NCBI GenBank assembly: GCA_036522815.1
Contig: DATDFC010000140.1
Coordinates: 4,243 to 68,242, forward strand
DNA from: Gemmatimonadales bacterium
GTDB taxonomy: Bacteria > Gemmatimonadota > Gemmatimonadetes > Gemmatimonadales > GWC2-71-9
Reading direction: 5' to 3'
DNA length: 64,000 bases
Shown here: in pieces, positions 1 to 64,000 of the stretch
Layout: each line of letters starts with the position of its first letter
Position numbering within the stretch: the first letter of the stretch is position 1
Position numbers and translations under genes: made by a program
The notes under the pieces: generated by a model
Databases searched by the model: none
Told to the model about the DNA's origin: nothing
Seen by the model: only the letters and a program-made list of their open reading frames with translations

Positions 1-129
1 TTCGGGGTCTCCCAGGTCGGCGAGCAGCCGCAACCGCTCTCTCGCTACGCCGTGACCGCGCCAGTGGCGGGCACCACCGCAAGTTGCTATGTCATTCTGA
101 ACTTGCACGTTTCCCCCACCATTCCCGGG

Positions 130-422
130 TTAACGTAACCACCCGCGCAATGGAGATCCGTTGGCTATACCCACGCCGCGTTCGTGCTCCAGACGCTTGT
201 GGACGGGCTGGCCATGCGGGCGCACGCAGACCCGATCGCGTATCGACTCAGGTTCCTGCAGCGGGAGGCCTTGAGACTGCGTGTGGCGCTCGAGCTGCTG
301 GATCGGGTGAGCGATTGGCGTCGCCACTTGCCGCGCGGACATGCCGCTGGGACCGCCTGCGTCGAGTACGAGGGAACGGCCGTCGCCTTGGCGCTCGACG
401 TAACGCTCGAAAACCGGCGTCC
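130..422 (+). pseudogene. Relic of an IorB/aldehyde-oxidase-type molybdopterin-binding oxidoreductase subunit (central part only)
   Basis: Frame 1 reads PPAQWRSVGYTHAAFVLQTLVDGLAMRAHADPIAYRLRFL...GHAAGTACVEYEGTAVALALDV, resembling the middle of isoquinoline-oxidoreductase beta-type subunits. An in-frame TAA lies at 127-129. The sequence switches abruptly to integrase-tail sequence at ~423. No N- or C-terminal portion is present. Confidence 0.4.
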
Positions 423-549
423 CGAGACAGACCTCGCCGCAGCCGTGGCGAAGCGCATAAAGCCTTCCGCGCCCGCTTCGAATTCTGTAACTTCCAGCCG
501 CAGCAATTCTTAGGTCCGTAGCTCAATTGGTAGAGCACCGGTCTCCAAA
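423..549 (+). repeat. Left copy of direct repeat: integrase 3' coding tail + 5' half of tRNA-Trp
   Basis: Aligns with 32361-32514. The 38 nt of tRNA are identical. The upstream part has scattered mismatches and a ~27-nt deletion relative to the right copy. It encodes ...DLAAAVAKRIKPSAPASNSVTSSRSNS, versus ...DLAAAVARRFGNGKKTADIKPSALAPDSVTSSRSDS at the right copy. Confidence 0.9.
512..549 (+). pseudogene. Truncated tRNA-Trp (5' half, ends inside the anticodon loop after CTCCAAA)
   Basis: AGGTCCGTAGCTCAATTGGTAGAGCACCGGTCTCCAAA is identical to nt 1-38 of the intact tRNA at 32477. Identity stops at 549/550, and no T-arm or 3' acceptor follows. Confidence 0.9.
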
Positions 550-550
550 G

Positions 551-579
551 ACGGCGGGTCCCTGCGGGCCCGCCGTTTT
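551..579 (+). terminator. Rho-independent terminator-like hairpin
   Basis: ACGGCGGGTCC / GGGCCCGCCGT forms an 11-bp stem (one G-T pair) with a CTGC loop, followed by TTTTA. Confidence 0.6.
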
Positions 580-713
580 AATGCTCACCGACGGTCATGT
601 ACGACCACTAAGTCCCTCCAAATCCACCACGGACCGGCAAACTGTTCGCTGCGCTCAGTCGCTCGCGGTCGCGGTGCCCCGCAGTGTTTCTCCACCGCAA
701 CCGTCCACGGCGA

Positions 714-926
714 CTATGAGTCGGTGCATGGATTCATCTTGCGCCGCACCGGCGCGTAGTGCACGAGGAAGAGAGGTTCGAGTGCGCTCGACCCGAGGCG
801 CCACCAGGCCCCCAAGCCACGGAGCCGTTGCAGGTACTCCTTCTCCGTCACCGTGACCGTGAGAGTGTCATCAGGCGACGCGGCGGCGCAGCGGGGGTGG
901 CGAGATCGAAGCAGCTCGATAGTCAT
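714..926 (-). CDS. Hypothetical 70-aa protein, translationally coupled to the upstream JAB-like gene
   Basis: Its ATG at 926-924 overlaps the stop of the 923..1621 ORF (ATGA). I recognise no family. Confidence 0.3.
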   Translation of the reverse strand: MTIELLRSRHPRCAAASPDDTLTVTVTEKEYLQRLRGLGAWWRLGSSALEPLFLVHYAPVRRKMNPCTDS

Positions 927-1621
927 TGCTGGGCGCGTTCGGAGGCCGCTGGTGTTCGATGCTCCGTGAGCTGCAGCTGCTGCGCCGCCATGTCGCGGCT
1001 GACCCACACGACGCGGTCACCACACATGATCGCGTCCACCGGATAGGGTTGCCGCGCGAACGACGCTGCATCCGAGGTCGCAACTTGCGTCCCGGGGAAG
1101 TAGTAGAAGCAGCGCTCGCCGTCCGGGTGGCTGTGGATCACTCCCACGGTGCCGGCCCACCCTGCGTCCTCGCACGTCTGCTTGGGGAGGACGCGCGTCG
1201 GAGTTGACTGGGCTGGATCCACGTCCGCTGGAGCGATGCGTTCCACGATCACCGCGTCGCCTCTAATTGTGCCGATCATGCAGCCCATGAACTCGGTGAC
1301 GTAAGAGCGGTACTGTAGGAAGAGGTAACGCCGAGCTTGGGCCGACAGCAGGAGCACGCGCACCGGCGTCACGCCCATTGAGGGTCCCGGCGCGGGCCGT
1401 AGTGCGAGGACGGCTGTGATGCCTGCCACGCCGACGGCAGCGCGGATGATGACGGAGCGTCTCAGACCCTTTACCAAACTCCAGAGTCGAACTACGGCAT
1501 GTAGCACCGCCGAGAGACCGGTGTACGCTTGCGACGGTGCGTTTACGACAGTGCAGAGTGCCATTGACAGGACAAAGGATTGCGAGTCGCGCGAAGCGAG
1601 CCAATAGCGCGTTCGTACCAT
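923..1621 (-). CDS. Membrane-anchored protein with a JAB/MPN-like C-terminal domain (tentative)
   Basis: One hydrophobic helix (VIIRAAVGVAGITAVLAL) is followed by EFMGCMIGTIRGDAVIVERI and VGVIHSHPDG...ATSDAASF, resembling the E...HxH...S..D JAMM motif with non-canonical spacing. The ATG lies inside conserved element copy A, so the true start is uncertain. Confidence 0.4.
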   Translation of the reverse strand: MVRTRYWLASRDSQSFVLSMALCTVVNAPSQAYTGLSAVLHAVVRLWSLVKGLRRSVIIRAAVGVAGITAVLALRPAPGPSMGVTPVRVLLLSAQARRYLFLQYRSYVTEFMGCMIGTIRGDAVIVERIAPADVDPAQSTPTRVLPKQTCEDAGWAGTVGVIHSHPDGERCFYYFPGTQVATSDAASFARQPYPVDAIMCGDRVVWVSRDMAAQQLQLTEHRTPAASERAQQ

Positions 1622-1641
1622 CCCCGTCTACAGCCATCACG
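1561..1641 (-). repeat. Conserved ~80-nt intergenic element, copy A
   Basis: Minus-sense core ATGGTACGAACGCGCTATTGGC with alignable flanks shared with copies at 14420-14498, 20470-20550 and 26206-26290. It lies between the PAS-LuxR gene and the JAB-like gene. Confidence 0.85.
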
Positions 1642-1697
1642 GCAGGGTTGCCGCGATTGAGCAAGCGATGCCAAACGGAAGCTGGGTGGGCGGGCCG

Positions 1698-2471
1698 CTA
1701 TTCGATGAGCCCACGCTGCTGCGCGTGAGTCACCGCCTCAAGGCGGGTGTGGGTGCGGAGCTTGCGGTTGATGTGGTGCAAGTGGTTGCGGAGCGTCTGC
1801 GCGGAAATGCTTAGTTTGCGGGCGATGGTCGTGGAGTTGCGGCCTTCGGCGAAAAGCTTCAAGATGCGGCGCTCCTGCTCGGAGAGCGGCTCGACGGGGG
1901 CGTGATGGGCCTCGTCGCCGGCGAGATCAACGAGTTGTCGGGCGAGGTCGACCATGCGGTAGAATCGCTCCTCGTTACGCCGGCGCTGGTCGACGTCGCG
2001 CTCCAACCGCACGAAGAGTCGCCGTCCTGTGCGCTGGTTGTCGAAGACGATGGTTGAGACGTTCACCCAAATCCGGCCCCTAGACTGGGTGCGTACCTCC
2101 AAGTCGAAATTCGGGATTACGCCGGACGTTCCGTCCCAGCGACGGGTCGCCGCTTCCGCGCCCCCTGCGAGCGCGCTGGTGCCCAACGTGTCGCGCGCCT
2201 CGAGCACTTCGTCGATGTTGCGGTGGAGCACCTCGCTCGCCGAGTAGCCGAACAGCCGCTCCGCGGCTCCGTTCCAGGAACAGATCTCGCCACTCTCGGT
2301 GACCGTGTACGCGGCGTCCGCCGTCTGCTCAAGCAGCGCAAACAACTCCGTTTCGAGCATTCCTCGCCTCGCGACCTCCTCGGCCGGAAATGCTAGCGCT
2401 TCAGCGCCACGTCGGCCAGACCGGTGTCCCGCGCAGGACACGCGTCTCTCCACACGGTACGAACGCTTCAT
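1698..2471 (-). CDS. PAS-domain LuxR-family transcriptional regulator
   Basis: C-terminal LSEQERRILKLFAEGRNSTTIARKLSISAQTLRNHLHHINRKL is a LuxR/GerE helix-turn-helix. The N-terminal half is PAS-like (ICSWNGAAERLFGYSASEVLHRNIDEV). The start was set at MKRSYRV (2471) because that N-terminus is retained in the duplicated relic at 20690. Confidence 0.8.
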   Translation of the reverse strand: MKRSYRVERRVSCAGHRSGRRGAEALAFPAEEVARRGMLETELFALLEQTADAAYTVTESGEICSWNGAAERLFGYSASEVLHRNIDEVLEARDTLGTSALAGGAEAATRRWDGTSGVIPNFDLEVRTQSRGRIWVNVSTIVFDNQRTGRRLFVRLERDVDQRRRNEERFYRMVDLARQLVDLAGDEAHHAPVEPLSEQERRILKLFAEGRNSTTIARKLSISAQTLRNHLHHINRKLRTHTRLEAVTHAQQRGLIE

Positions 2472-2559
2472 TGTCGGCTCAGGGGCCCCGCCATAACCAT
2501 ACTCCGTCGCACAACGCACTCAGAGAAGCTCGGCATTCCCTTGTAAAGGAGCCTCAAGT

Positions 2560-3039
2560 ATGAAACAGCTCGCACTTACTGCCCTCGCCGGGGTCCTCGG
2601 CGTCGGGATGCTTGTCGCATCCCCTGACTCCGCAACGGCCCAGGAGATGGCGCCCGCCAGCGCCTACAGGATTCACGCTGACACCTCAGCGCGCCAGCAA
2701 AAAGCGCCGCCGGGCGGTGCCTACAAGAAGGTCAGCACGCTCGTCGCGCTCCCGGACTTCGTCCCCGGACTCGGCACCCTGTACGTCGATCCCGCCACGC
2801 TGCCCGCGGGGCCGTTTCTCGCCTACGACCACCAAGGCAACCTGGTGAGCTCCATCTACATGATCCCGCTCAAGGACATGAACGCTCAGAAGGCGTTCAG
2901 CGATCTGAAGGTCGGTCGTGAGCGCGCCGATCACGTAGACATCGTTTTCAACGCGGGCCACCCGGGCGTGGCGGAGCCGCACTACCACGTGATCGTGTGG
3001 TACATCTCGCCGCAGCGCGCGGCCCAGCTCGCCAAGTGA
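2560..3039 (+). CDS. Secreted protein of unknown function (paralog 1)
   Basis: Signal peptide MKQLALTALAGVLGVGMLVASPDSATAQ. About 95 percent identical in protein and DNA to 20775..21200, apart from an extra 18-aa insert. AGGAG lies upstream of the ATG. Confidence 0.75.
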   Translation: MKQLALTALAGVLGVGMLVASPDSATAQEMAPASAYRIHADTSARQQKAPPGGAYKKVSTLVALPDFVPGLGTLYVDPATLPAGPFLAYDHQGNLVSSIYMIPLKDMNAQKAFSDLKVGRERADHVDIVFNAGHPGVAEPHYHVIVWYISPQRAAQLAK

Positions 3040-3632
3040 CGACACCGTCACGCCGCGAGTTCCTGAAAGCCGGCGGGCTGGCGCTCGTCGGCTTTGGGCT
3101 CGTGTCAGACCGGCGCGCGCCCCTAGCTGCGCTCCTCGGAGCGCGGTCCCGTTCGACGGCCGCTCTCGAGGTGATCGAGATGCGGAGCGACGCGCTCGGC
3201 TCCCGGGTATGGTTCGACCCGATTGGGCTCTACGTGGAACCGGGTGCGACGGTGCGCTGGATCGTGCGGGAGAACGTGCACACGACGACCGCCTACCACC
3301 CGCAGAACGATCATCATCCGCTGCGAATTCCCGAGAGCGCCGTGGCCTGGGACTCGGGGTTCCTCGTGCACCCGGGCGATCATTTCGAGGTCACGCTCAC
3401 CGTACCTGGGGTCTATGACTATTACTGCATGCCCCACGAAGCGGTCGGGATGGTAGGCCGGATCGTTGTGGGGCAGCCGATCGGGCCGGGCGCCGAGCCG
3501 TTCGACTACTGGGTGGGCAGGGCGGGAACGGACAGCTGGCGTCACGTGCCCGAGGCGGCCCGTCAGACCTTGCCGAGCGTCGCGCAGGTCCTCCACGAGC
3601 GCCGAGTGCATCCGCCCGGGCCGCGGAGATGA
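3036..3632 (+). CDS. Tat-signal blue-copper (plastocyanin/pseudoazurin-like cupredoxin) protein
   Basis: SRREFLKAGG is a twin-arginine motif. The type-1 copper ligands are H...YYCMPHEAVGM (C-x2-H-x4-M). The GTG start overlaps the upstream stop (GTGA). Confidence 0.8.
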   Translation: MTTPSRREFLKAGGLALVGFGLVSDRRAPLAALLGARSRSTAALEVIEMRSDALGSRVWFDPIGLYVEPGATVRWIVRENVHTTTAYHPQNDHHPLRIPESAVAWDSGFLVHPGDHFEVTLTVPGVYDYYCMPHEAVGMVGRIVVGQPIGPGAEPFDYWVGRAGTDSWRHVPEAARQTLPSVAQVLHERRVHPPGPRR

Positions 3633-3633
3633 C

Positions 3634-4095
3634 ATGGGAGCGGCCACGGTCGCCCAGTCGGGCAAGCACGACTCTCTGGGAGAGGGCGTCAGGCTCGGAC
3701 TCGTCGTCGCGACCAGCATCTGGGTCTGGCTCGCCGTGGTCGACGCGGTCGTGGGCGAACCGTTCCGCACGTTCACGGTGTTGGGCGGCGTCGCCTTGTT
3801 CACGACGATGCATTACGTGCTCAACGTGGCGTACGGCGCCGGCATTGTGGCCGCCATCCACGGCGCGGCACGAGAACCGAGTCTGGTCATCGCCGTAGCC
3901 TTCGGGTTCCCGATCGTCGAATTCGTGTTCGCGCTCGTCACGGTCCTGCTCTCGCATCTCGGACTCGGGCAGCTCGCCTGGGTCCGAATCTTTGGCGGGA
4001 GTCTGATCGGTACGGCAATCGCGATCGTCATCCTCGCTCGACGGCATCCGCTGGCGGCAGAGGTGCGGCAAGCTGAAGAGGAAGCCAATGACTGA
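3634..4095 (+). CDS. Integral membrane protein (about 4 TM helices), unknown function
   Basis: The ATG lies 1 nt after the upstream stop and is preceded by GGAG. The product is strongly hydrophobic (LGLVVATSIWVWLAVVDAVV..., IAVAFGFPIVEFVFALVTVLL). Confidence 0.6.
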   Translation: MGAATVAQSGKHDSLGEGVRLGLVVATSIWVWLAVVDAVVGEPFRTFTVLGGVALFTTMHYVLNVAYGAGIVAAIHGAAREPSLVIAVAFGFPIVEFVFALVTVLLSHLGLGQLAWVRIFGGSLIGTAIAIVILARRHPLAAEVRQAEEEAND

Positions 4096-4713
4096 ATGTC
4101 TTTTTGGGAAGGATGTGGAACAATGCTTAGACTCAATATCGCGCCGTCGGCCGGAAGGTGGCGCCCGTCAACAACCGTGGGACGGACACTCACGGCGATA
4201 GTGGGGCTGGTTACCCTTTCGCTCGCCGTTCCCGTGAGTGCTCAGCAGCAGGGGGTGGTGGATCCAACCTGGCTGCGTTTCGATACAGCCGCCAAAACGG
4301 TCCGCTTCCAGTTGATCGCTGGGCTCACCGGGCTGAACGGCGCCCTGAACTTCAACGGGTTCCGTGACGGGGCGCTCACGCTCGAAGTACCGGTAGGGTG
4401 GAAGACGGAGATCGACTTCCGCAACCACGACGGGATGTTGCCCCATAGCGCCGAGGTCATCGCTCCGCGCACGCCGCTGCCGACGCAGTCCGTCGATCCC
4501 GCCATTCCGCGGGCCTTCACGTTGAAGCTCGGGGAAGGGCTTCCTTCGGAGGCGAAGGACATCCTGGCCTTCACCGCGCAGCCTGCAGGGGAGTACTTGA
4601 TCTTCTGCGGCGTGCCCGGACACGGCGCCTCGGGGATGTGGATCCGGCTCCGAGTCAGCGCGACGGCCCAGACGCCGTCGTTGCTGCTCACGCCAGCGGT
4701 GGGCTCGAGCTGA
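4096..4713 (+). CDS. Sulfocyanin-like cupredoxin
   Basis: Signal/anchor, then LNFNGFRDGALTLEVPVGW and the copper site FCGVPGHGASGMW (C-x2-GH-x4-M). The start could instead be the ATG at 4123. Confidence 0.7.
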   Translation: MSFWEGCGTMLRLNIAPSAGRWRPSTTVGRTLTAIVGLVTLSLAVPVSAQQQGVVDPTWLRFDTAAKTVRFQLIAGLTGLNGALNFNGFRDGALTLEVPVGWKTEIDFRNHDGMLPHSAEVIAPRTPLPTQSVDPAIPRAFTLKLGEGLPSEAKDILAFTAQPAGEYLIFCGVPGHGASGMWIRLRVSATAQTPSLLLTPAVGSS

Positions 4714-4763
4714 GACTCAGCGATCGGCCGCTGGGGGAGACGAACGAATGCGAGAGGAGAAGA

Positions 4764-5252
4764 ATGGCTCACGGAGCAAGGGAGCGCGCTATGAGAGAAT
4801 CCCTGGCAAGTGTCGAACCCCGAGGCGCCGAGCTGGATGCCGAGATGAGATCGTCGGACCAAGGCACTTCACCGAGTTCTCATGTTCAGACTTTCGTCCT
4901 CTCCGGGTATCACGGGAGGCCGACGCGCGGCACGGTGACGATCCACGAATTCAACCGGGCGCAACGCTGGCGCCGGGCTCTTCGTGGGGTCGGCACGTGG
5001 TGGAGCGCAGCACTGCTGTCGGTTTTGGTTCCCGTGGCCCACTTCGTGCTCGTTCCATCGTTCTTGCTCTATGGCATCTGGCAGTTCGTCCAGCGGGTTG
5101 GGACGGCGGAGCTGGCGACCGACGCCCGCGGCACGTGCCCGGACTGCGGAAAGGAGCAGCCACTCGAGCTCGCCCCTCGGTGGCGCTCGCCGCAACCCGT
5201 CACCTGTCGATTCTGCCATCGTGGACTACAGCTCTCGCTCCCGACGGCCTGA
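4764..5252 (+). CDS. Membrane protein with C-terminal CxxC...CxxC zinc-ribbon
   Basis: GAGGAGAAGA lies upstream of the ATG at 4764. There are two hydrophobic helices, then CPDCGKEQ...CRFCHRG. Confidence 0.5.
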   Translation: MAHGARERAMRESLASVEPRGAELDAEMRSSDQGTSPSSHVQTFVLSGYHGRPTRGTVTIHEFNRAQRWRRALRGVGTWWSAALLSVLVPVAHFVLVPSFLLYGIWQFVQRVGTAELATDARGTCPDCGKEQPLELAPRWRSPQPVTCRFCHRGLQLSLPTA

Positions 5253-5448
5253 CCAAAGTGTTCCCAGTTACGGACACTCGCGGCGATGGTGGAGTTTGTC
5301 ACCCTTTCCGCCGCAATGTGCTAGCGACGATGGCGCTTCTCAACTGGTCCATGTGTAACGTGCGATTCACACGCTCAAGTCCCACGGCCTTCGCGACGAG
5401 AGCCGAGAGCAGGATTCGTACCGCCCTGATCCACGCCCGTCACGCGGG

Positions 5449-6216
5449 TCATCGAGCAGTGCCTCGTCGAAGTGCGGCCGCCGCGGGCGCGTCGACGAAC
5501 CAGCGCACGCGCCCGGCGGTGGGTGCGATCAGCTGGGCGGGCAGTCGGTGCGGTTGCCTGGGGCCCTCCAACACCTGCCGCAGGATGGCGGCCTTGGCGA
5601 CGCCCGTGACGAGAAAGGCGACCTCGGCCGCCGCATTGATGATGACTGGGCTGAGCGTGACCCGCCACGCCGACACCGCTTCCACGTATTCAGCCGTCAC
5701 CCAGCGCTGACCGTCGTGAAGTGCCGCCGCGCCCGGGAAGAGCGACGCCGTGTGCCCGTCCTCGCCCAGACCCAAGAGCACGAGGTCGATTCGCGCCCCG
5801 GGCGTGTCACGCGGGGAGCCCGTTGGCGTCCGGAGTACGCCTCGAATTACTCGCTCGTAGCTGGTGGCCGCTTCGGCAGGATCGTCTTCGCCGGAGATCC
5901 GGTGCACGTTCGCCGCGGGGATAGGTACATGGTCGAGCAGCGCCTCGCGTGCCATCCGATAGTTGCTCGCCGGGTGGTCCGGCGGCACACAGCGCTCGTC
6001 ACCCCACAAGACCTGGACTCGCGACCAATTCACGTTCGAAGCAGCAGGCTCTACCGCGAGTCGTGCGTACACGCTCCGCGGGGTTGATCCACCCGACAGC
6101 GCCACCACGAACTCTCCACGCGCGCGAATCGCGTCGTCGGCGGTCGCGACGAATCGTCGGGCCACGGCCTCGGCGACGAGAGAGGCGATCGGAAACACCT
6201 CGAGCTCGAAACCCAT
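5449..6216 (-). CDS. pgl: 6-phosphogluconolactonase
   Basis: VVALSGGSTPRSVYARLA, WGDERCVPPDHPASNY and LVLLGLGEDGHTASLFPG are hallmark SolR/DevB-family motifs. Confidence 0.85.
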   Translation of the reverse strand: MGFELEVFPIASLVAEAVARRFVATADDAIRARGEFVVALSGGSTPRSVYARLAVEPAASNVNWSRVQVLWGDERCVPPDHPASNYRMAREALLDHVPIPAANVHRISGEDDPAEAATSYERVIRGVLRTPTGSPRDTPGARIDLVLLGLGEDGHTASLFPGAAALHDGQRWVTAEYVEAVSAWRVTLSPVIINAAAEVAFLVTGVAKAAILRQVLEGPRQPHRLPAQLIAPTAGRVRWFVDAPAAAALRRGTAR

Positions 6217-6245
6217 GCGCCCCGATCCTCAGTGCGCCCCGATCC

Positions 6246-6980
6246 TCAGTCTTCCGCCCGTCGGAGCGCGTCCACCCGTCCGTCAGGGTGACCGACGAGG
6301 ACCTGGTCCGCCATTCCGAGAAAGAACCCAGTGTCCACGATACCGGCGATAGCATGGAGTGCCCGCTCGAGCTCACGCGCGGCCTGTCGGTCCCGCATCG
6401 GCTCCCGGAGTGTGCAGTCAAGGGTGAGGTTTCCGTTCTCCGACACGAGCGGCCTTGACCCTGTGCTGTTCATTCGGAGGGCAGGTGTCAGTCCGAGCGC
6501 CTTGAGCTTCTTCGTCGCGAGCCACTGCGCGAACGGGACCACCTCGACCGGCACCGGCCCGCGCTGGCCCAACCCACGGACCAGCTTTTCCTCGCCGACG
6601 AGAATTACCAGGCGCCTGGAGGCCGCGGCCACGATGCGTTCGCGCACCAGGGCACCGCCGCACCCCTTCACCAGGTCGAGGTTCGGCGCCACCTCATCTG
6701 CGCCGTCGATCGTGATGTCCAGTTGAACGTCTTCGCCCAACTCGATGAGCGGGATGCCGGCCTTCCTCGCCGTGTACGCTGAGGCATGTGAGGTCGGGAC
6801 GCCAGTGACCCGCAATCCGTCCTCCCGGCGCAGCCCCAGGGTCGTGATGAACAGGGAGGCGGCGCGGCCGGAGCCGAGGCCCACCCGCGACCCGTCGGCG
6901 ATAAGCTCGAGCGCCTTCGTGGCCACCGCGTGAACGCCCGGATCATCGAGACCGCCCGCGACGCTGGCTCGGTCGCTCAT
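6246..6980 (-). CDS. rpiA: Ribose-5-phosphate isomerase A
   Basis: GLGSGRAASLFI, DITIDGADEV, KGCGGALVRERIVA and GIVDTGFF. The start was set at the ATG at 6980, just after the zwf stop. Confidence 0.85.
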   Translation of the reverse strand: MSDRASVAGGLDDPGVHAVATKALELIADGSRVGLGSGRAASLFITTLGLRREDGLRVTGVPTSHASAYTARKAGIPLIELGEDVQLDITIDGADEVAPNLDLVKGCGGALVRERIVAAASRRLVILVGEEKLVRGLGQRGPVPVEVVPFAQWLATKKLKALGLTPALRMNSTGSRPLVSENGNLTLDCTLREPMRDRQAARELERALHAIAGIVDTGFFLGMADQVLVGHPDGRVDALRRAED

Positions 6981-6987
6981 GCGCGGC

Positions 6988-8355
6988 TCACGTTGCCGGG
7001 GCACGCCAGCCACCGATGTCCGCCGCGAGCTTCATCGCAGCGGCCGGACCCCAGCTGCCCGGTTCGTACTGGAGCGCCGGCACGACATTGCCGAGAATCC
7101 CTTGCACGACAGCCCACGCCGCCTCGACGCCGTCCTCACGGGCAAAGAGCATCGCATCTCCGTCCATTGCGTCGCCGAGCAGCCGCTCGTATGGCGTCAT
7201 CTCGTCGCCGGCGGGACGATGCGTGACTTGGAGTTCGGTCGGCTCAGACACCAGTTTCTCCCCCGGCTGCTTCACCCGCGCGCCGATCGCGATCTCTACC
7301 TCGGGACCCAGCCGGAACCGCACGTAATTCGTTTCGCCGTGGGCGAGCCTCATCACCGGAGGTCGCTTGAACGAGACAATCACCTCGGTCGCCGTCGCCG
7401 CGAGCGCCTTGCCGGCGCGGATGAGGAACGGCACGCTCTCCCAGCGCCACGAATCGATATGAAGCCGCACCGCCGCGAACGTCTCGACTGTGGAGTCCCG
7501 GGCAACATTCTCCTCCGCGCGGTACCCGTGGAACTGCCCGCGTACGACACAATCGGGCGTCAGCGGCCGGATCTTGCGGAAGACCCGCACCTGCTCGTCG
7601 CGGATCCCTTCCTTATAGTCCAGGTCGGGGGGTTCCATGGCGAGGAATCCCACCACCTGCAGCATGTGGTTCTGCACGACATCTCGAATGGCGCCGGCCT
7701 CTTCGTAGAAACGCCCGCGTCCCTGGAGACCGAACCGTTCCGCCATTGTGATTTGGACGCTCTCGACGTAATGGCTGTTCCACACGGGCTCCAGGAAGGT
7801 GTTCGCGAAGCGGAAGAGCAGGAGGTTCTGCACCGACTCTTTGCCGAGATAATGGTCGATGCGGAAGATGTGCTTCTCATCGAACACCTGATGCAGCGTC
7901 GCGTTGAGTGCCCGCGCACTCGCGAGGTCGCGCCCGAATGGCTTTTCCACCACGATGCGCGCGTTGCGGGCACACCCCGAGACGCCGAGCCCCTGGGCCA
8001 CGATCTCGAACATGTCGGGCGGAATGGCGAGATAATACAGCGGGCGCTTCGCATCGCCGAGCGCCGCTCGCAGCGCGACAAACGTGTCCGGGCGGCTGTA
8101 ATCGCCCTCAACGTATTGTAGACTCGCCGCGAACTTGGCGAACGCCGCGTCATCCACGGCTCCATCCTGCTCTACGCTGCGTCGCGCGTGGGCGCGAAAT
8201 CGCTCCAGCGTCCACCCGGAGCGCGCCACGCCGATCACCGGCATGAGCAGCTGGTTGCGACGTGTCATCGCGTAGAGCGCAGGGAATATTTTCTTGAACG
8301 CGAGGTCGCCCGTCGCCCCGAAGAAGACCAGCGCGTCCGCTCGGTCGGGATTCAT
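6988..8355 (-). CDS. zwf: Glucose-6-phosphate 1-dehydrogenase
   Basis: [20 protein letters not shown] and the RIDHYLGKE active-site motif. The ATG at 8355 overlaps the gnd stop (ATGA). Confidence 0.9.
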
Positions 8356-9371
8356 GCGCCCGCGCTCTTCTCCACGTGGCCTCCGAACTCGAAGCGCATG
8401 GCGGAGAGGAGCCGGTTCTGGAAGTCGGCCTCGCCACGCGAGGTGAACCGCCCGAACAGCGCAGCGGCGAGAACGTTGACCGGGACGGCCTCGTCGATTG
8501 CCGCTTCCAGCGTCCACCGCCCCTCCCCCGAGTCGGACACGCGGCCGGCGAAGCGGTCGAGCGCCGGGTCACCGGCGAGCGCGGCGGCAGTCAGATCGAG
8601 TAGCCAGGACGCGATCACGCTGCCGCGGCGCCACACCTCGGTGATGTCGGCGAGGTTGAAATCATACCGGTAGGCGGTGGGATCGCGGAGCGGCGTCGTC
8701 TCGGCGTCCGGCGTGGCGGCGCTGTGTCCCACGTCCGCGTGCTTGAGGATGTTGAGCCCCTCCGCGTACGCCGCCATCAGTCCGTATTCGATGCCGTTGT
8801 GGACCATCTTCACGAAGTGGCCCGCACCGCTCTGGCCGCAGTGGAGATACCCATGTTCCGCGGTCCCGCCCCGTTGCTCGCGCCCCGGAGTCCTGGCGAG
8901 CGACCCGGCACCCGGCGCGAGGGTGGCGAAGATCGGATCGAGCCGGCGCACGACCTCGGCCTCGCCCCCGAGCATGAGGCAGTATCCCCGATCGAGGCCG
9001 AAGACCCCACCGCTGGTGCCGCAGTCCACGTAGTGCAGCCCCCTGTCGGCCAGCCGCTTGGCGCGGACAATATCGTCGCGGTAATACGAGTTGCCGCCGT
9101 CGATCACCACGTCACCGGCGTCGAGCTTGGGGAGGAGCGCGTCGAGCGTGGCATCGACGGCCGCTGCGGGCACCATCAGCCAGACGGCGCGCGGCTTGGC
9201 GAGCCGAGTCGCCAGATCATCCAGCACCGTCGCGCCGATGGCACCCTCTACGGCCAGCGCGTCCACCGCTGCCGCCGCTACGTCGTGTACTACGCATTCG
9301 TGGCCGCCGCGCATGAGGCGACGCACCATGTTGGCGCCCATGCGCCCGAGTCCGATCATCCCCAGCTGCAT
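8352..9371 (-). CDS. gnd: 6-phosphogluconate dehydrogenase, decarboxylating (short ~340-aa form)
   Basis: [19 protein letters not shown] Rossmann N-terminus and [22 protein letters not shown]. The long N-terminal extension in the ORF track is the alternative frame of the upstream gene. Confidence 0.85.
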
Positions 9372-9414
9372 GCAATCCTCCCCTGGCCGCCCGCCGCCGA
9401 TGCGGGCCGATCCC

Positions 9415-11832
9415 TCAGTGACGCTGCGGGCCCCGGTCCATTGCCACGGTGAAATCCTGACCTTCCCAACGACCCGGCTCAGTCCAGAAGAAGGTGAATC
9501 GCAGGGGCGCTTCCTGATCGGGGGGGACTGAAAGATCCACGTAGTCGATCCCGGCCGCCGTACCGGCGGAGGGTGCCTCCTGCACATTGTGCCACTCGTT
9601 GCCGCTCCAGTGCAGGCGGAAGGGTGCCTGCGCCTGCACGCGCAGCGTCCAGCCCGGCCGCATCGCCCGGACGCGCCGGTTGAACGTCCAGACCTCGAGG
9701 GGCTGGCAGGCGCGCCGACCCTGCCCCAGGTAGCGCGCCGCGACGCTGGGGATGCGATCGAACACGGCGCCGTCACGCGCCGACCGCAGCAGTTTGATGT
9801 ACTCCGCGTGCGCCCACATCAGCGGCATCGCGGACCCGGTGGGCCGTCCCAGGTACATGAAGTACTCCGGCCGATCGGACTCGTCCCACACTTGCTCGGG
9901 CAAGAGCCCCGTGGCGCTGGCAAAGCCCTCCATCGCTTTGATGAACGTTCGGGCGTCGCGCCCCGCGGCCAATTCATAATGGCCCCGCTCCCCGGTGAGC
10001 AGCGGCCACGCGCGACCCTTTCCCCAGCCTTCGTACGGCCCGCCATTCTCCCGCTGGCCATAGCCGTCGTGGTTATAGCGATGCCAGCAGGGACCGAGTG
10101 GCGTATTCACTTTGAGCACGGCGTCCACGACACGCAACGAGTCCTCGATCAACGGGTCGTCGAACCTGCGGATCCCGTAACGCACCAGTTCGAGGAATCC
10201 CGCATCCACGACGTCCTTCGCTGGGAACTCGAACGGCTCCCCCGGCGGGCGGTTCCGCACCTGCAGGAGGCCGTGGTCCGCGTCTTCATCGGGCTCCGGA
10301 TCACCGGGGGCGACGGGGTGGATGCGGATGAAATGTCGGCTAATGCCCGGGACGAGGGCGCCTGCGGTCGTGACGGTCCAGGCGTCCACGTGACACTCGA
10401 GGAAGTCGGCGTATTCCTCGAAAAAACGCGCAGTCTGCGGGTCGCCCCGATCCGCGGCGAAGCTCGCGGCGCACATGAGGGCCGCGATGTTCACGGCGAG
10501 CGTGGACGGGGAGTAGCCGCTGTTCTCCTCCCATCGCTCTTGCGGCGTGACGGGGCCCTCGCGGACCAAGTACCCGGCCGCACGCACCACCAGCGAGTAG
10601 GGATCGAAATCGCGGAGCGCGTTCACCTCACGCAACCGCCAGGCGAGCAATATCGGGAACGCGACCTCGTCCAGCTGGATGCCCTGCCGGTACGGCTCGC
10701 CATCGATCCAGAAGTTCTGATAGAAACCGCCGTCGGGACGCTGCGCGCAGGCGAGATAAATGAGGGCTCGCAGCGGCAGGTCCGTGTTGCCCGACGCGAG
10801 CAGCCCGAGCGCGCTGTGCACCATGTCACGGGTCCAGACGAGATGGTAGCCACCCAGGTCTTCATCTCCCTTCGCCTCGCCCCAAGGGATCGAGAGCGAC
10901 GCGATCGTCGCCCCCTGATAGGTCTTGTCCTCGTGGGCGAGCAGCAGGCTATGGCTCGCGTGGTACAACCGGCCGCCGTCCGTGGACAACGCCGCGAGCG
11001 GCTCGATCGTCCGGCGCGCGCGGGTCCACTGCTCGACGAAACGCTGCTGTTGGTCGGCGAACGGGAAGCCGAGGGACTGGAACAGCGTGGTCAGCGCGTT
11101 ATGGAGCGAATCGCCGAAGGCCAGCCCCAGCACAAACTCGTGCCCGCGGGCGAGATCGAGCTCACCGGTGAGGGCGATATTCCCGTCCACGGCGGCGTCG
11201 AACTCCCAGTCCATCTCGTAGTTCTCAGCCAGATCGGTCCAGCCGTCCGACCGACCCACATAGCCGCACGAGCACCGCAAGAATGGGATCGTGGCCGCGA
11301 GCGCGAGCCAGACCGGTCCCTTGTGCGCCACGAGCACCTCGCGCCCGTTCTGGACCGCCACGAACCCGCTGTTTCCCCAGCCACTCCCATCGAGGTGCGG
11401 CGCGAGCAGCGCGAACAGTCGGAGCGTCTCGAGCGACTCCGGGACCGCGGTGACCCGCGTCCGGATCAGGACACACGCCTGATGGGGACTCGTGATGATC
11501 TCTTTCTCGATACGGTAGCGCTGCTCCGGATCGACGCTCGTGACCCGAACTCCCAGGGAGCGGTCGTCGATGTACTCCGACGTGCACTTCAGGTGTCGCC
11601 GCTCGTCGTGGAAGAACGAGCTGCCGTCGGTGATGAGATACTGGAGGTCGCGGATCTGGGGGCGATCCACGGTCGGGTAATACACCTCGTTCAGCACGCC
11701 GCGCGACATCGTGAACCACACGCGGCTCGACGCGGCATAGGCCGTGCCCACGGCGTCCTTCGCGCTGCGCGTCCAGCGCGGCGCGATGCCGGGGTGCCCG
11801 AACGCCTGGCGTGCTGTGCGGACAACGGCCAT
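9415..11832 (-). CDS. GH15 glucoamylase/glucodextranase-family glycoside hydrolase
   Basis: 805 aa. The N-terminal [21 protein letters not shown]...[19 protein letters not shown] and the (alpha/alpha)6 region [13 protein letters not shown] are typical of bacterial GH15 enzymes. Confidence 0.85.
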
Positions 11833-12831
11833 TTACTGGCTCATCTCCGCCCGACACCGCTCCGCCGCGACTGCCGCAGCGCCGAGCAGTCCGACGCTGC
11901 CATTCGTGATGACGCCGACGGGGACGCGGCGCATGAAGGGGGAAAGGCGCCCCTTGGCGCGAAACGCGGCCAGAAAGGGCCCGTTCTTGAGCTTCGTCAC
12001 GATCCGCGGCGCGATCCCCCCGGCCACGAAGACGCCGCCCGTCGCGAGAGCGGTCAGGGCCAGGTCCCCCGCCACCGCGCCGAGCAGCGAGGTGAACCGG
12101 TCGAGCGCAGCGGCGCAGAGCGGATCCGTTCCGTCCAGACCGTGCTGCACAATGACGGCCGCGGGATCCTGTCGACCCATCTCAGCCCGGACTGCGTCGT
12201 TCTCCACGACGAGGCCTGCCGCCGCGAGATGCCGGTAGATGGCGATCAGGCCGGGTCCCGAAACGACCCGCTCGCGGGAGACACGCCCGAACTCATCCTG
12301 CAGCGAGCGGCGGAGCTCCCACTCGACCTGGTCACGCGCCGCGAACTCCGCATGCCCACCCTCCGACGCATGGACGCGATAGTGGCCGCCATCCCAGGAG
12401 AGAAACGCCTCCCCGAGCCCCGTGCCCGCGCCGATGAGCGCGACGGGGCCGTGGGCGATCGGCTCTCCATCTTGGAGGGTCTCGACGTCCTTCGGCCCGA
12501 GCAGGGCGAGCCCGTGACCGACGGCGTCGAAGTCATTGATGACGGAGGTATGGGCGATCCCGATCGCCGCAGCCAGTTCGCGCTCGTCTATGGTCCACGG
12601 CAGGTTGGCCGTCCGGGCCACGCCGTCGATCACGCGGCCGGCGACCGCGAAGCAGGCCCACTCGAGTGACCTCCCCGCTTCCCCGAGGAAGCGCTGCACA
12701 ATCGGCGCGAGGCCGGGAGCTTCCTGAGACGCGAACCGCTGCTCTCCTTCAATGCGCGCGCGCCCGCCATCGACATCGATGATCGCGAGCCGTGCGTTCG
12801 TGCCACCGATGTCGCCGGCGAGCACTCTCAC
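11833..12831 (-). CDS. glk: Glucokinase
   Basis: N-terminal RVLAGDIGGTNARLAIIDV ATP-binding motif. The GTG start overlaps the glgA stop (GTGA), and its stop abuts the GH15 start. Confidence 0.85.
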   Translation of the reverse strand: MRVLAGDIGGTNARLAIIDVDGGRARIEGEQRFASQEAPGLAPIVQRFLGEAGRSLEWACFAVAGRVIDGVARTANLPWTIDERELAAAIGIAHTSVINDFDAVGHGLALLGPKDVETLQDGEPIAHGPVALIGAGTGLGEAFLSWDGGHYRVHASEGGHAEFAARDQVEWELRRSLQDEFGRVSRERVVSGPGLIAIYRHLAAAGLVVENDAVRAEMGRQDPAAVIVQHGLDGTDPLCAAALDRFTSLLGAVAGDLALTALATGGVFVAGGIAPRIVTKLKNGPFLAAFRAKGRLSPFMRRVPVGVITNGSVGLLGAAAVAAERCRAEMSQ

Positions 12832-14402
12832 GGCGCCTCCGCGCTGTGCCTCGTGCGCGCGGACCGCGACGCCAGCGCTCGTCCATACACCTGCACATAT
12901 CCCTCGGCGGAGCGCCGCCAGCCAAAATCCTGGCTCATCGCTACGTGCATCATTCGCTCCCAGGAGCGTCCTTCCGCGTAGCGTTCGATCGCCCGCCGCG
13001 TCACGCGCGCGAGCGCCGCCGGCGCATACTCGTCGAACAGAAAGCCGGTCGCTCCGTCCTCGATCGTGTCGGCCAGCCCACCGACGCGACGAGCCACCGG
13101 AATGGTGCCGTAGAGCTGCGCGCGCATCTGTGTCAGGCCGCAGGGCTCATACAGTGACGGCATCAGCAGCATGTCCGCCCCCGCCAGCAGCTCGTGCTCG
13201 ACTCGATCGGTGAAGGTAACTTGTGCCGCGATGCGGTCGGGCGCGGCGGCGGCCCAGTCGGTCAAGGCCTGTTCATAACGCCTCTCCCCCCCTCCCAGAA
13301 ACACGAATTGCGCGTCGCGTGTGGCCAACAGATCGCCTCCCAGAATTAAGTCGAGGCCTTTCTGTGCGACCAGGCGCGCGCTCATCGCGACTAGCGGGAT
13401 CAGGGGGGTGGGTGCCAGACCGAAGGCCCGCTGCAGCGCGGCCTTGCAGCGCCGCTTGCCGGCCAGGTCGGCCGGCGAATACGGCGCTGGAATCGCAGGG
13501 TCCGCCTGGGGATTCCAGACGGCGCAATCGATTCCATTCAATATCCCGACGAGCCGATCTCCGAGCGCGGCAAAGCTGTCATCGAGCCCGAACCCACCCT
13601 GCGGCGTTCGCAGCTCTCGGGCATGCGACGGACTTACCGTGACCACGGCGTCGGAAAACGCCAGGCCACCTTTCAGGACGTTCATCTGGCCGAACCACTC
13701 GAGCGCCCGCCAATCGTAGAGCTCCGCGGCCAGTCCGAGGTCTGCGACGGTGTCGGGTGGGAAATGCCCCTGAAACCCCGCGTTGTGGACCGACAGCACC
13801 GTGCCCAGCCGGTCGTAGTCAGGCTCTCCGGCGTGCGCGGTCCGCAGGTAGACCGGAGCCAGGGCCGCATGCCAGTCGTGCGCGTGTAGGATCCGAGCGG
13901 GCGGCGCGATCCGGGGCAGTACCGCGAGCGCCGCTCGGGCGAACAGCGCGAATCGCCGGGCGTTGTCCGGGTAGTCCGACCCCTCCTCGCCGTAGATGCC
14001 CGGTCGATCGAAGTAGTCCTGGTGCTCGATGAAAAAGACGGCCGGGCCGGGACCGGGCTCCGCGAGCCGGAACAGTCGTGCGCCTTCCACCCGCGGTCCC
14101 ACTTGGACCGGAAAGGGAGGGCCAACCGGATGGAGGCGGGATGCGACCTCTCGCACGCTGCGATGCAGCGGCATGACGACCGTGGTCGACATCCCTGACG
14201 CCGCTTGAAAGCGGGCCAGACCGCTGACCGCTTCACCCAGTCCCCCGGTTCGCGCCAGCGGCAAGTACTCCCACGCGAGGTGGACGACCCCAACACGCTG
14301 CGGGTGCTGCGGCGCCGGCGCGGGAACAATGCCGTCCGGGAGCCGCCGCGTGGCGGCACCGTGGCGTGACGGCGCGAGCGTGCTGGTTTGTTTGGGGGTC
14401 AT
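12828..14402 (-). CDS. glgA: Glycogen (starch) synthase
   Basis: VVHLAWEYLPLARTGGLGEAV (K/R-TGGL motif) and C-terminal MPSLYEPCGLTQMRAQLYGTIPVARRVGGLADT. The start was set at the ATG at 14402, preceded by GAGGTGG. Confidence 0.85.
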   Translation of the reverse strand: MTPKQTSTLAPSRHGAATRRLPDGIVPAPAPQHPQRVGVVHLAWEYLPLARTGGLGEAVSGLARFQAASGMSTTVVMPLHRSVREVASRLHPVGPPFPVQVGPRVEGARLFRLAEPGPGPAVFFIEHQDYFDRPGIYGEEGSDYPDNARRFALFARAALAVLPRIAPPARILHAHDWHAALAPVYLRTAHAGEPDYDRLGTVLSVHNAGFQGHFPPDTVADLGLAAELYDWRALEWFGQMNVLKGGLAFSDAVVTVSPSHARELRTPQGGFGLDDSFAALGDRLVGILNGIDCAVWNPQADPAIPAPYSPADLAGKRRCKAALQRAFGLAPTPLIPLVAMSARLVAQKGLDLILGGDLLATRDAQFVFLGGGERRYEQALTDWAAAAPDRIAAQVTFTDRVEHELLAGADMLLMPSLYEPCGLTQMRAQLYGTIPVARRVGGLADTIEDGATGFLFDEYAPAALARVTRRAIERYAEGRSWERMMHVAMSQDFGWRRSAEGYVQVYGRALASRSARTRHSAEAP

Positions 14403-14419
14403 AAGCCACCTCGGCGCAT

Positions 14420-14498
14420 CGTTACGCGAATAGTCACGGGCGGCGTGGCGGAGCGCCAATAGCCCGTTCGTACCATAGGCGCCAACGCCAGTCACCGG
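14420..14498 (-). repeat. Conserved ~80-nt intergenic element, copy B
   Basis: Minus-sense core ATGGTACGAACGGGCTATTGGC, in the 90-nt gap between tkt and glgA. The 5' GTGA of the element contains the tkt stop codon. Confidence 0.8.
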
Positions 14499-16561
14499 GC
14501 GAGAATCGCCTTCGCCGTCGCGACGACGTGCTCCACGCTGAACCCATACCGCGCCATCACCTCGGGTCCCGGCGCCGACGCACCGAAGCGGTCCACCGCG
14601 ATGATCGCGCCGTCCGGCCCGACGTACCGTTCCCAGCCGAACGGCGAGCCCGCTTCCACGCTGACCCTCGCGTGCACCGCGGGCGGCAGTACCGCTTGGC
14701 GGTATTCGGCCGATTGCGCCTCGAACAACTCCCATGACGGCATCGACACCACGCGGCTGCGAACGCCCTCGCCGGCGAGCTGCCGGTACGCCTCGAGCGC
14801 GAGCGACACTTCCGAGCCCGTCGCGATGAGGATGAGCTCGGGCAGCCCCTCACCCGCGTCGATCAGGACGTATGCGCCGCGTGCGGTGCCGGCGGCCGGA
14901 GCGAGCGTCGTCCGGTCGAGTACCGGCAGCTTCTGGCGTGTGAGCACCAGACCGACGGGCCCGCTCGTGTGCCGCATCGCGATCCGCCAGGCCTCGACCG
15001 TTTCGTTAGCGTCGGCCGGCCGGAGTAGCAGCAGGTTCGGCATCGCCCGCAGACTGGCCAGCTGCTCGACCGGTTGATGCGTTGGTCCGTCCTCGCCCAG
15101 GGCGATGCTGTCGTGGGTCCACACGTAGATCACGTGTCCCGCGCTCAACGCGGCGAGCCGGATACTCGGGCGCATGTAATCCGAGAACGTCAGGAAGGTC
15201 GCGCCGAACGGCACGACGCCCCCATGGTGCGCCATTCCCGTGAGGATCGCGGTCATCGCGTGCTCGCGGATCCCGAAGTGGAGGTTCCGTCCCGCGTACC
15301 CCCACACCCCGCCCGCCGCTCCCTGGGTCGGCGGAGTCTGCCCGTCCTTCGACAGGGTCGCGCCCTGGAAGTCCCCCTTGCCTTTCATCATTGTGCGCGT
15401 GGACGGATCGAGATCCGCCGACCCGCCGACGAGATTGGGCACCGATTCGGCTAGCGCCTCGATCGTCTTGCTACCTGCGTCGCGCGTGGCCACCGCACCG
15501 TCCTGGGGCGTGTACGTGGGCAGCTTGTCGTCCCAGTGCGGGGGCAGCTGGCCTGCCATGACGCGATCGAACTCGCCGGCGAGCTCCCCGTGTGCGGCAC
15601 GGTAGCCGTCCATGACCTGCTGCCAGGCGGTGCGCCACGCCGCCCCGCGCGTACCGACCTTGTCGAATTCCCGCTGCGCCTCCTCCGGGACGTAAAACGT
15701 CCGGTCTTCCGGCCAGCCGTAGGCCCGCTTTGTCAGCCGCACTTCGTCCGCTCCCAGCGGCTCGCCGTGGGCCTGGAAGGTGTCCTGCTTGTGCGGACTC
15801 CCGAACCCGATGTGCGTGCGCGCCACGATAAGCGAGGGCCGGTTTTCCTCGGCGCGGGCTGCCGCGAGCGCCGCGTCCACCGCGGCCAGGTCCATCCCGT
15901 CCACGTGTTGGACGTGCCAGCCGTATGCCGCGAAGCGCGCCCCGACGTCTTCCGAGAAGGTGACGTTGGTGGTCGCCGAGAGGGTCACGCGGTTCGCGTC
16001 GTACAGCACGATCAGCCGGCCGAGCTGCAGGTCGCCGGCGAGCGATGCCGCTTCGGCGGCGACGCCCTCCATCAGGTCCCCGTCGCTCGCGATGACGTAG
16101 GTGCGGTGGTCCACGATCGAGTGACCCGGCCGGTTGAACGTGGCCGCCAGCCACCGTTCCGCGATCGCCATCCCGACGGCATTGCCGAATCCTTGGCCGA
16201 GCGGCCCCGTGGTCACCTCGATGCCGCTGCTGCTCCCGCGCTCAGGATGCCCGGGGGTTCGGCTGCCCCAGCGCCTGAAGTGCTTCAGGTCGTCCAGGGT
16301 GAGGTCGTACCCCGTCAGAAACAACAGGCTGTAGAGCAGCATGCTCCCGTGCCCCGCCGACAGGATGAACCGGTCGCGATTGACCCATTTCGGCTGTGTG
16401 GGGTCATGCCTGAGGTGTCGCGTCCACAGCACGTAGGCCATCGGGGCGGCGCCCATTGGCATTCCCGGATGTCCCGACGCCGCCTGCTCTACGGCATCGA
16501 TGCTGAGCGCGCGGATGGTGTTGATGCAGAGATTGTCGATGGTGACCGTCTGGGCCGTCAT
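14492..16561 (-). CDS. tkt: Transketolase
   Basis: [40 protein letters not shown] and the GDGDLMEG-type ThDP motif ([10 protein letters not shown]). The ATG at 16561 overlaps the pgi stop (ATGA). Confidence 0.9.
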
Positions 16562-18198
16562 CCAGCGCTCCCTCGCGAACCCCGGTAGCGGCGGATCAGC
16601 GCCGCCGTCGAGCTGTCGTGGGCGTCCGCGGCAGCCCCGGAGCCCCGCAGCTCGCCCGCGATCCGCTGTGCCAACGTCTTGCCGAGCTCCACACCCCATT
16701 GATCGAACGAGTCGATGTTCCAGATGACGCCCTGCGTAAACACGCTGTGCTCGTACAGCGCGACGAGCGAGCCCAGAGTCGCCGGCGTCAACCGCTCGGC
16801 GAGAATCGTCGAGCTCGGCCGATTCCCCTCGAAGACGCGGTGCGGCACGAGCCACGCCGGCGTCCCTTCGGCCGCGATCTCGCGCTCCGTCTTGCCGAAG
16901 GCGAGCGCCTCGGCCTGCGCGAACACGTTCGCCATGAGCAGATCGTGGTGACCGTCCAGCGGGTTCAGCGATCGGGAGAACGCGATGAAGTCGCACGGGA
17001 TGAGCTTGGTGCCTTGATGAATCAGCTGATAGAACGAATGCTGTCCATTGGTGCCCGGCTCCCCCCAGAGAATCGGCCCGGTCTGGTAATCGACGCGGCT
17101 GCCGTCGAGCGTGGTGCGCTTCCCGTTGCTCTCCATCGTCAACTGCTGGAGATACGCGGGAAAGCGCTTGAGGTATTGGTCGTACGGCAACACCGCGACC
17201 GTCTGCGCATCGAAGAAGTCGCCGTACCAGACCGCGAGCAGCCCCATGATCACCGGGAGATTTCGCTCGAACGGCGCGGTGCGAAAATGCACGTCCATCG
17301 CATGGAACCCACCCAGCATGTCGCGGAAGTGCTCCGGGCCGATCGCCAGCATCGTGGACAGCCCGATCGCCGAATCCATCGAGTAACGCCCGCCGACCCA
17401 GTCCCAGAAGGGGAACATGTTGGCGGGATCGATGCCGAACGTCGCGACGCCCTCGCCGTTCGTCGACACGGCGACGAAGTGCTGCCGTACCGCCCGCTCG
17501 TCGCCGAGCTTGCGCAGGCACCAGGCACGAGCCGAGTGCGCGTTGGTCAGGGTCTCGAGCGTCGTGAAAGTCTTGGAGCAGACGATGAACAGGGTCTCCT
17601 CGGGGTCGAGGTCACGCGTGGCTTCCACGAGGTCCGTGCCATCGACGTTGGAGACGAAGCGCAACGTCAGGTCGCGCCGACTGTAATGCCGCAACGCCTC
17701 GTAGGCCATCGCCGGGCCGAGATCGGAGCCGCCGATGCCGATGTTGACGATGGTGCGGATCGGCCGCCCGGTGTGCCCGCGCCAGCGGCCGCTGCGCACC
17801 TCGTCGCAGAAGGCCGCCATGCGGTCGAGGACGGCGTGCACCTCGGCTGCTGCATCCGCTCCGTCGACCAGCATCCGCTCCCGCTTGGGAGCCCGTAGAG
17901 CGACGTGGAGCGCGGCCCGCCGCTCGGTCACGTTGATCTTCTGGCCGCGGAACATGGCATCGATGCGCCGGGCCAAGCCGCATGCCTCGGCCAGCCGGAG
18001 CAGCAAACCGAGCGTCACATCGGTTACGCGATGTTTCGAGTAGTCGAGATAGAGCCCGGCGGCTTCGGCGGTCAGACGCTCGCCCCGGCGTGGATCGTCG
18101 GCGAAGAGCTGGCGCAGATGCCGCTGGCTCATCTGCTGGTAGTGTTCAGCCAGGGCTTTCCACGCCGGGAGCGCGGTGAGCGGTGGCTGCGCCGTCAT
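16558..18198 (-). CDS. pgi: Glucose-6-phosphate isomerase
   Basis: [23 protein letters not shown] and [18 protein letters not shown] signatures. The ATG at 18198 overlaps the tal stop (ATGA). Confidence 0.9.
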
Positions 18199-19301
18199 CG
18201 TTGGCCCGCACTCGTGGATGCCCCCTGCTGGAGCGTGGCGCTCTTCGACGCGATGCAGTCCAGCAGATCCTGCCATGACTTGTCGAAAGATACGGTCCCC
18301 TCGCGTTGGAGCCGGGTCGCGAGTGCCGCATCGTCCACCCCCTGCCGTCTGAAGGCGGCGATCGTGTTTTCGGCATCGCCACCATCGACCGGCATCACAC
18401 CGCGCAGCTGCCCGTGTTCGGCAAAGGCGAGCAAGGTCCTGTCGGGAATGGTGTTGATGGTGTCCGGCGCGGCCAGCGTCTCGATGTACAGCGTGTCCGA
18501 AGCGGCGGGATCCTTGGTCCCGGTGCTGGCCCAGAGCAGGCGCTGCGTCCGGGCGCCGGCGGCCGCCAGTCGCCGCCACCGCGGCGACGCCAGCAGCACG
18601 CGGTACGCTTTGTACGTGCGTTTGGCGACGGCGATACCCAGACGATTGCGCAGCTCCTGGGGCACCACGCCCTGAACCGCCACGTCCCAGCGGCTGACGA
18701 ACAACGATGCCACGGAAACGACGCGCGGATTCAAGCCAGCCGTGAGTCGTCGCTCGATCCCCCGCATGTAGGCCTCGGCCGCCGCCAGGTACTGCTCGGC
18801 GGAAAACAGCAACGTCACATTGATCGGCACTCCAGCGAGGATCGAGGCCTCGATCGCGGGAATGCCCTCCGGCGTGCCCGGGATCTTGATGAACAGATTG
18901 GCGCGGTTTGCTCGGGCGTGCAGTTGCGCTGCCGCCGCGATCGTGCTGGCGGTATCGTTGGCGAGCAACGGAGACACCTCCAACGACACCCACCCATCGG
19001 CCCCACCCGTGTGGTCGTGGACCGGGCGGAACAAATCGGCGGCCTGGGTCAAGTCCTCGAGTGCGAGGTCGAAGAACAACCCTTCACCTGACTTGCCTTG
19101 AGCCGTTTTCTGGCGGATGGCGCTGTCGTAGGAGTCGCCATTCTTGATGGCGTGATCAAAAATCGTGGGATTGGACGTCAGCCCCGTCACTGAGAACTCG
19201 GCGATGTAGCGCCGCAAGGTGCCATCCGTCAGGAGCCCGCGGGTGATGTTATCGAGCCACAGGCTTTGTCCGAGCTCGTGCAGTCGTTGTGTCGTCTTCA
19301 T
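18195..19301 (-). CDS. tal: Transaldolase (long type)
   Basis: [24 protein letters not shown]...[11 protein letters not shown] and [10 protein letters not shown] (active-site Lys). Confidence 0.9.
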
Positions 19302-19310
19302 GTGTCGCTC

Positions 19311-20006
19311 CTAGCGCGTACGCGCAACGTTGGTTCCGTGAACGAGGGCGGTCAGATCATAATCGACCAGATCCCCGATCCGCTCGACCGTCAGATCGGC
19401 TGGGGGATAGGCGATGATGTTCTTGCGGTCCAGCGCGTAGTGTCCCTGTCGCGGGAAGATCGTGGTCAATCGGTCTCCCCATTTCCCTTTCATCAGAGAG
19501 AGGATGCGCAGTTTGTCGTCCACCATGACGTAGTGTCGGGCCGGGTAACACTTGGCCACGGCCTCCAGCATCTGTTCCTTGTGGACATAGATCAGTACTC
19601 GACCCTCGACTGCCGCCCACAGCCCCGAGCGCTGGATTTTGCGTGGCTGAAATACCACATCGCCATCCGAAAGGATGACCGTTAACCCCATGGTCCGAAG
19701 ATGTTGGATGGCATCGAGCGCGCCGGGATACAACCGGCTGGCAAACGGATAGTCGACCAGAAACGACGACATCAGCAGCAACCGCGGGTCGCTCACATCG
19801 CCGAGCCGGTAGCGCTGCAACGCGCCCAGGTAGTCCGCGTAGCCCAGTTCGGCGCGCAACTGCTCGAAGATCGCCCAGAACCGGTCCCGGCTCTCCGATC
19901 CGAATTCGAGGGCAAGATGGTCTTGGAGATCGTCCAGCACGCGGTCGTTGTCGAGCAGCGTATTGTCGCAGTCAAGGAGGAATACGACATCATCCGGGGA
20001 GGTCAC
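19311..20006 (-). CDS. HAD-superfamily hydrolase
   Basis: N-terminal FLLDCDNTLLDND (DxDxT motif). The GTG start overlaps the upstream stop (GTGA). Confidence 0.7.
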   Translation of the reverse strand: MTSPDDVVFLLDCDNTLLDNDRVLDDLQDHLALEFGSESRDRFWAIFEQLRAELGYADYLGALQRYRLGDVSDPRLLLMSSFLVDYPFASRLYPGALDAIQHLRTMGLTVILSDGDVVFQPRKIQRSGLWAAVEGRVLIYVHKEQMLEAVAKCYPARHYVMVDDKLRILSLMKGKWGDRLTTIFPRQGHYALDRKNIIAYPPADLTVERIGDLVDYDLTALVHGTNVARTR

Positions 20007-20341
20007 GTCGTCGCCTCAACCGCGCCGACGCCATGGCTGGCCAGCGCCCGCTCGAACCACTCACGGATCGCCTCGTCACATCCCAGGGCCGATTCTGCGA
20101 GCACTGACGCCCGCGCCGTTGTTGCTGGCCCTTGTTGGGTCGCACACCACGCCGCCTCAAACGAGGGGAGCGTCGCGGCCGCTTCCCCGTGGACGAGCTC
20201 GAGCGGAAACGGGCGAGTCCGAAACGTCACCTTGCCTTCGTACTCCTTGGCCACACGGTGCAGTCGCACGGCAGCGATGTAGCACCAGGGGCAATAGTAC
20301 TCCGCCCACTCCGAGAGCTCGGGAATCGGCCGGTCATTCAT
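20003..20341 (-). CDS. DsbA/FrnE-like thioredoxin-fold protein (short, possibly truncated)
   Basis: The EYYCPWCYIA CxxC motif resembles DsbA-family oxidoreductases. At 112 aa it is roughly half the usual length. Confidence 0.5.
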   Translation of the reverse strand: MNDRPIPELSEWAEYYCPWCYIAAVRLHRVAKEYEGKVTFRTRPFPLELVHGEAAATLPSFEAAWCATQQGPATTARASVLAESALGCDEAIREWFERALASHGVGAVEATT

Positions 20342-20469
20342 AGAGCACGACGCCCCAAGTAGCTAGGAGCACTCCGCCGAGGGCGAAGCGGGCTGCAATG
20401 AAACGGGCATCGCGAATAGGATTGCTCCTCAAGAACGGCGACGTGTTCAACGTAGGACGGTACCGCGTG

Positions 20470-20550
20470 CGTTGACAGGGCGAACACTCGCGAGCTGCGC
20501 GGCGCGGGCCAATAGCGCGTTCGTACCATCCACGTCAACAGCGATCACGA
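20470..20550 (-). repeat. Conserved ~80-nt intergenic element, copy C
   Basis: Minus-sense ...GTGATCGCTGTTGACGTGGATGGTACGAACGCGCTATTGGCCCGCG...TTCGCCCTGTCAACG, upstream of the dsbA-like/HAD/tal/pgi/tkt gene string. Confidence 0.85.
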
Positions 20551-20615
20551 GGGTGCGGGTGCAGAGCTTGCGGAGTGGCGGCCTGCGGCCAAGAGCATCA
20601 GGATGCAGCGCTCCT

Positions 20616-20690
20616 GCTTCAGCCCCACCTCGGCCAGACCGGCATCCGCGCGCAGGACGCGCGTCTCTCCTCACGGTACGAACGCTTCAT
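20616..20690 (-). pseudogene. Duplicated 5' relic of the PAS-LuxR regulator gene
   Basis: Aligns with 2398-2471 (MKRSYR.ERR.SCA...) but hits a stop after ~23 codons. It is part of the 2398-3063 / 20616-21223 segmental duplication. Confidence 0.65.
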
Positions 20691-20774
20691 TGCCGCCTGG
20701 TGTGCCACGCCCTAACCATACTCCCGTAGCGCTACGCAGTCAGAGGAACTCTCCATACACTAAGGAGATCACGC

Positions 20775-21200
20775 ATGAACCGTCTCGCCCTTACCGCCCT
20801 CGCCGGCGTGCTCGGCGTCGGGATGCTCGTCGCGTCCCCCGATACCACGGCGGCTCAGCAGAAGGCGCCGCCCGGCGGTGCCTACAAGAAGGTCAGCACG
20901 CTCGTCCCGCTTCCGGATTTCGTCCCCGGACTCGGCACCCTGTACGTCGATCCCGCCACGCTGCCCGCGGGGCCGTTTCTCGCCTACGACCACCAGGGCA
21001 ACCTGGTGAGCTCCATCTACATGATCCCACTCAAGGACATGAACGCTCAGCAGGCGTTCAGCGACCTGAAGGTGGCCCGTGAGCGCGCTGATCACGTGGA
21101 CATCGTCTTCAACGCGGGCCATCCGGGCGTGGCGGAGCCGCACTACCATGTGATCGTGTGGTACATCTCGCCGCAGCGCGCGGCCCTGCTCGCCAAGTGA
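20775..21200 (+). CDS. Secreted protein of unknown function (paralog 2)
   Basis: MNRLALTALAGVLGVGMLVASPD signal peptide. Near-identical to 2560..3039 but lacks the 18-aa insert. AAGGAG lies upstream. Confidence 0.75.
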   Translation: MNRLALTALAGVLGVGMLVASPDTTAAQQKAPPGGAYKKVSTLVPLPDFVPGLGTLYVDPATLPAGPFLAYDHQGNLVSSIYMIPLKDMNAQQAFSDLKVARERADHVDIVFNAGHPGVAEPHYHVIVWYISPQRAALLAK

Positions 21201-21267
21201 CGAGATCGTCGCGCCACGTGGATCCTCGCCCACGGCCGGGTGCATCCGGCCTGGCTGGGGAGATGAG

Positions 21268-22686
21268 ATGGTAACGGGCTCCAGCGCCCTGCTCGTGGAG
21301 CGGCTGGCTCGGTTTGCGGCATGTGCGTCCTACGACGATCTGTCCAAGGCGGCGCGCGAACAGCTCAAGATCCGCGTGCTCGATGCTCTGGCGTGCGCGA
21401 TCGGCGCCCTCGACGGAGCGCCGGTGCGGCTGGTGCACGACCAGGTGGAGGAATTCGACGGCTCCGGGCTGTGCTCGCTGCTCGGCGGTGGCCGCGCCGC
21501 ACCAGATCGGGCGGCCTTCTACAACTCGGCGCTCGTGCGCTACCTCGACTTCAACGACAGCTACCTCGCGAAGGGCGAGACCTGTCACCCGAGCGACAAC
21601 CTCGGGGCCGTGCTCGCCGCCGCGGAATACGCCGGCGCGTCGGGTCGCGACTTCCTCGCCGCGCTCGCCCTGGCCTACCAAGTGCAATGCCGGCTGAGCG
21701 ACGTGGCGCCCGTGCGCGACGCGGGCTTCGACCACGTCACGCAGGGCGCGTACGCGGTTGCCGCCGGCGGCGCGCGGGCGCTCGGGCTCGACCCCGCCCG
21801 CACCGCCCACGCGATCGCGATCGCGGGCACCGCATTCAACGCGCTCCGCGTCACCCGCACCGGCCCGCTGTCGCACTGGAAAGGCCTCGCTTTCGCCAAC
21901 GTCGCCGGGGCTGTCACGCGGACCACATTCCTCGCCCGTCGCGGCATCACTGGTCCTCTTGAGGTGTTCGAGGGTGAGAAAGGCTTTATGGATGCCGTGG
22001 CCGGCTACTTCGAGTTGAACTGGGAGACTGAGGACCTCGAGCGGGTCACCCAGACGATTCTGAAGAAGTACAATGCCGAAATCCACTCGCAGAGCGTACT
22101 CGAAGCCGTGCTCGAGCTACGCGCGCGCGAGCACCTCTCGGCGGCCGATGTCGAGCGTGTGGAGCTCGACGTCTTCGACGTCGCCTACCGGATCATCGGT
22201 GGCGGTGAGGAGGGAGATAAGATAATGGTCCGCACTAAGGAACAAGCGGATCATAGCCTCCCCTATCTGGTGGCCGTGGCCCTGCTGGACGGTGAGGTCC
22301 TGCCGGCGCAGTACCGGCCCGCGCGCATTCTCAGCGATGACGTGCAGGCCCTCCTGCTGCGTGTGGCGGTGCGCCCCGATGAGGGATTCTCGCGCCGCTT
22401 CCCAGCGGAAATGCCCTGCCGCGTGCGGGTGACCCGGCGCGACGGTCGGGTGCTGACGGCGGAGCTCGCGGACTACCCCGGATTTCTCACGCGCGGACGG
22501 ACGTGGGAGGCCGCCCGTGATAAGCTCGAGCGGCTCGGCGCACCGTACACGACGCACTCGCTGCGGGACCGCATCGCTGCCACGGTGGCCGAGTTGGAGC
22601 GGTTTCGTGTACCGGAGCTGACGAGCCTGCTGACCGCCGTGCGGCGCCCCGGGACCGCGGCGGCTGCAAAGGAGACGACCGGATGA
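21268..22686 (+). CDS. MmgE/PrpD-family protein (2-methylcitrate dehydratase-like)
   Basis: 472 aa. ERLARFAACASYDDLSKAAREQLKIRVLDALACAIGA and the overall length and pattern are typical of PrpD-family proteins. Confidence 0.8.
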   Translation: MVTGSSALLVERLARFAACASYDDLSKAAREQLKIRVLDALACAIGALDGAPVRLVHDQVEEFDGSGLCSLLGGGRAAPDRAAFYNSALVRYLDFNDSYLAKGETCHPSDNLGAVLAAAEYAGASGRDFLAALALAYQVQCRLSDVAPVRDAGFDHVTQGAYAVAAGGARALGLDPARTAHAIAIAGTAFNALRVTRTGPLSHWKGLAFANVAGAVTRTTFLARRGITGPLEVFEGEKGFMDAVAGYFELNWETEDLERVTQTILKKYNAEIHSQSVLEAVLELRAREHLSAADVERVELDVFDVAYRIIGGGEEGDKIMVRTKEQADHSLPYLVAVALLDGEVLPAQYRPARILSDDVQALLLRVAVRPDEGFSRRFPAEMPCRVRVTRRDGRVLTAELADYPGFLTRGRTWEAARDKLERLGAPYTTHSLRDRIAATVAELERFRVPELTSLLTAVRRPGTAAAAKETTG

Positions 22687-22930
22687 CGACCACCATCGCA
22701 CCCAAAACCGCTGCGACGATCGAGACCGAACGGGCCTTCAACTACGTGCGGACCAACTTCCGGAGCCCCAAGCCGCGAGTGCCGCGACCTCGGCTTCGAT
22801 ACCATCGAGATCTCGAGCGGCTTCATCACCCTGCCGGCCGACGACTGGCTGCGACTGGTGGAGCGGGTCCGGCAGGCGGGGCTCAAGGCCAAGCCCGAGG
22901 TCGGTATCCAGTTCGGTGCCGGCGGCGCGA
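22683..22930 (+). pseudogene. Relic of a phosphosulfolactate synthase (ComA-like) gene with internal deletion/frameshift and missing C-terminus
   Basis: A ComA-like N-terminus (AFNYVRTNFRSPKPR) in one frame jumps at ~22775 into another frame reading CRDLGFDTIEISSGFITLPADDWLRLVERVRQAGLKAKPEVGIQFG. That matches the central ComA block. It then runs straight into the next gene. Confidence 0.5.
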
Positions 22931-22956
22931 CACCTACAAAGGATGAGGGACCGACA

Positions 22957-23436
22957 ATGGATGAGCGCATCAACTACAGCAAGGTCGCACCTGAGGGGAT
23001 CCGGGCGCTGAGCGGGCTCGAGACCTACGTGCGGAGCTCCGGACTCGAGCCGGGCCTCCTGGATTTGGTCAAGACTCGTGCCTCCCAGCTCAACGGCTGC
23101 GCCTATTGCATCGACATGCATACGAAAGACGCCCGCGCGCGCGGCGAGACCGAGCAGCGACTCTATGGCCTTTCTGCCTGGCGTGAGACCCCGTTCTACA
23201 CAGACCCGGAGCGGGCCGCGCTCGCATGGACGGAGGCCGTGACGCTCGTCAGCCATGGGCCTGTCCCCGACGCACTCTACCAAGAGGCCCGGCAGCACTT
23301 CTCAGAGAAAGCGCTCGTGGACTTGACGCTCGCGCTGATCGCCATCAACGCGTGGAACCGGCTGAGCATCTCGTTTCGCACCGTGCCCGGGACGTACCGT
23401 TCGGGGCCCCGGCGTCAGGAGGTCTCCGCGGTATGA
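22957..23436 (+). CDS. Carboxymuconolactone decarboxylase / AhpD-like family protein
   Basis: LDLVKTRASQLNGCAYCIDMHTKDA (the CxxC of the AhpD core) and GLSAWRETPFYTDPERAALAWTEAVT. Confidence 0.8.
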   Translation: MDERINYSKVAPEGIRALSGLETYVRSSGLEPGLLDLVKTRASQLNGCAYCIDMHTKDARARGETEQRLYGLSAWRETPFYTDPERAALAWTEAVTLVSHGPVPDALYQEARQHFSEKALVDLTLALIAINAWNRLSISFRTVPGTYRSGPRRQEVSAV

Positions 23437-23930
23437 CGGCTCCGGCGGTCGCCCGGCGCGGCGAGCTCCTTCCGGGATTCATGCTCCCGACCATCGACGG
23501 CTCCTCTGTTTCAATGGAGAGCTATAGGGGGCGGACCAATCTGGTTGTCGTCTTCGCTGGGGATATGATAGACGAGAGCCCGGTCGCTGTGTTGCTGGAG
23601 GAACTCGTACGGCGGAGGGAACAATTGACTGTGGAAGGAGCGCAGGTGCTCGTGGTAGTCACGGCGCAGCCCGCGGTTCCCCGACGCGGCCGGTGGGCGT
23701 TTCCGGTGTTGGTGGACAACGGTGCGCACATGCATCGCAGCTTGGGCGCGACCGACGCCGTGGGAAGACCTGCGCCCGCCGTGTTCGTTACTGACCGATT
23801 CCGCGAGATCTACGCCGCCTACCTGCCAGGGCAGGGCTCGGCACTGCCCGGCGCGCAAGAGATTTCCGACTGGCTCGTGTTCATCAACATCCAGTGTCCG
23901 GAATGCGGCGTGCCCGAGTGGCCGAGGTAG
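23433..23930 (+). CDS. Redoxin/thioredoxin-fold protein lacking the canonical N-terminal CxxC
   Basis: LPGFMLPTIDGSSVSMESYRGRTNLVVVF resembles AhpC/TSA-TlpA N-termini, but no Cys follows. A C-terminal CPEC is present. The ATG overlaps the upstream stop (ATGA). Confidence 0.5.
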   Translation: MTAPAVARRGELLPGFMLPTIDGSSVSMESYRGRTNLVVVFAGDMIDESPVAVLLEELVRRREQLTVEGAQVLVVVTAQPAVPRRGRWAFPVLVDNGAHMHRSLGATDAVGRPAPAVFVTDRFREIYAAYLPGQGSALPGAQEISDWLVFINIQCPECGVPEWPR

Positions 23931-23946
23931 TTGAAAGGAGCACCCT

Positions 23947-24294
23947 ATGATCAAGCTCAAACGTGCCTATCAACCCGCCACCGATGACGATGGCGCGCGT
24001 TTCCTCGTGGAGCGACTGTGGCCACGAGGCGTCAAGAAGGCGCGCCTGAAGCTCGATGGGTGGCTGAAGGACGTCGCGCCGAGCGCGGACCTGCGGAAGT
24101 GGTTCAGACACGACCCGAAGAAGTGGCCGGAGTTTCGGCAGCGGTACTTCAGCGAGCTGCGCGCGCATCACGCGGCCTGGCAGCCGCTCCTCGCGGCGGC
24201 CCGGCGCGGGCGGGTCACCTTCGTCTACGCCGCGCACGACGTGGCGCGCAACGGCGCCGTCGCGCTGAAGGCGTTCCTCGATCGGCGGTTGTGA
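23947..24294 (+). CDS. DUF488 (YeaO-like) family protein
   Basis: MIKLKRAYQPATDDDGARFLVERLWPRGVKKA...LKDVAPSADLRKWFRHDPKKWPEFRQRY is the typical short DUF488 pattern. Confidence 0.75.
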   Translation: MIKLKRAYQPATDDDGARFLVERLWPRGVKKARLKLDGWLKDVAPSADLRKWFRHDPKKWPEFRQRYFSELRAHHAAWQPLLAAARRGRVTFVYAAHDVARNGAVALKAFLDRRL

Positions 24295-24331
24295 GCCTGC
24301 GGGGATCGCACTCTCCAAGGGCCGCCTCGCC

Positions 24332-24649
24332 GTGGGAGTCAGAGTCATGCTAGTACGACTTGGTCATTCGAAGGATGTTGTCGCCGGGCAGATGCGTGTC
24401 TTCGACGTCGCGGGAACCAAGGTCAACGTGGCGAGTGTGGACGGACATCTGTACGCCTTCGATGACACCTGTACCCACATGGGGTGCTCCCTTGGGAAGG
24501 GTACGCTGGACGACACGACGGTGACGTGCAGCTGCCACGGCAGCCAGTTTGACGTGACCTCCGGTGCTGTGCTCCGCGGGCCAGCCAAACAGCCCGTGCG
24601 TACCCGGTTGGTGCAAGTCGACGGCGGGAATCTGCTTGTCGAGGCCTGA
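24332..24649 (+). CDS. Rieske [2Fe-2S] ferredoxin-like protein
   Basis: CTHMGCSL...(17)...CSCHGSQF Rieske cluster motifs. Confidence 0.8.
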   Translation: MGVRVMLVRLGHSKDVVAGQMRVFDVAGTKVNVASVDGHLYAFDDTCTHMGCSLGKGTLDDTTVTCSCHGSQFDVTSGAVLRGPAKQPVRTRLVQVDGGNLLVEA

Positions 24650-24770
24650 GGCAGGGGCCGCGGCTGCGACCGGCCCGCGATGGCAGGAAGTTGGCAGTGA
24701 CTATCGTTCACCGGGATTTTGAGGGCCTGCGTGAAGTTGAGTTCGAGAGGACAATCCGAGGCGACCCAGC

Positions 24771-24983
24771 ATGAAGAAAACATTCAAGGTCGGCGATCGC
24801 GTAACCTGGAACTCCGAGGCCGGACACGTCAGCGGGACGATCATCAAGGTGCACACTACAGATGTTGATTACAAAGGGTACATCCACCACGCGAGTAAGG
24901 ATGAGCCACAGTATGAAATTCAGAGTGACAAGACCGACCACATTGCCATGCATAAGGGTGGAGCGTTGAAAAGGGCAAAATGA
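24771..24983 (+). CDS. DUF2945 / Hva1-TUDOR-like small protein
   Basis: 70 aa. KVGDRVTWNSEAGHVSGTIIKV...PQYEIQSDKTDHIAMHK matches my recollection of the family. Confidence 0.55.
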   Translation: MKKTFKVGDRVTWNSEAGHVSGTIIKVHTTDVDYKGYIHHASKDEPQYEIQSDKTDHIAMHKGGALKRAK

Positions 24984-25636
24984 TCGTGAGCTCTCCGACC
25001 GCCCCATCGCGGGGCCATGCTAATGCAGCCAGCCACGCGGGAGGGAACGTCTATCCCAGCCTTGACGAAGTGCTGGCGGCGGTGCGTGGCTGCCGGGCGT
25101 GCGAGGCGCATCTCCCGCTCGGCCCGCGGCCGGTGCTGCGTGCGGGCGCAACGGCCCGCATCCTGGTCGTGGGGCAGGCGCCCGGGGTGCGCGTGCACCA
25201 AACCGGCGTTCCGTGGGACGACCCGAGCGGGGAACGCCTGCGTGTGTGGATGGGCGTGGACCGGCACGTCTTTTATGACGAATCGCGTATCGCGATCATT
25301 CCCATGGGATACTGCTATCCAGGGCGAGGCAACGGCGGTGATAAGCCGCCGCGCCGTGAATGTGCGACGCTATGGCTCGACCAACTGCTGGCTAGATTGC
25401 CCCGAATTGAACTGACTCTGCTCATCGGGCATTATGCCCAGCGTCACTTTCTCGGCAGCCGCCGCAAGCCGTCACTGACCGCGACAGTCAGAGCGTGGCC
25501 CGCGTATGCTCCGGACTACCTGCCGCTGCCCCACCCATCGCCGCGTAATCAGCCATGGTTCAAGCATCATCCCTGGTTCGAGCGGCAACTCGTCCCGGTG
25601 TTGCGCACACGAATCCACGCGCTGGTTGAGCGCTGA
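24980..25636 (+). CDS. Uracil-DNA glycosylase superfamily protein
   Basis: CRACEAHLPLGPRPVLRAGATARILVVGQAPG and C-terminal LPHPSPRN motifs. The start overlaps the upstream stop. Confidence 0.75.
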   Translation: MIVSSPTAPSRGHANAASHAGGNVYPSLDEVLAAVRGCRACEAHLPLGPRPVLRAGATARILVVGQAPGVRVHQTGVPWDDPSGERLRVWMGVDRHVFYDESRIAIIPMGYCYPGRGNGGDKPPRRECATLWLDQLLARLPRIELTLLIGHYAQRHFLGSRRKPSLTATVRAWPAYAPDYLPLPHPSPRNQPWFKHHPWFERQLVPVLRTRIHALVER

Positions 25637-25652
25637 ACCAGAGTTGACGGGA

Positions 25653-26210
25653 ATGGCGGCGACCGTGGATTCCGAGGTCGTTGTACTGACTGTGGGCCAT
25701 TCGACACGGCCACTGGTCGAGTTCATTGCGTTGTTAAAGGCCCACTCGGTGGCTCGGCTCATTGACGTGCGCACCGTGCCACGCTCTCGGCACAACCCGC
25801 AGTTCAACCGCGATACTCTGGCGGCCGCGCTCGCGGCCACTGGCATCGGCTATGAACACGTTGCCGGCCTGGGAGGATTCCGGCGCACACACCCGGGGTC
25901 CACGAATACGGGATGGCGCAACGTGTCCTTCCGCGGTTACGCCGACTACATGCAAACCGCTGAATTCGCGGAGCGCCTCGCAGACCTCATCGCCGAGGCC
26001 AGACGCGAGCGCCTCGTGCTGATGTGCGCCGAGGCCGTACCGTGGCGCTGCCATCGCTCACTGATCGCCGACGCGTTGCTGGTGCACGGTTTGCGCGTCG
26101 AGGAAATCGTCAGCGGGACGCGTCGCCAGGTACACGCGCTGACCCCCTTCGCCAAGGTCAGCGACCTGCTAATCACGTATCCGCCGGAAGCGTCGCCGTC
26201 TCGAGCGTGA
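25653..26210 (+). CDS. DUF488 family protein (long form)
   Basis: VLTVGHSTRPLVEFIALLKAHSVARLIDVRTVPRSRHNPQFN and LMCAEAVPWRCHRSLIAD. Confidence 0.75.
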   Translation: MAATVDSEVVVLTVGHSTRPLVEFIALLKAHSVARLIDVRTVPRSRHNPQFNRDTLAAALAATGIGYEHVAGLGGFRRTHPGSTNTGWRNVSFRGYADYMQTAEFAERLADLIAEARRERLVLMCAEAVPWRCHRSLIADALLVHGLRVEEIVSGTRRQVHALTPFAKVSDLLITYPPEASPSRA

Positions 26211-26290
26211 TGGATGTTGACGTTGATGGTACGAACGAGCCATTGGCCCGCGTCGCGCACAGCGCCACCATTCGCCTAATCAAGTGACAC
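26206..26290 (+). repeat. Conserved ~80-nt intergenic element, copy D
   Basis: Plus-sense CGTGATGGATGTTGACGTTGATGGTACGAACGAGCCATTGGCCCGCGTCGCGCA...ATTCGCC. Its 5' GTGA contains the stop of the DUF488 gene. It lies ~80 nt upstream of the PQQ dehydrogenase start. Confidence 0.8.
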
Positions 26291-26367
26291 GCCAGAACTG
26301 TCGCCAGTAAAAGGCCGCGACCGGAAGCGTGCGAGAGAATAACACTCGACCTTTAACGGAGGTGGGT

Positions 26368-28071
26368 ATGACGCATTGGACTCGATGGTCCGCGATTGCG
26401 GTGGTCGCGTCGCTGATCGCGGTACCGCTGTGTGCGCAGTCGCACACCGCCGTGACAAATGACATGCTGCTCAACGCCGCGAGGAGCAGCGACTGGCTGA
26501 TGTATGGCGGCAACTACTGGAACAACCGGTTCTCTCCATTAAAGCAGATCAACACGACCAACGTGAAGCGCCTTGTTCCGCGGGCGATCTACACCCATGG
26601 TTCGAGCACTCTCGGCAGTTTTGAGACCACGCCAGTTGTCGTCAACGGCATCATGTACATCACGTCGCCCGTGAAGCCCAACAACATCGTGCGGGCGTTC
26701 GATCTGCGGTCGCAGAAGATGCTGTGGGAACACGTGCACAAGACCGGGCCGGTCAGCACCGCATGCTGCGGCTACAACAACCGCGGCGTGGCGGTAGCGA
26801 ACGGCATGGTCTACGTCGCGACGTTGGACGGCCAAATGATCGCGCTCGATCAACAGACCGGTGAGGAGAAGTGGGCAGTGCAGGTCGGTGACCCCGCGGC
26901 TGGTTACACCTTCACTATGGCGCCGCTCGCGATTGGCGACAAAGTCATCGCCGGGACGTCTGGGGGAGAGTACGGAATTCGTGGCTGGGTGAAGGCCTTC
27001 AACGGCGCGACGGGCGCGCTCGCGTGGACGTGGTATTCAATCCCCGCGCCGGAGGATGGCGGCTGGTGGGGCACGTGGGCTAAGACCACGCCGGAGGGCA
27101 ACGACCTCCATCGGGACATCGCGAAGGAGAAAACCGACTCGGCCAAGTACGCTGACGCCTGGCAGAATGGCGGCGGCGGGGTGTGGATGACGCCGGCCTA
27201 TGACGACGCCACGAAGACGCTATACGTCGCGGTCGGCAACCCATCGCCCGACCTAGACGGCTCGGTCCGCCCGGGTGACAACCGCTGGACCGATGGCATC
27301 GTCGCCATCGACGTGAACACCGGCAAGTTCAAGTGGGGCTATCAGACCGTGCCGCACGACGTGTGGGACTTGGACGCGGTGAGCCCCCCCGTGATCGTCA
27401 TGGTCGACGGCAAGAAAGCCGTGGTCCACGCCGGCAAGACGGGCTGGGTCTACGTCCTCGACGCGGCGACCGGGAAGCTGATCAGGAAGTCGGACGCGTT
27501 CGTCCCGCAGCAGAACATGTTCGCGCTCCCGACTCCCGAGGGGACGTTCATGCTTCCGGGCGCTAACGGTGGCTCGGAGTGGTCCCCAATCGCCGTGAAC
27601 CCGGGCCTCGCCTACGCGTACACGGTCGGCCTGCATCAGCCGATGCACTACAAGACCCACTATGCGCCGTGGGAGAAGGGTCGGGTGTGGCTGGGATCCG
27701 CCTTCTTGCGAATCCCGGACGACAAGGGCGACTTCTCTGGCGAATACGGTAACGTCAACGCGATTGACCTGAAGACCGGGAAGATCGCCTGGTCGGTGAA
27801 GACCGAGCAGCCAATGATGGGCGGCGCGACTGCCACGGCAGGTGGGCTGGTGTTCACCGGCGAGGGCAACGGCTGGTTCAAGGCCTACGACGCCAAGACC
27901 GGCGCGGTCCTGTGGAAGTTCAACTGTGGCGCGGGCGCGAACGCCGCACCCTCTGTGTTCGAGGTTGACGGCGAGCAGTTCATCGCCGTGGCCGCGGGCG
28001 GGAACTTCCAGCTGAGCTTCCCACTGGGCAACACGGTCTTCGTCTTCGGGCTGCCGAAGACGGGGAGGTAA
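26368..28071 (+). CDS. PQQ-dependent alcohol/methanol-family dehydrogenase (type I quinoprotein, no haem domain)
   Basis: Signal peptide; WLMYGGNYWNNRFSPL; the vicinal disulfide ACCGYNNRG; repeated W-motif blades; WDLDAV around the catalytic Asp. GGAGGTG lies before the ATG at 26368. Confidence 0.85.
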   Translation: MTHWTRWSAIAVVASLIAVPLCAQSHTAVTNDMLLNAARSSDWLMYGGNYWNNRFSPLKQINTTNVKRLVPRAIYTHGSSTLGSFETTPVVVNGIMYITSPVKPNNIVRAFDLRSQKMLWEHVHKTGPVSTACCGYNNRGVAVANGMVYVATLDGQMIALDQQTGEEKWAVQVGDPAAGYTFTMAPLAIGDKVIAGTSGGEYGIRGWVKAFNGATGALAWTWYSIPAPEDGGWWGTWAKTTPEGNDLHRDIAKEKTDSAKYADAWQNGGGGVWMTPAYDDATKTLYVAVGNPSPDLDGSVRPGDNRWTDGIVAIDVNTGKFKWGYQTVPHDVWDLDAVSPPVIVMVDGKKAVVHAGKTGWVYVLDAATGKLIRKSDAFVPQQNMFALPTPEGTFMLPGANGGSEWSPIAVNPGLAYAYTVGLHQPMHYKTHYAPWEKGRVWLGSAFLRIPDDKGDFSGEYGNVNAIDLKTGKIAWSVKTEQPMMGGATATAGGLVFTGEGNGWFKAYDAKTGAVLWKFNCGAGANAAPSVFEVDGEQFIAVAAGGNFQLSFPLGNTVFVFGLPKTGR

Positions 28072-28226
28072 CATTCACCCGTCCGGCCGCGCAGTCATGA
28101 TCTCTGAAGTTTTGTCACTGCGGTTGCGGCGGTGAAACCAGATGCGACCTTGCGTGCTCCCGCGCGAGGTCGCATAGGTTCCTTTGCGCGACAGGAGTCT
28201 ATACCCGCACCTGAAGGAACGCCGTC

Positions 28227-28775
28227 ATGAACGCTTGGCTCGTATTCGCCGCGTTCGCTGTCGTCGCTGGCAGTTGGACGGTCGCCTGGATCTGGATCGT
28301 CACTCATGCCCGTTCGGCTGCGCCCACCAAGGCCGGGGAAGAGTTCGACCTTGCAGGCGCGCGGCGGATCTTGCTCCCGCTGCTCTGCACCGTCGCCATC
28401 GTGCTGTTTGTGACCTCGCTCCCCCGACTTCCCTACGTGCACGCTCGCGTGCGCCGGCTCGGCGCACCGGTGGCGCACGTCGCGGTCACGGGCCTCCAGT
28501 GGACATGGCAGCTCGACCGCGACACGCTCCCCGCCGGCGTTCCCGTCGAGTTCGCCGTGACGTCGCGCGATGTGAACCACGGGTTCGCGATCTACGACTC
28601 CGTGGGGCGGCTGCTCACCCAGGTGCAGGCGATGCCGAACTATACCAACCGACTCGTCTACACGTTTCCCGCGCCGGGGAGCTACGTGATCCGCTGCCTC
28701 GAGTACTGCGGGATCGCGCACCACGTGATGCAGACGACGCTCGTGGTCACGGGCGCCGCGGGAGCCCACCCATGA
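28227..28775 (+). CDS. Haem-copper oxidase subunit II (CuA cupredoxin domain, no cytochrome c domain)
   Basis: One N-terminal TM helix, VNHGF, and CLEYCGIAHHVM (CuA ligands C-x3-C-x3-H-x2-M). Confidence 0.8.
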   Translation: MNAWLVFAAFAVVAGSWTVAWIWIVTHARSAAPTKAGEEFDLAGARRILLPLLCTVAIVLFVTSLPRLPYVHARVRRLGAPVAHVAVTGLQWTWQLDRDTLPAGVPVEFAVTSRDVNHGFAIYDSVGRLLTQVQAMPNYTNRLVYTFPAPGSYVIRCLEYCGIAHHVMQTTLVVTGAAGAHP

Positions 28776-30253
28776 GCGCCGCTCCCGTGGCGGAGGGCGT
28801 GCGCGACGGGCGAGTGCTCCGAGCCGCCCTCGCCTACCTTGTCACTGGCTTCGCGACGTTCCTGCTCATGGGCCTACTCGGGCTCCACATGCGGCTCGAT
28901 CAGGGCGGCCTCATGACGGTGTCGCCAACCTGGTTCTACCGAATCATGACGCTGCACGGGAGTGGCATGGTGGCGGGCACGATGCTCGCCACCATGGGCG
29001 GGCTTGCTGCCGCCGTAGAGCGGACCGTGCGCCTCAGCGCTCGAGCGCTGTGGACCGCGTTCCTCGTCTACATGCTCGGCATGGGATTCATTGTCTTGGC
29101 TACGACCCTGGGCGGGTTCGCCGCGGGGTGGACGGTATTGTATCCCCTGCCCGCGCTCGGGCGCGTATGGACGCTCTGGGCGGCAGTCGCGGCCTTCGTG
29201 GGCTACCTCTTTGTCACCCTCGGATTCACCCTCTACTGTTTCCACATCGCCTGGCGGATCGCGGCAGAGCGACACGGCCTCGGTAACGCCTTGGGGTGGT
29301 CGCTCTGGCGGAAGACGGAGCCGAACGATCCCCGCCGGCCCGGCTCCGCCGTCGAGATCATTGCCGCGGTGGTGACGCTCCAAGGTGTCTTCACGGGCCT
29401 CGTCGGCGCGGCGTACGTCGTGCCGGTACTCCTGAAGGATGCGGGACTCGTCGCCGCGCTCGACCCCTTGCTCGAGAAGAACCTCGCCTACTTGTTCGGC
29501 CACCAGCTCGCGAATCTGAACATCTACTTCGCTGCCGCTTTCGTGTACGCGCTCGTGGCGGAGCACACCGGTCGCCGGTGGCCAGCCAGCCGCCACGTGG
29601 CCGTCGCATGGAACCTCGTGCTGCTGCTCGTGCTGCTCCCCTGGCCGCACCATCTCTACCAGGACTTCGCACAACCGACGTTCATGCCCATTGCCGCCGA
29701 AGCCATATCGTTCCTCGTCGGGATCCCCTCCTTCCTCGTTACGATCTTCGGCGCTCTTGGGCGGATCAACCGATCCGGCATGCAGTGGTCGGTTCCGATG
29801 ATCCTCGTGGCGCTGGGACTATGGGGGTGGGTGACGGGAGGGCTCGGCGCCGTTCTGGACTCTGTGATCCAGGTAAACCAGGTCACGCACAACACGCTGT
29901 GGGTGCCGGCGCACTTCCACACGTACTACCTGCTCGGCGCTGCGGCCTTCACGTGGGCGTACCTGTACGACTTGGTGACTCGGCTTGCCGGCGTGCCGGA
30001 GGGTCGCGCGAGTCGGGTGGCAGCGTGGCTCTACGGCGTGGGTGGGGCTGGGTTCGTCCTGATGTTCTTCCTCTCTGGAGCGGCTGGCGTTCCCCGCCGC
30101 TATGCGGCCCACCTCCCCCAGTGGCAGCCGTTCGCGCGGATGGCGGTGCCCTTTGTCGTGCTGCTCGCTCTCGCCCTGGTGTGGCTCGCCGTGGACGTCG
30201 TCACGCGTCTGCGCCCGGCGTGGGTGCGCGCGGGCGCTGGTACACGGAACTAG
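28772..30253 (+). CDS. Haem-copper oxidase superfamily subunit I, atypical (no Tyr at the cross-link position)
   Basis: Twelve-TM-like hydrophobic profile. TLHG (haem His), FGHQLAN (CuB His, but N where A/B-family oxidases have the cross-linked Y), PWPHHLY (CuB His pair) and VPAHFHTYY (haem His pair). The ATG overlaps the subunit II stop (ATGA). Confidence 0.85.
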   Translation: MSAAPVAEGVRDGRVLRAALAYLVTGFATFLLMGLLGLHMRLDQGGLMTVSPTWFYRIMTLHGSGMVAGTMLATMGGLAAAVERTVRLSARALWTAFLVYMLGMGFIVLATTLGGFAAGWTVLYPLPALGRVWTLWAAVAAFVGYLFVTLGFTLYCFHIAWRIAAERHGLGNALGWSLWRKTEPNDPRRPGSAVEIIAAVVTLQGVFTGLVGAAYVVPVLLKDAGLVAALDPLLEKNLAYLFGHQLANLNIYFAAAFVYALVAEHTGRRWPASRHVAVAWNLVLLLVLLPWPHHLYQDFAQPTFMPIAAEAISFLVGIPSFLVTIFGALGRINRSGMQWSVPMILVALGLWGWVTGGLGAVLDSVIQVNQVTHNTLWVPAHFHTYYLLGAAAFTWAYLYDLVTRLAGVPEGRASRVAAWLYGVGGAGFVLMFFLSGAAGVPRRYAAHLPQWQPFARMAVPFVVLLALALVWLAVDVVTRLRPAWVRAGAGTRN

Positions 30254-30263
30254 CGGAAGTCCC

Positions 30264-30947
30264 GTGGGCGCTCGCATCGCGGCCATCCCTGACGCGCAAG
30301 TCTCTCCACTGGCCCGTGGGACGCTGGTGGGCGGCATCGCGGTCCTGGCGATCGCGATCTCGCCTCCGTTCGACCGGATCGCCGACCGATTCCTCACTGC
30401 CCACATGGCCCAGCATCTCCTGCTGACTCTTGTCGCAGCGCCGCTGCTTGTGGCAGGGGTCGGTGCGTGGCAGCCGCTCTGGGTCACGCTCGAGAAGCTG
30501 GTTTTGGGGCGCGGAGGCGCAGCCCTCGGGCGTGTCCTCACGCACCCACTTGTCGCTTGGGTGATTTCGGCCGTCGTGCTCTGGGCCTGGCACGCCCCGC
30601 AGGCCTACGACGCGGCGCTCGCCGACGACCGCGTGCACGCCGCCGAGCACCTTTCGTTCGTAGTCGCTTACGTGCTTTACTGGTGGCCACTCCTCGGGAC
30701 CGGCGTGGCCGAGCGGTCGAACGCATTTCGGGCCTTCTACCTCCTTGCAGGAACCGCGACGGGCGGATTGCTCGGCGCGTTGCTCACCTTCGCGCCGGGC
30801 GCGTGGTACGCTCATTACAACGCCATACCCAGCCCAACAGGCCTGTCGCCCCTCGCCGACCAGCATCTCGCGGGAGCGGTCATGTGGCTCATCGGTGCGG
30901 TACCGTTCGCGCTGATTGGGGTGGCCGTGCTGCGGGACGAGGGCTAG
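30264..30947 (+). CDS. ctaG: Cytochrome c oxidase assembly factor CtaG (Caa3_CtaG family) membrane protein
   Basis: FLTAHMAQHLLLTLVAAPLL, VLWAWHAPQAYDAAL and ADQHLAGAVMW motifs. The GTG start at 30264 is inferred. Confidence 0.65.
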   Translation: MGARIAAIPDAQVSPLARGTLVGGIAVLAIAISPPFDRIADRFLTAHMAQHLLLTLVAAPLLVAGVGAWQPLWVTLEKLVLGRGGAALGRVLTHPLVAWVISAVVLWAWHAPQAYDAALADDRVHAAEHLSFVVAYVLYWWPLLGTGVAERSNAFRAFYLLAGTATGGLLGALLTFAPGAWYAHYNAIPSPTGLSPLADQHLAGAVMWLIGAVPFALIGVAVLRDEG

Positions 30948-31957
30948 TGGCGAGGCGGCGGGTTTTCTCCGGTATCCAGCCGACAGGGAAGCTCCATCTG
31001 GGCAACTACATCGGCGCGATCAGCCTCTGGGTCGCGGCGCAAGCGGAGCACGAGGCGATCTTTTGCATCGCTGACCTCCACGCTTTGACGATTCCCGAGG
31101 CCGCGCGGGCTGCTCACCTCCGGGCCAAGGTGCGCGAGACGGCGGCCGTTCTCGTCGCCTGCGGGATCGATCCGGCTCGCGCGATTCTTTTCGTGCAGTC
31201 GCATGTCCCTGCGCACACACAACTGGCATGGCTCCTCAGCTGCGTGACGCCCGTCGGCTGGCTCGAGCGCATGATTCAGTTCAAGACTCGGTCCGCCGCG
31301 CTCGAGAGCGTGGGCACAGGACTACTCGCGTACCCGGTGCTGCAGGCGGCGGACATCCTGCTCTATCGGGCCGATCTCGTCCCGGTCGGTGAGGATCAGC
31401 AGCAACACATCGAGTTCACCCGCGACGTCGCAAGGCGATTCCACGCGCTGTTCGGACAGGTGTTCACGCTCCCGGAATCGATGCTCCAGCCGAGCGGCGC
31501 GCGGATAATGGGTTTGGACGACCCCAGCACGAAGATGAGCAAGAGCCGGGGCGAGACCCGGCCGTATCACGCCATCGGCTTGGTCGATCCCCCCGATGCG
31601 ATCCGTGACGTCGTCATGCACGCGGTCACCGACTCCGGGCGAGAGGTGCAGCCAGAGCGTGCGTCCCCGGGCGTAACCAATCTCCTGAGGATCTACGAGC
31701 TGCTGTCGGGCCGCCGCAGCGACGCCGTACAGGCGGAGTTCATGGGAAAGGGTTACGCAGTCTTGAAGCGTGCGGTTGCGGACTTGGTCGTCACGACGCT
31801 CGAGCCCATCCGGCGGCGGTATCTAGATATTGCAGCCGAACCGGGGCGGCTCGATGCGGTACTTGATGAGGGTGCCGAGCGCGCCCGCCCACTCGCTGAC
31901 GCGACGCTCGATCGGGTCAATCAGCTAATGGGCTTGGAAGAGGGAACCCAGGATTGA
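30947..31957 (+). CDS. trpS: Tryptophan--tRNA ligase
   Basis: RVFSGIQPTGKLHLGNYIGA (HIGH-type motif) and KMSKS. The GTG start overlaps the ctaG stop by 1 nt. Confidence 0.9.
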   Translation: MARRRVFSGIQPTGKLHLGNYIGAISLWVAAQAEHEAIFCIADLHALTIPEAARAAHLRAKVRETAAVLVACGIDPARAILFVQSHVPAHTQLAWLLSCVTPVGWLERMIQFKTRSAALESVGTGLLAYPVLQAADILLYRADLVPVGEDQQQHIEFTRDVARRFHALFGQVFTLPESMLQPSGARIMGLDDPSTKMSKSRGETRPYHAIGLVDPPDAIRDVVMHAVTDSGREVQPERASPGVTNLLRIYELLSGRRSDAVQAEFMGKGYAVLKRAVADLVVTTLEPIRRRYLDIAAEPGRLDAVLDEGAERARPLADATLDRVNQLMGLEEGTQD

Positions 31958-32205
31958 GTAAATCGGTTGGCCTCACTCTGACCCGTAAGAGCGTAGGAGG
32001 GCGGCTTACTTCTCCGCCACGAGCGGCCCGACGTTCACCGTCATTCGCGGCGACATCGAGCCACGCAGGAACGTCAGGTGGACGACTTGATCTGAGGGGG
32101 TTGTTCGACGGTTTGGTGGAAGATGTACCCAAGGAGGGCTCCGGCGCCGCTGCTCACTATCGTCAACAGGGCGGGAACCACCACCGGAGGTGCCAGGGCG
32201 ATCGG

Positions 32206-32478
32206 GCGACCAAACGCGCCGGGCTCGCGGGCATGTTGGTGCATGACCTCCGGCGCACGGCCGTGCGAGATTTTCGACGCGCCGGCGTGTCGGAGGGTGA
32301 GATCATGAAGCTCTGCGGGTGGCGGACGCGCTCGATGTTCGATCGCTACAACATCATCGACGAGGCGGACCTCGCCGCAGCCGTGGCGAGGCGGTTTGGC
32401 AACGGCAAAAAAACCGCAGACATAAAGCCTTCCGCGCTCGCCCCGGATTCTGTAACTTCCAGCCGCAGCGATTCTTAG
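32206..32478 (+). pseudogene. C-terminal fragment of a tyrosine recombinase (phage-type integrase)
   Basis: LVHDLRRTAVRDFRRAGVSEGEIMKLCGWRTRSMFDRYNI carries the box II His/Arg and the catalytic Tyr. Sequence upstream of ~32206 is not integrase-like, so the N-terminal two-thirds are missing. Confidence 0.7.
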
Positions 32479-32514
32479 GTCCGTAGCTCAATTGGTAGAG
32501 CACCGGTCTCCAAA
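32361..32514 (+). repeat. Right copy of direct repeat (integrase 3' tail + tRNA-Trp 5' half)
   Basis: Partner of 423-549; see that feature. Confidence 0.9.
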
Positions 32515-32549
32515 ACCGGGGGTTGCAGGTTCGATTCCTGCCGGGCCTG
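32477..32549 (+). tRNA. trnW: tRNA-Trp (anticodon CCA)
   Basis: Hand-folded cloverleaf. The acceptor stem AGGTCCG/CGGGCCT has one G-T pair. The D-arm is GCTC-AATTGGTA-GAGC and the anticodon arm is CCGGT-CTCCAAA-ACCGG. The T-arm is GCAGG-TTCGATT-CCTGC and the discriminator is G. CCA is not encoded. Confidence 0.9.
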
Positions 32550-32570
32550 TATAAACCACAACGACTTACA

Positions 32571-32600
32571 CGCGAGGGTCACTCCCTCGCGTTTGTTTTT
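32571..32600 (+). terminator. Rho-independent terminator after tRNA-Trp
   Basis: CGCGAGGG-TCACT-CCCTCGCG hairpin followed by TTTGTTTTT. Confidence 0.75.
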
Positions 32601-32657
32601 GTGTCCAATTCGCGTCCGTTACGGAGTGCCGGGCCCTGTGCGTGGCTTGGTTGCTGG

Positions 32658-33329
32658 TCAGAGTCGAGTATTTCTCGTGGCAGAGCCCGTCAATCCCAGC
32701 TGAGCGAGTGCGTTTTCAATTGCTTCCTTGGCCTCTGACACTGAGCAACAGAAGACCTCTCCAAACAGCGCCGCCTCGTCTAGGCGGTCTGCGAGAATCT
32801 CGTGTGTCAGAAGTTCAACCTGTTCCGCACACTCGGTGTAAACTGTGGCGCCCAGCTGCCAAATGCCGACAGCGAGTGCCTGATGTCGGTGTATTCCAAT
32901 GCGCCGTTCAAGCGTCTTAATCCTTCTGGTGGCTGATGCCTTCTCGTCACCGGACAGTTCGGCGAGACGGTTCTTCATCTTGTCTAGGTGCGTCTCAGCG
33001 AGTGCGACTTCTTTCTCTAGGGGTAACGCGTCTCCCCCCGGGCAAGGCCTACTATACCCGGGATGCCGAGGAACCCGTCCTCCGACGATGTTCAAACGCC
33101 CTCCGCAGATCTGACACGTGCTCCTTCGACCAAGCCACATGTCATTCACGACACGAAGCCGAAGGCCAACGTCGTTGATGGTCATGCCGATCTTCACCCG
33201 CTGCGCTTCGGGATTTTCGAGGATGTATACAGCCCCGTCCATTTTGCGGAACTCGACCATTGGACGTCCCGTTAACTCAGATTCGACTGCACGGGCTGGC
33301 TCCGTGCTGAGTTGCACACTCCCGCACAA
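32658..33329 (-). CDS. T5orf172 / GIY-YIG-superfamily (MUG113-like) domain protein with inserted Cys/His knuckle
   Basis: DGAVYILENPEAQRVKIGMTINDVGLRLRVVN matches the T5orf172 N-terminal pattern. The insert is CQICGG...H...C. The C-terminal ECAEQVELLTHEIL...GEVFCCSVSEAKEAI is typical of the domain's end. The start could be the ATG at 33260 or 33242. Confidence 0.6.
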   Translation of the reverse strand: MCGSVQLSTEPARAVESELTGRPMVEFRKMDGAVYILENPEAQRVKIGMTINDVGLRLRVVNDMWLGRRSTCQICGGRLNIVGGRVPRHPGYSRPCPGGDALPLEKEVALAETHLDKMKNRLAELSGDEKASATRRIKTLERRIGIHRHQALAVGIWQLGATVYTECAEQVELLTHEILADRLDEAALFGEVFCCSVSEAKEAIENALAQLGLTGSATRNTRL

Positions 33330-33431
33330 CCTGCTCGATCCATGAAAAGGGGGGGAAGCAGATCTGTCAGCCTTTGTGCAACGTCCAGATCGGCGCTGAG
33401 AAAGGAAATCGCCACGTCGTACTTGTAGGTC

Positions 33432-34316
33432 TTACTCAAATAGCTGTCCTTGCGAGTCGAGTCGCCGCAGGCTCTTAATGCACTTGTGCCACAGCTCCAA
33501 CCCGAATGCGTCCTTGCTGTAGTAGGTTAGCATGTATTGGAGCACCTTCGTTCCGGCAGCGTAAATCGGAAGAGGAGAAACGACGGGGTAGCCCCGGCGC
33601 TGCATAGCTTCGGTGAACGAGTTGAGAATGAACCGCACGGGCTTCCCATCTCGTCGGTAGTCGGCTCTCCAGTCCGGACGATCTACCAGGTCGGCGATCC
33701 GGTTGTCGTTGGGATCGTTGAAATACTGCTTGAAATTGCGCCGCGCGTCGTTCCCTAGCATGAGCAGAACGAGAAAATCGATTCGCAGATCCGTCAGCGC
33801 CCCGATGGTGCTTCTGAATTGCAGTTCTGCACTGAACGGGTCCACGAAACAAAAGCCGAGCAGACGTTTCTTGGGCAGGTAGTACCGCACATCGGTGATG
33901 CTGTCGTGCACGTCCTTCGGAATGATGTGGACGTTTGCCGTCGGTGCGACTCGCCGCCAGCGCGCCGATAGGGCTTTGACGCAACTCGGGCTTTTTTCCA
34001 CGAAGACGTAGTGATTGAAGAGTTGCGGCTGCCGCAACACAGACAGCGCCGAAGTCTGGACGACTAGATCGCTCCCAGCGATCCGTGCATGGCCCGGGCC
34101 TGCATACAGGCCGATGTACGATGTGTCCCACTTGTCGCGCATCGATGTGGCGAACATGCGCGCGAAGCGATTGTGAACGCGAATCTTTTCCAGCGAGTGC
34201 GCCTTGATGAACGGCGTGCAAAGCCCGTCGTCATTGACGGGAAGCGGCGCATCACTGTCCGGGGACTCTGCTACGCGAAGAGGGCTGTGTCGTCTACTGT
34301 CGGATACTCGCTCCAT
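33432..34316 (-). CDS. Three-Cys-motif partner protein (TcmP-like), Rossmann/methyltransferase-like motifs
   Basis: 294 aa immediately downstream of, and overlapping, the DUF5131 gene, which is the arrangement described for TcmP. It contains YIGLYAGPGHARI (like MTase motif I) and FCFVDPFSAE (like the DPPF/Y motif IV). Confidence 0.55.
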   Translation of the reverse strand: MERVSDSRRHSPLRVAESPDSDAPLPVNDDGLCTPFIKAHSLEKIRVHNRFARMFATSMRDKWDTSYIGLYAGPGHARIAGSDLVVQTSALSVLRQPQLFNHYVFVEKSPSCVKALSARWRRVAPTANVHIIPKDVHDSITDVRYYLPKKRLLGFCFVDPFSAELQFRSTIGALTDLRIDFLVLLMLGNDARRNFKQYFNDPNDNRIADLVDRPDWRADYRRDGKPVRFILNSFTEAMQRRGYPVVSPLPIYAAGTKVLQYMLTYYSKDAFGLELWHKCIKSLRRLDSQGQLFE

Positions 34317-35050
34317 GTCCGTCCATCCAGAATGCGACCGCCTGCCTTCGGTGTGCGACCACCAACCTGTTTGAAAAAGAACGGAACGCCGAGACGCAGG
34401 CAGGCGTCACGAAGTTTCCTGACCCACTCCAAGTTGAGGGGTCGATGATGAATCCCGCTTTCACCGCCAGCGATCACCCAGTGAATGCCGTCGAGACCAA
34501 CGCGGAGCGGACCGATCAACGGCTCACACGACAGAAATCGCACCATCGCGGGCACGCGCCGGAGGTGGTCAGCGCGATACGCCACGCGCGAGTCCTCAAT
34601 CGACGTGCCGAGCCAGATGTGACCGGGCACCACGCCGTTGGGAAATAGCTCCGCGTTGTTCCTAATGAACCGGGCCATCCGTGCCGGGCGCTTAGTGAGC
34701 AGCTGATAGCTATGCCGGTCTGCGCGGAGCATCACATCAAACACGCGGCGCACGTAGGCATCCGGCACGTCCACGTGAAAGAGGTCGCTCATGCTGTTGA
34801 CGAAAACCCTCTGCCGTCCCCGCCACGAAAACGGCTGGCTCAGTCGCTCGGGCCAGAGCCTCACTGCGAAGGGATCACGACGGTTCTCACGCGTGTCTTT
34901 TGCAGGACGTCGCCGGGTGTAGTGCTTTCGCAGGAGCCGATTGGCCAACGTTTGCGCGTAGCAGTTGTCGCAGCCGTCACTCACGTGGGTACAGCCCGTC
35001 ACCGGGTTCCAGGTGATGTTCGTCCATTCGATGCCAGTGCGGTTGGCCAC
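34271..35050 (-). CDS. DUF5131 / phage Gp37-Gp68 family protein
   Basis: N-terminal NRTGIEWTNITWNPVTGCTHVSDGCDNCYA, the characteristic three-Cys motif, then SMSDLFH and ...VIAGGESG. GTG start. Confidence 0.75.
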   Translation of the reverse strand: MANRTGIEWTNITWNPVTGCTHVSDGCDNCYAQTLANRLLRKHYTRRRPAKDTRENRRDPFAVRLWPERLSQPFSWRGRQRVFVNSMSDLFHVDVPDAYVRRVFDVMLRADRHSYQLLTKRPARMARFIRNNAELFPNGVVPGHIWLGTSIEDSRVAYRADHLRRVPAMVRFLSCEPLIGPLRVGLDGIHWVIAGGESGIHHRPLNLEWVRKLRDACLRLGVPFFFKQVGGRTPKAGGRILDGRTWSEYPTVDDTALFA

Positions 35051-35066
35051 GTAGCGAATCTAAGAC

Positions 35067-35303
35067 TTAGGCGGGGCGACGAACGTAGATCGCGGTCGGG
35101 GCGAGGTCCCTCGACCGCTGGACCCGTACTCCATACCCACTCACGTAGTCGATGAAACGGTCTACGCTTCCCGAATCGCCCAGTTCAGGATGGTAGATCG
35201 ACGGCTCCAGCCAGCAACCGCCGCTGAGCTGACCGGCCTGGAGCGCCGCGCGTATGTCGTCGAGGGTATGCCAGTCAGTCGGGGCCAGTTCGGGGGGCAC
35301 CAC
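35067..35303 (-). CDS. Hypothetical 78-aa protein, first gene of the islet operon
   Basis: Open frame 16 nt upstream of the DUF5131 gene on the same strand. I recognise no family. Confidence 0.4.
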   Translation of the reverse strand: MVPPELAPTDWHTLDDIRAALQAGQLSGGCWLEPSIYHPELGDSGSVDRFIDYVSGYGVRVQRSRDLAPTAIYVRRPA

Positions 35304-35449
35304 GCAGCTTACGGGTTTTCTTCGGGTCAGTCAAGTGACGCAAATCCGCCCTCCCTTGCCGCAAAAACGCCCTAGTGTGGGCGCGTCGCGGCGAGGCGTC
35401 GCTACTGGCGGACACCGGGCCCCGCTGCCATGCTTGACGCCTTCGGAAT

Positions 35450-35480
35450 CCCCCCCCCACCCCCCACCCCCGCCACCCCC
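35450..35480 (+). repeat. C-rich low-complexity tract (C9-A-C6-A-C5-G-CC-A-C5); G-runs on the minus strand
   Basis: Read directly. It ends at the GGAGG Shine-Dalgarno of the hdeD-like gene. Confidence 0.9.
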
Positions 35481-35489
35481 GGAGGTCAT

Positions 35490-36053
35490 ATGACAGCCGC
35501 CATCCTCGACGATCTCAAGCGAGTATATCAACGGACCTGGTGGGCGCTCGTGTTGCGCGGGGTGTTGGCGCTGGCCGTGGGGGTGTTCGTCTTTGCCCGG
35601 CCGCTCGATTCCGTCGCCGCCTTCGCGCTCGTGATCGCCTGGTGGGCGCTGTTTGCCGGCGCCGTCGACATCGTGCATGCCGTCGAGCTGCGCCGGGTCA
35701 TGAGACACTGGTGGGTGTTGCTGCTCTCCGGCCTGGTAGGGATCGGGTTCGGGATCGCGGCGCTGGTCTACTATCCGGTGCTCTCGCTGACCTTCGCGGT
35801 CGTGTGGGTGGCGTGGTGGCTGCTGGTCACCGGCATTCTCGGGATCTATGCCGCCATGATGCAACGGAGCATGGGCCTGCAGTGGGGCTGGACAGGGGCG
35901 TTCGCCGGGCTGAGCGTCGTCGCTTCCGTGTTCGCGCTGCTCTCCCCGCCGGCCACGCTCGCCGCGATCATGGGATTGATCGCCGCCTTCGCGATCGTGG
36001 CGGGGGTCGCGCTCCTGGCCGGGGCTTTCAAGCTGCGCTCCGTTATAGCATGA
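35490..36053 (+). CDS. HdeD/DUF308-family membrane protein
   Basis: Six-helix repeat pattern WWALVLRGVLALAVGVFVFARP..., WWVLLLSGLVGIGFGIAAL.... GGAGGT lies before the ATG at 35490. Confidence 0.7.
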   Translation: MTAAILDDLKRVYQRTWWALVLRGVLALAVGVFVFARPLDSVAAFALVIAWWALFAGAVDIVHAVELRRVMRHWWVLLLSGLVGIGFGIAALVYYPVLSLTFAVVWVAWWLLVTGILGIYAAMMQRSMGLQWGWTGAFAGLSVVASVFALLSPPATLAAIMGLIAAFAIVAGVALLAGAFKLRSVIA

Positions 36054-36660
36054 TCAAGCCGCGCCTCAGGCCCGTCGCCACAGCCTCGGCCCGATTCGCC
36101 GCCTCGAGCTTGTCGTAGATCGCCGCGAGGTGCGTCTTGACGGTGTGCTCCGACACCCCGAGCCGCGCGGCGATCTCCTTGTTGACGAGTCCTTCGCCGA
36201 GCAGCGTCAGGATCTCCCGCTCCCGCGGCGTGAGCACGCGACCGTCGGGTGATTCTCCTTCGAGCACCGCCCGCGCGAGCACGGCCGGCACGGAGGTCAG
36301 GCCAGCCGCGGCCGCGCGAATGGCGGCGCCAATCTCCGCCGGAGAGGCGTGGGGTGGCAACACGGCGCGGGCGCCGGCGCGTAACGCGTGCGCGGCCGAG
36401 GTGCGATCCAGATCGTCCAGCAGAACGACGAGCGGCGTCGCATCGTGCTCCGGACGGAGCCCCAGGCGGAGGGGCAGGGGCTGCTGAGCCTCGCTCCCGG
36501 GACCGAGCAGGATCACGTCCGGACGGCTCTCATCGTCGATAAGCACCAAGCCCGTATCGCGAGCGACGACGTGCTGCAGCTCGCGGCGCGCCCCCGGCTG
36601 CGGCGACACCACCAGCACTCGTATCACGGCACCGCCGGTGCCAGCGTCCGTCGCAACCAT
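36043..36660 (-). CDS. LuxR/NarL-type DNA-binding protein with degenerate (pseudo-)receiver domain
   Basis: The C-terminal LTPREREILTLLGEGLVNKEIAARLGVSEHTVKTHLAAIYDKL is a helix-turn-helix. The receiver-like N-terminus reads VLVVSPQPG (no acidic pair), DVILLGPG (Gly where the phospho-Asp is expected) and GARAVLPPH (no conserved Lys). Confidence 0.75.
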   Translation of the reverse strand: MVATDAGTGGAVIRVLVVSPQPGARRELQHVVARDTGLVLIDDESRPDVILLGPGSEAQQPLPLRLGLRPEHDATPLVVLLDDLDRTSAAHALRAGARAVLPPHASPAEIGAAIRAAAAGLTSVPAVLARAVLEGESPDGRVLTPREREILTLLGEGLVNKEIAARLGVSEHTVKTHLAAIYDKLEAANRAEAVATGLRRGLIML

Positions 36661-37244
36661 GACTGGACCAGCGCCGCCGGGACGGCGAGCGCCAGTCCTC
36701 CCTGCATCATGGTGTTGATGCCGATCAACGTCCCGCTCGAATCGGCGAGTGGGCCTCCGGAGAAGCCGGGCGCCAGACGCAGATCCGCCCGGATCCACGC
36801 TGGTGGGCCCCCGGCGCGGTCGCCGCCGGCCGTGTGGACGATCCCGAGTGTAGCCGCGCCGACGAGCCCCCCTCCCGGATGTCCGATCGCGATCACCAAC
36901 TCGCCAACCTGCAGCGGCGGGGCAGCGCGGACCGGTGCGAACCCGGCGGCCGGTCGTGGCTCGGGGTCGAGCGCCAGGGCGGCGAGGTCGCGCCTCCGGT
37001 CGCGCGCGACGACTCGGGCGTGTGCCACCGCGCCGTCGCTGAATTGAATGCTCGCTTGAGCGCGAGTCGCGACATGGGCGTTGGTGATGACCAGCCCGCT
37101 CGAGTCGTCTCCCCCGTCCAGATCCCACAACACCCCCGAACCGGAGGCCGCGCCGCTCGACTGCACCCGCACGGTCACACGTCGCAGCTCCGTCACCACG
37201 TCGGCCAGCTCCGCCGCGAGGCCTGCGGTCACGTGCGCCATCAT
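36624..37244 (-). CDS. Trypsin-like serine protease (S1C), no PDZ domain
   Basis: LVITNAHVA (His), RRDLAALAL (Asp) and APGFSGGPL (Ser) form the catalytic triad context. Confidence 0.75.
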   Translation of the reverse strand: MMAHVTAGLAAELADVVTELRRVTVRVQSSGAASGSGVLWDLDGGDDSSGLVITNAHVATRAQASIQFSDGAVAHARVVARDRRRDLAALALDPEPRPAAGFAPVRAAPPLQVGELVIAIGHPGGGLVGAATLGIVHTAGGDRAGGPPAWIRADLRLAPGFSGGPLADSSGTLIGINTMMQGGLALAVPAALVQSWLRRTLAPAVP

Positions 37245-38155
37245 GCGGCGCGCGGCTGGGGCCGCTCGCCCGGCGTCACCTGAAGTGTCGTCACCTCTCC
37301 TCCGCGAATCACCTGTGCGGCGATGGGCCGTCCCACTCGGTCCCCGCCCAGCTTGGCCAGCACATCGGTCGGGTCGCTCACCGCGGCGCCGTCGAGCGCG
37401 AGCAGCACGTCACCCAACAGCACACCGTCGCGATCGGCGGGCCCGCCCGGCTCGACGCTCGCGATCAGCAGGCCCACCGTGTTTTTCAACTCGAGCCGGC
37501 GGGCGAGCGACTGCGGCACCCGCACCGGCTGCGTTCCGATCCCCAGATAAGCGCGGCGGATGGTTCCCCGTTCCAGCAGCTCGCCGACCGTCCGCTCCAC
37601 CGTGGCGATAGGAATCGTCACCGGCGTGCCGCGGGCCAGCCCAGAGGTGTTGATGCCGAGCACCCGGCCGGCGGCGTCAATGAGGGGGCCGCCCGAGAAT
37701 CCGTCGTAAATCGACACATCGAGACGGAGCAGCGAGTCGATCTCGCCGCCCCGCCAGGTGCGCCACGCGCCGGCCACGCTGCTCACCACCCCCCAGCTGG
37801 CCGTGAGCCGTGGTCCCGGCCGCCCCAGCGCGATCACGAATTCTCCGACACTGGGCGATGGGTCGAGGCGCAGCTGCGCGGTCGCCAAGCTCTGGCCGGC
37901 GAGCCGCAACACGGCCAGGTCCGTGCTGGGGTCTCGCCCCGCCAGGGTGACGGGTGCGCTGGTGCCGTCAGGCAGGGTTACGGTGATGTTGTCGTCGCGC
38001 TGGATGGTGTGGTTGGTCGCGACGATTACTCCCTGGCGCCAGTGAACGCCGCTCGCGGGAATGCGGCGCCGGGCGTGGATCGCCACGACGGCGCCGCCGC
38101 CCGCCTCGACGGCGCTGGCGAGCTCGTTCGATAGGGATTCGAGTAGTGCGGTCAT
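37241..38155 (-). CDS. HtrA/DegP-family serine protease with C-terminal PDZ domain
   Basis: VIVATNHTI, STDLAVLRL and YDGFSGGPLID form the triad. A PDZ-like AYLGIGTQPV...GLLIASVEPGGPADRDGVLLGDVLLALDG follows. Its stop overlaps the next gene's start. Confidence 0.8.
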   Translation of the reverse strand: MTALLESLSNELASAVEAGGGAVVAIHARRRIPASGVHWRQGVIVATNHTIQRDDNITVTLPDGTSAPVTLAGRDPSTDLAVLRLAGQSLATAQLRLDPSPSVGEFVIALGRPGPRLTASWGVVSSVAGAWRTWRGGEIDSLLRLDVSIYDGFSGGPLIDAAGRVLGINTSGLARGTPVTIPIATVERTVGELLERGTIRRAYLGIGTQPVRVPQSLARRLELKNTVGLLIASVEPGGPADRDGVLLGDVLLALDGAAVSDPTDVLAKLGGDRVGRPIAAQVIRGGEVTTLQVTPGERPQPRAA

Positions 38156-38192
38156 CGGTCACCTCTATTGTCGGGACCTCTGCACAAGTGAT

Positions 38193-38351
38193 CGTGGCGC
38201 TGGGGGTCGGGGCTAGGGGCGCCTACACGCGAGGGCCCTCCGAAACACGCCACGGGGACGTGTGCCGGCCCGGGCCTGCTCCGCGCCTCCGAGGTCTGCT
38301 TTCGTGGCGCCCTCGCGTGTAAAGCGCCCTCCGCCCCGACCCCCAGCGCCA
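38193..38351. repeat. Long imperfect inverted repeat (about 43-nt arms, 72-nt spacer)
   Basis: 38193-38212 GTGGCGCTGGGGGTCGGGGC pairs perfectly with 38332-38351. 38223-38235 TACACGCGAGGGC pairs perfectly with 38308-38320. The spacer contains further small hairpins (ACACG..CGTGT). Confidence 0.85.
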
Positions 38352-38771
38352 CGTACCGAGTAGGGCGCGAAAGCCGCCGCGGTAGAGGGGAGAATGCCGC
38401 CCCGGGGCGGCTGGCGGTATCGGCCGAACGGGCGAGGCCGACGTCGGGGAGTGTCGATTTCCAGGCGGGTCGAGCGACGCCAGGGAGGGGAACATCCGAC
38501 GTAATCGCTTCCTTACTGCACTGTATGAGCGAGCCTATGATCCGCTTCGTCACCCAGGTCCGAGTCCTCCGGGCGCTCCTGGACTTTATTTCCGGCCTCG
38601 ACCCCTCGGCCGTGGGCCTGCTACAGGCCCTGCTCGCACTAGTTCCGACTCGCAACAACGGGGAGAGCAATGTCGGTTTTGGCCGACCCCGTTCGTCTAC
38701 AGGGTGGCGGCGCAAGGTCGGCGGATCAGGGCGGGGAACGCGGCGGCTTGACCCTGCGTTACTTGTTCGAC

Positions 38772-38783
38772 AGTTATCTAACT
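38772..38783 (+). promoter_or_regulatory. Candidate ArsR-type operator AGTTATCTAACT (nested in the TTCGAC...GTCGAA palindrome)
   Basis: An inverted repeat AGTTA-TC-TAACT abuts the arsR ATG. A similar AGTTATACAACT occurs at 39156-39167. Confidence 0.35.
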
Positions 38784-39107
38784 ATGTACGTCGAACGAGG
38801 CAGGCAGGGACGGCTGGCGCCAGGTCAGTTCGAGCGCATTGCGAAGGCGCTGGCGGACCCGCGGCGCTTCGCACTGCTCGAAGCGATCGCGAGCAGCGCC
38901 CAGTGCCCGTATCACCAGTTGTGTGAGGACTTTCCGGTGACGAAGGCGACCATCTCGCATCACCTCAAAGAGCTGGTGCAGGCGGGCCTGGTCGACTCCG
39001 AGCGCGCAGGGCAGTTCGTGAACACGCGGGTGCGTCGCGACGTTATGCGCGCATACGCCGCGGAGCTGGTGCGCCGCGTGGGAAGCGAGCGCAGCCGCAC
39101 CGATTGA
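38784..39107 (+). CDS. ArsR/SmtB-family transcriptional regulator
   Basis: FERIAKALADPRRFALLEAIA...HQLCEDFPVTKATISHHLKELVQAGLV is a winged-helix pattern. The start at 38784 is inferred; the longer ORF begins at 38670. Confidence 0.75.
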   Translation: MYVERGRQGRLAPGQFERIAKALADPRRFALLEAIASSAQCPYHQLCEDFPVTKATISHHLKELVQAGLVDSERAGQFVNTRVRRDVMRAYAAELVRRVGSERSRTD

Positions 39108-39155
39108 GCGAGCGTAACGGCATGGTCGTGGACTCGTCGCCGCCATGTGTCAAAT

Positions 39156-39167
39156 AGTTATACAACT
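39156..39167 (+). promoter_or_regulatory. Candidate ArsR-type operator AGTTATACAACT upstream of the RND operon
   Basis: A palindromic 12-mer 40 nt upstream of the adaptor-subunit ATG, related to the site at 38772. Confidence 0.35.
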
Positions 39168-39206
39168 GTCTTACAAGCTCCAAGAACCCCAGGGAGGTCG
39201 TTGCAT

Positions 39207-40298
39207 ATGCGCAGTCGCATTCTCGCAACTCGGGATTGGATCCGCTCAGTGGTGCTGGTCGGGACGGTGCTCGTGACCGGGGTGGCGCTGGCCGCATGGA
39301 AGTCCGCGGCCGCCCGCGCCGCCAGCGCGGCCGCCGCGCGGCAGCCCGAGCCGATCGAATCGGTGAACATCGCGGTGGCCAAACAGCGCGAGTACCGTCC
39401 CACGACGACGTCGGTGGGCACGGTGCTGGCGCTCGAGTCGATCACGCTGCGCAACGAGCTCGCGGGCACGGTTCGCAAGGTGGGGCTGGTGCCCGGACAG
39501 GTGGTCGAGGCCGGCACGGTGCTCGTGGCGCTCGATGTGTCGGTGGAGCAGGCGGAGCTCGACGCCGAGACCGCCCAGGCCGATCTGGCGGGGACCACGC
39601 TCGCGCGGCTCGAGCGCCTGCTCCAGGCGCAGGCCGTGTCGCAGGAAGAGGTCGACCAGGCACGAGCCGCGCGCGACGTCGCGCTCGCGCAAATCGAGCG
39701 CACCCGCGCCGTCATCGCGAAGAAGACGATCCGCGCGCCGTTTCGCGCCCGCGTGGGGCTGAGCGACGTGCATCCGGGTCAGTACCTGAACGAGGGCACC
39801 GAGCTCACCACGCTCCAGGGAGTCGATGCGGCGGCCAACGTGGACTTTACCGTGGCCCAGGCGGTGGCAGCGGGATTGCGCCCTGGCCAGGTGGTGACGG
39901 TGTTCGCCGGTGACACGCCGACGACGGCCCGGATCGCCGCGATCGATGCCCGTGTCGATCCCACGACCCGAAACGCCCTGGTGCGGGCGCGCATCTCCGG
40001 CCATGCCCCGGCGCCCGGCGCGTCGGTGCGGGTCGAGGTCCCCGTGGGGCCGCCGACCGCCGCCGTTGCCATTCCCGTGAGCGCCCTCCGCAAGGGACCG
40101 AGCGGCGATCACGTGTTCCTGATCGCGCCCGACTCCGCCGGCAAGACGCGCGCCCATCTGCAGGCGGTGCAGAGCGGCCCGGTGCTCGATGACGACGTCG
40201 TGATCCTCAGTGGTGTCACCCCCGGGCAGCGGGTCGCTGCCTCCGGGTCCTTCAAGCTGCGCGAGGCTGTGCTCGTCGCGAGCGACTCCTCTCGCTAA
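39207..40298 (+). CDS. RND efflux periplasmic adaptor subunit (HlyD/MFP family)
   Basis: N-terminal anchor, coiled-coil region (VSVEQAELDAETAQADLAG...QEEVDQARAARDVALAQIERTRAVI) and a beta-barrel C-terminus. GGGAGG lies before the ATG. Confidence 0.85.
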   Translation: MRSRILATRDWIRSVVLVGTVLVTGVALAAWKSAAARAASAAAARQPEPIESVNIAVAKQREYRPTTTSVGTVLALESITLRNELAGTVRKVGLVPGQVVEAGTVLVALDVSVEQAELDAETAQADLAGTTLARLERLLQAQAVSQEEVDQARAARDVALAQIERTRAVIAKKTIRAPFRARVGLSDVHPGQYLNEGTELTTLQGVDAAANVDFTVAQAVAAGLRPGQVVTVFAGDTPTTARIAAIDARVDPTTRNALVRARISGHAPAPGASVRVEVPVGPPTAAVAIPVSALRKGPSGDHVFLIAPDSAGKTRAHLQAVQSGPVLDDDVVILSGVTPGQRVAASGSFKLREAVLVASDSSR

Positions 40299-40310
40299 TC
40301 GGAAAGGGTC

Positions 40311-43300
40311 ATGCGCTCTTTTACCGATACCTTCATCAAGCACCCCGTCCTCGCGGCGGTGGTGAACCTGGTCATCGTGCTCGTGGGGTGGCGGGCGATC
40401 ACCACCCTGCCGGTGCAACAGTATCCGAAGATCGAAAGCTCTTCGGTCCTGATCACCACGGTGTACTACGGCGCCAGCGCCGAGACGGTGCGCGGCTTCC
40501 TCACGACACCGATCGAGCGCGCCGTGTCGGCGATCAGCGGCGTGGACTACGTCGAGTCGACCAGCCGCGCCGGCGTCAGCACTATCACGGTGCACTTGAA
40601 GCTCAACCACAACAGCACCGCCGCCCTGGCGGAGGTCACCGCCCGGTTGCAGCAGGTCCGGGCCGAGCTGCCGGCCGAGGCGCAGCCCCCGGTGGTCGAG
40701 GTGCAGCGCGCCGACCGGCCGTATGCGTCGTTCTACCTGAGCTTCACGTCCTCCGAGCGCGATATTCCGGCGCTCACCGACTGGCTGACGCGCAACCTGC
40801 AGCCCCAGCTGACCACGATGGCCGGGGTGCAGCGAGTCGATGTCGTCGGCGGGCGCCCCATCGCCATGCGGATCTGGATCGATCCCGACCGCTTGGCGGC
40901 GCTCAACCTCGCGCCCGGCGACGTGCACGCGGCGCTCGAGCGCAACAACTACCTCGCCGCCGTGGGCCAGACCAAGGGCGACCTGGTGCAGGTCAACCTG
41001 CTCGCCAACACCGACCTGCGGACGCCCGAGGAGTTCAAGAATCTCGTCGTGGCCGAGCGCAACGGGGCCATCGTACGGCTCTCCGACGTCGCCCGGGTGG
41101 AGCTGGGCGCCGAGGAGGCCGACTTCATCACCAAGTTCAACGACAAAGAGGCCGTGTATCTCGGCGTTTGGCCGCTGGTGGGCTCGAACGAGATCGAGGT
41201 CGCCAATCGGCTCCACGCCGAAATGGATCGCATCCGGCCCACGCTGCCGAAGGACATCGACATGCAGCTCGCGTACGACGCAACCGTGTTCATGGTCGAC
41301 GCGCTGCACGAGATCTCGAAGACGCTGGTCGAGACCATCATTATCGTCGGGCTGGTGGTGTTCCTCTTCATGGGGTCGATCCGCACCGCGCTGGTGCCGC
41401 TGGTCGCGATGCCGGTCTCGCTCATCGGCGCGGGCGCAGTGATGTACGCCTTCGGCTTCAGCCTCAACCTCCTGACGATCCTCGCGATCGTGTTGTCGGT
41501 GGGATTGGTGGTGGACGACGCCATCGTCGTGGTCGAAAACGTCGAGCGCCACGTGCGCGAGGGGAAGACGCGCGTGCAGGCGGCGCTGATCGGCGCGCGC
41601 GAGCTGGTCGGTCCCATCATCGCCATGACGATCACGCTCGCCGCGGTGTACACGCCGATCGGGTTCCAGGGCGGCCTCACCGGCTCGCTCTTCCTGGAGT
41701 TCGCGATTACGCTGGCGGCCGCGGTGGTGGTGTCCGGTATCGTGGCGGTCACGCTGTCGCCGGTGATGAGCTCGCGCTTCGTGCACGAGCAGGGCAAAGA
41801 AGGCCGGCTCACCAAGCTGGTGCACCATGGCTTCGAGCTGGTCCGCCGCCGCTATGAGCGGTTGCTCGACGGCGCCCTGGCCATGCGCTGGGGGATCGTC
41901 GCGGCCGCCGTGCTGGTGATGGTGGCGGCATGGCCGCTGTACCAGTACTCGCGGCGCGAGCTGGCCCCGATCGAGGACCAGAGCCACATCAGCCTGTTCA
42001 TGGCGGCGTCGCCCGACGCCTCGCTCGCGGCGACCAACAAGGCCTCCCTCCAGGTGGTCAAGGCGGTCAGGTCCTTCCCCGAGGCGAAGTTCATGTGGTC
42101 GCTCACCGCCAACTGGGGCGGCTTCGGGGGGATGGTCGCGAAGAACTGGAAAGAGCGGAAGCGCACCACCGAGCAGATGTACGGGCAGGTCTACGGCGCG
42201 GTCTCGCAGGTGCCGGGACTGCAGGTCTTTCCGCGGCTCGACCCGCCGCTGCCGTCGCCGGGCCAGTACGACGTGGAGCTGATCCTCGCGAGCGACGTCC
42301 CGCCCGAGCAGATGCTGCAAACGGTCGGGGCGGTGATGGGCGCCGGCTGGCAGAGCGGCAAGTTTCTCTACGTCGACACCGATTTGAAGATCGATCTGCC
42401 GGAGGCGCGGGTCGTGATCGACCGCGACCAGGTCGCCGACCTGGGCCTCGACCTCGCGAGCGTCGGCCGGGAGCTCGGCACGCTGCTGGGGGGCGCGTAC
42501 GTCAACCGGTTCAATTATTTCGACCGCAGCTACAAGGTCATCCCCCAGATCGGGGACGACCGCCGGGCCACGGTGGCGCCGCTGCTCGATCTCAAGATCA
42601 AGACGCCCAGCGGCCGGCTAGTGCCGGTGTCGACCTTCACGCATATCGAGTCGAGCACCGCACCGCGCACCCTCAATCGGTTTCAGCAGCGCAACGCCGT
42701 CCGGATCTTCGGCGGCGTGAAGCCTGGAGTGACCAAAGAAGAAGGGCTGCGCGTCCTCGAGAGCGCCGCCGCGGCCGTGACCGGGCCGGGCGTGGGGATG
42801 GACTACGCCGGAGAGTCCCGGCAAATCCGGCTCGAAGGGGCGGCGCTCACGGTGACGCTCGGTTTCGCCGTGATCCTCATCTACCTCGTGCTCGCGGCGC
42901 AGTTCAGGAGCTTCCGTGACCCGCTCATCGTACTGGTGGGCTCGGTGCCGCTCGCGATCTCCGGGGCGCTGGTGTTCAGCTTCTTGAACCTCACCACCAT
43001 CAACATCTATTCGCAGGTGGGGCTGATCACCCTGGTGGGACTGATCGCCAAGAACGGCATCCTGATCGTGCAGTTCGCGAATACGCTGCAGTCGCAAGGC
43101 GTGGCGAAGCTCGTCGCGCTGCGCGAAGCGTCACTCACCCGCCTTCGCCCCGTCCTCATGACCTCGGCGGCGACCGTGTTCGGACATCTGCCGCTCGTGT
43201 TCGCGACGGGGCCGGGATCGGCGGCGCGCAACAGCATCGGGACCGTGCTGGTGGCGGGCATGACGGTGGGGACGCTGTTCACGCTGTTCGTCGTCCCGGT

Positions 43301-43400
43301 GTTCTACTCGCTCATCGCCGCCGAGCATCGTCCCGAGACGGCGGACGGCCAAGATCTGGTGCTCCAACCCGCGATGGTGGAGGAGGCGGCTCATGCGTAG
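40311..43400 (+). CDS. RND efflux permease (AcrB/HAE-type, 1029 aa)
   Basis: MRSFTDTFIKHPVLAAVVNLVIVLVGW N-terminus and the GLVVDDAIVVVENVERH motif. Twelve-TM, two-large-loop architecture. Confidence 0.9.
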   Translation: MRSFTDTFIKHPVLAAVVNLVIVLVGWRAITTLPVQQYPKIESSSVLITTVYYGASAETVRGFLTTPIERAVSAISGVDYVESTSRAGVSTITVHLKLNHNSTAALAEVTARLQQVRAELPAEAQPPVVEVQRADRPYASFYLSFTSSERDIPALTDWLTRNLQPQLTTMAGVQRVDVVGGRPIAMRIWIDPDRLAALNLAPGDVHAALERNNYLAAVGQTKGDLVQVNLLANTDLRTPEEFKNLVVAERNGAIVRLSDVARVELGAEEADFITKFNDKEAVYLGVWPLVGSNEIEVANRLHAEMDRIRPTLPKDIDMQLAYDATVFMVDALHEISKTLVETIIIVGLVVFLFMGSIRTALVPLVAMPVSLIGAGAVMYAFGFSLNLLTILAIVLSVGLVVDDAIVVVENVERHVREGKTRVQAALIGARELVGPIIAMTITLAAVYTPIGFQGGLTGSLFLEFAITLAAAVVVSGIVAVTLSPVMSSRFVHEQGKEGRLTKLVHHGFELVRRRYERLLDGALAMRWGIVAAAVLVMVAAWPLYQYSRRELAPIEDQSHISLFMAASPDASLAATNKASLQVVKAVRSFPEAKFMWSLTANWGGFGGMVAKNWKERKRTTEQMYGQVYGAVSQVPGLQVFPRLDPPLPSPGQYDVELILASDVPPEQMLQTVGAVMGAGWQSGKFLYVDTDLKIDLPEARVVIDRDQVADLGLDLASVGRELGTLLGGAYVNRFNYFDRSYKVIPQIGDDRRATVAPLLDLKIKTPSGRLVPVSTFTHIESSTAPRTLNRFQQRNAVRIFGGVKPGVTKEEGLRVLESAAAAVTGPGVGMDYAGESRQIRLEGAALTVTLGFAVILIYLVLAAQFRSFRDPLIVLVGSVPLAISGALVFSFLNLTTINIYSQVGLITLVGLIAKNGILIVQFANTLQSQGVAKLVALREASLTRLRPVLMTSAATVFGHLPLVFATGPGSAARNSIGTVLVAGMTVGTLFTLFVVPVFYSLIAAEHRPETADGQDLVLQPAMVEEAAHA

Positions 43401-44718
43401 CGCGACTCTGTTGGTGTTCCTGGCGTTGTGCGGGCGCGCCTCGGCGGCGGCCGTGCAGGTCGCTGACTCGGCGGACTTCTGGCAACGGCTCGGCGACACC
43501 ACGCTGTCGCGCCTGATCGGCGAGGTGCAACGGGCCAACCTGGACGTGCGGGCCGCGCGGGCCCGGGTGAGCGCCGCCCGCTCGGACCGGCTGCGCTCGC
43601 TCCTCGACCTCACGCCCTCGGCCACCGTGTCCGGCGGCTACGTGCGCCAGCGGCTGTCGAGCGCGTCGTTCCCCGGCGGGTTCGGCGTGTTCCCGGACCA
43701 GAGCGTCTGGAGCGCCGGCGCCGATGCCGCGTGGGACCTCGATATCTTCGGGCAGATCCGCCACACCGTGCAGGCGCGCGGCGCCCTGGTGGGCGCGGCG
43801 GAGGAAACGTCGCGCGACGTGGAGGTGTCGTTCACGGCGGAGCTAGCCCGGGCCTACTTCGAGCTGCGCGGCGCCCAGGAGCAGCTCGCGGTGGCGCGCC
43901 AGAACGCCGAGAACCAGCGGCACACGTTCGAGCTCACGCGGCAGCGCCTCGACGCGGGGCGCGGCAGCGCGTTCGATACCGAGCGGGCCCAGGCGCAGCT
44001 GAGCTCGACCCTGGCGTCGATTCCCGCTCGCGAGGCGCAGGTCGCGGCGGCACAGTATCGCATCGGCGCGCTGGTGGGCCGGGCGCCGGATCAGGTCGCC
44101 CGGGAGCTGGAGCAGCCCGGTCGGTTGCCGCCCCTCCCCGACCTGGTCGCCATCGGCCAGCCGGACGTCGTGGTCCGCACCCGGCCGGACGTGGCCGCGG
44201 CCGAGCGGCTGGCGGCGGCGCAGGGAGCGCTGGTCGGAGCGGCCAAGGCCAGCTACCTGCCGCGGCTCAGCATCGGCGGCAGCGTCGGCTATGCCGCACC
44301 CGCATTCAACGCCGTGGGCGACCAGGGGACGCTGCGCTACGCGGTGGGACCGGTGCTCACCTGGCCGGCCCTCAACCTCGGTCGAGTCAAGACGGAGGTC
44401 GACGCCGCGCAGGCGCGGGAGGACGCGGCGCGCGCGGAGTACGGTCGCGTCGTGCTGGCCGCGCTGGCGGACGTGGAAACGAGCATCACGCGGTATCGCA
44501 CCGCCCGGGAGCGGTTACAGCGGCTGGAGGAGGCGAGTGCGGCGAGCGAGCGCGCGGCCGAGCTGGCGCGGCTGCGGTTCACGGAAGGGGTGACGGATTT
44601 TCTGCAGGTGCTGGACGCAGAGCGCACGCAGCTCGAGGCCCAGGATCAGCTGGCGCAGGGGCGGACCGACGCGGCGACGGCGTACGCGGCGTTGTACCGG
44701 GCGGTGGGAGGACGGTGA
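43393..44718 (+). CDS. Outer-membrane efflux protein (TolC/OEP family)
   Basis: Signal peptide and two OEP repeats (DVRAARARVSAA...; ...AAERLAAAQGALVGAAKASYLPRLSIGG). The start overlaps the RND stop. Confidence 0.8.
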   Translation: MRSATLLVFLALCGRASAAAVQVADSADFWQRLGDTTLSRLIGEVQRANLDVRAARARVSAARSDRLRSLLDLTPSATVSGGYVRQRLSSASFPGGFGVFPDQSVWSAGADAAWDLDIFGQIRHTVQARGALVGAAEETSRDVEVSFTAELARAYFELRGAQEQLAVARQNAENQRHTFELTRQRLDAGRGSAFDTERAQAQLSSTLASIPAREAQVAAAQYRIGALVGRAPDQVARELEQPGRLPPLPDLVAIGQPDVVVRTRPDVAAAERLAAAQGALVGAAKASYLPRLSIGGSVGYAAPAFNAVGDQGTLRYAVGPVLTWPALNLGRVKTEVDAAQAREDAARAEYGRVVLAALADVETSITRYRTARERLQRLEEASAASERAAELARLRFTEGVTDFLQVLDAERTQLEAQDQLAQGRTDAATAYAALYRAVGGR

Positions 44719-44720
44719 GG

Positions 44721-45974
44721 CTAGCGGCGGCTGGCCACCAGCGCCTGATACACCAGCGTGAGAAACTTCCCCGCGATGTCGGTCCGGTTCGGCAGCTGAT
44801 TGATCATGAAGACGATGACCAGATGCTCGGCCGGATCGACGTAGTAGGCGCTGCCGTACGCGCCGCCCCAGCTGAACGTGCCGACCGACGCCATCCCGGT
44901 CGTCCCGTAGCGCTGCGTCGTCTCAAAGCCGAACCCGAAACCGCGCGCGCCGGTCGAGTCGAACAGCGTCCCGCTCTGGTTGTGCGTCATCAGGTCCACG
45001 GTGTGTGGCGCGAGGATGCGGACGCCGCCGAGCGCGCCGCCGTTTCGCACCATCTCGAGGAAGCGAGCGTAGTCCGCCGCGGTCGAGATGAGACCCGCGC
45101 CGCCTGAGAAGCTCTTGCGCGGGCCGGCGACGTAGTCCCCTTGTCCGCGTGGGCCGTCGGGAGCGCGTTGCGCGTGATTGGTCGAGTCGCTCGCATACAC
45201 GGTCGCGAGGCGCGCGGCTTGCCCGGTGGGAACGAAGAAATACGTGTCATGCATCTGCAGGGGACCCGTGATGCGGGTCCGGATCAGCTCGTCGAGCGGC
45301 ATCCCCGAGGCCCGCTCGGCGACGCAGCCGAGGATGTCGGTGTTGTAGCCGTACACCCACTTCTCGCCGGGCTGCGCCGCGAAGGGCAGCGTCGCGAGCC
45401 GCTCCATCGTCGTACAGATCGGCTCATCCTTGTCGGCGGTATACCACCCCCACCCCGCGGCGGGCCCGAGCCCTTTGGCGGCGTAGAGCGGTGCGATGAG
45501 CCCGTCGGTGCCGTATGAGATGCCGGCCGTGTGGGTGAGCAGCTCCCTGATCGTGATGGCTCGGATCGCCGGCTTGATCAGGAGGCCCGTGTCGCTCTTG
45601 GTCGCGACGGTGGTGTGCGCGAAGGCCGGGATGAAGCGACTCACCGGGTCGCCGAGCGCGATCTTTCCCTCTTCCACGAGCGACAGGATCGCCACCGTCG
45701 TAATGGCCTTCGTCTGCGACGCGATGCGAAACAAGGCGTCGCTGCTCATGCGGCGTCCCGCCTCCTTGTCGAGCCAGCCGACGGCATGCCGGTAGACGAC
45801 TCGACCGTCCTCGAGCACGAGGCCGACGGCCCCACCGACCTGTCCCGAATCGACGTACTGCTGCATGACGCGGTCGATGCGCGCCAGGCGATCGGTCGCG
45901 AAACCCGACCGTCCGGTTTGTGCGCCCAGGACTGCGGGGGCGACGACGAGCAACACGGCAGCAAACCGTGACAT
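44721..45974 (-). CDS. Serine hydrolase, beta-lactamase (class C/PBP4*-like) family
   Basis: Signal peptide, FRIASQTKAIT (SxxK) and YGYN (YxN). Confidence 0.8.
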   Translation of the reverse strand: MSRFAAVLLVVAPAVLGAQTGRSGFATDRLARIDRVMQQYVDSGQVGGAVGLVLEDGRVVYRHAVGWLDKEAGRRMSSDALFRIASQTKAITTVAILSLVEEGKIALGDPVSRFIPAFAHTTVATKSDTGLLIKPAIRAITIRELLTHTAGISYGTDGLIAPLYAAKGLGPAAGWGWYTADKDEPICTTMERLATLPFAAQPGEKWVYGYNTDILGCVAERASGMPLDELIRTRITGPLQMHDTYFFVPTGQAARLATVYASDSTNHAQRAPDGPRGQGDYVAGPRKSFSGGAGLISTAADYARFLEMVRNGGALGGVRILAPHTVDLMTHNQSGTLFDSTGARGFGFGFETTQRYGTTGMASVGTFSWGGAYGSAYYVDPAEHLVIVFMINQLPNRTDIAGKFLTLVYQALVASRR

Positions 45975-45987
45975 GAGGCGATCCCCC

Positions 45988-46560
45988 CTACTCGATGACT
46001 CGCTCGATGCGCCGGTCCGGAACAAACCAGATCAGCGCGACGAGCACATAGATGGCGTCGGCGATCCACGGCCTGACGAATGCCGCCAGGATCGCCGCCG
46101 CATAGAGCAGCGCCGACAGTTTTCCCTTGAGGTCACGCCCCACGGCACGGGCGAGCAGCGACTCGGGCCCATTGCGCCGCAGCAACGCCGTCTGCAACAG
46201 CAGCCACGCGACACCGGCCATCAGGAACACGCCGCCGTAGATCGCGGTCGGGATGGCCGCCGCGGGACGCTCTCCCACCCAGCTGGTCGTGAACGGCACG
46301 AGCGACAGCCAGAACAATAGGTGCAGATTCGCCCACAGGACGCGGCCGTCGATGTGCTGTGCCGCGTGCAGCATGTGGTGATGGTTGTTCCAGTAGATGC
46401 CGACGTATACGAAGCTGAGGCAGTAGCTGAGGAGGGCAGGAGCCAGCGGCGCGAGCGCCGCCAGATCCTGCCCGTGTGGCGCTTTCAGCTCCAGCACCAT
46501 GATGGTGATGATGACGGCGATGACGCCGTCGCTGAACGCCTCGAGCCGGCCTTTACCCAT
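45988..46560 (-). CDS. TMEM175/DUF1211-family membrane protein (putative K+ channel)
   Basis: MGKGRLEAFSDGVIAVIITIMVLEL N-terminal signature and six hydrophobic helices. Confidence 0.75.
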   Translation of the reverse strand: MGKGRLEAFSDGVIAVIITIMVLELKAPHGQDLAALAPLAPALLSYCLSFVYVGIYWNNHHHMLHAAQHIDGRVLWANLHLLFWLSLVPFTTSWVGERPAAAIPTAIYGGVFLMAGVAWLLLQTALLRRNGPESLLARAVGRDLKGKLSALLYAAAILAAFVRPWIADAIYVLVALIWFVPDRRIERVIE

Positions 46561-46691
46561 GGAGGGAAGGAACCTAACGCCCGAAGCGTTGCGTCGCGCC
46601 GGCGATACTTCTGTGCAGTTTGTGTGACTTGACAGATGTTGCGTCGGCGCGGCACTTTTGGGGCCCAATTCCACTACCGTCCAGTCACGAC

Positions 46692-47348
46692 ATGCCCGAC
46701 GCCTCATCCAGCGCCCGACCGCTCCGCGTCGTCGTTGCGGACAGCTATCTCGTTTCCGGTCAAGCCTTGGCGGTCGCGCTCGAGGCGCGCGGACTCAGAG
46801 TCGTTGGCGTGGCCGGTAATGGCCGCCGCGCAGTCGCGCTCGCGCTCGAGGGGCAACCCGACGTCGTCGTGCTCGATGCAGGCATGCCCGTTATGAACGG
46901 CTTGGACGCGGCGCGCGAGATCCTGCGCTTTGCGCCCGCGACAGGTGTCGTGCTGCTCGCGGGGTTTGCCGAGGACTCGCTCGTCCGGGACGCGCTGCGC
47001 ATCGGCGTGCGTGGCTTCCTCGTGAAGGAGCAGGGGTTTGATGATCTGCTGCATGCCATCCGTGACGTGAGCGAGGGAGCGATCTACATCGGGCGATTCT
47101 ATTCCGCTGCCGTGCTGGAGGTCTTCCGTCGCAAGAGTGGTGAAGCGCGCGACGTCCTCACCGCGCGGGAACTCGATGTGCTCCGTCTCATCGGTGATGG
47201 GAAGAGCATGAAGCAGGCGGGTGGTGCGCTCGGCATGTCGCCACGCACGGCGGAGACCCACCGCGCCAGCATCATGGGCAAGCTCGGCATCGGCGATACC
47301 GCCGGCCTCGTTCGCTACGCGATCCGCCGAGGTCTCATCGTCGCCTAA
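46692..47348 (+). CDS. NarL/FixJ-family response regulator
   Basis: The receiver has DVVVLDAGMPVMNG (phospho-Asp context), followed by a LuxR helix-turn-helix, LTARELDVLRLIGDGKSMKQAGGALGMSPRTAETHRASIMGKL. Confidence 0.85.
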   Translation: MPDASSSARPLRVVVADSYLVSGQALAVALEARGLRVVGVAGNGRRAVALALEGQPDVVVLDAGMPVMNGLDAAREILRFAPATGVVLLAGFAEDSLVRDALRIGVRGFLVKEQGFDDLLHAIRDVSEGAIYIGRFYSAAVLEVFRRKSGEARDVLTARELDVLRLIGDGKSMKQAGGALGMSPRTAETHRASIMGKLGIGDTAGLVRYAIRRGLIVA

Positions 47349-47557
47349 TTGATATCCGGTTGACAATCCGTTGAAGCACGAGGCTCAACCTGAGCGCTCG
47401 GGTGATCCGAGCGGGCGGGAGCAAGCGCCTCCGTAACACTACGTACCAGCTCCTCCGGAGAACTACGAAGGCGGCATCTGTAGAACTCCGGATAACACGC
47501 GCTCCTCGGGCGACCCATGTTGCGGCATCACAACAGGCTCTCGCCCGGAGCGCGCTC

Positions 47558-50500
47558 ATGTCATCGCCGTCCTCACGGTTTTCTCGTCTACTCGCCGGCA
47601 TCTCTTCTCGTGGTGCCGCACGGTTCGCCACTGTCGCCACCCTCACCGCAGCTGTAGCCGGCCTCGCGTTCGGCCCGCGGCTGCTGCGGACCGCGCCACC
47701 CGACGCGGCGAACGCCGCCGCCGCGATGGATGGTGGCGATACAGTCGCCGTCTATGGCCCGCGGACGTTCGACACGCCGACCGGCAGCTCCACCAACCAC
47801 GTGGAGCGTTTTGCCCTCGCGGTGCAGCCGGGACGGCGCTACACGCTGCGTGTGGACAACGGGAACGCCGACGGATCGGGCCGCGTGAGCGGCGGCTCGG
47901 TGGTTCTGAATGGCAGCACGATCCTCTCGTCGACGGATATGAGCGGCGGCGCGCCCTCCTGGAGTCGCGTGGTGCAGGCGTTGACCGAGGACACGATCAA
48001 GGTCACGGTGCAGGGGTCCGCGGGTGCGCACGTGACGGCGACGCTCCAGTCCACATCGGACGCGAGCTTCCTGGTCTTCGGGCCTGAGCGGTTCACGCGC
48101 ACCAGCGGTACCCCTGTCACCGAAACCCGGCAGTTCTCGATCTCCTCCACGGCCGCCGCGCCGTACCGCATGTGCATCGTCAACGGCAATGCCGACGGGA
48201 CCAACCGCATCTCGAGCGCCACGATCGTCTTGAACGGCGTGACGATTCTGACGACGAGCGACCTGAATCAGCAGGTCGGCGGCCTGGTGCGAGAGGTCAC
48301 GCTCCAGTCGCAGAACACGCTGCAGGTCACGCTCGCCGCACAGCCGAATGGCTTCCTCGACCTGTGTGTCACCGCGACCGACGTTACGCCACCCACGATC
48401 ACGATCACGGCCCCGCCCCCCAATTTTATCACGCGCGATACGCTCGCGACCGTGAGTGGCAGCGTGCAGGACGAGACCGCGGTGACGGTGGCTGTGAACG
48501 GCGCGCCGGCGTCGCTCGGCGCGGGAAACAGCTTCAGCGTCCAGACGCGCCTCGCGACCGAAGGGTCTAACACGATTCACATCACGGCGACCGACGCCGC
48601 TGGCCACACTACCGATTCGACCCGGACGGTGATCCGCGATACCCAGGCTCCGGTGCTAACCCTCACGAGCCCCAGCGACAACCTCTACACCAATCAGGAC
48701 TCGGTGACGGTCTCTGGGACGGTGACCGATCAGACCACGGTCACCGTGAACGTGAACGGCGTCACGCTGCCGGTCGATCAGGCGGGGACGTTCGGCAAGC
48801 GCTTCGGTCTCGCGGCCGGCGCGAACTTCTTCACCGTCACAGCGACCGACGCGGCCGGCAACGCCACCAGCGTGGTGCGACGCGTGACCCAGGACAAGAC
48901 GCCGCCGCTGCTCGCCGTCACGGCTCCCCACGACGGTCTCATCACGCGCCAGACGCCCGTGACCGTCTCGGGGACCGTGACTGACGCGAGCCCCGTGACG
49001 GTGGATGTGAACGGGATTCCGCTGCCGGTGGATGGGGCGGGGAGCTTCACCGGAGCCGCGCCGCTCGCCGAGGGCGCGAACACGCTCACGATCACCGCGC
49101 GGGACGCGGCAGGGAATACGACCCCAGCGGTCCGGATCGTGACGCTCGACACGCACCCTCCCGTAATCGCGATCGCGCAACCGGCCGACGGCGCGACCGT
49201 CACGACGACCTCGGTCGTGACGACCGGAACGGTGACCGACGCGACCGCGACGACGCTCACGGTGAACGGCACGAGCACGACCCTTGGAGCTGACGGCTCC
49301 TTCTCGGCCAGCGTGCCGCTCACCCTCGGGCCGAACACCCTCACCTACATCGCGACCGATGCGGCCGGCAACGCCGACACGGTGACGCGCTCGGTGACCC
49401 GTGGCACTGGTCTGCCGCCCGATCCCGTGACGGTGGCGAGCGTCGTGAACCGCGCCGAGGTGACGACGATCGGTGACGCCACGGCGTTCCTCTACACTGG
49501 CGCGACGCCCATCCAAACCGGGGTCGCGGCCGGCACGATCAATCCGGTGCGTGCCGCAGTGGTCCGCGGTCGGGTGCTCGACAAGAGCTTCCACGCCCTC
49601 GGCGGGGCGAAGGTCACCGTGCTCAGCCACCCCGAGTTGGGCCAGACCTTCACGCGCGAGGACGGCGGGTACGATCTGGCGGTGAACGGTGGCGGGCAAC
49701 TGACGCTGTCCTTCGCAAAAGACGGCTACTTCCCGGCGCAGCGGGCGGCGAACGTGTCGTGGCAGGATTACACCACGCTCGACGATGTTATTCTGCTCCA
49801 GCCCGACCCGGCCGTCACCGTGGTCGATCTGACGTCTCCGACGCCGCCCGTCGCGCGGGCCAGCGTGGTGTCGGACGCCGATGGCCCGCGGCAGGCGACC
49901 CTGATTTTCAAGCCTGGCAACACGGCCACGCTCACGTTGCCGAACGGCAGCACGCAGCCGATCACATCGCTCTCGGTGCGTGCCACCGAGTACACGGTGG
50001 GCGACAGCGGGGCGCTCACGATGCCCGCGCCGCTGCCGCCTGCGAGCCAATACACCTACGCCGTGCAGCTCTCGGCAGACGAGCAGCTCGCCGCCGGTCC
50101 GGGGGCGCAGGTCACGTTCAGCCAACCCGTGCCGTTCTACGTCGAGAACTTCCTGCACGTGCCGGTGGGGACCGCGGTGCCGGTGGGCGGATACGACGCG
50201 ACGAAGGGCGCGTGGGTGCCCGAGCCGAACGGCAAGGTCATCAAGGTGCTGGGGCAGGACGCGAACGGCCGGGCGCTGGTGGACATCACCGGCGACGGCG
50301 TGGCCGATCCGCCGAGCGCGCTCGCGGCGCTCGGCATCGACGACTACGAGCTGGTACAGCTTGGCGGGCTCTATCCTGCCGGCTCGGACTTGTGGCGGGC
50401 CCTCGCACCGCGCTTCGAACCCGAGGACCTGAACTTCCCCTTCGTCTTCGTCGGCACGCCGCCCACCGACGGGAAGGTGAAGGCGGGGTGCAGCTCACGT

Positions 50501-53500
50501 GAAGGCGACCCCTTGCGCTGCCAGTTACAGGCCCAAACCGCCTTCCAGAGCGTGGGGATCGTCGGCTCGCCGTTCACGTTGAACTACGCGAGCGACCGCA
50601 CGCAAGGGAACGCCGCGGATCGCAAGCTGGACATCACGTTGACCGGGGCGACGCTGCCGGCGCAGCTGCTGCGGGTGGACCTGGAAGTGGACGTGGCCGG
50701 CAAGCGATTCACGGGCAGCTTCACGCCGCAGGCCAACCTCACCTACACGTTCAATTGGGACGGCAAGGACATCTACGGCCGGCAGGTGCAGGGAACCCAG
50801 CCGGCGACGGTCCTCATCGGGTATGCGTTCCCGGTGCAGTATGCTGCGCCGGCCAATGCGACCGATGCCTTCGGCCAACCGTGCGCGCCGACGGGGACGG
50901 GGTCGGTGTGCGCGATCATCGCCAACGCGCAGACTGGAGCGCGCGCCGAGCGGACGCTGGTCCAAACGTTCGAGACGTCGATCGGGACGCTCGACGCGAC
51001 GGCGCTCGGGCTCGGCGGGTTCACGCTCGATGTGCAGAACGTGTACGACCCGGTGGGCGAGGTGCTCTACAAGGGCGACGGCACGCGGCGCGCGACGGCG
51101 GCGCTGCCTGCTGGCATCCGGACCATCGCGGGAACGGGGGCCTTCCAGGGACCGTTCCAGCCGGCGCCGCAGAATGTGTCGGCGCTGACGCAGCAGCTCG
51201 ACCCGCGTGCGGTCGTGTTCGGCCCGGACGGCAGCGTGTACTTCAGTGATCGAGCCTTTCTCCTTCGCAAGATCACGCCGGACGGGCTGCTTCACAACAT
51301 TCTGGGGCAGCCGCAGAACTGGCCGGGGGTCGCAACCGGCGACGGGGGACCGGCGTCTGCGGCGCAGGCAGGAGCGATCTCCGCGCTCGCCCTCGGCCCG
51401 GATGGCAGTATCTACTTCTCGGACGTGCAACGCGTCCGCAAGATCGATCCCAACGGAATCGTCACCACGGTCGCGGGCACGGGGACCGCGGGCTTCAGCG
51501 GCGACGGCGGCCCGGGCACGCAGGCGCGCTTGACCACCCCGCAGGGGGTGGCGGTGGGTCCGGACGGCAGCCTCTACATCGCCGATCAATCCAACCGCCG
51601 CATTCGGCGTGTGGGTCTGGACGGGATCATCACGACGGTCGTGGGCGACGGCACGTTCTGCGGCCAGGTGGGCGGGTTCCCGACCGACTCGAGCTTCGGC
51701 GCGCTGTGTGGGAACGGCGTGCCGGCGACGCGGGCGAAACTGGCGGGTCCCATGGGGTTGGCATTCGGGCCGGACGGCTCGCTGTACTTCTCCGAGCCGT
51801 CCTTGAATCGCGTGCGCCGGGTGGGGCCGAACGGCATCATCCGCACGTTCGCGGGCTCGAGCAACGTGCAGAACATCGGTGATGGTGGGCCGGCGACGCT
51901 CGCGTCGGTGCGGGGCGCGTCGGGGCTCGCAGTCGGTCCCGACGGCAGCGTGTACATCACCGCGCTTCAGTCGGGCGCGCTCGCCGACCCGACCTTCCGC
52001 ATCCGGCGCGTCGCGCCGTCGGGGATCATCACGACCGTCGTCGGCACAGGTGCCTTCATTGGCAACAGCAACCAGCGAGGTTGGGCCGGCGATGGGGGTC
52101 CCGCCCCGGCGGCGCAGGTTGGGCAAATCTCGAGTGTGGCGGTTGGTCCAGATGGCAATTTCGCCTTCCCGGACAATGAGCGCATTCGGAAGGTGGCGGG
52201 GTTCCTGCCGGGGTTCGGGGCGGGGCAGACGGTGATCGCGAGCGAGGATGGGAAGCAGCTCTACCTGTTCAGCTCAGCGGGAAGAATGCTCCTTACGCTC
52301 GATGCCGTGAGTCATGATACGCTCCTGAGGTTCGATTATGACGGAGCCCACCAAATGGTTTCGGTCACCGACCGTGAAGGACACGTTTCACAGATTGAGC
52401 GAGACGCTAGCGGTCAGGCGATTGCTTTCGTGACTTCTGATGGCCAACGCACTGACTTGACGTTGGATGGTAACCAGCACCTTGTGGCCGTGTCTGGGCC
52501 GGGGGGGAGATCTATCACCCTCAGCTACGGGACCAATGGCCAGTTACAGTCGGTCACTGATGCGGCCGGAAACGTGGTCGCAGCAGTTGGATACGACAGC
52601 TCAGGAAAGGTCAGTCGATCGACGAATCCTTTAGGCGGCGCGGCGACCTTCACTTCATCGTCGACCCCCACCGGCTCCCAGCTTGCCATAACCACACCTT
52701 CGGGTGAGTCGATGTCCTTGCTCTACAGCCTCCTGGCGACAAATGCGCAACAGGCCACCGCGACGCTTCCCGGTGGTGCCGTCGTTCAGGCGGCCGCCTT
52801 CCCAGACGGGCACGGCACAGTGACGACTCCAGACGGCACGACTATCACGAGAACGGATTCACCAGACCCCAGGTTTGGTTTGGAGGCTCCTGTGAGTGAG
52901 ACGGTCGTCCGCCTCCCATCGGGACTTACGATGACGAAGCGCATTCGTCGCGGCGTAGTGCTGGAGAATCCAGACGACCCGTTGTCAGATGTTGTCCAGA
53001 CAGATTCCGTGAACCTAAATGGCGGAGTGAGCACGATTGCTCACGATGGGGTCGCGAATACTGTGACACGGAGGAGTCCGACAGGGCGGTCCGTAAGTGC
53101 AGAACTCGACGGCCTTGGACGGGTCGTTTCCACCACCGTCGCAGGTCGCACCCCTATCACGGCCGCGTATGACGAGATGGGACGATTATCGGCGGTCGGG
53201 ACGAGGGGCCGCTCACAGGTGTTCACCTACGATCCGTTTGGTCGGCTCGCGAGCGTGACTGACGGTTTGGGGCGGCAGGAAGGGTTTTCTTACGATGCGG
53301 CCGACCGCCTCATCAGACACACGTTACCTAACGGCACCTCGGTACAGTATGGCTATGATACCACCGGCAATCTTACTTCCATCACGCCACCTGGCCGAGC
53401 AGCGCATTTGATGTCCTACAACGCCGCTGGCCAACTTGAGTCGTACACGGCTCCGTCGACGGCAGGGAGTGCTGCAGTTCTGCGTTTTGCTCATGACAGC

Positions 53501-55297
53501 GGGGGCCGGCTGACGCACGTCACTCGGCCAGACGCTTCTACTATTTCTCTGGCGTATGGGTCAGGTCACGATGTCACGATGGTAGGAGGGACCGACACCA
53601 TCGCCTTCCGTTCGGACTCTGCGACACAGAACCTGGTAGCGGTTTCACGGAATGGTGGCGCTAACATCGCGCTCACGTACGACGGTCGGTTGACGACCGG
53701 TCTTACCTGGAGCGGCGGCGTGAGTGGGACGGTGAGCTACACGTACAATACCAATTTCCATCCGACGGCAGAGCGCGTGAATGGCGGGCAGGAAGTGCAA
53801 CTCACATACGATCCTGACGGATTCATGACGCAGGTAGGTGATCTCATTCTCACGCGGGATGCGCAGAACGGAACACTCGTCGGAACTACCCTTGGTACAA
53901 TACAGACCTCTAACTGGTTCTCCTCACGTGGTGATCTGGATTCGGTCCGAGCCGTAGGGAACGGAACCACCTTCTATTCCGCGGCGCTCACCTACGACAC
54001 GATTGGCCGGCTCGCTACAAGGGTCGAGAGTGTGTCAGGGGTGACCACATCATCCGCCTTTACGTACGACAGCGTCGGAAGGCTCATCGATGTTACGCGG
54101 GACGGTGTCACCATTGAAGCGTTCGAGTACGACCCGAACGGGAATCGTACGAGAGCAACGACTTTCTCAGGAACGGTTACCTCAGCAACCGATGCACAGG
54201 ACCGGCTGCTGACGTACGGCGACCAACGCTTCGAGTACTCTGCGAATGGAGAGTTAATCCGGCGCATCACCGCGACAGATACCACCACCTATGGATATGA
54301 CGCTTGGGGTGAACTTCGGAACGTTCGTCTCCCAGACGGTACTGCCATCGAGTATGTGCTCGATGGCGCTGGCCGGCGTGTGGGGAAGAGGGTGAACGGG
54401 ACTTTGCTCCGTGGGTGGCTCTACCGCGGTGACCTGGCCGTCGTCGCCGAAGTCGACGTACTCGGCAACCTAACGAGTCGCTTCGTATATGGCGAGCGGC
54501 CGAACGTTCCCGAATACATAACGCGAGGTAGCCAGAAGTACCGTCTGATTACAGACGAACGAGGGAGCGTGCGGCTTGTGGTGGACGCCGCGACCGGATC
54601 GGTCGTTCAGCGGCTTGATTACGACGCTTTCGGGAAGGTCACTCTCAATTCCAACCCTGGGTTCCAACCGTTTGGTTTCGCTGGCGGTCTGTACGACGAG
54701 CAGACCGGCCTCGTGCACTTTGGCGCCAGGGAGTACGACCCGACCACCGGTCGGTGGACTACCAAAGATCCGTCGTTGTTCGACGGTGGCGACGTTAACC
54801 TCTACCGTTACGCGGGCGACGATCCGGTCAACTTTGTCGACCTGGCTGGACGGGAGACTCTCGCGAATCAAGAGCTTGCTCAGGAGCTTAACGAGGAGCT
54901 GGAGAAGACCGAGGACGCTAGGGACTTCGACAAGATCCGGAAAATCACCAAACAACTATGTCATCGAGCTGCGCAGGTGGTGAAGGCATTCAACAAGCTT
55001 GAGAGTTGGGGGTTCCCGTTTCAAAGACATCACATCTTGCAGAACGCTGCGATGGAGGATCTTGCCCTGCCAGGGTACTCTAGAGGGATTGCTCTGGCAA
55101 TTCCCTTGATGGGCGGGTCTGGCATCCCTGGTTCCCCGCATGACTTGATCAATCAGCTGCAACGTAAAGGTGAGCTGGGCATTCTGGAGACGGCGAGGAG
55201 AGGCCTTGAACTGGCGGGCTGCGCACCGGAAGACGTTGATGCCATTATGGATGAGGTGCAGGCGCAAATCGACGCAAACGGCTGGACCATTCCATGA
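47558..55297 (+). CDS. Giant secreted teneurin-like RHS/YD-repeat polymorphic toxin (2579 aa)
   Basis: Read in order:
- GGAG, then the ATG at 47558, and an N-terminal hydrophobic signal/anchor.
- Two ~105-aa beta-sandwich repeats.
- Four ~88-aa Ig-like repeats (..TATDAAGN..), about 48395-49400.
- A carboxypeptidase-regulatory-like domain (VRGRVLD...GGYDL).
- NHL-type propeller repeats (GDGGPA...GPDGSLYFSD...RIRKV), about 51100-52200.
- YD repeats, about 52260-54700.
- RHS core end YDPTTGRWTTKDP...YRYAGDDPVNFVDLAGR.
- A 147-aa variable C-terminal domain. Confidence 0.9.
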   Translation: MSSPSSRFSRLLAGISSRGAARFATVATLTAAVAGLAFGPRLLRTAPPDAANAAAAMDGGDTVAVYGPRTFDTPTGSSTNHVERFALAVQPGRRYTLRVDNGNADGSGRVSGGSVVLNGSTILSSTDMSGGAPSWSRVVQALTEDTIKVTVQGSAGAHVTATLQSTSDASFLVFGPERFTRTSGTPVTETRQFSISSTAAAPYRMCIVNGNADGTNRISSATIVLNGVTILTTSDLNQQVGGLVREVTLQSQNTLQVTLAAQPNGFLDLCVTATDVTPPTITITAPPPNFITRDTLATVSGSVQDETAVTVAVNGAPASLGAGNSFSVQTRLATEGSNTIHITATDAAGHTTDSTRTVIRDTQAPVLTLTSPSDNLYTNQDSVTVSGTVTDQTTVTVNVNGVTLPVDQAGTFGKRFGLAAGANFFTVTATDAAGNATSVVRRVTQDKTPPLLAVTAPHDGLITRQTPVTVSGTVTDASPVTVDVNGIPLPVDGAGSFTGAAPLAEGANTLTITARDAAGNTTPAVRIVTLDTHPPVIAIAQPADGATVTTTSVVTTGTVTDATATTLTVNGTSTTLGADGSFSASVPLTLGPNTLTYIATDAAGNADTVTRSVTRGTGLPPDPVTVASVVNRAEVTTIGDATAFLYTGATPIQTGVAAGTINPVRAAVVRGRVLDKSFHALGGAKVTVLSHPELGQTFTREDGGYDLAVNGGGQLTLSFAKDGYFPAQRAANVSWQDYTTLDDVILLQPDPAVTVVDLTSPTPPVARASVVSDADGPRQATLIFKPGNTATLTLPNGSTQPITSLSVRATEYTVGDSGALTMPAPLPPASQYTYAVQLSADEQLAAGPGAQVTFSQPVPFYVENFLHVPVGTAVPVGGYDATKGAWVPEPNGKVIKVLGQDANGRALVDITGDGVADPPSALAALGIDDYELVQLGGLYPAGSDLWRALAPRFEPEDLNFPFVFVGTPPTDGKVKAGCSSREGDPLRCQLQAQTAFQSVGIVGSPFTLNYASDRTQGNAADRKLDITLTGATLPAQLLRVDLEVDVAGKRFTGSFTPQANLTYTFNWDGKDIYGRQVQGTQPATVLIGYAFPVQYAAPANATDAFGQPCAPTGTGSVCAIIANAQTGARAERTLVQTFETSIGTLDATALGLGGFTLDVQNVYDPVGEVLYKGDGTRRATAALPAGIRTIAGTGAFQGPFQPAPQNVSALTQQLDPRAVVFGPDGSVYFSDRAFLLRKITPDGLLHNILGQPQNWPGVATGDGGPASAAQAGAISALALGPDGSIYFSDVQRVRKIDPNGIVTTVAGTGTAGFSGDGGPGTQARLTTPQGVAVGPDGSLYIADQSNRRIRRVGLDGIITTVVGDGTFCGQVGGFPTDSSFGALCGNGVPATRAKLAGPMGLAFGPDGSLYFSEPSLNRVRRVGPNGIIRTFAGSSNVQNIGDGGPATLASVRGASGLAVGPDGSVYITALQSGALADPTFRIRRVAPSGIITTVVGTGAFIGNSNQRGWAGDGGPAPAAQVGQISSVAVGPDGNFAFPDNERIRKVAGFLPGFGAGQTVIASEDGKQLYLFSSAGRMLLTLDAVSHDTLLRFDYDGAHQMVSVTDREGHVSQIERDASGQAIAFVTSDGQRTDLTLDGNQHLVAVSGPGGRSITLSYGTNGQLQSVTDAAGNVVAAVGYDSSGKVSRSTNPLGGAATFTSSSTPTGSQLAITTPSGESMSLLYSLLATNAQQATATLPGGAVVQAAAFPDGHGTVTTPDGTTITRTDSPDPRFGLEAPVSETVVRLPSGLTMTKRIRRGVVLENPDDPLSDVVQTDSVNLNGGVSTIAHDGVANTVTRRSPTGRSVSAELDGLGRVVSTTVAGRTPITAAYDEMGRLSAVGTRGRSQVFTYDPFGRLASVTDGLGRQEGFSYDAADRLIRHTLPNGTSVQYGYDTTGNLTSITPPGRAAHLMSYNAAGQLESYTAPSTAGSAAVLRFAHDSGGRLTHVTRPDASTISLAYGSGHDVTMVGGTDTIAFRSDSATQNLVAVSRNGGANIALTYDGRLTTGLTWSGGVSGTVSYTYNTNFHPTAERVNGGQEVQLTYDPDGFMTQVGDLILTRDAQNGTLVGTTLGTIQTSNWFSSRGDLDSVRAVGNGTTFYSAALTYDTIGRLATRVESVSGVTTSSAFTYDSVGRLIDVTRDGVTIEAFEYDPNGNRTRATTFSGTVTSATDAQDRLLTYGDQRFEYSANGELIRRITATDTTTYGYDAWGELRNVRLPDGTAIEYVLDGAGRRVGKRVNGTLLRGWLYRGDLAVVAEVDVLGNLTSRFVYGERPNVPEYITRGSQKYRLITDERGSVRLVVDAATGSVVQRLDYDAFGKVTLNSNPGFQPFGFAGGLYDEQTGLVHFGAREYDPTTGRWTTKDPSLFDGGDVNLYRYAGDDPVNFVDLAGRETLANQELAQELNEELEKTEDARDFDKIRKITKQLCHRAAQVVKAFNKLESWGFPFQRHHILQNAAMEDLALPGYSRGIALAIPLMGGSGIPGSPHDLINQLQRKGELGILETARRGLELAGCAPEDVDAIMDEVQAQIDANGWTIP

Positions 55298-55331
55298 ACT
55301 GCTTGTTGACAACGGGAGGGTCTGAAGGGAC

Positions 55332-55862
55332 GTGAACGTACCACATGAGGGTCCGAAGCGTCGCTCGCTCACCGAAGTGCTGGAGATCTCCTGCGCGTCC
55401 AAGCGTGACGCTGCGCAGTTCATGGAGGCTCTCGTCGGCCTGCTTTCGATTCGCGGGTTGGGGCCAGAGGCAACGCGGCCGGAGTCTATCAAGATGACCC
55501 TCGGCCTCTACGCCTTGTGGCAGGACGTGAGTGTCGAAGGCATGTGGAAGTACTTGGAAGAGGGGGGCACCGGCAAGAATATTGACGCAACCGTAACCTG
55601 GTGCCGTCTGATCGGAGCTGAGCACACTGCGAGGTACCTGCAGGCGATCAACGCACTGTTTCCTGACAGACAAGTGCTGGCAGACGATGAAGCCCGGCGG
55701 CGCTTTGTGGACCAGCTCGGCAGACGGGGGACCAAGGATCCGCTTGCAGAACTAGATCGTGAGTACAAGGGAGCTGTGGACGACGTACCGGATCGGTTGC
55801 GGGCGTATCTGAAGGGGCATCTCAAGGAGGTCGAGGCATGGCTCGCGGGAAGCCGGGCGTAA
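55332..55862 (+). CDS. Putative cognate immunity protein (DUF4375/DMP19-like, tentative)
   Basis: It lies 35 nt downstream of the toxin stop. VEGMWKYLEEGGTGKNIDATVTWCRLIGAEHTARYLQAINALFP resembles the NGG..Q.F.N......IGA......A...F pattern of DMP19-C/DUF4375 proteins. The GTG start is uncertain. Confidence 0.45.
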   Translation: MNVPHEGPKRRSLTEVLEISCASKRDAAQFMEALVGLLSIRGLGPEATRPESIKMTLGLYALWQDVSVEGMWKYLEEGGTGKNIDATVTWCRLIGAEHTARYLQAINALFPDRQVLADDEARRRFVDQLGRRGTKDPLAELDREYKGAVDDVPDRLRAYLKGHLKEVEAWLAGSRA

Positions 55863-56302
55863 GGATGTCTACGGAGGGTTATGGTGGCAGCGTGGATCGC
55901 TTTCTCTCCGAAATCGAGCGGTTAACCACGCCGCAGTGGACGCAAGTAAGCGTACGATTCCTTGAATCTGAGGAGGCGATTCGTACGGCCGTCGAGGAAC
56001 CTAGTCAACTCGCGCAGGAGATCGTCATGGGCCGTCTTCCGTCTGCAGACGGGAGAACCAAGGATCAGCGACGTGAGGCCATGAAACAAGCGAACACGCG
56101 GGCGCAGACAATCACGGCGGCGTTGCCCGAAAAGGTAGAACGAGCGGGCAAGGATTTTCCACTCCGGAAGCTGGCTTCTGAGGCTGTTTGGCACGCCATG
56201 CGCGCTCTCCTCGTGCGCGAAGAACTAGAAGCACGTAGAGGCGGTCCGGAGTTGGTAACCATGCTGCTAAAGCAGTTCGACGGCCTGGTAACTCCACCAT
56301 GA
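55838..56302 (+). CDS. Hypothetical helical protein (second immunity-like or orphan gene)
   Basis: A strong AAGGAGG lies 7 nt before the ATG at 55838. It overlaps the previous gene by 25 nt. I recognise no family. Confidence 0.45.
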   Translation: MARGKPGVRMSTEGYGGSVDRFLSEIERLTTPQWTQVSVRFLESEEAIRTAVEEPSQLAQEIVMGRLPSADGRTKDQRREAMKQANTRAQTITAALPEKVERAGKDFPLRKLASEAVWHAMRALLVREELEARRGGPELVTMLLKQFDGLVTPP

Positions 56303-56370
56303 GGTCTCAGCTCACAGCCGGTGAGGAAACGACTTCGCCGAGACCGTGGCCGCGGAGTTCGCAGGAAACA

Positions 56371-56805
56371 ATGCCTCAAACGGCTCGCTTGCAGGGCTTC
56401 ACCCTCATCGAGATCCTCGTCGTCATCGTGGTGATCGCGGTGCTGGCAACCCTCGTCGCGCCCAACGTCTTCAGGCACGTCGCCGAGGCGAAGGACGTCA
56501 CCGCCCGCTCCCAGATCGAGATGCTGGGCGCCGCGCTCGATGCCTACCGCCTCGACAACGGCCGCTATCCCACCACGGCTCAGGGGCTCGCCGCCCTGTG
56601 GCAAGCGCCCGTCCAGGATACCCGGCCCACCAGCTGGAAGGGCCCCTACTTAAGGAAGGAAGTACCGCTCGATCCGTGGGGGCGGCCGTACGTCTACACG
56701 TACCCGGGTCAACACAACGCCGCTGGCTATGATCTCGTGTCCTACGGCGCGGATGGGCAACCGGGTGGCGACGGGGAAGCGGCCGACATCCTGAGCTGGA
56801 AGTAG
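56371..56805 (+). CDS. gspG: Type II secretion major pseudopilin GspG
   Basis: Prepilin leader MPQTARLQG followed by FTLIEILVVIVVIAVLA. The GspG body has DLGAALDAYRLDNGRYPT-type motifs (IEMLGAALDAYRLDNGRYPTTAQGL, WKGPYL, DPWGRPYVY, SYGADGQPGG). Confidence 0.85.
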   Translation: MPQTARLQGFTLIEILVVIVVIAVLATLVAPNVFRHVAEAKDVTARSQIEMLGAALDAYRLDNGRYPTTAQGLAALWQAPVQDTRPTSWKGPYLRKEVPLDPWGRPYVYTYPGQHNAAGYDLVSYGADGQPGGDGEAADILSWK

Positions 56806-56812
56806 CCTCGCC

Positions 56813-58024
56813 ATGCCGGCGTTCGCCTACCGAGCCGTCGACTACTCCGGCAAGCGCGTCCGCGGAGCCGAAGAAGCGCCGAGTCCCGGCGCCCTGACGC
56901 ACGCGCTCGAAGCGCGCGGCCTTGTGGTCGTGGAGGTAGCGGCCGCTGACACTGACCCCGGGCGCAAGCCCGGGGCCCCCTGGGTGCACCTCGGCCGGGG
57001 ACAGGCGGTCCTCGAAGTCACCCGTGCCGTCGCCACACTGCTCCAGGCCGGCTTACCCCTGCCGCGGGCGCTCAGTGCCGCCGCTCACGTCGCCACGCCA
57101 GACACGCGGCAAGTCATCGAGGCCGTGCGCGAACGCGTCGCGCGTGGCGAGTCCCTCGCCGCCGCCCTTGCTGCCCACTCCGCCCTCTTCCCACCGATCT
57201 ACGTCGGTCTCGTCCGCGCGGGCGAACGGAGCGGGGATCTGGCCGGGGCGTTTGCTCGGCTGGCAGAGCAGCTCGACCGCGAAGCCCGGCTCCGCAGCCG
57301 GCTCGTGTCCCTGGCGCTCTATCCATTGATTCTCACCGCGGCCGGTGCAGTCGCCCTGGCGGTCCTCGCGTTCTTCGTGCTGCCCCGCTTCGCCGACCTG
57401 CTGCACAGCACCGGGACCGTCCTCCCACGGTCGACCGCCTTCGTTCTCGGCGTCGCGACCGCGCTCCGCCGTGGCTGGCCGCTTCTGGTGCCCTTCGTGA
57501 TTGCACTGCCGCTGGTGGTGGTCTGGAGTCGCCAGACGGACGAGGGACGCCGGGCAGCGAGCCGGATGCTGTTGCACCTGCCCGCGATCGGCGGACTCCG
57601 ACGGCAGGTCCTCTCGGCGCGTCTGGCGCGCGTGCTCGGCGTCCTGGTGGGTGGTGGCGCGCCCCTGTTGAGTGCGCTCGAGGAGTCGAAAGCCTGCCTG
57701 TCGGATCCGCTGGTCCAGGACGAAGTGGCACGCGTGCATGACCAGGTGCGCGAAGGCGTCCCGGTGCATCGTGCGATCGCCGCTGGAGGTTTCTTTCACC
57801 CGCTCCTGGCGCAGCTGGTGGCCGTCGGGGAAGAGTCGGGCCGGTTGCAGGAGTTCTTCGTCAAGGCAGCCGAGATCTTCGAGGAGCGCACGGAGCGTGG
57901 CGCTCAGCGCCTGGTGACGCTGCTCGAGCCAGCGATGATCGTGACGCTCGGCCTCGTCGTCGCCTTCGTCGCGCTCTCCGTCCTCCAGGCGATCTACGGG
58001 GTCAACGCCGGGGTGCTGAGATGA
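56813..58024 (+). CDS. gspF: Type II secretion inner-membrane platform protein GspF
   Basis: 403 aa with two T2SSF repeats (LLQAGLPLPRAL...; LVGGGAPLLSALE...) and three TM segments. Confidence 0.85.
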   Translation: MPAFAYRAVDYSGKRVRGAEEAPSPGALTHALEARGLVVVEVAAADTDPGRKPGAPWVHLGRGQAVLEVTRAVATLLQAGLPLPRALSAAAHVATPDTRQVIEAVRERVARGESLAAALAAHSALFPPIYVGLVRAGERSGDLAGAFARLAEQLDREARLRSRLVSLALYPLILTAAGAVALAVLAFFVLPRFADLLHSTGTVLPRSTAFVLGVATALRRGWPLLVPFVIALPLVVVWSRQTDEGRRAASRMLLHLPAIGGLRRQVLSARLARVLGVLVGGGAPLLSALEESKACLSDPLVQDEVARVHDQVREGVPVHRAIAAGGFFHPLLAQLVAVGEESGRLQEFFVKAAEIFEERTERGAQRLVTLLEPAMIVTLGLVVAFVALSVLQAIYGVNAGVLR

Positions 58025-58461
58025 GGCGCGGGTTCACGCTCGCCGAAATGCTCGTCGTCCTGGCCATCCTCGGCATCACCGCGGCCGCGGTGGTCCCTGC
58101 TTTCGGTCGAGCGACCCAGGAAGACGCTGTCACCCGCACCGCACGCGACCTGGAAGGCGTGCTGCTCCACGCTCGCGCGACCGCACTCGCGCGCGCCGTA
58201 CCGGTGTGCGTAACGCTGGTCCCTGCCACGGGCCGGTATTGGACCGTGTTCGAGGCTGACGGCGGCCGCCCGGCGATCGATTCGGGAGCCGTTGCGCTCA
58301 CCGGGGGCGTGCGGCTGCAAAGCCCGGGCGATCGCGCGACCGTGCGATTCGGGCCACTGGGCGTGGTGGACGGTGATTCGCTGATGGTCCTCGGGCCCAC
58401 GGGCGCTTGGGCCCTGGTCCTCGATCGCTGGACGGGAGAGGTGCATGTCGAGGCCCGATAG
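58021..58461 (+). CDS. Minor pseudopilin (GspH-like)
   Basis: MRRG-FTLAEMLVVLAILGI prepilin N-terminus. The ATG overlaps the gspF stop (ATGA). Confidence 0.6.
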   Translation: MRRGFTLAEMLVVLAILGITAAAVVPAFGRATQEDAVTRTARDLEGVLLHARATALARAVPVCVTLVPATGRYWTVFEADGGRPAIDSGAVALTGGVRLQSPGDRATVRFGPLGVVDGDSLMVLGPTGAWALVLDRWTGEVHVEAR

Positions 58462-58837
58462 GCGCGGCTTCACGCTGCTGGAGGCGGTGGTCGCCCTGAC
58501 CATCCTCGGGCTCGCCGGCGTCGCGGCGCTCGAAGCGCTCGGCGCCGAAGTCCGCGGCGCGGAGCGGGCACGCACCGCCTCCACGGCCGCCGCCCTGGCG
58601 CAAGACCGGGTCGCCGCAGTGGCCCTCGTGCCTCCGCGCGACCTGGATGCGCTCCCCGATTCCTTCGCGCGTGGCACGTTCGGTCCTCCGTTCAGCGACT
58701 ACCATTGGACCGCGCGGGTGCAACCGGTGCTCGGGGAAGCAGACCTCTACGAAGTCCGCGTCGAGGTGAGTTCGGACGCCGCTCCGTACACGCTCGTCAC
58801 ACGGGTCTACCGGCCGCGACCGCCGAGGCCGTTGTGA
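58445..58837 (+). CDS. Minor pseudopilin (GspI-like)
   Basis: MSRPDRRG-FTLLEAVVALTILGL prepilin N-terminus; small size. Confidence 0.6.
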   Translation: MSRPDRRGFTLLEAVVALTILGLAGVAALEALGAEVRGAERARTASTAAALAQDRVAAVALVPPRDLDALPDSFARGTFGPPFSDYHWTARVQPVLGEADLYEVRVEVSSDAAPYTLVTRVYRPRPPRPL

Positions 58838-59439
58838 ATCGTCGCGGCATGACGCTCCTCGAGCTGGTCGTCGGGCTCACCGTGACGGGCGTCGTGATCA
58901 CGGCGGCTTTCGCCGCCCTCGGAGTCCTTCAGGATCGTGTGGCCCAGGCGGCAGGTGTGATGAATGACGTCACGCGCGCCGCGAACGAACGGGCTGAGAT
59001 TGGGGAATGGCTCGCCGGGGCCCGGCTGACGGTTGAGGAAGGGGGACCCGCTTTCCGAGGGCTCGATGGGACGCGGGACGTCCTGCCCGACGACGAGCTG
59101 ACCTTCCTCACCACGGCTCCAAATCCGCTCGGCACCGGCGAGACACTGGTGCGGATCTACGTGGATCGCGACTCGGCGACGCCGGAGCAAGGGCTGACCG
59201 CCGTGTTCGCCGAGTGGCGCGGCACCGCGATCCGTCGGGTGGAGGTCGATCGGACCGTCCGCGGCCTCGACATCCGTTACCTCTCGACGATCATGGGCCA
59301 GCGCGTGTGGCTGCCCAGTTGGGTGTCGTCCACCGTGCTGCCGGCGGGGGTGGAGCTGCGATTCCTGCCGACCATGGGCGACACGCTCGCGCCTCTGTTG
59401 CAGCTCCCGCTCATCGTGCCGCTGCGGAGGGGCTCGTGA
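58834..59439 (+). CDS. Minor pseudopilin (GspJ-like)
   Basis: A GTG start overlapping the upstream stop gives the leader (M)NRRG-MTLLELVVGLTVTGVV. Confidence 0.55.
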   Translation: MNRRGMTLLELVVGLTVTGVVITAAFAALGVLQDRVAQAAGVMNDVTRAANERAEIGEWLAGARLTVEEGGPAFRGLDGTRDVLPDDELTFLTTAPNPLGTGETLVRIYVDRDSATPEQGLTAVFAEWRGTAIRRVEVDRTVRGLDIRYLSTIMGQRVWLPSWVSSTVLPAGVELRFLPTMGDTLAPLLQLPLIVPLRRGS

Positions 59440-60365
59440 GTCGCCGCGGCTTTGCGCTGCTCGCCGCGCTGTGGCTGCTCGTGGCCTTCTCGGTCGCGAG
59501 CCTCAGTCTGAGCGCATTGGCGCATGAACGGCGGCTCGCTGCCGCAAACCTGGTGGAACGGACCCAAGCGCTCGCTGCGGCGCAGGCCGGAATCGAGCAG
59601 CTGCGGAGCCGCCTGGCCCGGCGACTCTCGTTGCCCGCATCAGCGACATCACTGATCGATCCGTGGCACAGCGTGGACTCGGTCCTGACGGACACGGTGT
59701 CGCTCGACAACGCGCGCTACAGCGTGGCGGCACGGGACGTCGGGACCCAGCTCAACTTGAATCGGGCGACCGAGGACGAGCTGCGGCGGCTGCTCGCGTC
59801 CCTGCGCATCGACGCCGGCGAGGCGGACCGTCTGGCGCAGTGCATCATGGACTGGCGCGATCCCGACGACCTGCACCGGGCGCGCGGGGCGGAGCGGGAC
59901 GCCTACATCGCAGCCGGCGCGCCTGTCCTCCCTCGCAACGGACCGTTCCAGACATTGCCGGAGCTGCTGGGCGTCCTGGGGATGACACCCGAGCTGTACG
60001 ATCGCGTCCGGCCCTATCTCACCCTGTTGGGCTCCGGTCAGGTGAACTTGAACACCGCCGATCGCCCCGTGTTGCTCACGTTGCCGGGCATGACGGAGGA
60101 GGCGGTCGCGGTGCTGCTGCGCTTGCGTCGCGACCGTCATCGGCTCGGCAATACGACAGACCTGGAGCGCGAGCTGTCACCCGGCGCGCGGCAGGTGCTC
60201 GAGCGGGCCCTTGCCGAGCTATTGCCGCAGGTCACGACCGAGATCCGCGAGGTGGTGGTCGAGAGCATCGGCTCCCTGTCGGGAAGCCCCGTCGTGGCGC
60301 GAGTGACCGGACTGTTGGTGCGGTCCGGCAGCACGGTCTTCTACGTCTGGAGCCGGGCGCAATGA
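59436..60365 (+). CDS. gspK: Type II secretion minor pseudopilin GspK
   Basis: SRRGFALLAALWLLVAF N-terminus, then LNLNRATEDELRRLL...DWRDPDD...FQTLPELLGVLGMTPELYDRVRPYLT...VNLNTADRPVL, typical of GspK. Confidence 0.65.
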   Translation: MSRRGFALLAALWLLVAFSVASLSLSALAHERRLAAANLVERTQALAAAQAGIEQLRSRLARRLSLPASATSLIDPWHSVDSVLTDTVSLDNARYSVAARDVGTQLNLNRATEDELRRLLASLRIDAGEADRLAQCIMDWRDPDDLHRARGAERDAYIAAGAPVLPRNGPFQTLPELLGVLGMTPELYDRVRPYLTLLGSGQVNLNTADRPVLLTLPGMTEEAVAVLLRLRRDRHRLGNTTDLERELSPGARQVLERALAELLPQVTTEIREVVVESIGSLSGSPVVARVTGLLVRSGSTVFYVWSRAQ

Positions 60366-61522
60366 GGGCGTTCGGGCGGCGAGCGTGGGTGGGGGTCGCC
60401 CTCGCCGGCGACCGGCTGGTTGCCGCGCTCCCGCGCGGGCGGGAGCTCGAGACCACAGATACGGCAGACCTCCGCCACGTGTTCAAGGAGTTGCGGGCAC
60501 GCTCTGGGCTGGCCCGCGCGACGGTCGCTGTCGCTCTCGTCCCACCCCTGGTGGACGTGCGGACGCTGAGCCTGCCGCCCCTCACCGACGATGAGCGTCG
60601 CCTCATCCTCGAGCGGGACGCGCGGCGCTACTTCGTGGGGCTCGCCGAGCCCTGGGTCGTGGGGTCGCGATTAGTGGGCGGACGGGTCGTGGCGGCGGCT
60701 GCTCAGGCGGCGCTGGTGACGGACCTGGAGGTGGCGGTTGCGGCGGCGGGCTGGTCGCTGGGCGCGATCGTGCCGGCGCATGCGGCATGGGCCGCGGGCG
60801 TGCGGCGGCGCTGGCCGGAGCGCGCCACCGGACAGGTGACGGTGTCCCTGCCGCACGCAACCGAGGTCCTGACGCTGGTTCAGGGCCACATGATGGAGCG
60901 CCGGCGGCTGCGCACCAGCCCGACGCACGAAGCCCTCTTTGCGAATCCCGTTTGCTTCGCTGCTCGATATGCCTCGTCGGCGGCCGGGCCGGAGCTGGTG
61001 TCGCCGGCGCAGCGCATGCGGCGGATGACGACGGCGCGACGGGTCGCGCGCGGGCTCTGGTTGGCGGCGACCGCATGCCTGGTCCTCGCCGTGGCGATCG
61101 ACTACTGGGGCCTCGCACGAGCGCTCGCCGCGGTCAGAGCAAAGCGCATGACGCTCGCACCTCAAGTGACGCGAGCCATGGCCGCGCGCGACTCGCTCGG
61201 AGCGCTCACCGGCGGGATCGCCACCCTGCAACGTCTCACGATCACGGCGCCTCGCTGGTCGGCCTTTCTCACGAACGTGGCTGACTTCCTGCCGCGGGAT
61301 GCCCACCTGGTGGCGCTACGGGCGGCGGGCGACAGCGCAGTCCTCGAGGGCGTGGCGCAACAGGCCGCGGGCGTGTTCGAGGCGCTGCAACAGATGCCCC
61401 GGCTCGCCGGCGTGCGCGCGGGCGCGCCGATTCAGCGTGACGTCCTGCCCGACGGGTCGGTGCGGGAGCACTTCGCCGTCAACACGTGGCTGAGTGGAGC
61501 CGCGGGGCAGGGGCATCCGTGA
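60362..61522 (+). CDS. GspL / PilM-PilN-like bitopic assembly protein
   Basis: A cytoplasmic actin-like N-domain, one TM helix (GLWLAATACLVLAVAIDYW) and a periplasmic domain. Position and ATGA coupling are as expected for gspL. Confidence 0.5.
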   Translation: MRAFGRRAWVGVALAGDRLVAALPRGRELETTDTADLRHVFKELRARSGLARATVAVALVPPLVDVRTLSLPPLTDDERRLILERDARRYFVGLAEPWVVGSRLVGGRVVAAAAQAALVTDLEVAVAAAGWSLGAIVPAHAAWAAGVRRRWPERATGQVTVSLPHATEVLTLVQGHMMERRRLRTSPTHEALFANPVCFAARYASSAAGPELVSPAQRMRRMTTARRVARGLWLAATACLVLAVAIDYWGLARALAAVRAKRMTLAPQVTRAMAARDSLGALTGGIATLQRLTITAPRWSAFLTNVADFLPRDAHLVALRAAGDSAVLEGVAQQAAGVFEALQQMPRLAGVRAGAPIQRDVLPDGSVREHFAVNTWLSGAAGQGHP

Positions 61523-62154
61523 AGCGCTGGCTGCAGCTCGCCCCCGACGACCGGCGGGCACTGCTCAGCGGCGCGATCCTCGTCGCCTCCGCGCTCGCGC
61601 TCCGCCTGGGCGTGCTCCCATATGTTCACGCGCGTGCGGCGCTCGTGGAGCGCCTGCGCGAGCAACAAGCGCTGCTGCAGCGCGAGACGGCCCTGGTCGA
61701 ATCGGCGTCTCGGGTCGCTGATGGCGTCGGCCAGGCGACACGCACTCTCGATCGAGTCAGATCCCGATTGTTGTTAGCGCGTGACCCGCTCGGGGCGGCG
61801 GCGCTGCTCGTCAGGGAGGTGAGCGAGGACGCGCGCGGCCACGGCGTGCTCGTCGAGGCGATCGAGAGTCGGCCCCCGGAATCCCTCGGCGACGATCTCA
61901 CCGGTATTCAGGTCGACGTCCGCGGCCGCGGCGACCTGGAGGGGGTGCTCCGCTGGCTCCACGCCATCGAGACTGGTGATCGATTCCTGCGCGTCGAGCA
62001 GCTGAGTCTCGCCCGGCTCGAGAGCGGCGTGCCCGCCGACTCGCTCGACGTGGAGACGCTGGCCTTCGCGCTGAGCATCCGGGGCTTCCTGCTCGCTCCC
62101 CGCCCCGCGGCGTCGGCGACGGTGGTCGCGGCGGTGGACGGAGCCGTACGATGA
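61519..62154 (+). CDS. GspM / PilO-like bitopic protein
   Basis: The GTG overlaps the upstream stop. There is one TM helix (LLSGAILVASALAL), a coiled coil and a ferredoxin-like C-terminus. Confidence 0.45.
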   Translation: MKRWLQLAPDDRRALLSGAILVASALALRLGVLPYVHARAALVERLREQQALLQRETALVESASRVADGVGQATRTLDRVRSRLLLARDPLGAAALLVREVSEDARGHGVLVEAIESRPPESLGDDLTGIQVDVRGRGDLEGVLRWLHAIETGDRFLRVEQLSLARLESGVPADSLDVETLAFALSIRGFLLAPRPAASATVVAAVDGAVR

Positions 62155-62648
62155 GGGCCGTGCAGCTGAGTGCCGGCGCGCTGGGGTTGGGGCTCGTGCT
62201 CCTCGCGACAGCCGTGCGGCGTGCGACGCACGTCCAGGTCCTCGCGTCCGGCACGGAATCGGCGTTTCCGAGCACCGTCACGTCGGTACCCATCCCGGCG
62301 GCGGGATACGGACTGGACCGGCTGCTCACGGCCTTGGGGAAGGATCCCTTCCACCCGGAGCGCCGCCGTCCCAATCGGCGCTTTCAACTGCCGAGCGACC
62401 TTGCTACCCGAGTCGCACGGCGACCGGATGACCAGCCGGCCAGCTCCCTTCGGCTGATCGGCACGGCAGTCACGGGGGACGCCGGGAGCGGGTTTGCGAT
62501 GTGCGCCTGGCAGGGCGGGACGCCCCGCATCGTGCGGGTCGGCGAGCAGGTGAGCGGGTGGACGCTGGTGAAGGTCACGCCCGGCGCGGCGGACTTCGCG
62601 ACGCCCGGTGGCCGGGTGACGGTGCGCGTACCGAAAGCGGGGACGTGA
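62151..62648 (+). CDS. GspC/PilP-like secretin-interacting protein (tentative)
   Basis: N-terminal anchor. The C-terminal LRLIGTAVTGDAGSGFAMCAWQGGTPRIVRVGEQVSGWTLVKVTPGAADF resembles the HR/PilP beta-domain pattern. Confidence 0.35.
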   Translation: MRAVQLSAGALGLGLVLLATAVRRATHVQVLASGTESAFPSTVTSVPIPAAGYGLDRLLTALGKDPFHPERRRPNRRFQLPSDLATRVARRPDDQPASSLRLIGTAVTGDAGSGFAMCAWQGGTPRIVRVGEQVSGWTLVKVTPGAADFATPGGRVTVRVPKAGT

Positions 62649-62649
62649 C

Positions 62650-64000
62650 ATGCGGACATTCCAGAGCGGTTGCTGGCTGCTCGTGCTCGCGCTCCTCGCG
62701 GGTCCCGGCGCACGGGCGCAGGAGCCGCCAGCGGTGCGGGCGACCGCGCAGGGCCTCCTCCTGGACTTTCAGGATGCCGACCTCCGCCTGGTGTTGTCGG
62801 CGCTGGGCGAGGCAGGCCACCTGAACCTGGTCTACTCGGAGCTGCCCTCCCGGCACGTTACGCTCCGTACCAACCAGGCGGTGCCGGTTGAGCAGATCCT
62901 GCCCCTCTTGAAAAGTCTCGCGGCATCGAACGGCCTGAAGCTGACCGAAGACGGCGCGTTCGTGCGGATCGAAGACACCGGCCAGCGGGAAGCGCGGCCC
63001 GGCGCGGCGAAGGACACGGCGGCGCAGTCCGAGTTGCGGCTCTTTGTCTACCGCTTGAAGCACGCGCGGGCGGTGCGGCTCGCCTCCACCTTGCAGGCGA
63101 TCTTCGGCGGCGCGGCGACCCGGGAGAGCGGGCAAGGGTCATACGGACCCGCAACGCTCTCAGAAGGTCTGCGACAGCAACAAGTACCCCCGATGGACAC
63201 GACGCAAGCGCCGCGCGTGAACGTGCAGCTCGGCCCCGTTCGCGCGCCGGGACTGCCGGCCCGGCTGCAAGGCGAGGTGCAGATCGTCCCCGACGAGGCC
63301 ACGAACTCGCTCCTCATCCGGGCTCAGGCATCCGACTGGGAAATCATTCAGGAAACGATTCAGACCCTGGACCTCCGCCCACTCCAGGTGCTGATCGAGG
63401 TCCTGATCGCCGAGGTGCGGCACAGCAAGGACTTCAACCTCGGTGTCTCCGCCCGAGTGGGGAGCGATTCAGGAGCGACTGGGAACACGGCGAGCGCGTC
63501 GCTCCAGGGCAGCTCGACGGGCGATTTCGCGCTGCGCGTGATGCGGCTAGGGCGCGTGAATGTCGACGTCGCGATCTCCGCACTGGCCTCGACGGGCGAC
63601 GTTCGCATCGTATCCCGCCCCGTGCTCCTGGCACAGAACAACCAGGAATCGCGAATTCTCATCGGCTCCGAGCGGCCCTTTGTGCAGGTGTTCCGATCCC
63701 TGCCGACAGATGCGGCCGTGCGCGACCAGGTGATTCAGTACCGCGATGTCGGGACCAAGCTGACCCTGACGCCCACGATCAACGAGGATGGCTACGTCAA
63801 CCTCCAAGTCGTTCAGGAGGTGAGCAACGCCACGAACGAGACACAGTTCGGTGCGCCGATCATCAGTACCCGCGAAGCGGCCACCCATTTGTTCGTCCGG
63901 GACGGGCAGACCGCGGTGATCGGTGGGCTGGTGGATCACGAGATCGACCGGACGCGCTCCGGCGTACCTCTGCTCAAGGATCTACCCCTCGTGGGCGGGC
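62650..64000 (+). CDS. gspD: Type II secretion secretin GspD (N-terminal ~450 aa, truncated by window end)
   Basis: Hand translation from the ATG at 62650:
- MRTFQSGCWLLVLALLAGPGARA signal peptide.
- N0/N1 domains (LLLDFQDADLRLVLSALGEAGHLNLVY; LFVYRLKHARAVRLASTLQ; VQIVPDEATNSLLIRA).
- Secretin core (IVSRPVLLAQNNQESRILIG...VIQYRDVGTKLTLTP...STREAATHLFVRDGQTAVIGGL...GVPLLKDLPLVG). Confidence 0.85.
   Translation, partial: MRTFQSGCWLLVLALLAGPGARAQEPPAVRATAQGLLLDFQDADLRLVLSALGEAGHLNLVYSELPSRHVTLRTNQAVPVEQILPLLKSLAASNGLKLTEDGAFVRIEDTGQREARPGAAKDTAAQSELRLFVYRLKHARAVRLASTLQAIFGGAATRESGQGSYGPATLSEGLRQQQVPPMDTTQAPRVNVQLGPVRAPGLPARLQGEVQIVPDEATNSLLIRAQASDWEIIQETIQTLDLRPLQVLIEVLIAEVRHSKDFNLGVSARVGSDSGATGNTASASLQGSSTGDFALRVMRLGRVNVDVAISALASTGDVRIVSRPVLLAQNNQESRILIGSERPFVQVFRSLPTDAAVRDQVIQYRDVGTKLTLTPTINEDGYVNLQVVQEVSNATNETQFGAPIISTREAATHLFVRDGQTAVIGGLVDHEIDRTRSGVPLLKDLPLVGG

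Follow-up and report, generated by a model that had tools for sequence, protein, structure and literature searches.

A probable fossil of reversed-polarity integration at tRNA-Trp bracketing a 32-kb mosaic region in a Gemmatimonadales genome

The window considered here, a 64,000-nt stretch of a contig from a Gemmatimonadales bacterium, contains the only tRNA-Trp gene of the whole 4.0-Mb assembly (a MAG of 247 contigs). ARAGORN placed this tRNA-Trp(CCA) at positions 32476-32550 of the + strand. It is followed by a terminator scan match (9-bp stem and T-run; 32570-32601, +) in a stretch (32551-32622) conserved in relatives G016 and G010. A first-pass annotation had reported direct repeats at 423-549 and 32361-32514 sharing 38 identical tRNA-Trp nucleotides up to the anticodon loop, with the right copy belonging to an intact tRNA preceded by an N-terminally truncated tyrosine recombinase and the left copy followed by a hairpin, all of which was upheld. 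Alignment of 424-549 with 32361-32514 gave 118 matches, 8 mismatches and one 27/28-nt gap, the longest exact run common to both copies being 44 nt. Positions 1-38 of the tRNA are found in the left copy (512-549, +) without a single mismatch to 32477-32514, and divergence begins at the first base past the anticodon loop, where CTCCAAA is followed by GACGG on the left and by ACCGG on the right.

Upstream of the intact tRNA lies the C-terminal stump of a tyrosine integrase (32170-32478, +), comprising about 95-100 of about 350-400 residues and corresponding to the part of intact homologues from about 247/291 to the end. The TAG stop of the stump overlaps the tRNA by 2 nt. When five intact homologues served as tblastn queries, only their last 72-82 residues matched the stump (54-81% identity), with no integrase similarity being found upstream of 32170. 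The HDLRR (HxxR), W and RY (catalytic Tyr) region is retained, whereas the catalytic Arg and Lys further upstream have been lost. The match to PF00589 was weak (20 bits, below the 27.1 cut-off), as compared to 39-67 bits for the intact homologues, in which SAM-like N domains are also present. Degenerate P-arm repeats lie inside the stump at about 32398-32421; the integrase tail yielded no sigma-70-type promoter. The stump is separated from the upstream genes by a joint (31960-32169), since homology to genome G004 ends 2 nt past the stop of trpS. No other integrase of this family was found elsewhere in the assembly. Because the stump alone remains, the element is predicted to be dead and immobile.

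At the left scar, a 360-nt piece of an IorB-like molybdopterin-subunit gene (64-423, +) ends exactly where an integrase tail begins. This pseudogene piece copies an internal stretch (residues about 550-668) from an intact 782-aa IorB-like gene (Pfam MoCoBD_1/2) found immediately upstream, with 88% nucleotide identity to contig positions 3514-3873, two frame-breaking gaps and 86% amino acid identity to residues 574-668. The oxidoreductase relic previously thought to be fused to the integrase tail does indeed join it, but is a copy from the adjacent gene rather than a truncated gene with an intact copy elsewhere. The tail itself (424-513, +), identified by alignment to 32361-32478, consists of the last ~27 codons and a stop, and similarity upstream of the left tRNA half scored 43.5 vs. 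a shuffled maximum of 14. The upstream similarity was thus correctly assigned to integrase codons, although those on the left come from an older integrase: positions 424-513 are the relic of an earlier, separate occupant of the same tRNA-Trp. A 27-nt deletion removed the P-arm repeat pair of this older tail, in which no arm motif is left. The presence of an older tail ahead of attL indicates serial integration, and such tails also lie upstream of attL in relatives G009 and G001.

Past the crossover point, the element-side P' arm opens with a GC-rich hairpin (550-579, +) with a 12-14-bp GC stem and TTTT (96-nt fold of -40.2 kcal/mol; z = -3.4). A simple terminator scan returned no match for this hairpin, four T being too few; its terminator-like form suggests that it may act as a terminator. 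A hairpin is found at the same place in attL of G009, G008, G130, G313, G016, G020 and on contig C181 of the source assembly (G000). The P' arm is 82-87% identical to three others (G000:C181:13045-13137, G016 L015:9116-9217 and G020 L131:1078-1210), yet its remainder (580-642, +) is truncated, with homology ending at 642, such that only the first of two arm-type repeats is held (CGGCAAAC at 635-642). The left flank has a DNA orthologue in none of the 27 other genus genomes searched.

The integrase family to which the stump belongs was considered in relatives. In an order-wide search with the stump, all 11 best loci presented a co-oriented tRNA (Lys, Gln, Phe, Cys, Ser, Leu or Arg) just downstream, and in a scan of the genome collection, 22 loci matching the G130 integrase at 41% identity or more had a co-oriented tRNA, with gaps of -10 to +33 nt. 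Phylogenetic analysis yielded a well-supported Gemmatimonadota integrase clade, 16 of whose 17 members are co-oriented with a tRNA, as opposed to a sister Acidobacteriota clade with the tRNA on the opposite strand (the canonical type). The proposal of an integrase-mediated crossover in the anticodon loop is borne out by six elements with intact integrases, in which the 5' part of the tRNA is repeated 5-10 kb upstream (positions 1-37, 1-37, 1-42, 2-45, 1-38 and 1-46). In two relatives with an opposite-strand tRNA, the 3' part is repeated instead (31-76 and 29-84), and in every case, whatever the polarity, the inner end of the direct repeat lies in the anticodon stem-loop. Relatives were tested for direct repeats only where enough contig existed, and for several homologous integrases the 10 kb upstream contain no 5' repeat. 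A homologue targeting tRNA-Trp, for which a search had been suggested, was also found: L060 shows 81% amino acid identity over the relic and the same overlap of stop codon and tRNA.

An uninterrupted His-Trp-Glu operon is present in 7 of 7 sister-family genomes. In G020, the Trp 5' half of attL comes about 50 nt after tRNA-His and leads into the hairpin and both arm repeats; the same layout occurs in G016, followed by 1.7 kb to an integrase tail and tRNA-Trp. Unlike in these two genomes, the left scar in G000 is not beside tRNA-His, and two further arm copies are found on C181. This indicates that rearrangements have occurred in G000, and so the 32 kb need not equal the DNA that the element brought.

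Across the family, arm-type repeats occur as pairs at -71/-60 (P) and +87/+99 (P'), 11-12 nt apart within a pair. Each element presents one motif on both arms, with motifs differing between elements (CGGCAAAC, GGGCAAGT, CGGCACAGT); the Trp-specific homologue L060 contains an intact CGGCAAAC pair. In lambda-type attP sites, arm-type sites are bound by the N-terminal domain of the integrase. The repeats seen here are similar in being paired and direct on both arms, in their fixed distances from the core and in co-varying with the integrase, and differ in that the P-arm pair sits within the last codons of the integrase itself (the N-G-K region) and in being putative integrase binding sites.

The interval between the scars comprises two modules. 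Module A (643-23425), characterised by Pfam matches and nucleotide identity to G020 contigs, includes genes for JAB-domain, PAS-LuxR and sulfocyanin-like proteins, a duplicated secreted-protein gene, a pentose-phosphate/glycogen operon identified with Pfam (pgl, rpiA, zwf, gnd, GH15, glk, glgA, tkt, pgi, tal; 5449-19301) and, further, HAD, a DsbA fragment, PrpD, CMD and AhpC-like genes. A segmental duplication is also seen within the interval, with orf2560 being copied at 95% amino acid identity. Because pgi, zwf, gnd and tal are each present in a single copy in the source genome, the interval behaves as functionally core DNA; at the same time, of 28 genus genomes, 3 have pgi and 2 have this zwf type. 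Module B (23426-31959, +) encodes two DUF488 proteins, a Rieske protein, UDG, a PQQ dehydrogenase, haem-copper oxidase subunit I, CtaG and a second trpS, with the other copies in G000 being found on C133 (PQQ dehydrogenase, 78% amino acid identity) and C38 (trpS, 45%).

Comparison with relatives and of composition, both of which had been recommended, revealed elevated identity of the modules and a GC content of 0.664 in the interval vs. 0.690 in the genome. Specifically, about 1.9-23.9 kb is 90-96% identical to small G020 contigs, against 85-87% for the flanks vs. G020, while module B is 90-95% identical to and collinear with G004:C61:101212-110013, against 71-80% in other orthologous stretches of G000 and G004; core flanks are about 75-87% identical to relatives. 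In G004, about 210 nt separate module B from the 3' end of tRNA-Asn. Contig G024:C26 joins 1801-4723 directly to 23449 onward, with the 18.7-kb central part being absent. Module B was not found in G020, nor module A in G004. Rather than one original element, the 32 kb is a mosaic with no fewer than two horizontally exchanged modules. The large, now immobilised island that had been envisaged is supported with this refinement.

That one ~32-kb element entered in a single event, with all DNA between the scars being its original cargo, is improbable. The two scars do bracket the interval in the correct orientation, its GC content is slightly under the genome mean throughout, and the homologous integrases with no 5' repeat in 10 kb leave room for larger elements, even if the intact family members found span 5-10 kb only. 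Such an event is, however, difficult to reconcile with modules that differ in their closest relative, neither of which was found to carry the other's module, with the collinear G024 version, with a P' arm cut at 642 and an integrase cut at the end of module B, and with the presence of module B in an unrelated context beside tRNA-Asn. Very improbable is an assembly or binning artefact in which DNA of two populations was joined through the common 120-nt repeat: the fragmented state of the MAG and a 141-nt overlap of C223 and C112, suggestive of assembly at k=141, would allow for this, but the longest exact run falls well under that k, both copies are internal to the contig with unique flanks on each side, and the same three-part architecture appears in the independently assembled MAGs G016, G001, G009 and G020. 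Least probable of all is a recombinase-independent local duplication of integrase tail and tRNA start in otherwise ordinary chromosome, since, for all that a partial copy of the neighbouring IorB gene lies at the junction and orf2560 is likewise duplicated, the left copy stops exactly at the anticodon-loop boundary, matches the attL layout of the six intact elements and continues into a hairpin and arm homologous to the DNA after displaced Trp 5' halves in G016, G020 and G000:C181, an arm that is absent from the right copy and so could not have come from it, such that an adjacent intact oxidoreductase gene does not imply duplication.

The preferred reading, to which a probability of about 0.8 is assigned, is that 512-32550 is the fossil of a reversed-polarity integration at tRNA-Trp by a tyrosine integrase of the Gemmatimonadota clade. 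On the integrase strand, attP would have presented the integrase 3' tail, whose final codons include two arm-type repeats, followed by a duplicate of tRNA positions 1 to about 38, with the crossover in the anticodon loop, and then by the terminator-like hairpin and a second pair of arm-type repeats about 87 and 99 nt further along. Its recombination with the tRNA gene of the chromosome would have placed the integrase and the element-derived 5' half ahead of the host 3' half (attR, 32170-32550, including the intact tRNA at 32477-32550), and moved the old 5' half of the host to the far end of the element, followed by hairpin and arm (attL, 512-642, with 512-549 as its core). The displaced piece carries the tail of a previous integrase because the tRNA had been re-headed once already, so the site was used at least twice; this is the probable order of events at tRNA-Trp. 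In the course of decay, about 75% of the integrase would have been lost at the junction with the horizontally exchanged block 23426-31959, the P' arm cut after 93 nt and the P-arm repeats degenerated. The intervening DNA would have turned into, or given way to, a patchwork of accessory modules, among them the genome's sole pgi and zwf as well as a second trpS.

To our knowledge, no integrative elements have been described in Gemmatimonadota. Integrases with an anticodon-loop sublocation have reportedly been recognised (Williams, 2002, Nucleic Acids Res 30:866); the present family is similar in that the inner ends of repeats lie at the anticodon stem-loop and many tRNA identities are served by one integrase family, and dissimilar in that both polarities occur within this one family. 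An "anticodon centered attP site A" is described in the Islander paper (PMC4383910), where a 5' fragment is listed for 159 of 3919 islands. Islands in which a 5' tDNA fragment is displaced, of "reversed target orientation", have been reported (Zhao and Williams, 2002, J Bacteriol 184:859, as cited in PMC6563490). Duplication of a 5' half, flagged as unusual in the first-pass annotation, is thus rare yet documented, and reversed (5'-fragment) tRNA-gene integration, an uncommon kind already described, opens no new mechanism. In those islands, as here, the tRNA owes its 5' part and upstream region to the element, the previous 5' part ends up at the element's opposite end, the integrase is next to the intact tRNA and the anticodon marks the centre of the site; as far as the Zhao and Williams element is portrayed in citing papers, the present locus differs in being decayed, integrase-truncated, a 32-kb mosaic and from Gemmatimonadota. 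In Islander terms, an intact tDNA and a cognate 5' fragment occur on the same strand with the fragment upstream, and the ~32 kb between the scars falls within 2-200 kb, while all that persists of an integrase gene between them is its last ~95-100 codons. With the integrase so reduced and no other family member in the assembly, the locus is a fossil island, not an intact member. Islander also lists 125 tandems, in which islands re-use one tDNA (PMC4383910), as is likewise stated in PMC6563490. The tail of the earlier integrase in the left copy is as expected were a second element to have entered a re-headed tRNA; unlike in such tandems, neither member here has an intact integrase, and all that is left of the older one is 27 codons joined to a fragment of an unrelated gene.

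The locus offers a well-delimited example of minority-polarity tRNA-gene integration with a testable attP model, and illustrates how a tRNA-linked island can come to carry the only central-metabolism genes of their kind (pgi, zwf) in a genome. Annotators gain an account of an orphan half-tRNA and an integrase stump, as well as a caution: in this MAG, both the pentose-phosphate/glycogen operon and the second trpS belong to accessory DNA that is exchanged horizontally.

The integrase tail may supply the promoter of the tRNA. A broader reading, possible if rather doubtful, is that in the Gemmatimonadota clade the last integrase codons have two further roles, serving the P arm as binding sites and the re-headed tRNA as its promoter region, with the tail being kept by selection after decay as the permanent upstream region of the tRNA. 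The orphan 5' half and hairpin could be transcribed as a short tRNA-half-like RNA, and the family would have flipped target polarity several times, enabled by the symmetry of the anticodon stem-loop. If true, selection on the tail would account for the integrase tail relics (50-350 nt) seen ahead of tRNA-Trp in at least 10 genus genomes.

The island in the window is a decayed further example of the known tRNA islands of reversed polarity, in which the element supplies the 5' part of the tRNA gene rather than the canonical 3' part. Alignment of the left copy of the direct repeat (424-549) with the right copy (32361-32514) yielded 118 identities, 8 mismatches and one 27/28-nt gap, bearing out the first-pass annotation, which had described similar integrase tails with mismatches and an indel of about 27 nt, together with 38 identical tRNA-Trp nucleotides ending in the anticodon loop. 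Indeed, tRNA positions 1-38 are exact in the left copy, with divergence beginning at the first base past the anticodon loop. The window spans positions 4243-68242 of contig C140, one of 247 contigs of a metagenome-assembled genome of 4.0 Mb. The right copy runs into the tRNA-Trp gene (32477-32550, plus strand), the only one in the genome. The ORF upstream of this intact gene was correctly read as an N-terminally truncated tyrosine recombinase: only the C-terminal end remains (the last ~100 residues, HDLRR...W...RY; 32170-32478, hereafter the stump), with the stop codon overlapping the tRNA gene by 2 nt. When five intact homologues served as tblastn queries, only their last 72-82 residues were matched, at the stump, and no second integrase of this family was found elsewhere in the assembly. 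The previously reported hairpin, a GC stem of 12-14 bp followed by TTTT, lies directly 3' of the left half-tRNA. Sigma-70 promoter scans of both repeat copies found nothing, and any promoter role of the integrase tail is therefore conjectural.

The stump was used as query against 300 genomes of the order, 47 of which contained matches. In each of the 11 loci fetched, a co-oriented tRNA gene lies immediately downstream of the integrase, with seven tRNA identities being represented. Another member of the family (locus L060) shares 81% identity with the stump, shows the same overlap of stop codon and tRNA-Trp, and precedes an identical tRNA; hence, the homologous tRNA-Trp-targeting integrase whose absence was earlier held to argue against integration does exist. 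A second scan was limited to one genome per species and yielded 80 loci. At identities of at least 41% to the integrase of genome G130, 22 loci carried a co-oriented tRNA gene, the gap being -10 to +33 nt; in more distant members (Acidobacteriota, Eisenbacteria, Bryobacterales), the tRNA gene was mostly on the opposite strand or absent. In those co-oriented cases offering enough contig, a repeat of the 5' part of the tRNA gene was found 5-10 kb upstream of it (Arg 1-42, Gln 1-37, Cys 1-37, Ser 2-45, Lys 1-38, Met 1-46), while in two opposite-strand cases the repeat was of the 3' part instead (Cys 31-76, Leu 29-84). Regardless of polarity, every repeat had its inner end at the anticodon stem-loop. 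In a quick maximum-likelihood tree, 17 Gemmatimonadota integrases formed one clade (SH-aLRT 100), with 16 of the 17 being co-oriented; the sister clade shows the canonical polarity, and at least seven changes of polarity are required over the whole tree. Three loci within the otherwise co-oriented Gemmatimonadota clade, namely, L054 (G115:C32), L096 and L119, have an opposite-strand tRNA (Pro, Trp and Pro, respectively) and are possible recent reversals of polarity. When four intact elements were compared with the interval and with one another by tblastx, the integrase was the sole common part. Cargo therefore provides no link between the intact elements and the interval.

Recombination at the 5' side of tRNA genes is described, in a statement in PMC6563490 citing Zhao and Williams (2002) as well as archaeal cases, as considerably less frequent than at the 3' side. 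In Islander, islands with a 5' fragment number 159 vs. 3760 with a 3' fragment (PMC4383910). What the present family adds is regularity at the level of a clade, co-varying arm repeats and a switch of polarity inside one integrase family.

Comparison of sequences allowed for a model of attP to be inferred. In each intact element, a GC hairpin with its T-run comes directly after the displaced 5' part, and two direct repeats lie further on, at +87 and +99 nt; the last integrase codons contain another such pair, at -71 and -60 relative to the start of the tRNA. Each element uses one motif, common to both arms, and other elements use another (CGGCAAAC, GGGCAAGT, CGGCACAGT and GGGCACA). Arm-type integrase sites would be expected to covary in this way, and these repeats are putatively such sites. 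In the window, the P pair in the integrase tail is degenerate (~32398-32421), that of the older tail in the left copy was removed by the 27-nt deletion, and the P' arm (550-642) keeps the first repeat alone, with homology being lost at 642. With its P pair degenerate and its P' arm cut, the window site is a fossil. The reading of 550-642 as a free-standing repeat or small RNA was rejected because the arm is tied to the Trp 5' half in genomes G016 and G020 and in one copy on contig C181, and because its layout is that of the attL of intact elements.

In all seven genomes of sister family f2 (L124-L130), the tRNA genes form an operon, His-Trp-Glu(CTC)(-Glu TTC), with spacers of 9-100 nt. In G020, the closest relative found, with flanks 85-87% identical to those of the window, tRNA-His and ~50 nt of spacer precede the Trp 5' half, with its hairpin and the two arm repeats; the same arrangement is present in G016, where a further 1.7 kb leads to an integrase tail and then to tRNA-Trp. 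Integration at the 5' side therefore split the ancestral tRNA operon. The hairpin of the element is positioned where the His transcript would be stopped by it. In the window's own genome, the His, Trp and Glu parts of the operon are on three contigs (C223, C140 and C185, respectively), such that the left scar on C140 is not beside tRNA-His. The only contig-end overlap is that of C112 and C223 (141 nt); testing for overlaps that would join C181 or C223 to C140 gave none for C140 or C181.

Integrase-tail relics of 50-350 nt lie upstream of tRNA-Trp in many genomes of the genus. Upstream of the displaced half, an older integrase tail reached significance in the window and in G009 and G001; G008, G130, G313 and G016 lack such a tail. 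These older tails indicate that the site was used serially, which agrees with the record of tandem arrays in Islander, where 2083 anticodon-centred sites and 125 tandems are listed (PMC4383910). The tRNA-Trp gene is also a target in canonical polarity: copies of 42-47 nt of the 3' part, from position ~28, lie 1.1-1.9 kb downstream in L015 (G016:C80, 10842-12052), L016 (G001:C137, 6505-8471) and L021 (G010:C251, 2165-4051) and bracket small islets, that of G016 being a 268-aa ORF. Both sides of the gene are therefore integration hot spots in the genus. Downstream of tRNA-Trp in the window lies a low-GC (0.593) islet (32623-35400; T5orf172, DUF5131 and others), at which no 3' tRNA fragment is retained; the conserved genus flank resumes at ~36047, with 68-71% identity to G001 and G007.

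The 32-kb interval itself is accessory and mosaic, with a GC content of 0.664 vs. 0.690 for the genome. Of the two readings offered by the first-pass annotation, a large island or a rearrangement, the island nature holds, while descent from a single original element does not. The comparison with relatives then proposed revealed no single block, with module A matching G020 and module B matching G004. Module B (23426-31959; DUF488, Rieske, UDG, PQQ dehydrogenase, oxidase subunit I, CtaG, trpS) is collinear with and 90-95% identical to G004:C61, other orthologous stretches of the two genomes being 71-80% identical. The G004 copy is separated from the 3' end of tRNA-Asn by ~210 nt; the homology stops 2 nt past the trpS stop codon. 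Module A (~1.9-23.9 kb) has its counterpart in numerous small contigs of G020, at 90-96% identity. Module B was not found in G020, and G004 offered only paralogues of module A, at no more than 80% identity. In G024, a collinear short version joins 4723 to 23449. The truncation point of the integrase coincides exactly with the end of module B, and the P' arm breaks off at 642; the content seen today is therefore the product of remodelling after integration.

The pentose-phosphate/glycogen operon of the interval (5449-19301) holds the only pgi, zwf, gnd and tal of the genome, no second copy of any being found, while tkt, glgA, PQQ-DH and trpS have second copies. The operon is patchy in the genus, being 90-94% identical in G020 and G010; among 28 genus genomes, pgi of the window type is present in 3 and zwf of the window type in 2, with nine others having a zwf 47-48% identical to that of the window. 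The trpS gene (30467-31957), ~520 nt upstream of tRNA-Trp, is a second, divergent copy (45% amino acid identity to that on C38), with 94% nucleotide identity to the gene beside tRNA-Asn in G004, so that the trpS/tRNA-Trp pairing looks coincidental. A JAB-domain gene (923-1621) belongs to a multi-copy family, with three paralogues in the same genome (45-67% amino acid identity) and several copies per genome in relatives (72-80% nucleotide identity). An intergenic element of ~80 nt (window 1563-1641 and 20397-20553; L011 14891-14973; L134 4522-4693) also has matches of 77-86% in upstream regions of G004 and G010 and therefore travels with island modules.

At the left junction, the reported oxidoreductase relic is indeed partial sequence, yet proved to be a 360-nt copy (64-423; 88% identical) of an internal part of the adjacent upstream gene, which is intact and encodes a 782-aa IorB-like protein. 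The copy, terminating exactly at the junction with the older integrase tail, may be a donor-derived piece of an orthologue or a local duplication. When the left flank, with its alpha/beta hydrolase and IorB genes, was searched for at the DNA level in the 27 other genomes of the genus, only a paralogous 430-nt segment was returned, as expected if this flank belongs to an older island.

On C181, the P' arm is present twice more, as direct copies at a distance of 5.2 kb (7873-7951 and 13045-13198; L023 874-952 and 6046-6199); one is accompanied by the tRNA-Trp 5' half and a short, tail-like sequence, and the other comprises the arm only. They flank genes encoding AraC, DUF4142 and a hybrid histidine kinase; a Pfam search for mobile genes nearby found none, only ordinary regulators. 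These copies are probably older junction scars relocated by rearrangement.

Follow-up and report, generated by a model that had tools for sequence, protein, structure and literature searches.

The 64-kb window, i.e., the whole stretch of DNA that was analyzed, contains four copies of a repeat of approximately 80 nt. A search for its 22-nt core, ATGGTACGAACGNGCNATTGGC, with up to 3 mismatches allowed found four matches, all of them exact, at positions 1600-1621(−), 14455-14476(−), 20508-20529(−), and 26226-26247(+), compared to 0.00 expected by chance (100 dinucleotide shuffles). These sites correspond to copies A, B, C, and D, the four copies proposed by a sequence-only reading of this DNA. 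Alignment bore out the wider similarity of ~80 nt claimed there, which consists of a GTGA start, TGTTGACG, and the core, with TTCGC present in copies B, C, and D. Copies A, C, and D are similar for a further ~50 nt downstream of what was first described and have the leader boxes CCTGTCAAyGGCAC and CTGTCG in common. All four copies lie between genes and point toward the downstream gene, as had been proposed, and the genes assigned to them were confirmed by Pfam, although the JAB assignment at copy A is weak. Copy A is followed by a gene whose product matches Prok-JAB weakly (E 2.7e-5, marginally below the Pfam cutoff); copy B by glgA, glk, GH15, gnd, zwf, rpiA, and pgl; copy C by genes for a DsbA-like protein and a HAD protein, tal, pgi, and tkt; and copy D by genes for a PQQ dehydrogenase and COX1. 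The overlap with upstream stop codons is also real: the TGA of the leading GTGA ends tkt at copy B (14494-14492) and the DUF488 gene at copy D (26208-26210). Immediately upstream of copy A is a PAS-LuxR regulator gene (1698-2360, −), which encodes a 220-aa protein with a PAS domain and a GerE helix-turn-helix (HTH), and upstream of this gene lies an element of a sister class (class 2).

Further analysis of 18 non-redundant copies of the class found at A to D (class 1) showed three conserved blocks: a distal box with the consensus cgTGAtg..GTTGAcg, the core, and a −10-like hexamer. The hexamer nAnnnT follows TTGGCn, the final five bases of the core plus one more base, after a spacer of 17 nt in 16 copies and of 18 nt in two, compared to 0 to 1 occurrences at each of the remaining offsets from 10 to 26. 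The 18-nt spacer is confined to two families, that of copy B among them. Positions 2 (A) and 6 (T) of the hexamer are invariant, for instance in CACTAT, GACTAT, GAGTGT, CACCAT, and AATCCT. Since an nAnnnT hexamer in a fixed register is what marks a sigma-70-type −10, the core corresponds at its 3′ end to a −35 hexamer, and therefore GGTAC falls at approximately −50 to −46 and the distal box, GTGATGnnTGTTGACG, at approximately −71 to −56. The transcription start is predicted ~7 nt after the −10 hexamer. Thus, the repeat has a TTGACA-like −35, a spacer in the range of 16 to 18 nt, and an nAnnnT −10, as a sigma-70-type promoter does.

A good example of this arrangement is copy C, where the distal box GTGATCGCTGTTGACG (20533-20548, −; approximately −71 to −56 relative to the predicted start) is followed by the core ATGGTACGAACGCGCTATTGGC with GGTAC at 20523-20527, the −35 hexamer TTGGCC (20507-20512, −), a 17-nt spacer, and the predicted −10 hexamer GAGTGT (20484-20489, −). 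Transcription would start near 20477, and a lineage-specific TGTCAA box (20472-20477, −), also found in copies A and D and their orthologues, would then occupy approximately +1 to +6. In copy A, the distal box GTGATGGCTGTAGACG (1625-1640, −) and the −35 hexamer TTGGCT (1599-1604) precede the predicted −10 hexamer AATCCT (1576-1581, −) with a 17-nt spacer. In copy B, the corresponding blocks are GTGACTGGCGTTGGCG (14480-14495, −), which contains the tkt stop codon, TTGGCG (14454-14459), and, after an 18-nt spacer, the predicted GACTAT (14430-14435, −); the glgA ATG at 14402 is 27 nt past it. Copy D, on the opposite strand, has GTGATGGATGTTGACG (26207-26222, +), which contains the DUF488-gene stop codon, TTGGCC (26243-26248), and, after a 17-nt spacer, the predicted CACCAT (26266-26271, +), with the PQQ-dehydrogenase ATG at 26368. 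The nAnnnT hexamer adjoins the 5′ side of the previously noted (A/T)TTCGC box and overlaps it by one base.

The repeat is thus well supported as a DNA-level promoter with its −35 at TTGGCn and its −10 at nAnnnT, and we consider this assignment likely to be correct. The sequence-only reading had considered a different promoter, TTGACG-N18-TATTGG, which is not supported: the −35 maps to TTGGCn and the −10 to nAnnnT 17 to 18 nt further on, TATTGG does not have a T as its sixth base, and no hexamer of this kind is present upstream in the sister class. Under the new register, TTGACG becomes part of an upstream box, at approximately −61 to −56. For all non-redundant copies, an ORF in the same orientation and with a ribosome-binding site is present within 500 nt. 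Anywhere from 25 to 214 nt separate the −10 and the start codon in different copies, a variability that is expected of a promoter and not of a leader with a fixed structure. In two related promoters located before a NarL-type regulator gene (L148 and L026), a GTG start codon lies 6 to 7 nt past the −10, and this leaderless layout would independently fix the position of the transcription start there, which indirectly supports the predicted start. A strict Escherichia coli-type promoter scan called no promoter in the 12.3 kb that holds copies B, C, and D, and it called no terminator near the copies. The hexamers are therefore weak by consensus standards, which fits dependence on an activator.

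The placement of the repeat, intergenic, co-oriented with the downstream gene, and highly conserved, together with a conserved TTGAC upstream and self-complementary GC-rich spacers in several copies, would also suit a structured RNA (a 5′ leader, a riboswitch, or a small RNA) whose promoter would lie further upstream, for instance TTGACG-N18-TATTGG. The folding results argue otherwise. RNAalifold on 17 copies found 8 weak pairs with no compensatory change (−6.1 kcal/mol), an alignment of the A, C, and D leaders yielded no consensus pairs, and the GC-rich spacers folded like their shuffles (mean z scores of −0.6 and +0.1). Rfam returned nothing for the element and related loci, either at gathering scores or at E ≤ 1. 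The earlier impressions that there is no conserved hairpin and no match to an RNA family therefore hold. In addition, the putative upstream −10 has no T at position 6, and some copies leave just 25 to 28 nt between the downstream hexamer and the start codon. Neither a covarying fold nor a fixed relation to a start codon or terminator, as a structured cis-regulatory RNA would have, was found, and we regard an RNA as very improbable. Of the earlier suggestion of a shared operator, promoter, or 5′ leader tying carbohydrate and energy operons together, the promoter/operator part stands, whereas the leader part does not, given the variable distance and the lack of structure and covariation.

The core is rare among sequenced genomes. 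A scan with one genome per species (185,579 species) found the exact core at 18 loci, once or twice per genome; 16 of these loci were labeled Gemmatimonadales or Gemmatimonadetes. So few copies per genome within one lineage mean that this is a low-copy, lineage-specific element and not a dispersed repeat. A match in a Peregrinibacteria metagenome-assembled genome (MAG) lies within a long ORF without the flanks and appears fortuitous; a second match, from a bin labeled Pseudonocardiaceae, has the full element. A Longimicrobiales genome has the same architecture with an altered center, GGTACGTGTGTGCTATTGGC, then 17 nt and GAATTT, and the motif is conserved from Gemmatimonadales to Longimicrobiales. 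The invariance of GAACG is partly a selection artifact because the collection scans demanded GGTACGAACG. At seven loci selected by protein, GGTAC and (C/T)ATTG(G/C/T)C are kept, and the five bases after GGTAC vary (GTGTG, GTTCG, AAACG, and AGACG), as does the variable block.

Several copies within one region might also indicate a mobile repeat, and variable core positions 3 nt apart might indicate a coding relic, either a small ORF reading WYERAIG or a glucokinase N terminus; frame 2 of the core reads VDVDGTNALLA, which resembles the Glk motif DIGGTNARLA. As with REP and MITE sequences, a short conserved intergenic stretch is repeated in the genome. Unlike them, it occurs at low copy number, with one or two exact copies per genome in the species scan and 6 related elements in the 64 kb; it is always upstream of genes and co-oriented with them; it has no palindromic stem; and it carries promoter hexamers in a fixed register. 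No terminal inverted repeats were noticed on inspection, and a BLAST search of plasmids with the element gave no match. The combination that marks REP/MITE sequences, namely many copies in both orientations, inverted repeats, and some copies within genes, was not seen in the species scan, the window, or the loci fetched by regulator protein. A coding origin fares no better. The WYERAIG frame has no start codon and, in 16 of 18 copies, is interrupted three codons upstream by an in-frame TGA, in agreement with the earlier description of it as closed. In frame 2, the sole open frame, it is the second codon positions that vary, with no change at third positions across genera, and the real glk has GGCACGAACGC at 12794-12804. 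An open frame that combines a start codon with synonymous variation, as in a small ORF, is thus lacking, and the non-coding pattern of variation leads us to take the resemblance of frame 2 to glucokinase as coincidence. A mobile or coding origin seems to us even less probable than an RNA.

A profile search and direct reading revealed class 2, with two further copies in the window. Class 2 shares GGTAC-N9-ATTGyC with class 1, its common part being GGTACGAACGC, three variable bases, and ATTG. Its upstream part differs and consists of a GGACrCGCGTC palindrome 20 nt upstream, and its −10 is AAyCAT at a spacer of 18 in 16 of 25 copies. The first class-2 copy in the window (2436-2500, +) has the palindrome GGACACGCGTC at 2436-2446, GGTACGAACGCTTCATTGTC at 2456-2475, and the −10 AACCAT at 2495-2500; it lies before a gene for a small secreted protein (ATG at 2560) and is divergent from the PAS-LuxR gene. 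The second (20655-20719, +) has GGACGCGCGTC at 20655-20665, GGTACGAACGCTTCATTGCC at 20675-20694, and the −10 AACCAT at 20714-20719; it lies before a paralogous gene (ATG at 20775) and is divergent from copy C. Each of the two copies precedes its small secreted-protein gene by ~60 nt. When up to one mismatch is allowed, the generic motif GGTAC-N9-ATTGBC has 6 matches in the window, and all 6 are class-1 or class-2 elements, compared to 1.9 matches in shuffled sequence, or 0.11 when a −10 was also demanded.

The genes following the motif recur. When metagenomes were scanned with a pattern that matches class 1 as well as class 2, at least 120 loci were found, and the downstream genes were clustered for contigs with at least 60% G+C, including class-1, class-2, and unclassified matches. 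Among the matches listed, the first downstream gene encoded a small secreted protein in 36 copies, the PQQ dehydrogenase in 15, the DsbA-like protein heading the HAD-tal-pgi-tkt operon in 10, the JAB-like protein in 8, GlgA in 6, and a PrpD-like protein in 5; HAD, TrpRS, and unknown genes were also seen downstream among these matches. To avoid circularity, seven loci (131 kb) were fetched through the regulator protein alone. In these unbiased loci, the generic motif with a correctly spaced −10 occurred 10 times, compared to 0.26 expected, and independent gene calls placed nine of the 10 between genes. They precede CMD-GAPDH, PrpD, the PQQ dehydrogenase (twice), a COX2-COX1-SCO1 operon, DUF4142, and small genes. 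The same motif therefore stands before several functionally related operons and is conserved at orthologous promoters across species, as is characteristic of a regulon.

The PAS-LuxR gene is the regulator gene that usually accompanies these promoters. The protein encoded in the window is identical to HEY6158177.1 from a Gemmatimonadales MAG. Of 2928 homologues, the best 120 cluster representatives are all at least 76% identical and include proteins labeled Gemmatimonadaceae and Longimicrobiales. In at least ~40 motif-selected loci, the gene is directly beside a motif copy, typically with a class-2 element ~95 nt upstream and divergent and a class-1 element just past the stop codon. This adjacency was confirmed by a separate query with the GerE domain and by protein-based searches. 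In five of the seven unbiased genomes, the gene has a divergently oriented class-2 element on its upstream side, either recognizable as such or as a degenerate remnant; among the others, L146 has no motif copy beside the regulator gene, and in L140, the sole nearby copy points at the 3′ end of the gene. Two ideas about the PAS domain were set aside: a LOV sensor, as there is no NCRFLQ motif, and a heme PAS, as the similarity to EcDOS/DosP is weak (E about 4e-5) and no matching proximal histidine was seen by eye.

Together, the observations suggest that each copy acts as double-stranded DNA, as a compact promoter cassette that combines a factor site with a −35 and a −10 and for which the PAS-LuxR protein is the leading candidate reader. 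We put the probability of this reading at roughly 0.6. The putative factor sites would be the distal box and the GGTAC pentamer together with its flanking bases (about −53 to −41), given their position just 5′ of the −35, the weakness of the hexamers, and a set of targets that resembles a regulon. The factor would contact RNA polymerase from directly upstream of the −35 and, both hexamers being weak, would most likely be an activator; activation rather than repression and the identity of the bound protein are, like the transcription start, deduced from sequence. If the factor is the PAS-LuxR protein, a one-component regulator, its PAS domain would sense a signal, and the protein would co-regulate the glycogen and pentose-phosphate genes, dsbA-HAD-tal-pgi-tkt, and the PQQ dehydrogenase/oxidase operon, together with the genes on both sides of its own gene. 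The linkage across orders, an extreme protein conservation that matches that of the motif, and a Streptomyces precedent for binding at the −35 region make the neighboring PAS-LuxR protein the leading candidate factor for the GGTAC-box promoters, at odds that we place just short of even. The sequence-only reading had already named this regulator as the first candidate for a binding protein, and the comparative data strengthen its candidacy.

The precedent comes from the Streptomyces polyene regulators PimM and PteF, which have the same N-terminal PAS domain and C-terminal GerE/LuxR HTH and are about 200 aa long. Streptomyces PAS-LuxR activators are reported to bind the −35 region of target promoters, and the PimM/PteF operators lie there in several targets, with one regulator serving several operons (PMC9774167), much like what is proposed here. 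The PimM-type operator is a 16-bp palindrome, CTVGGGAWWTCCCBAG (PMC9774167). The box described here is similar in its position at or next to the −35, but it is unrelated in sequence and asymmetric (GGTAC ... ATTGGC), and a second box lies further upstream. In addition, PimM and PteF control secondary metabolism, whereas the targets here are central carbon and respiratory genes in a different phylum, and binding is predicted. Most characterized LuxR/GerE dimers, PimM included, bind palindromes. The core is not a dyad, and this counts against the PAS-LuxR protein as its reader.

Other activators offer partial parallels. The FNR/CRP site is centered at −41.5 and the LuxR lux box at −42.5, and these promoters likewise have a site in a fixed register touching or just upstream of the −35 and weak core hexamers. 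The second site ~16 to 20 bp further upstream in the repeat recalls tandem class I plus class II arrangements. However, FNR, CRP, and lux sites are dyads of 14 to 20 bp that usually replace the −35, whereas the repeat keeps a good, invariant TTGnC, and its box has no convincing second half-site in Gemmatimonadota. Sites of the NarL/GerE family are TACYYMT heptamers in a 7-2-7 arrangement. The box likewise contains TAC, and GerE-type HTH genes lie beside the motif in two of three contexts, but the heptamer sequence and spacing do not fit, with TAC-N4-GTA instead of TAC-N10-GTA in an Acidobacteriota variant of the box.

An invariant −35 is unusual for activator-dependent promoters, so a specialized sigma factor could read it. 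The conserved 20 to 22 nt would then be an extended −35 recognized by a dedicated alternative sigma factor, with no separate factor involved. The contrast between a loose −10 and an invariant ATTGGC with its upstream flank would agree with this, as would the fact that no consensus sigma-70 promoter was called nearby. However, the A2/T6 of the −10 is a housekeeping-type signature and not the CGTC of ECF sigma factors or the GC of sigma-54, GGTAC lies 10 to 15 bp upstream of the −35 and thus beyond the reach of sigma region 4, and the five bases after GGTAC differ between genomes. Sigma-54 promoters have the form TGGCAC-N5-TTGC, with GG and GC exactly 10 nt apart; in TGGTACGAACGnGC, the GC is one base too close, and class 2 has no GC. 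ECF promoters combine a GGAAC-like −35 with a conserved CGT-type −10 16 to 17 nt later; the logos show nothing conserved 16 to 17 nt after GAAC, and GAAC itself varies in the unbiased loci. A dedicated sigma factor is therefore an improbable reader.

A literature search found no description of a promoter or regulon for Gemmatimonadota or of this motif, and searching for the motif as a sequence string returned primers only. The motif is thus a newly described member of a familiar kind, the regulon motifs, and does not represent a new class of biology. In Gemmatimonadota, which are abundant in soil but genetically barely studied, the elements provide a first sequence-level handle on their promoters (TTGnC, 17 to 18 nt, nAnnnT), a testable regulon joining carbon storage, the pentose-phosphate pathway, and periplasmic/respiratory oxidation, and a named candidate regulator, the PAS-LuxR protein of the HEY6158177.1 type. 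The motif is also of practical use in annotation, as it flags the starts of operons in MAGs, among them internal promoters directly adjoining the preceding stop codon. More tentatively, and with a probability that we hold to be clearly below one half, the GGTAC-box promoters may form a phylum-wide master regulon, in which one extremely conserved one-component PAS-LuxR sensor reads an unusual, asymmetric two-box site locked to the −35. If this is true, the regulon would couple a signal, possibly redox or oxygen, to glycogen, the pentose-phosphate pathway, periplasmic PQQ sugar/alcohol oxidation, and terminal oxidases.

The same promoter and box architecture might instead be read by another activator or repressor, and the PAS-LuxR gene could itself be a target of that factor and nothing more. 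An asymmetric box, unlike the known PAS-LuxR operators, would be less surprising in that case, as would the two of seven unbiased genomes without a correctly placed copy at the regulator gene. Similar GGTAC-N9-ATTG promoters also occur before a NarL-type operon and an Acidobacteriota PAS-GAF kinase gene, with no PAS-LuxR gene visible there. However, no other regulator gene recurs beside the motif, most loci, across orders, have a copy on at least one side of the PAS-LuxR gene, and proteins with a GerE-type HTH are found in two of the three gene contexts. We consider another reader unlikely, though a more serious contender than a dedicated sigma factor, and keep the PAS-LuxR protein as the preferred one.

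The metagenome scan also yielded contexts outside the phylum, which are of two kinds. First, a dyad family, in which GGTACGAACGTACC is followed by ATTGnC, 17 nt, and TATACC, lies upstream of a conserved gene for a PAS-GAF hybrid histidine kinase, relatives of which are labeled Candidatus Acidiferrales (Acidobacteriota). Second, GC-rich GGTAC-N9-ATTG promoters stand before operons for NarL-type regulators and kinases. A LexA-like or CRP/FNR-like dyad was considered and rejected: GGTAC-N4-GTACC is perfect only in the Acidobacteriota variant, the Gemmatimonadota elements are without a second half-site, and, for LexA, the target genes are not SOS genes. The pattern fixes ~16 bases, and each of these contexts might conceivably stem from a single ancestral chance match amplified by related contigs. 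If the master regulon is real, the fact that NarL-type operons and Acidobacteriota also have GGTAC-N9-ATTG would be a sign of an old, cross-phylum mode of recognition by GerE-family regulators working with RNA polymerase. In each outside context, the box keeps the same register to the −10, which suggests a functionally analogous arrangement.

Two promoter elements of the sister class (GGTAC-N9-ATTGyC) lie on the + strand of the window at 2436-2500 and 20655-20719, and each precedes one of a pair of paralogous small secreted-protein genes, starting at ATG 2560 and ATG 20775, respectively. Both elements have the same order, a GGACrCGCGTC palindrome followed by GGTACGAACGCTTCATTGyC, 18 nt, and AACCAT. 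The gene starting at 20775 gave a weak, sub-threshold Pfam match of the TTHB210-like type. On the right-hand side of class-1 promoter copy C, the intergenic region (20600-20800) is a duplicate of 2390-2600, upstream of the gene for the candidate regulator PAS-LuxR. From its sequence, this duplicate appears to hold a remnant of the PAS-LuxR promoter or 5′ leader, ccggtctggccga.gtgg.gctgaagc, after which the regulator gene is absent. The PAS-LuxR protein itself (1698-2360, - strand; 220 aa) shows unusually high conservation: the best 120 of 2,928 homologues, which span Gemmatimonadales, Gemmatimonadaceae, and Longimicrobiales, are all at least 76% identical. Its PAS domain contains no LOV motif and is weakly similar to the heme PAS domain of EcDOS.

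Three of the class-1 copies share extra boxes just 3′ of the predicted -10, at 1561-1575 (copy A), 20461-20483 (copy C), and 26272-26300 (copy D). These boxes lie around and after the predicted start: CCTGTCAAyGGCAC is common to all three copies, and ACTGTCG, ∼20 nt beyond it, is found in copies A and D only. Conservation of these boxes is limited to the paralogous promoters of this lineage, and no RNA structure was found in them in copies A, C, and D. Because TGTCAA is the inverse of the TTGAC in the distal box, this box could conceivably serve in looping or as a second operator.

The regions next to class-1 promoters showed further features. A 15-codon ORF (MPVSLQPASPSAECS; 20363-20410, - strand) with GAGGAG ahead of it is found in the leader of ∼135 nt that runs from copy C to the DsbA-like gene (ATG 20341). 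At three loci recovered from other genomes or metagenome contigs, L006 (1210-1300, +), L008 (7740-7850, +), and L017, a small secreted-protein gene follows its class-1 promoter after a long conserved leader (ccggtccgtattccggtcaggcgactgaccgagc..ggcgcgcgagtcg..), which has no match in Rfam. In close relatives, a second, diverged class-1 copy (GATGGTACGAACGCACTCTTGGCC) is present ∼125 nt upstream of the PQQ-dehydrogenase promoter (L004, 616-675, -; L012, 3035-3095, -); in the window, this position is instead taken up by the end of the DUF488 gene. Downstream of the PQQ/oxidase genes is a class-I Trp/Tyr-type tRNA synthetase gene (30467-31957, +) that shares its strand with copy D. At locus L003, a class-1 element (5575-5638, -) is immediately upstream of a TrpRS gene, and a second, diverged copy (5657-5727, +) stands back to back with this element.

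GGTAC-box promoters also occur in other contexts. In Acidobacteriota contigs (L095, L132, L032, L121, L094, and others), a perfect dyad, GGTACGAACGTACC, is joined to ATTGnC and followed after 17 nt by TATACC. This promoter precedes a highly conserved 1,083-aa PAS-GAF hybrid histidine kinase gene of Candidatus Acidiferrales, and a CTAAGTG...GAATGT block upstream is likewise conserved. At two other loci, L148 (9951-10003) and L026 (region of 3490-3509), the promoter of a NarL-type regulator/kinase operon contains a GGTAC box, and an additional GGTAC is present 22 to 23 nt upstream. Since the GTG start codon is only 6 to 7 nt past the -10, the mRNA of this operon is probably leaderless.

The window's sole Rfam match is a tRNA gene (32477-32549, +). 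The element's core, GATGGTACGAACGC, is similar to the sequence GGTGGCACGAACGC (12794-12804, -) that encodes the N-terminal motif DIGGTNARLA in the glucokinase gene glk (start at 12831), and the element translates in frame 2 as VDVDGTNALLA; this likeness is probably a coincidence.

Follow-up and report, generated by a model that had tools for sequence, protein, structure and literature searches.

A two-subunit haem-copper oxidoreductase of the sNOR branch without the cross-linked tyrosine in a Gemmatimonadales bacterium: a candidate nitric oxide reductase

Introduction

Haem-copper oxidoreductases (HCO) of the sNOR branch, which are encoded by clusters of the order norS-norY-senC-orf1, have been described for ammonia oxidisers, Nitrococcus and Ruegeria (Silicibacter) pomeroyi (Stein, 2007; Hemp and Gennis, 2008; Murali et al., 2024, PMC11214002), and "Silicibacter" also appears in a published listing of sNOR hosts. 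This order of genes characterises the clusters of proteobacteria and does not define the enzyme by its catalysis. As characteristic active-site residues, Table A4 of PMC8756737 (after Hemp and Gennis, 2008) gives asparagine for sNOR and CuANOR/bNOR, glutamine for eNOR and aspartate for gNOR.

The role of sNOR as NO reductase is a proposal (PMC11214002), and for Nitrococcus indirect evidence for NO reduction has been reported (PMC5665590). For bNOR of Bacillus azotoformans, NO reduction was shown biochemically. According to PMC11214002, bNOR is reported only from Bacillales, is not closely related to sNOR and has a K channel closely resembling that of ba3, while in sNOR the equivalent of ba3 S309 is not conserved and a conserved glutamate is located elsewhere in the K-channel region.

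Results

Organization of the operon

The analysed window, i.e., a complete stretch of 64,000 nucleotides from a Gemmatimonadales bacterium, contains genes for the subunits II and I of an HCO, followed by genes for a membrane assembly factor and a tryptophanyl-tRNA synthetase (Table 1). The same order coxII-coxI-ctaG-trpS is found in a 95%-identical relative.

Table 1. Features of the HCO locus and its surroundings; positions refer to the window.
Feature	Coordinates	Strand	Description
PQQ-dependent dehydrogenase (methanol/ethanol family)	26329..28071	+	TIGR03075, 446 bits
Terminator-like hairpin	28142..28175	+	15 pairs, 9 G-C, T-rich tail; consensus scan; between PQQ dehydrogenase gene and subunit II
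Subunit II (norS/coxB-like)	28227..28775	+	182 aa; PF00116 and TIGR02866 matches
Subunit I (norY/coxA-like)	28772..30253	+	493 aa; 12 predicted membrane helices; PF00115 match
Codons of the Asn-for-Tyr motif, GGC CAC CAG CTC GCG AAT (G243 H244 Q245 L246 A247 N248)	29498..29515	+	Read from the DNA, in frame with the start at 28772
Caa3_CtaG-type membrane assembly factor	30264..30947	+	227 aa; GTG start at 30264 read from the DNA; PF09678
Tryptophanyl-tRNA synthetase (TrpRS)	30947..31957	+	PF00579; GTG start shares one base with the CtaG stop (TAGTG)

The ATG of subunit II is preceded by the ribosome-binding site GAAGGAA. In the protein, two membrane helices at the N-terminus are followed by a cupredoxin domain, whose CuA ligands (H118, C157, E159, C161, H165 and M168) do not vary among 79 homologues. 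Subunit II has no cytochrome c domain, and no CxxCH motif was found in it. For subunit I, the best reading of the start is the ATG at 28772, which overlaps with the stop codon of subunit II (ATGA). The protein matches PF00115 with an E-value of 2e-47, and a comparison of its gene with that of the 95%-identical relative resulted in a dN/dS of about 0.16, i.e., the gene is under purifying selection. Its AlphaFold model (pLDDT 82.6, pTM 0.87) was matched by Foldseek to HCO subunit I chains with a TM of about 0.8, a value at which the A and the B family, both about 0.8, were not told apart.

The third gene starts six bases downstream of the sequence GGAAG, and its product matches Caa3_CtaG (PF09678) with E-values of 6e-44 to 1e-43. 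Due to the one-base overlap with its stop codon, trpS is probably co-transcribed with ctaG. The host genome carries two TrpRS genes, the second copy being located on another contig and showing 47% identity. TrpRS II of Deinococcus is linked to nitric oxide synthase. An auxiliary TrpRS tied to NO biology was considered for the window gene as well and was rejected, as it matches the canonical bacterial TrpRS (E 1e-94) far better than TrpRS II (E 6e-37); a NOS gene, which was searched for in this context, was not found.

Active site of subunit I

Four motifs of subunit I comprise the six canonical histidines and the residue that replaces the tyrosine, namely TLHG (H62), FGHQLAN (H244, N248), PWPHHLY (H293, H294) and VPAHFHTYY (H381, H383). 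H62 and H383 are assigned to the low-spin haem, H381 to the high-spin haem and H244, H293 and H294 to the metal of the B site. All six are invariant in 80 relatives and align, in the same order of residue number, to H72, H233, H282, H283, H384 and H386 of the ba3 oxidase of Thermus thermophilus. In this phmmer alignment, N248 is located opposite the cross-linked Y237, and H244 opposite H233. Asn248 is no sequencing oddity, since it proved to be invariant first in 14 and then in 80 homologues.

A tyrosine on another helix which might substitute for the missing one was searched for in the alignment of homologues, but none of the conserved residues is a candidate in a plausible place. Two helix turns separate Y252 from H244 above it, the proteobacterial sNOR do not conserve Y296, and no residue matches the position of the helix-VII tyrosine of the C family. 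At several sites conserved in its own subclade, the window protein differs from the consensus (Q245, A263, A272, W291).

Most of what the original prediction had read from the DNA could be confirmed, i.e., an intact CuA site without a cytochrome c domain in subunit II, all six histidines and the missing cross-linked tyrosine in subunit I, and a Caa3_CtaG-type assembly factor downstream. Its motif G-H-Q-L-A-N is present as well, but the codons are located one base to the left, at 29498-29515 instead of 29499-29516. Clustering within an O2-reducing family that supplies the tyrosine from another helix had been named as an observation that would speak against the prediction; no conserved tyrosine in a plausible position for this was found in the homologues.

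Family placement

All 80 relatives fetched from genomes carry the motif G-H-x3-N. In a quick LG+G4 tree, in which long branches were flagged and the references covered the B, A and C families, the 82 sequences of the Asn type fall into a single clade (SH-aLRT 100) that is separate from these references. This clade contains the sNOR of the megaplasmid of R. pomeroyi DSS-3, which was taken from a plasmid collection and is the named sNOR of the tree. More than 30 of the Asn-type relatives have SCO1/SenC and orf1 downstream, as in the published norSY-senC-orf1 order. When a Thiobacillus homologue was used to look for a named NorY of Nitrosomonas, the best 120 matches were all from other Betaproteobacteria, with at least 72% identity and no ammonia oxidiser among them.

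The window protein is located on a long branch within a well-supported subclade of Gemmatimonadota, Chloroflexota and Thermomicrobium, whose members lack senC and the glutamate typical of proteobacterial sNOR and have a recognisable CtaG instead. Links to nitrite and NO are given by a formate/nitrite transporter gene, which 11 proteobacterial loci and, within this subclade, the cluster of Thermomicrobium roseum contain, and by regulators of the Rrf2 (NsrR-like) type, which adjoin 10 proteobacterial loci of Asn-type relatives. At the window locus itself, no nitrite transporter, NsrR-like (Rrf2) regulator or nir gene was found adjoining.

Judged from the sequences, the operon belongs to the sNOR branch, which has been described before, and is no new HCO family, because all 80 relatives carry the published hallmark of sNOR (and bNOR) and because the protein clusters with named sNOR loci. 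Of the two possibilities which had been raised originally, a relative of the B family that is of the NO-reductase type and has no helix-VI tyrosine holds as family placement, whereas a novel HCO family is not supported. The asparagine which the original prediction gives for one such family at this position agrees with Table A4 of PMC8756737. The phylogenetic placement that had been proposed as a check yielded, against references of the B, A and C families, a single clade with the R. pomeroyi sNOR.

Relationship between CtaG and orf1

Direct Pfam scans of orf1 matched no family, and its kinship with CtaG is visible only by profile-profile comparison. With hhalign, the CtaG profile was aligned to the orf1 profile over 173 columns with a probability of 96.7% and an E-value of 3.8e-10, while controls reached 0.8-21%. 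On the basis of these profiles, the CtaG of the window is a remote homologue and the counterpart of orf1 in the norSY-senC-orf1 clusters, and orf1 apparently codes for a diverged assembly factor of the CtaG type.

Genomic context

The host genome, which is 96.75% complete, encodes three O2 reductases, two of the A family and one of the ba3 type, all of them bearing the tyrosine; the motif of the ba3-type enzyme is GHPLVY. In addition, a NirK-like nitrite reductase was identified (E 3e-60 to NirK of Geobacillus). Neither NorB-type genes nor nosZ were found in this 96.75% complete genome, the latter being searched for with TIGR04246, as PF18764 was uninformative and its controls were silent. The set of a NirK-like gene and an sNOR without NosZ predicts an N2O-emitting partial denitrifier. 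Nitrococcus mobilis, which produces N2O, likewise possesses NirK and sNOR as its only NOR (PMC5665590).

Discussion

Proposed function

The operon coxII-coxI-ctaG(-trpS) is best explained as coding for a haem-copper oxidoreductase that consists of two subunits, belongs to the sNOR family and would reduce NO with N2O as end product, a reading that we hold with moderate confidence. NO is the best reading of the substrate, and the role would most likely be its removal.

A periplasmic donor whose gene is not located nearby, presumably a cupredoxin or a cytochrome c, would deliver electrons to CuA of subunit II, from where they would pass through the low-spin haem (H62/H383) to the binuclear centre. 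In this centre, H381 would bind the high-spin haem, while the metal would be coordinated by H244, H293 and H294. Asn248 would stand in place of the redox-active His-Tyr cofactor, the source of the fourth electron for O2 reduction, and a site lacking this cofactor would therefore be suited to the reaction 2 NO + 2 H+ + 2 e- -> N2O + H2O. The NO formed by the NirK-type nitrite reductase would be removed by the enzyme as N2O. Protons could be taken up from the cytoplasm along a path made of Y252, Y259, S313 and T324, which are conserved in the helices VI and VIII, together with E195, which is specific to the subclade; NO reduction could thereby become electrogenic. The CtaG-like protein would act as a dedicated assembly factor inserting the metal.

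A specialised high-affinity O2 reductase, i.e., a B-type enzyme without the His-Tyr cofactor and perhaps with low turnover under low-oxygen, NO-rich conditions, is unlikely, although the family descends from the ba3-type oxidases and is structurally closest to them, CuA and the three B-site histidines are kept, and a cytochrome-oxidase assembly factor is encoded alongside. In N. europaea, sNOR transcripts increased 2.7- to 10.8-fold under O2 limitation, and a high-affinity oxidase was proposed by the authors (bioRxiv 10.1101/765727). The distribution of NirK is also in accordance with an O2 reductase, since among 151 genomes of the phylum NirK-like genes occur in 5 of 12 with and in 48 of 138 without an Asn-type HCO, i.e., without enrichment; as this is not above the background of the phylum sample, NirK co-occurrence was dropped as evidence of function. 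However, every characterised O2-reducing HCO needs the cross-linked tyrosine according to PMC11214002, the alignment offers no alternative tyrosine where the cross-link could form (Y252, Y296 and the helix-VII position were checked), and the host already has three Tyr-bearing oxidases, one of them of the ba3 type. The original prediction had left the choice between O2 and NO reduction open, which is in line with a literature in which an O2 role (the bioRxiv study) stands against an NO role (PMC5665590).

Less probable still is another chemistry at the haem/non-haem-metal site, such as the reduction of peroxide or N2O or the dismutation of NO, or a mainly non-respiratory function as NO sink or sensor. 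The subclade has its own putative proton-path residues with E195 present and E260 absent, and NO dismutation and N2O reduction have been suggested as functions of HCO offshoots with altered active sites (PMC11214002). These proposed NOD and N2O-reductase families are, however, related to qNOR and cNOR and not to the B family, and the active-site residues are those of bNOR, a demonstrated NO reductase (both PMC11214002); positive evidence for another chemistry was not found. Finally, the reading that the enzyme serves as terminal oxidase solely for the neighbouring PQQ-dependent dehydrogenase (lanthanide type), with which it would form one alcohol-oxidising respiratory module, was rejected as very improbable, for although the dehydrogenase gene ends 155 bp 5' of the operon on the same strand and is found near the cluster in about five Gemmatimonadales loci and in the 95%-identical relative, a strong terminator-like hairpin separates the two, two congeners retain the dehydrogenase (77-79% nucleotide identity) without the operon downstream, it is not adjacent in 24 of 29 loci of the subclade, and no cytochrome c gene joins them. 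The hairpin suggests, without being proof, that the oxidase operon is a transcription unit separate from the dehydrogenase gene, which is probably a neighbour outside its functional unit.

Within the preferred reading as an sNOR-type NO reductase, it is conceivable, if doubtful, that the CtaG-linked subclade of Gemmatimonadota, Chloroflexota and Thermomicrobium is a functionally distinct sister of the classical sNOR. It would have its own proton route, in which the helix-VI glutamate is replaced by E195, located where helix V ends on the cytoplasmic side, and a dedicated CtaG-type metal-insertion factor, and hence might represent an electrogenic, oxygen-tolerant NO reductase of aerobic soil bacteria. 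If this were true, the homology of orf1 and CtaG would identify the fourth gene of all sNOR clusters as an assembly factor of the Asn-type binuclear centre.

Enzymes of the sNOR type may contribute to environmental N2O production, yet they are missed by annotation pipelines; the window enzyme and its relatives are annotated as "cbb3-type cytochrome c oxidase subunit I". Through this locus, a representative from the Gemmatimonadota joins them, whose genome carries a NirK-like gene and neither NosZ nor a further NOR that could be recognised.

Comparison with known systems

The eNOR (Gln), gNOR (Asp for a CuB histidine and loss of CuA) and nNOR/cNOR/qNOR (Glu ligand) families all differ from the window enzyme, which has the asparagine, three B-site histidines and an intact CuA. 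Its closest solved structures by sequence are those of the B family, e.g., the ba3-type oxidase of T. thermophilus (PDB 1EHK; E 1e-12 to 1e-14, 21-22% identity), with which it shares the fold, the six histidines and a subunit II with CuA; Y259 corresponds to ba3 Y248 in the alignment. However, the ba3 type carries G-H-P-(I/L)-V-Y with the cross-linked tyrosine, whereas the window protein has G-H-Q-L-A-N, and both groups are parted by a long, fully supported branch.

The bNOR (qCuANOR) of B. azotoformans, which was compared by its published description, has the same active-site residues, three histidines and the asparagine, together with a CuA subunit (PMC8756737, Table A4; PMC11214002), and the window enzyme can therefore be said to work like an NO reductase. 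In contrast to bNOR, it lacks a ba3-like K channel, as Y244, S261 and T312 of ba3 correspond to A255, A272 and V323; of the K-channel positions only the equivalent of Y248 (Y259) is clearly kept, and T324 aligns to T315 across a two-residue gap.

The likeness to sNOR comprises the two subunits, a CuA subunit II without haem c domain, six histidines, the asparagine at the position of the cross-linked tyrosine, the invariant residues K236, Y252, Y259, R268, D298, T324, D363 and N369, a downstream membrane protein homologous to orf1, and the position in the same clade as the R. pomeroyi sNOR. On the other hand, subunit I is just 32-42% identical, SCO1/SenC is absent from the cluster and from the whole genome, and the order norS-norY-senC-orf1 is not found, with CtaG occupying the slot of orf1. 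Pfam recognises the protein encoded downstream as Caa3_CtaG but assigns orf1 to no family, and the Rrf2 regulator and the nitrite transporter are absent at the window locus. Glu260, which is present in 23 of 25 proteobacterial sNOR, is an alanine in the window protein (alanine or glycine in its subclade), while E195 is conserved solely in this subclade. Position 260 is the only candidate in subunit I for the published glutamate of the K-channel region, whose position is not named in the available text of PMC11214002, and the subclade of the window has E195 instead; the equivalent of S309, position 320, varies in every subclade.

The closest cultured relative found is Thermomicrobium roseum DSM 5159, whose megaplasmid carries a cluster of the same subclade (TRD_RS11245-11260; 51% identity, motif LFGHTLVN). 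It is annotated as cytochrome c oxidase subunit II, "cbb3-type" subunit I, formate/nitrite transporter and assembly protein, and shares the layout coxII-coxI-...-CtaG with the window. The transporter gene between subunit I and CtaG has no counterpart at the window locus, nor was one found in the host genome, and the window operon, unlike the cluster of T. roseum, runs on into the TrpRS gene. With T. roseum, the subclade has a cultured representative in which the question of NO versus O2 is biochemically approachable.

Operon structure and start sites

The operon consists of four genes oriented in one direction, which code for subunit II, subunit I, a CtaG-type protein and a tryptophanyl-tRNA synthetase (TrpRS).

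Features of the operon and its surroundings (positions within the window)
Feature	Position	Strand	Remarks
PQQ-dependent dehydrogenase	26329-28071	+	ends 155 bp upstream of the operon
Subunit II (coxII)	28227-28775	+	182 aa; PF00116 and TIGR02866 matches
Subunit I (coxI)	28772-30253	+	493 aa; PF00115, E 2e-47
Caa3_CtaG-type protein (ctaG)	from 30264	+	PF09678, E 6e-44
TrpRS (trpS)	30947-31957	+	GTG start; one-base overlap with the CtaG stop (TAGTG)
Integrase-tail ORF	31954-32478		
tRNA-Trp	32476-32550		
Direct repeat	423-549 / 32361-32514		about 95% over 94 nt; tRNA-Trp 5′ half and integrase 3′ remnant
81-nt element	20470-20550		
Partial copies of the 81-nt element	1600-1641; 14455-14476; 26206-26259		last one in minus orientation

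The best start of subunit I is the ATG at 28772, overlapping the subunit II stop (ATGA), and that of CtaG is the GTG at 30264, with GGAAG six bases before it. The TrpRS and CtaG genes are translationally coupled through their overlap. This TrpRS gene is one of two in the host genome; the other copy is located on another contig and shows 47% identity. The operon copy is nearest to canonical bacterial TrpRS (E 1e-94), not to Deinococcus TrpRS II. The order coxII-coxI-ctaG-trpS is common to the window and a 95%-identical relative, and TrpRS occupies this place in no other related locus.

Active site, CuA site and fold

The original prediction described a two-subunit haem-copper oxidase (HCO) lacking the cross-linked tyrosine. 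This observation is confirmed, since the ORFs, the His and Asn motifs, the CuA ligands and the model fold all check out. All six histidines of subunit I are present (H62, H244, H293, H294, H381 and H383). The motif G-H-Q-L-A-N was found in the DNA as described, with its position shifted by one base to 29498-29515. In a phmmer alignment N248 pairs with Y237 of the ba3 oxidase and H244 with H233, so that the cross-linked Tyr is absent. Subunit II carries an intact CuA site (H118, C157, E159, C161, H165 and M168), whose ligands are invariant in 79 subunit II homologues, and contains no CxxCH motif, in agreement with the predicted lack of a cytochrome c domain. The assignment of the downstream gene to the Caa3_CtaG-type assembly factors holds by its PF09678 match.

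The nearest solved relative of subunit I is the Thermus thermophilus ba3 oxidase (phmmer against the PDB, E 1e-12 to 1e-14); A-family oxidases scored weaker, and no cNOR, qNOR or cbb3 chain fell below E 1e-3. The structural model proposed as a check was computed with AlphaFold from a 14-sequence alignment. It is confident (pLDDT 82.6, pTM 0.87), comprises 12 helices in an HCO subunit I fold and superposes on HCO subunit I chains with a TM of about 0.8, sequence identity being highest to ba3.

Over the 4.2 kb that run from the end of the PQQ dehydrogenase gene to the stop codon of TrpRS, a relative recovered from a different metagenome shares 95% identity with the window. Comparison with this relative gives dN/dS values of 0.16 (subunit I) and 0.22 (subunit II), with the key residues unchanged, and by this usual test the subunit I gene is judged functional.

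Placement in the sNOR family

At the cross-link position oxygen reductases have Y, sNOR and CuANOR/bNOR have N, eNOR has Q, gNOR has D, and cNOR and qNOR have E (PMC8756737 Table A4, adapted from Hemp and Gennis, 2008). Murali et al. (2024, PMC11214002) describe sNOR as B-family-related and CuA-bearing, with an active site as in bNOR, for which NO reduction was shown biochemically; for sNOR, NO reduction is their proposal.

Phylogenetic placement, also proposed originally, was performed with B-, A- and C-family references only, and it puts the window protein in the Asn-type clade. The tree (89 sequences, IQ-TREE quick search, LG+G4, long branches flagged) includes five B-family references (the host ba3-type oxidase and four from plasmids), one A-family and one C-family sequence, and its outcome holds relative to these three families. 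The 82 Asn-type proteins group together in a single clade (SH-aLRT 100); a long branch divides it from the five B-family references, and the A- and C-family sequences also fall outside. The clade comprises a proteobacterial group (26 sequences, including the sNOR of Ruegeria pomeroyi), an Actinomycetota/Vulcanimicrobiota group (8), a Bacteroidota/Acidobacteriota/Kryptonia group (19) and a CtaG-linked group (29, support 100), which includes the window protein and Thermomicrobium roseum. Against these references, the placement of the window enzyme in the sNOR family is well supported.

Relatives and gene order

Among 8000 candidates scored in the protein database, 473 are relatives with an E value of 1e-3 or lower; apart from the near-identical clusters of the window protein itself, the highest identity is only 58%. 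The best relatives belong to Gemmatimonadaceae, Chloroflexi, Thermomicrobium and Nitrolancea, and where relatives are named at all, they are called 'cytochrome c oxidase subunit 1' or 'cbb3-type ... subunit I'. N248 and all six histidines are invariant in an alignment of 14 relatives.

When one genome per species was scanned, 583 relatives were confirmed, and the best 80 loci all encode G-H-x3-N. By identity and gene order these 80 form two tiers. The tier at 45-60% identity always shows coxII-coxI-CtaG, never with SenC, and occurs in Gemmatimonadota, Chloroflexota, Thermomicrobia, one Eremiobacterota MAG and one Bacillota MAG. The tier at 32-42% identity (Proteobacteria, Bacteroidota, Acidobacteriota, Actinomycetota and others) mostly shows coxII-coxI-SCO1/SenC followed by a membrane protein of about 200 aa without a Pfam match, which is exactly the order norSY-senC-orf1 of the ammonia oxidisers (bioRxiv 10.1101/765727).

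Two named cultured examples were taken from a plasmid collection. The megaplasmid enzyme of R. pomeroyi DSS-3 (formerly Silicibacter; 'Silicibacter' is among the listed sNOR hosts, PMC8756737) is 38.7% identical to the window protein and has the motif FFGHVFIN. Its genes are ordered Rrf2 regulator, subunit II, subunit I, SCO protein, hypothetical protein, formate/nitrite transporter and cytochrome c. The megaplasmid enzyme of T. roseum DSM 5159 (51% identity, LFGHTLVN) is encoded in the order subunit II, subunit I, formate/nitrite transporter and 'cytochrome c oxidase assembly protein'.

In RefSeq the sNOR catalytic subunit of both T. roseum (NC_011961.1 440479-444273) and R. pomeroyi (NC_006569.1 194918-199426) is labelled 'cbb3-type cytochrome c oxidase subunit I', and 'cytochrome C oxidase subunit I' is the label of the CuA subunit in R. 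pomeroyi; the two labels are misleading. A genuine cbb3 operon (ccoNOQP) adjoins the R. pomeroyi cluster. In addition, the longest branch of the CtaG-linked subclade is a member on the 5.8-kb contig JAAYND010000273.1, binned as a Methanomicrobiales archaeon, which may reflect a binning error or a transfer.

Subclade-specific residues and the relation of CtaG to orf1

All four groups conserve, among others, K236, Y252, Y259 (aligned with ba3 Y248), R268, D298, T324, D363, N369 and Y385. The ba3 K-channel positions Y244, S261, S309 and T312 are not kept. In sNOR, according to Murali et al. (PMC11214002), the S309 equivalent is missing and a Glu is conserved at another place. The sole subunit I candidate for this Glu is position 260, where 23 of 25 proteobacterial sequences have Glu and the window's subclade has Ala or Gly. 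Position 195 is Glu or Asp in 25 of 28 subclade sequences and hydrophobic in the other groups. The helix boundaries of the model put E195 where helix V begins on the cytoplasmic side; this residue may act as a proton entry point.

The window CtaG matches proteobacterial orf1 at E 6e-5 in BLASTP. Profiles built from 28 CtaG and 34 orf1 sequences match with a probability of 96.7% (E 3.8e-10, 173 columns), against 0.8% for reversed CtaG, 21% for subunit I and 0.8% for subunit II as controls. By these comparisons the two proteins are related, so that both cluster types have three homologous components in common; they differ in SenC, which is present in norSY-senC-orf1 loci but not in CtaG-linked ones.

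Genomic neighbourhood

The PQQ dehydrogenase was set aside as a partner of the operon and is treated as a neighbour, because the gap between them holds a terminator-like hairpin of 15 pairs, the gene is nearby in only about five related loci, and in two congeners it is retained (77-79% nucleotide identity) but followed by unrelated DNA. It has a vicinal Cys-Cys and a W-D-L-D motif, a type linked with the lanthanide-dependent XoxF/ExaF/PedH enzymes, and no cytochrome c gene is close to it. One partial copy of the 81-nt element lies inverted just upstream of it; no copy lies in front of subunit II.

The two direct-repeat copies flank about 32 kb including the operon. Synteny with the 95%-identical relative stops right after the TrpRS stop, at the start of the integrase remnant. 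The interval as a whole is not simply foreign, because its PQQ dehydrogenase gene is conserved in congeners.

Host genome

The host assembly (4.0 Mb, 96.75% complete) encodes two A-family oxidases (GHPEVY) and one ba3-type oxidase (GHPLVY), the latter sharing 49% identity with a Haloarcula protein annotated as b(o/a)3 subunit 1. Beyond the four HCOs there is no PF00115 match in the genome, and therefore no NorB was detected. A NirK homologue with copper-ligand motifs is present (E 3e-60 to Geobacillus NirK); cd1 nitrite reductase, a formate/nitrite transporter and NosZ were not found in the genome, which gave CuA-domain matches only for the last. The NirK-like gene (L006:1345-2352, on another contig) lies about 8 kb upstream of the ba3-type operon, so that a B-family oxygen reductase and a nitrite reductase are neighbours, the Asn-type enzyme being elsewhere.

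SCO1/SenC was not found anywhere in the host genome, despite four CuA-containing oxidase operons. Either the CuA sites must be assembled by a different route, or the gene is in the 3% that the assembly lacks. The genome yielded only two CtaG genes, the first next to an A-family oxidase and the second in the operon.

In a sample of 151 genomes of the phylum, 13 carry an Asn-type HCO, four of them including the host the CtaG type, and two congeners lack it. NirK-like genes are not enriched in the other carriers (5/12 vs 48/138 non-carriers), which limits how far the host gene set speaks for NO reduction.

Proposed function and comparison with known systems

The best-supported reading is that the window enzyme is an sNOR-type NO reductase. 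Electrons would pass from CuA via the low-spin haem to the high-spin haem/metal-B centre, where Asn replaces the Tyr cofactor required for four-electron O2 reduction; protons may arrive by a cytoplasmic path. We infer NO as the probable substrate from the active site identical to bNOR, the nitrite- and NO-related neighbours of the relatives and the host gene set. As the main rival, the enzyme may instead be a high-affinity oxygen reductase, a role argued for the Nitrosomonas europaea sNOR from transcriptomics (bioRxiv 10.1101/765727); however, the window enzyme offers no substitute Tyr, and the host already has three conventional oxidases.

The host set of NirK plus sNOR, with cNOR and qNOR not detected, is similar to that of Nitrococcus mobilis, in which NirK occurs with sNOR as the only NOR. 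N. mobilis makes N2O, in the literature covered the only indirect physiological evidence for sNOR function (PMC5665590). The sNOR family has been known since 2007-2008, and a 2024 survey counts 344 GTDB genomes (PMC11214002). To this family the window enzyme adds a member whose subclade has a cultured representative unrecognised by current annotation. Modest additions, absent from the sNOR literature as far as covered, are the homology of CtaG with orf1 and the difference in E195/E260.
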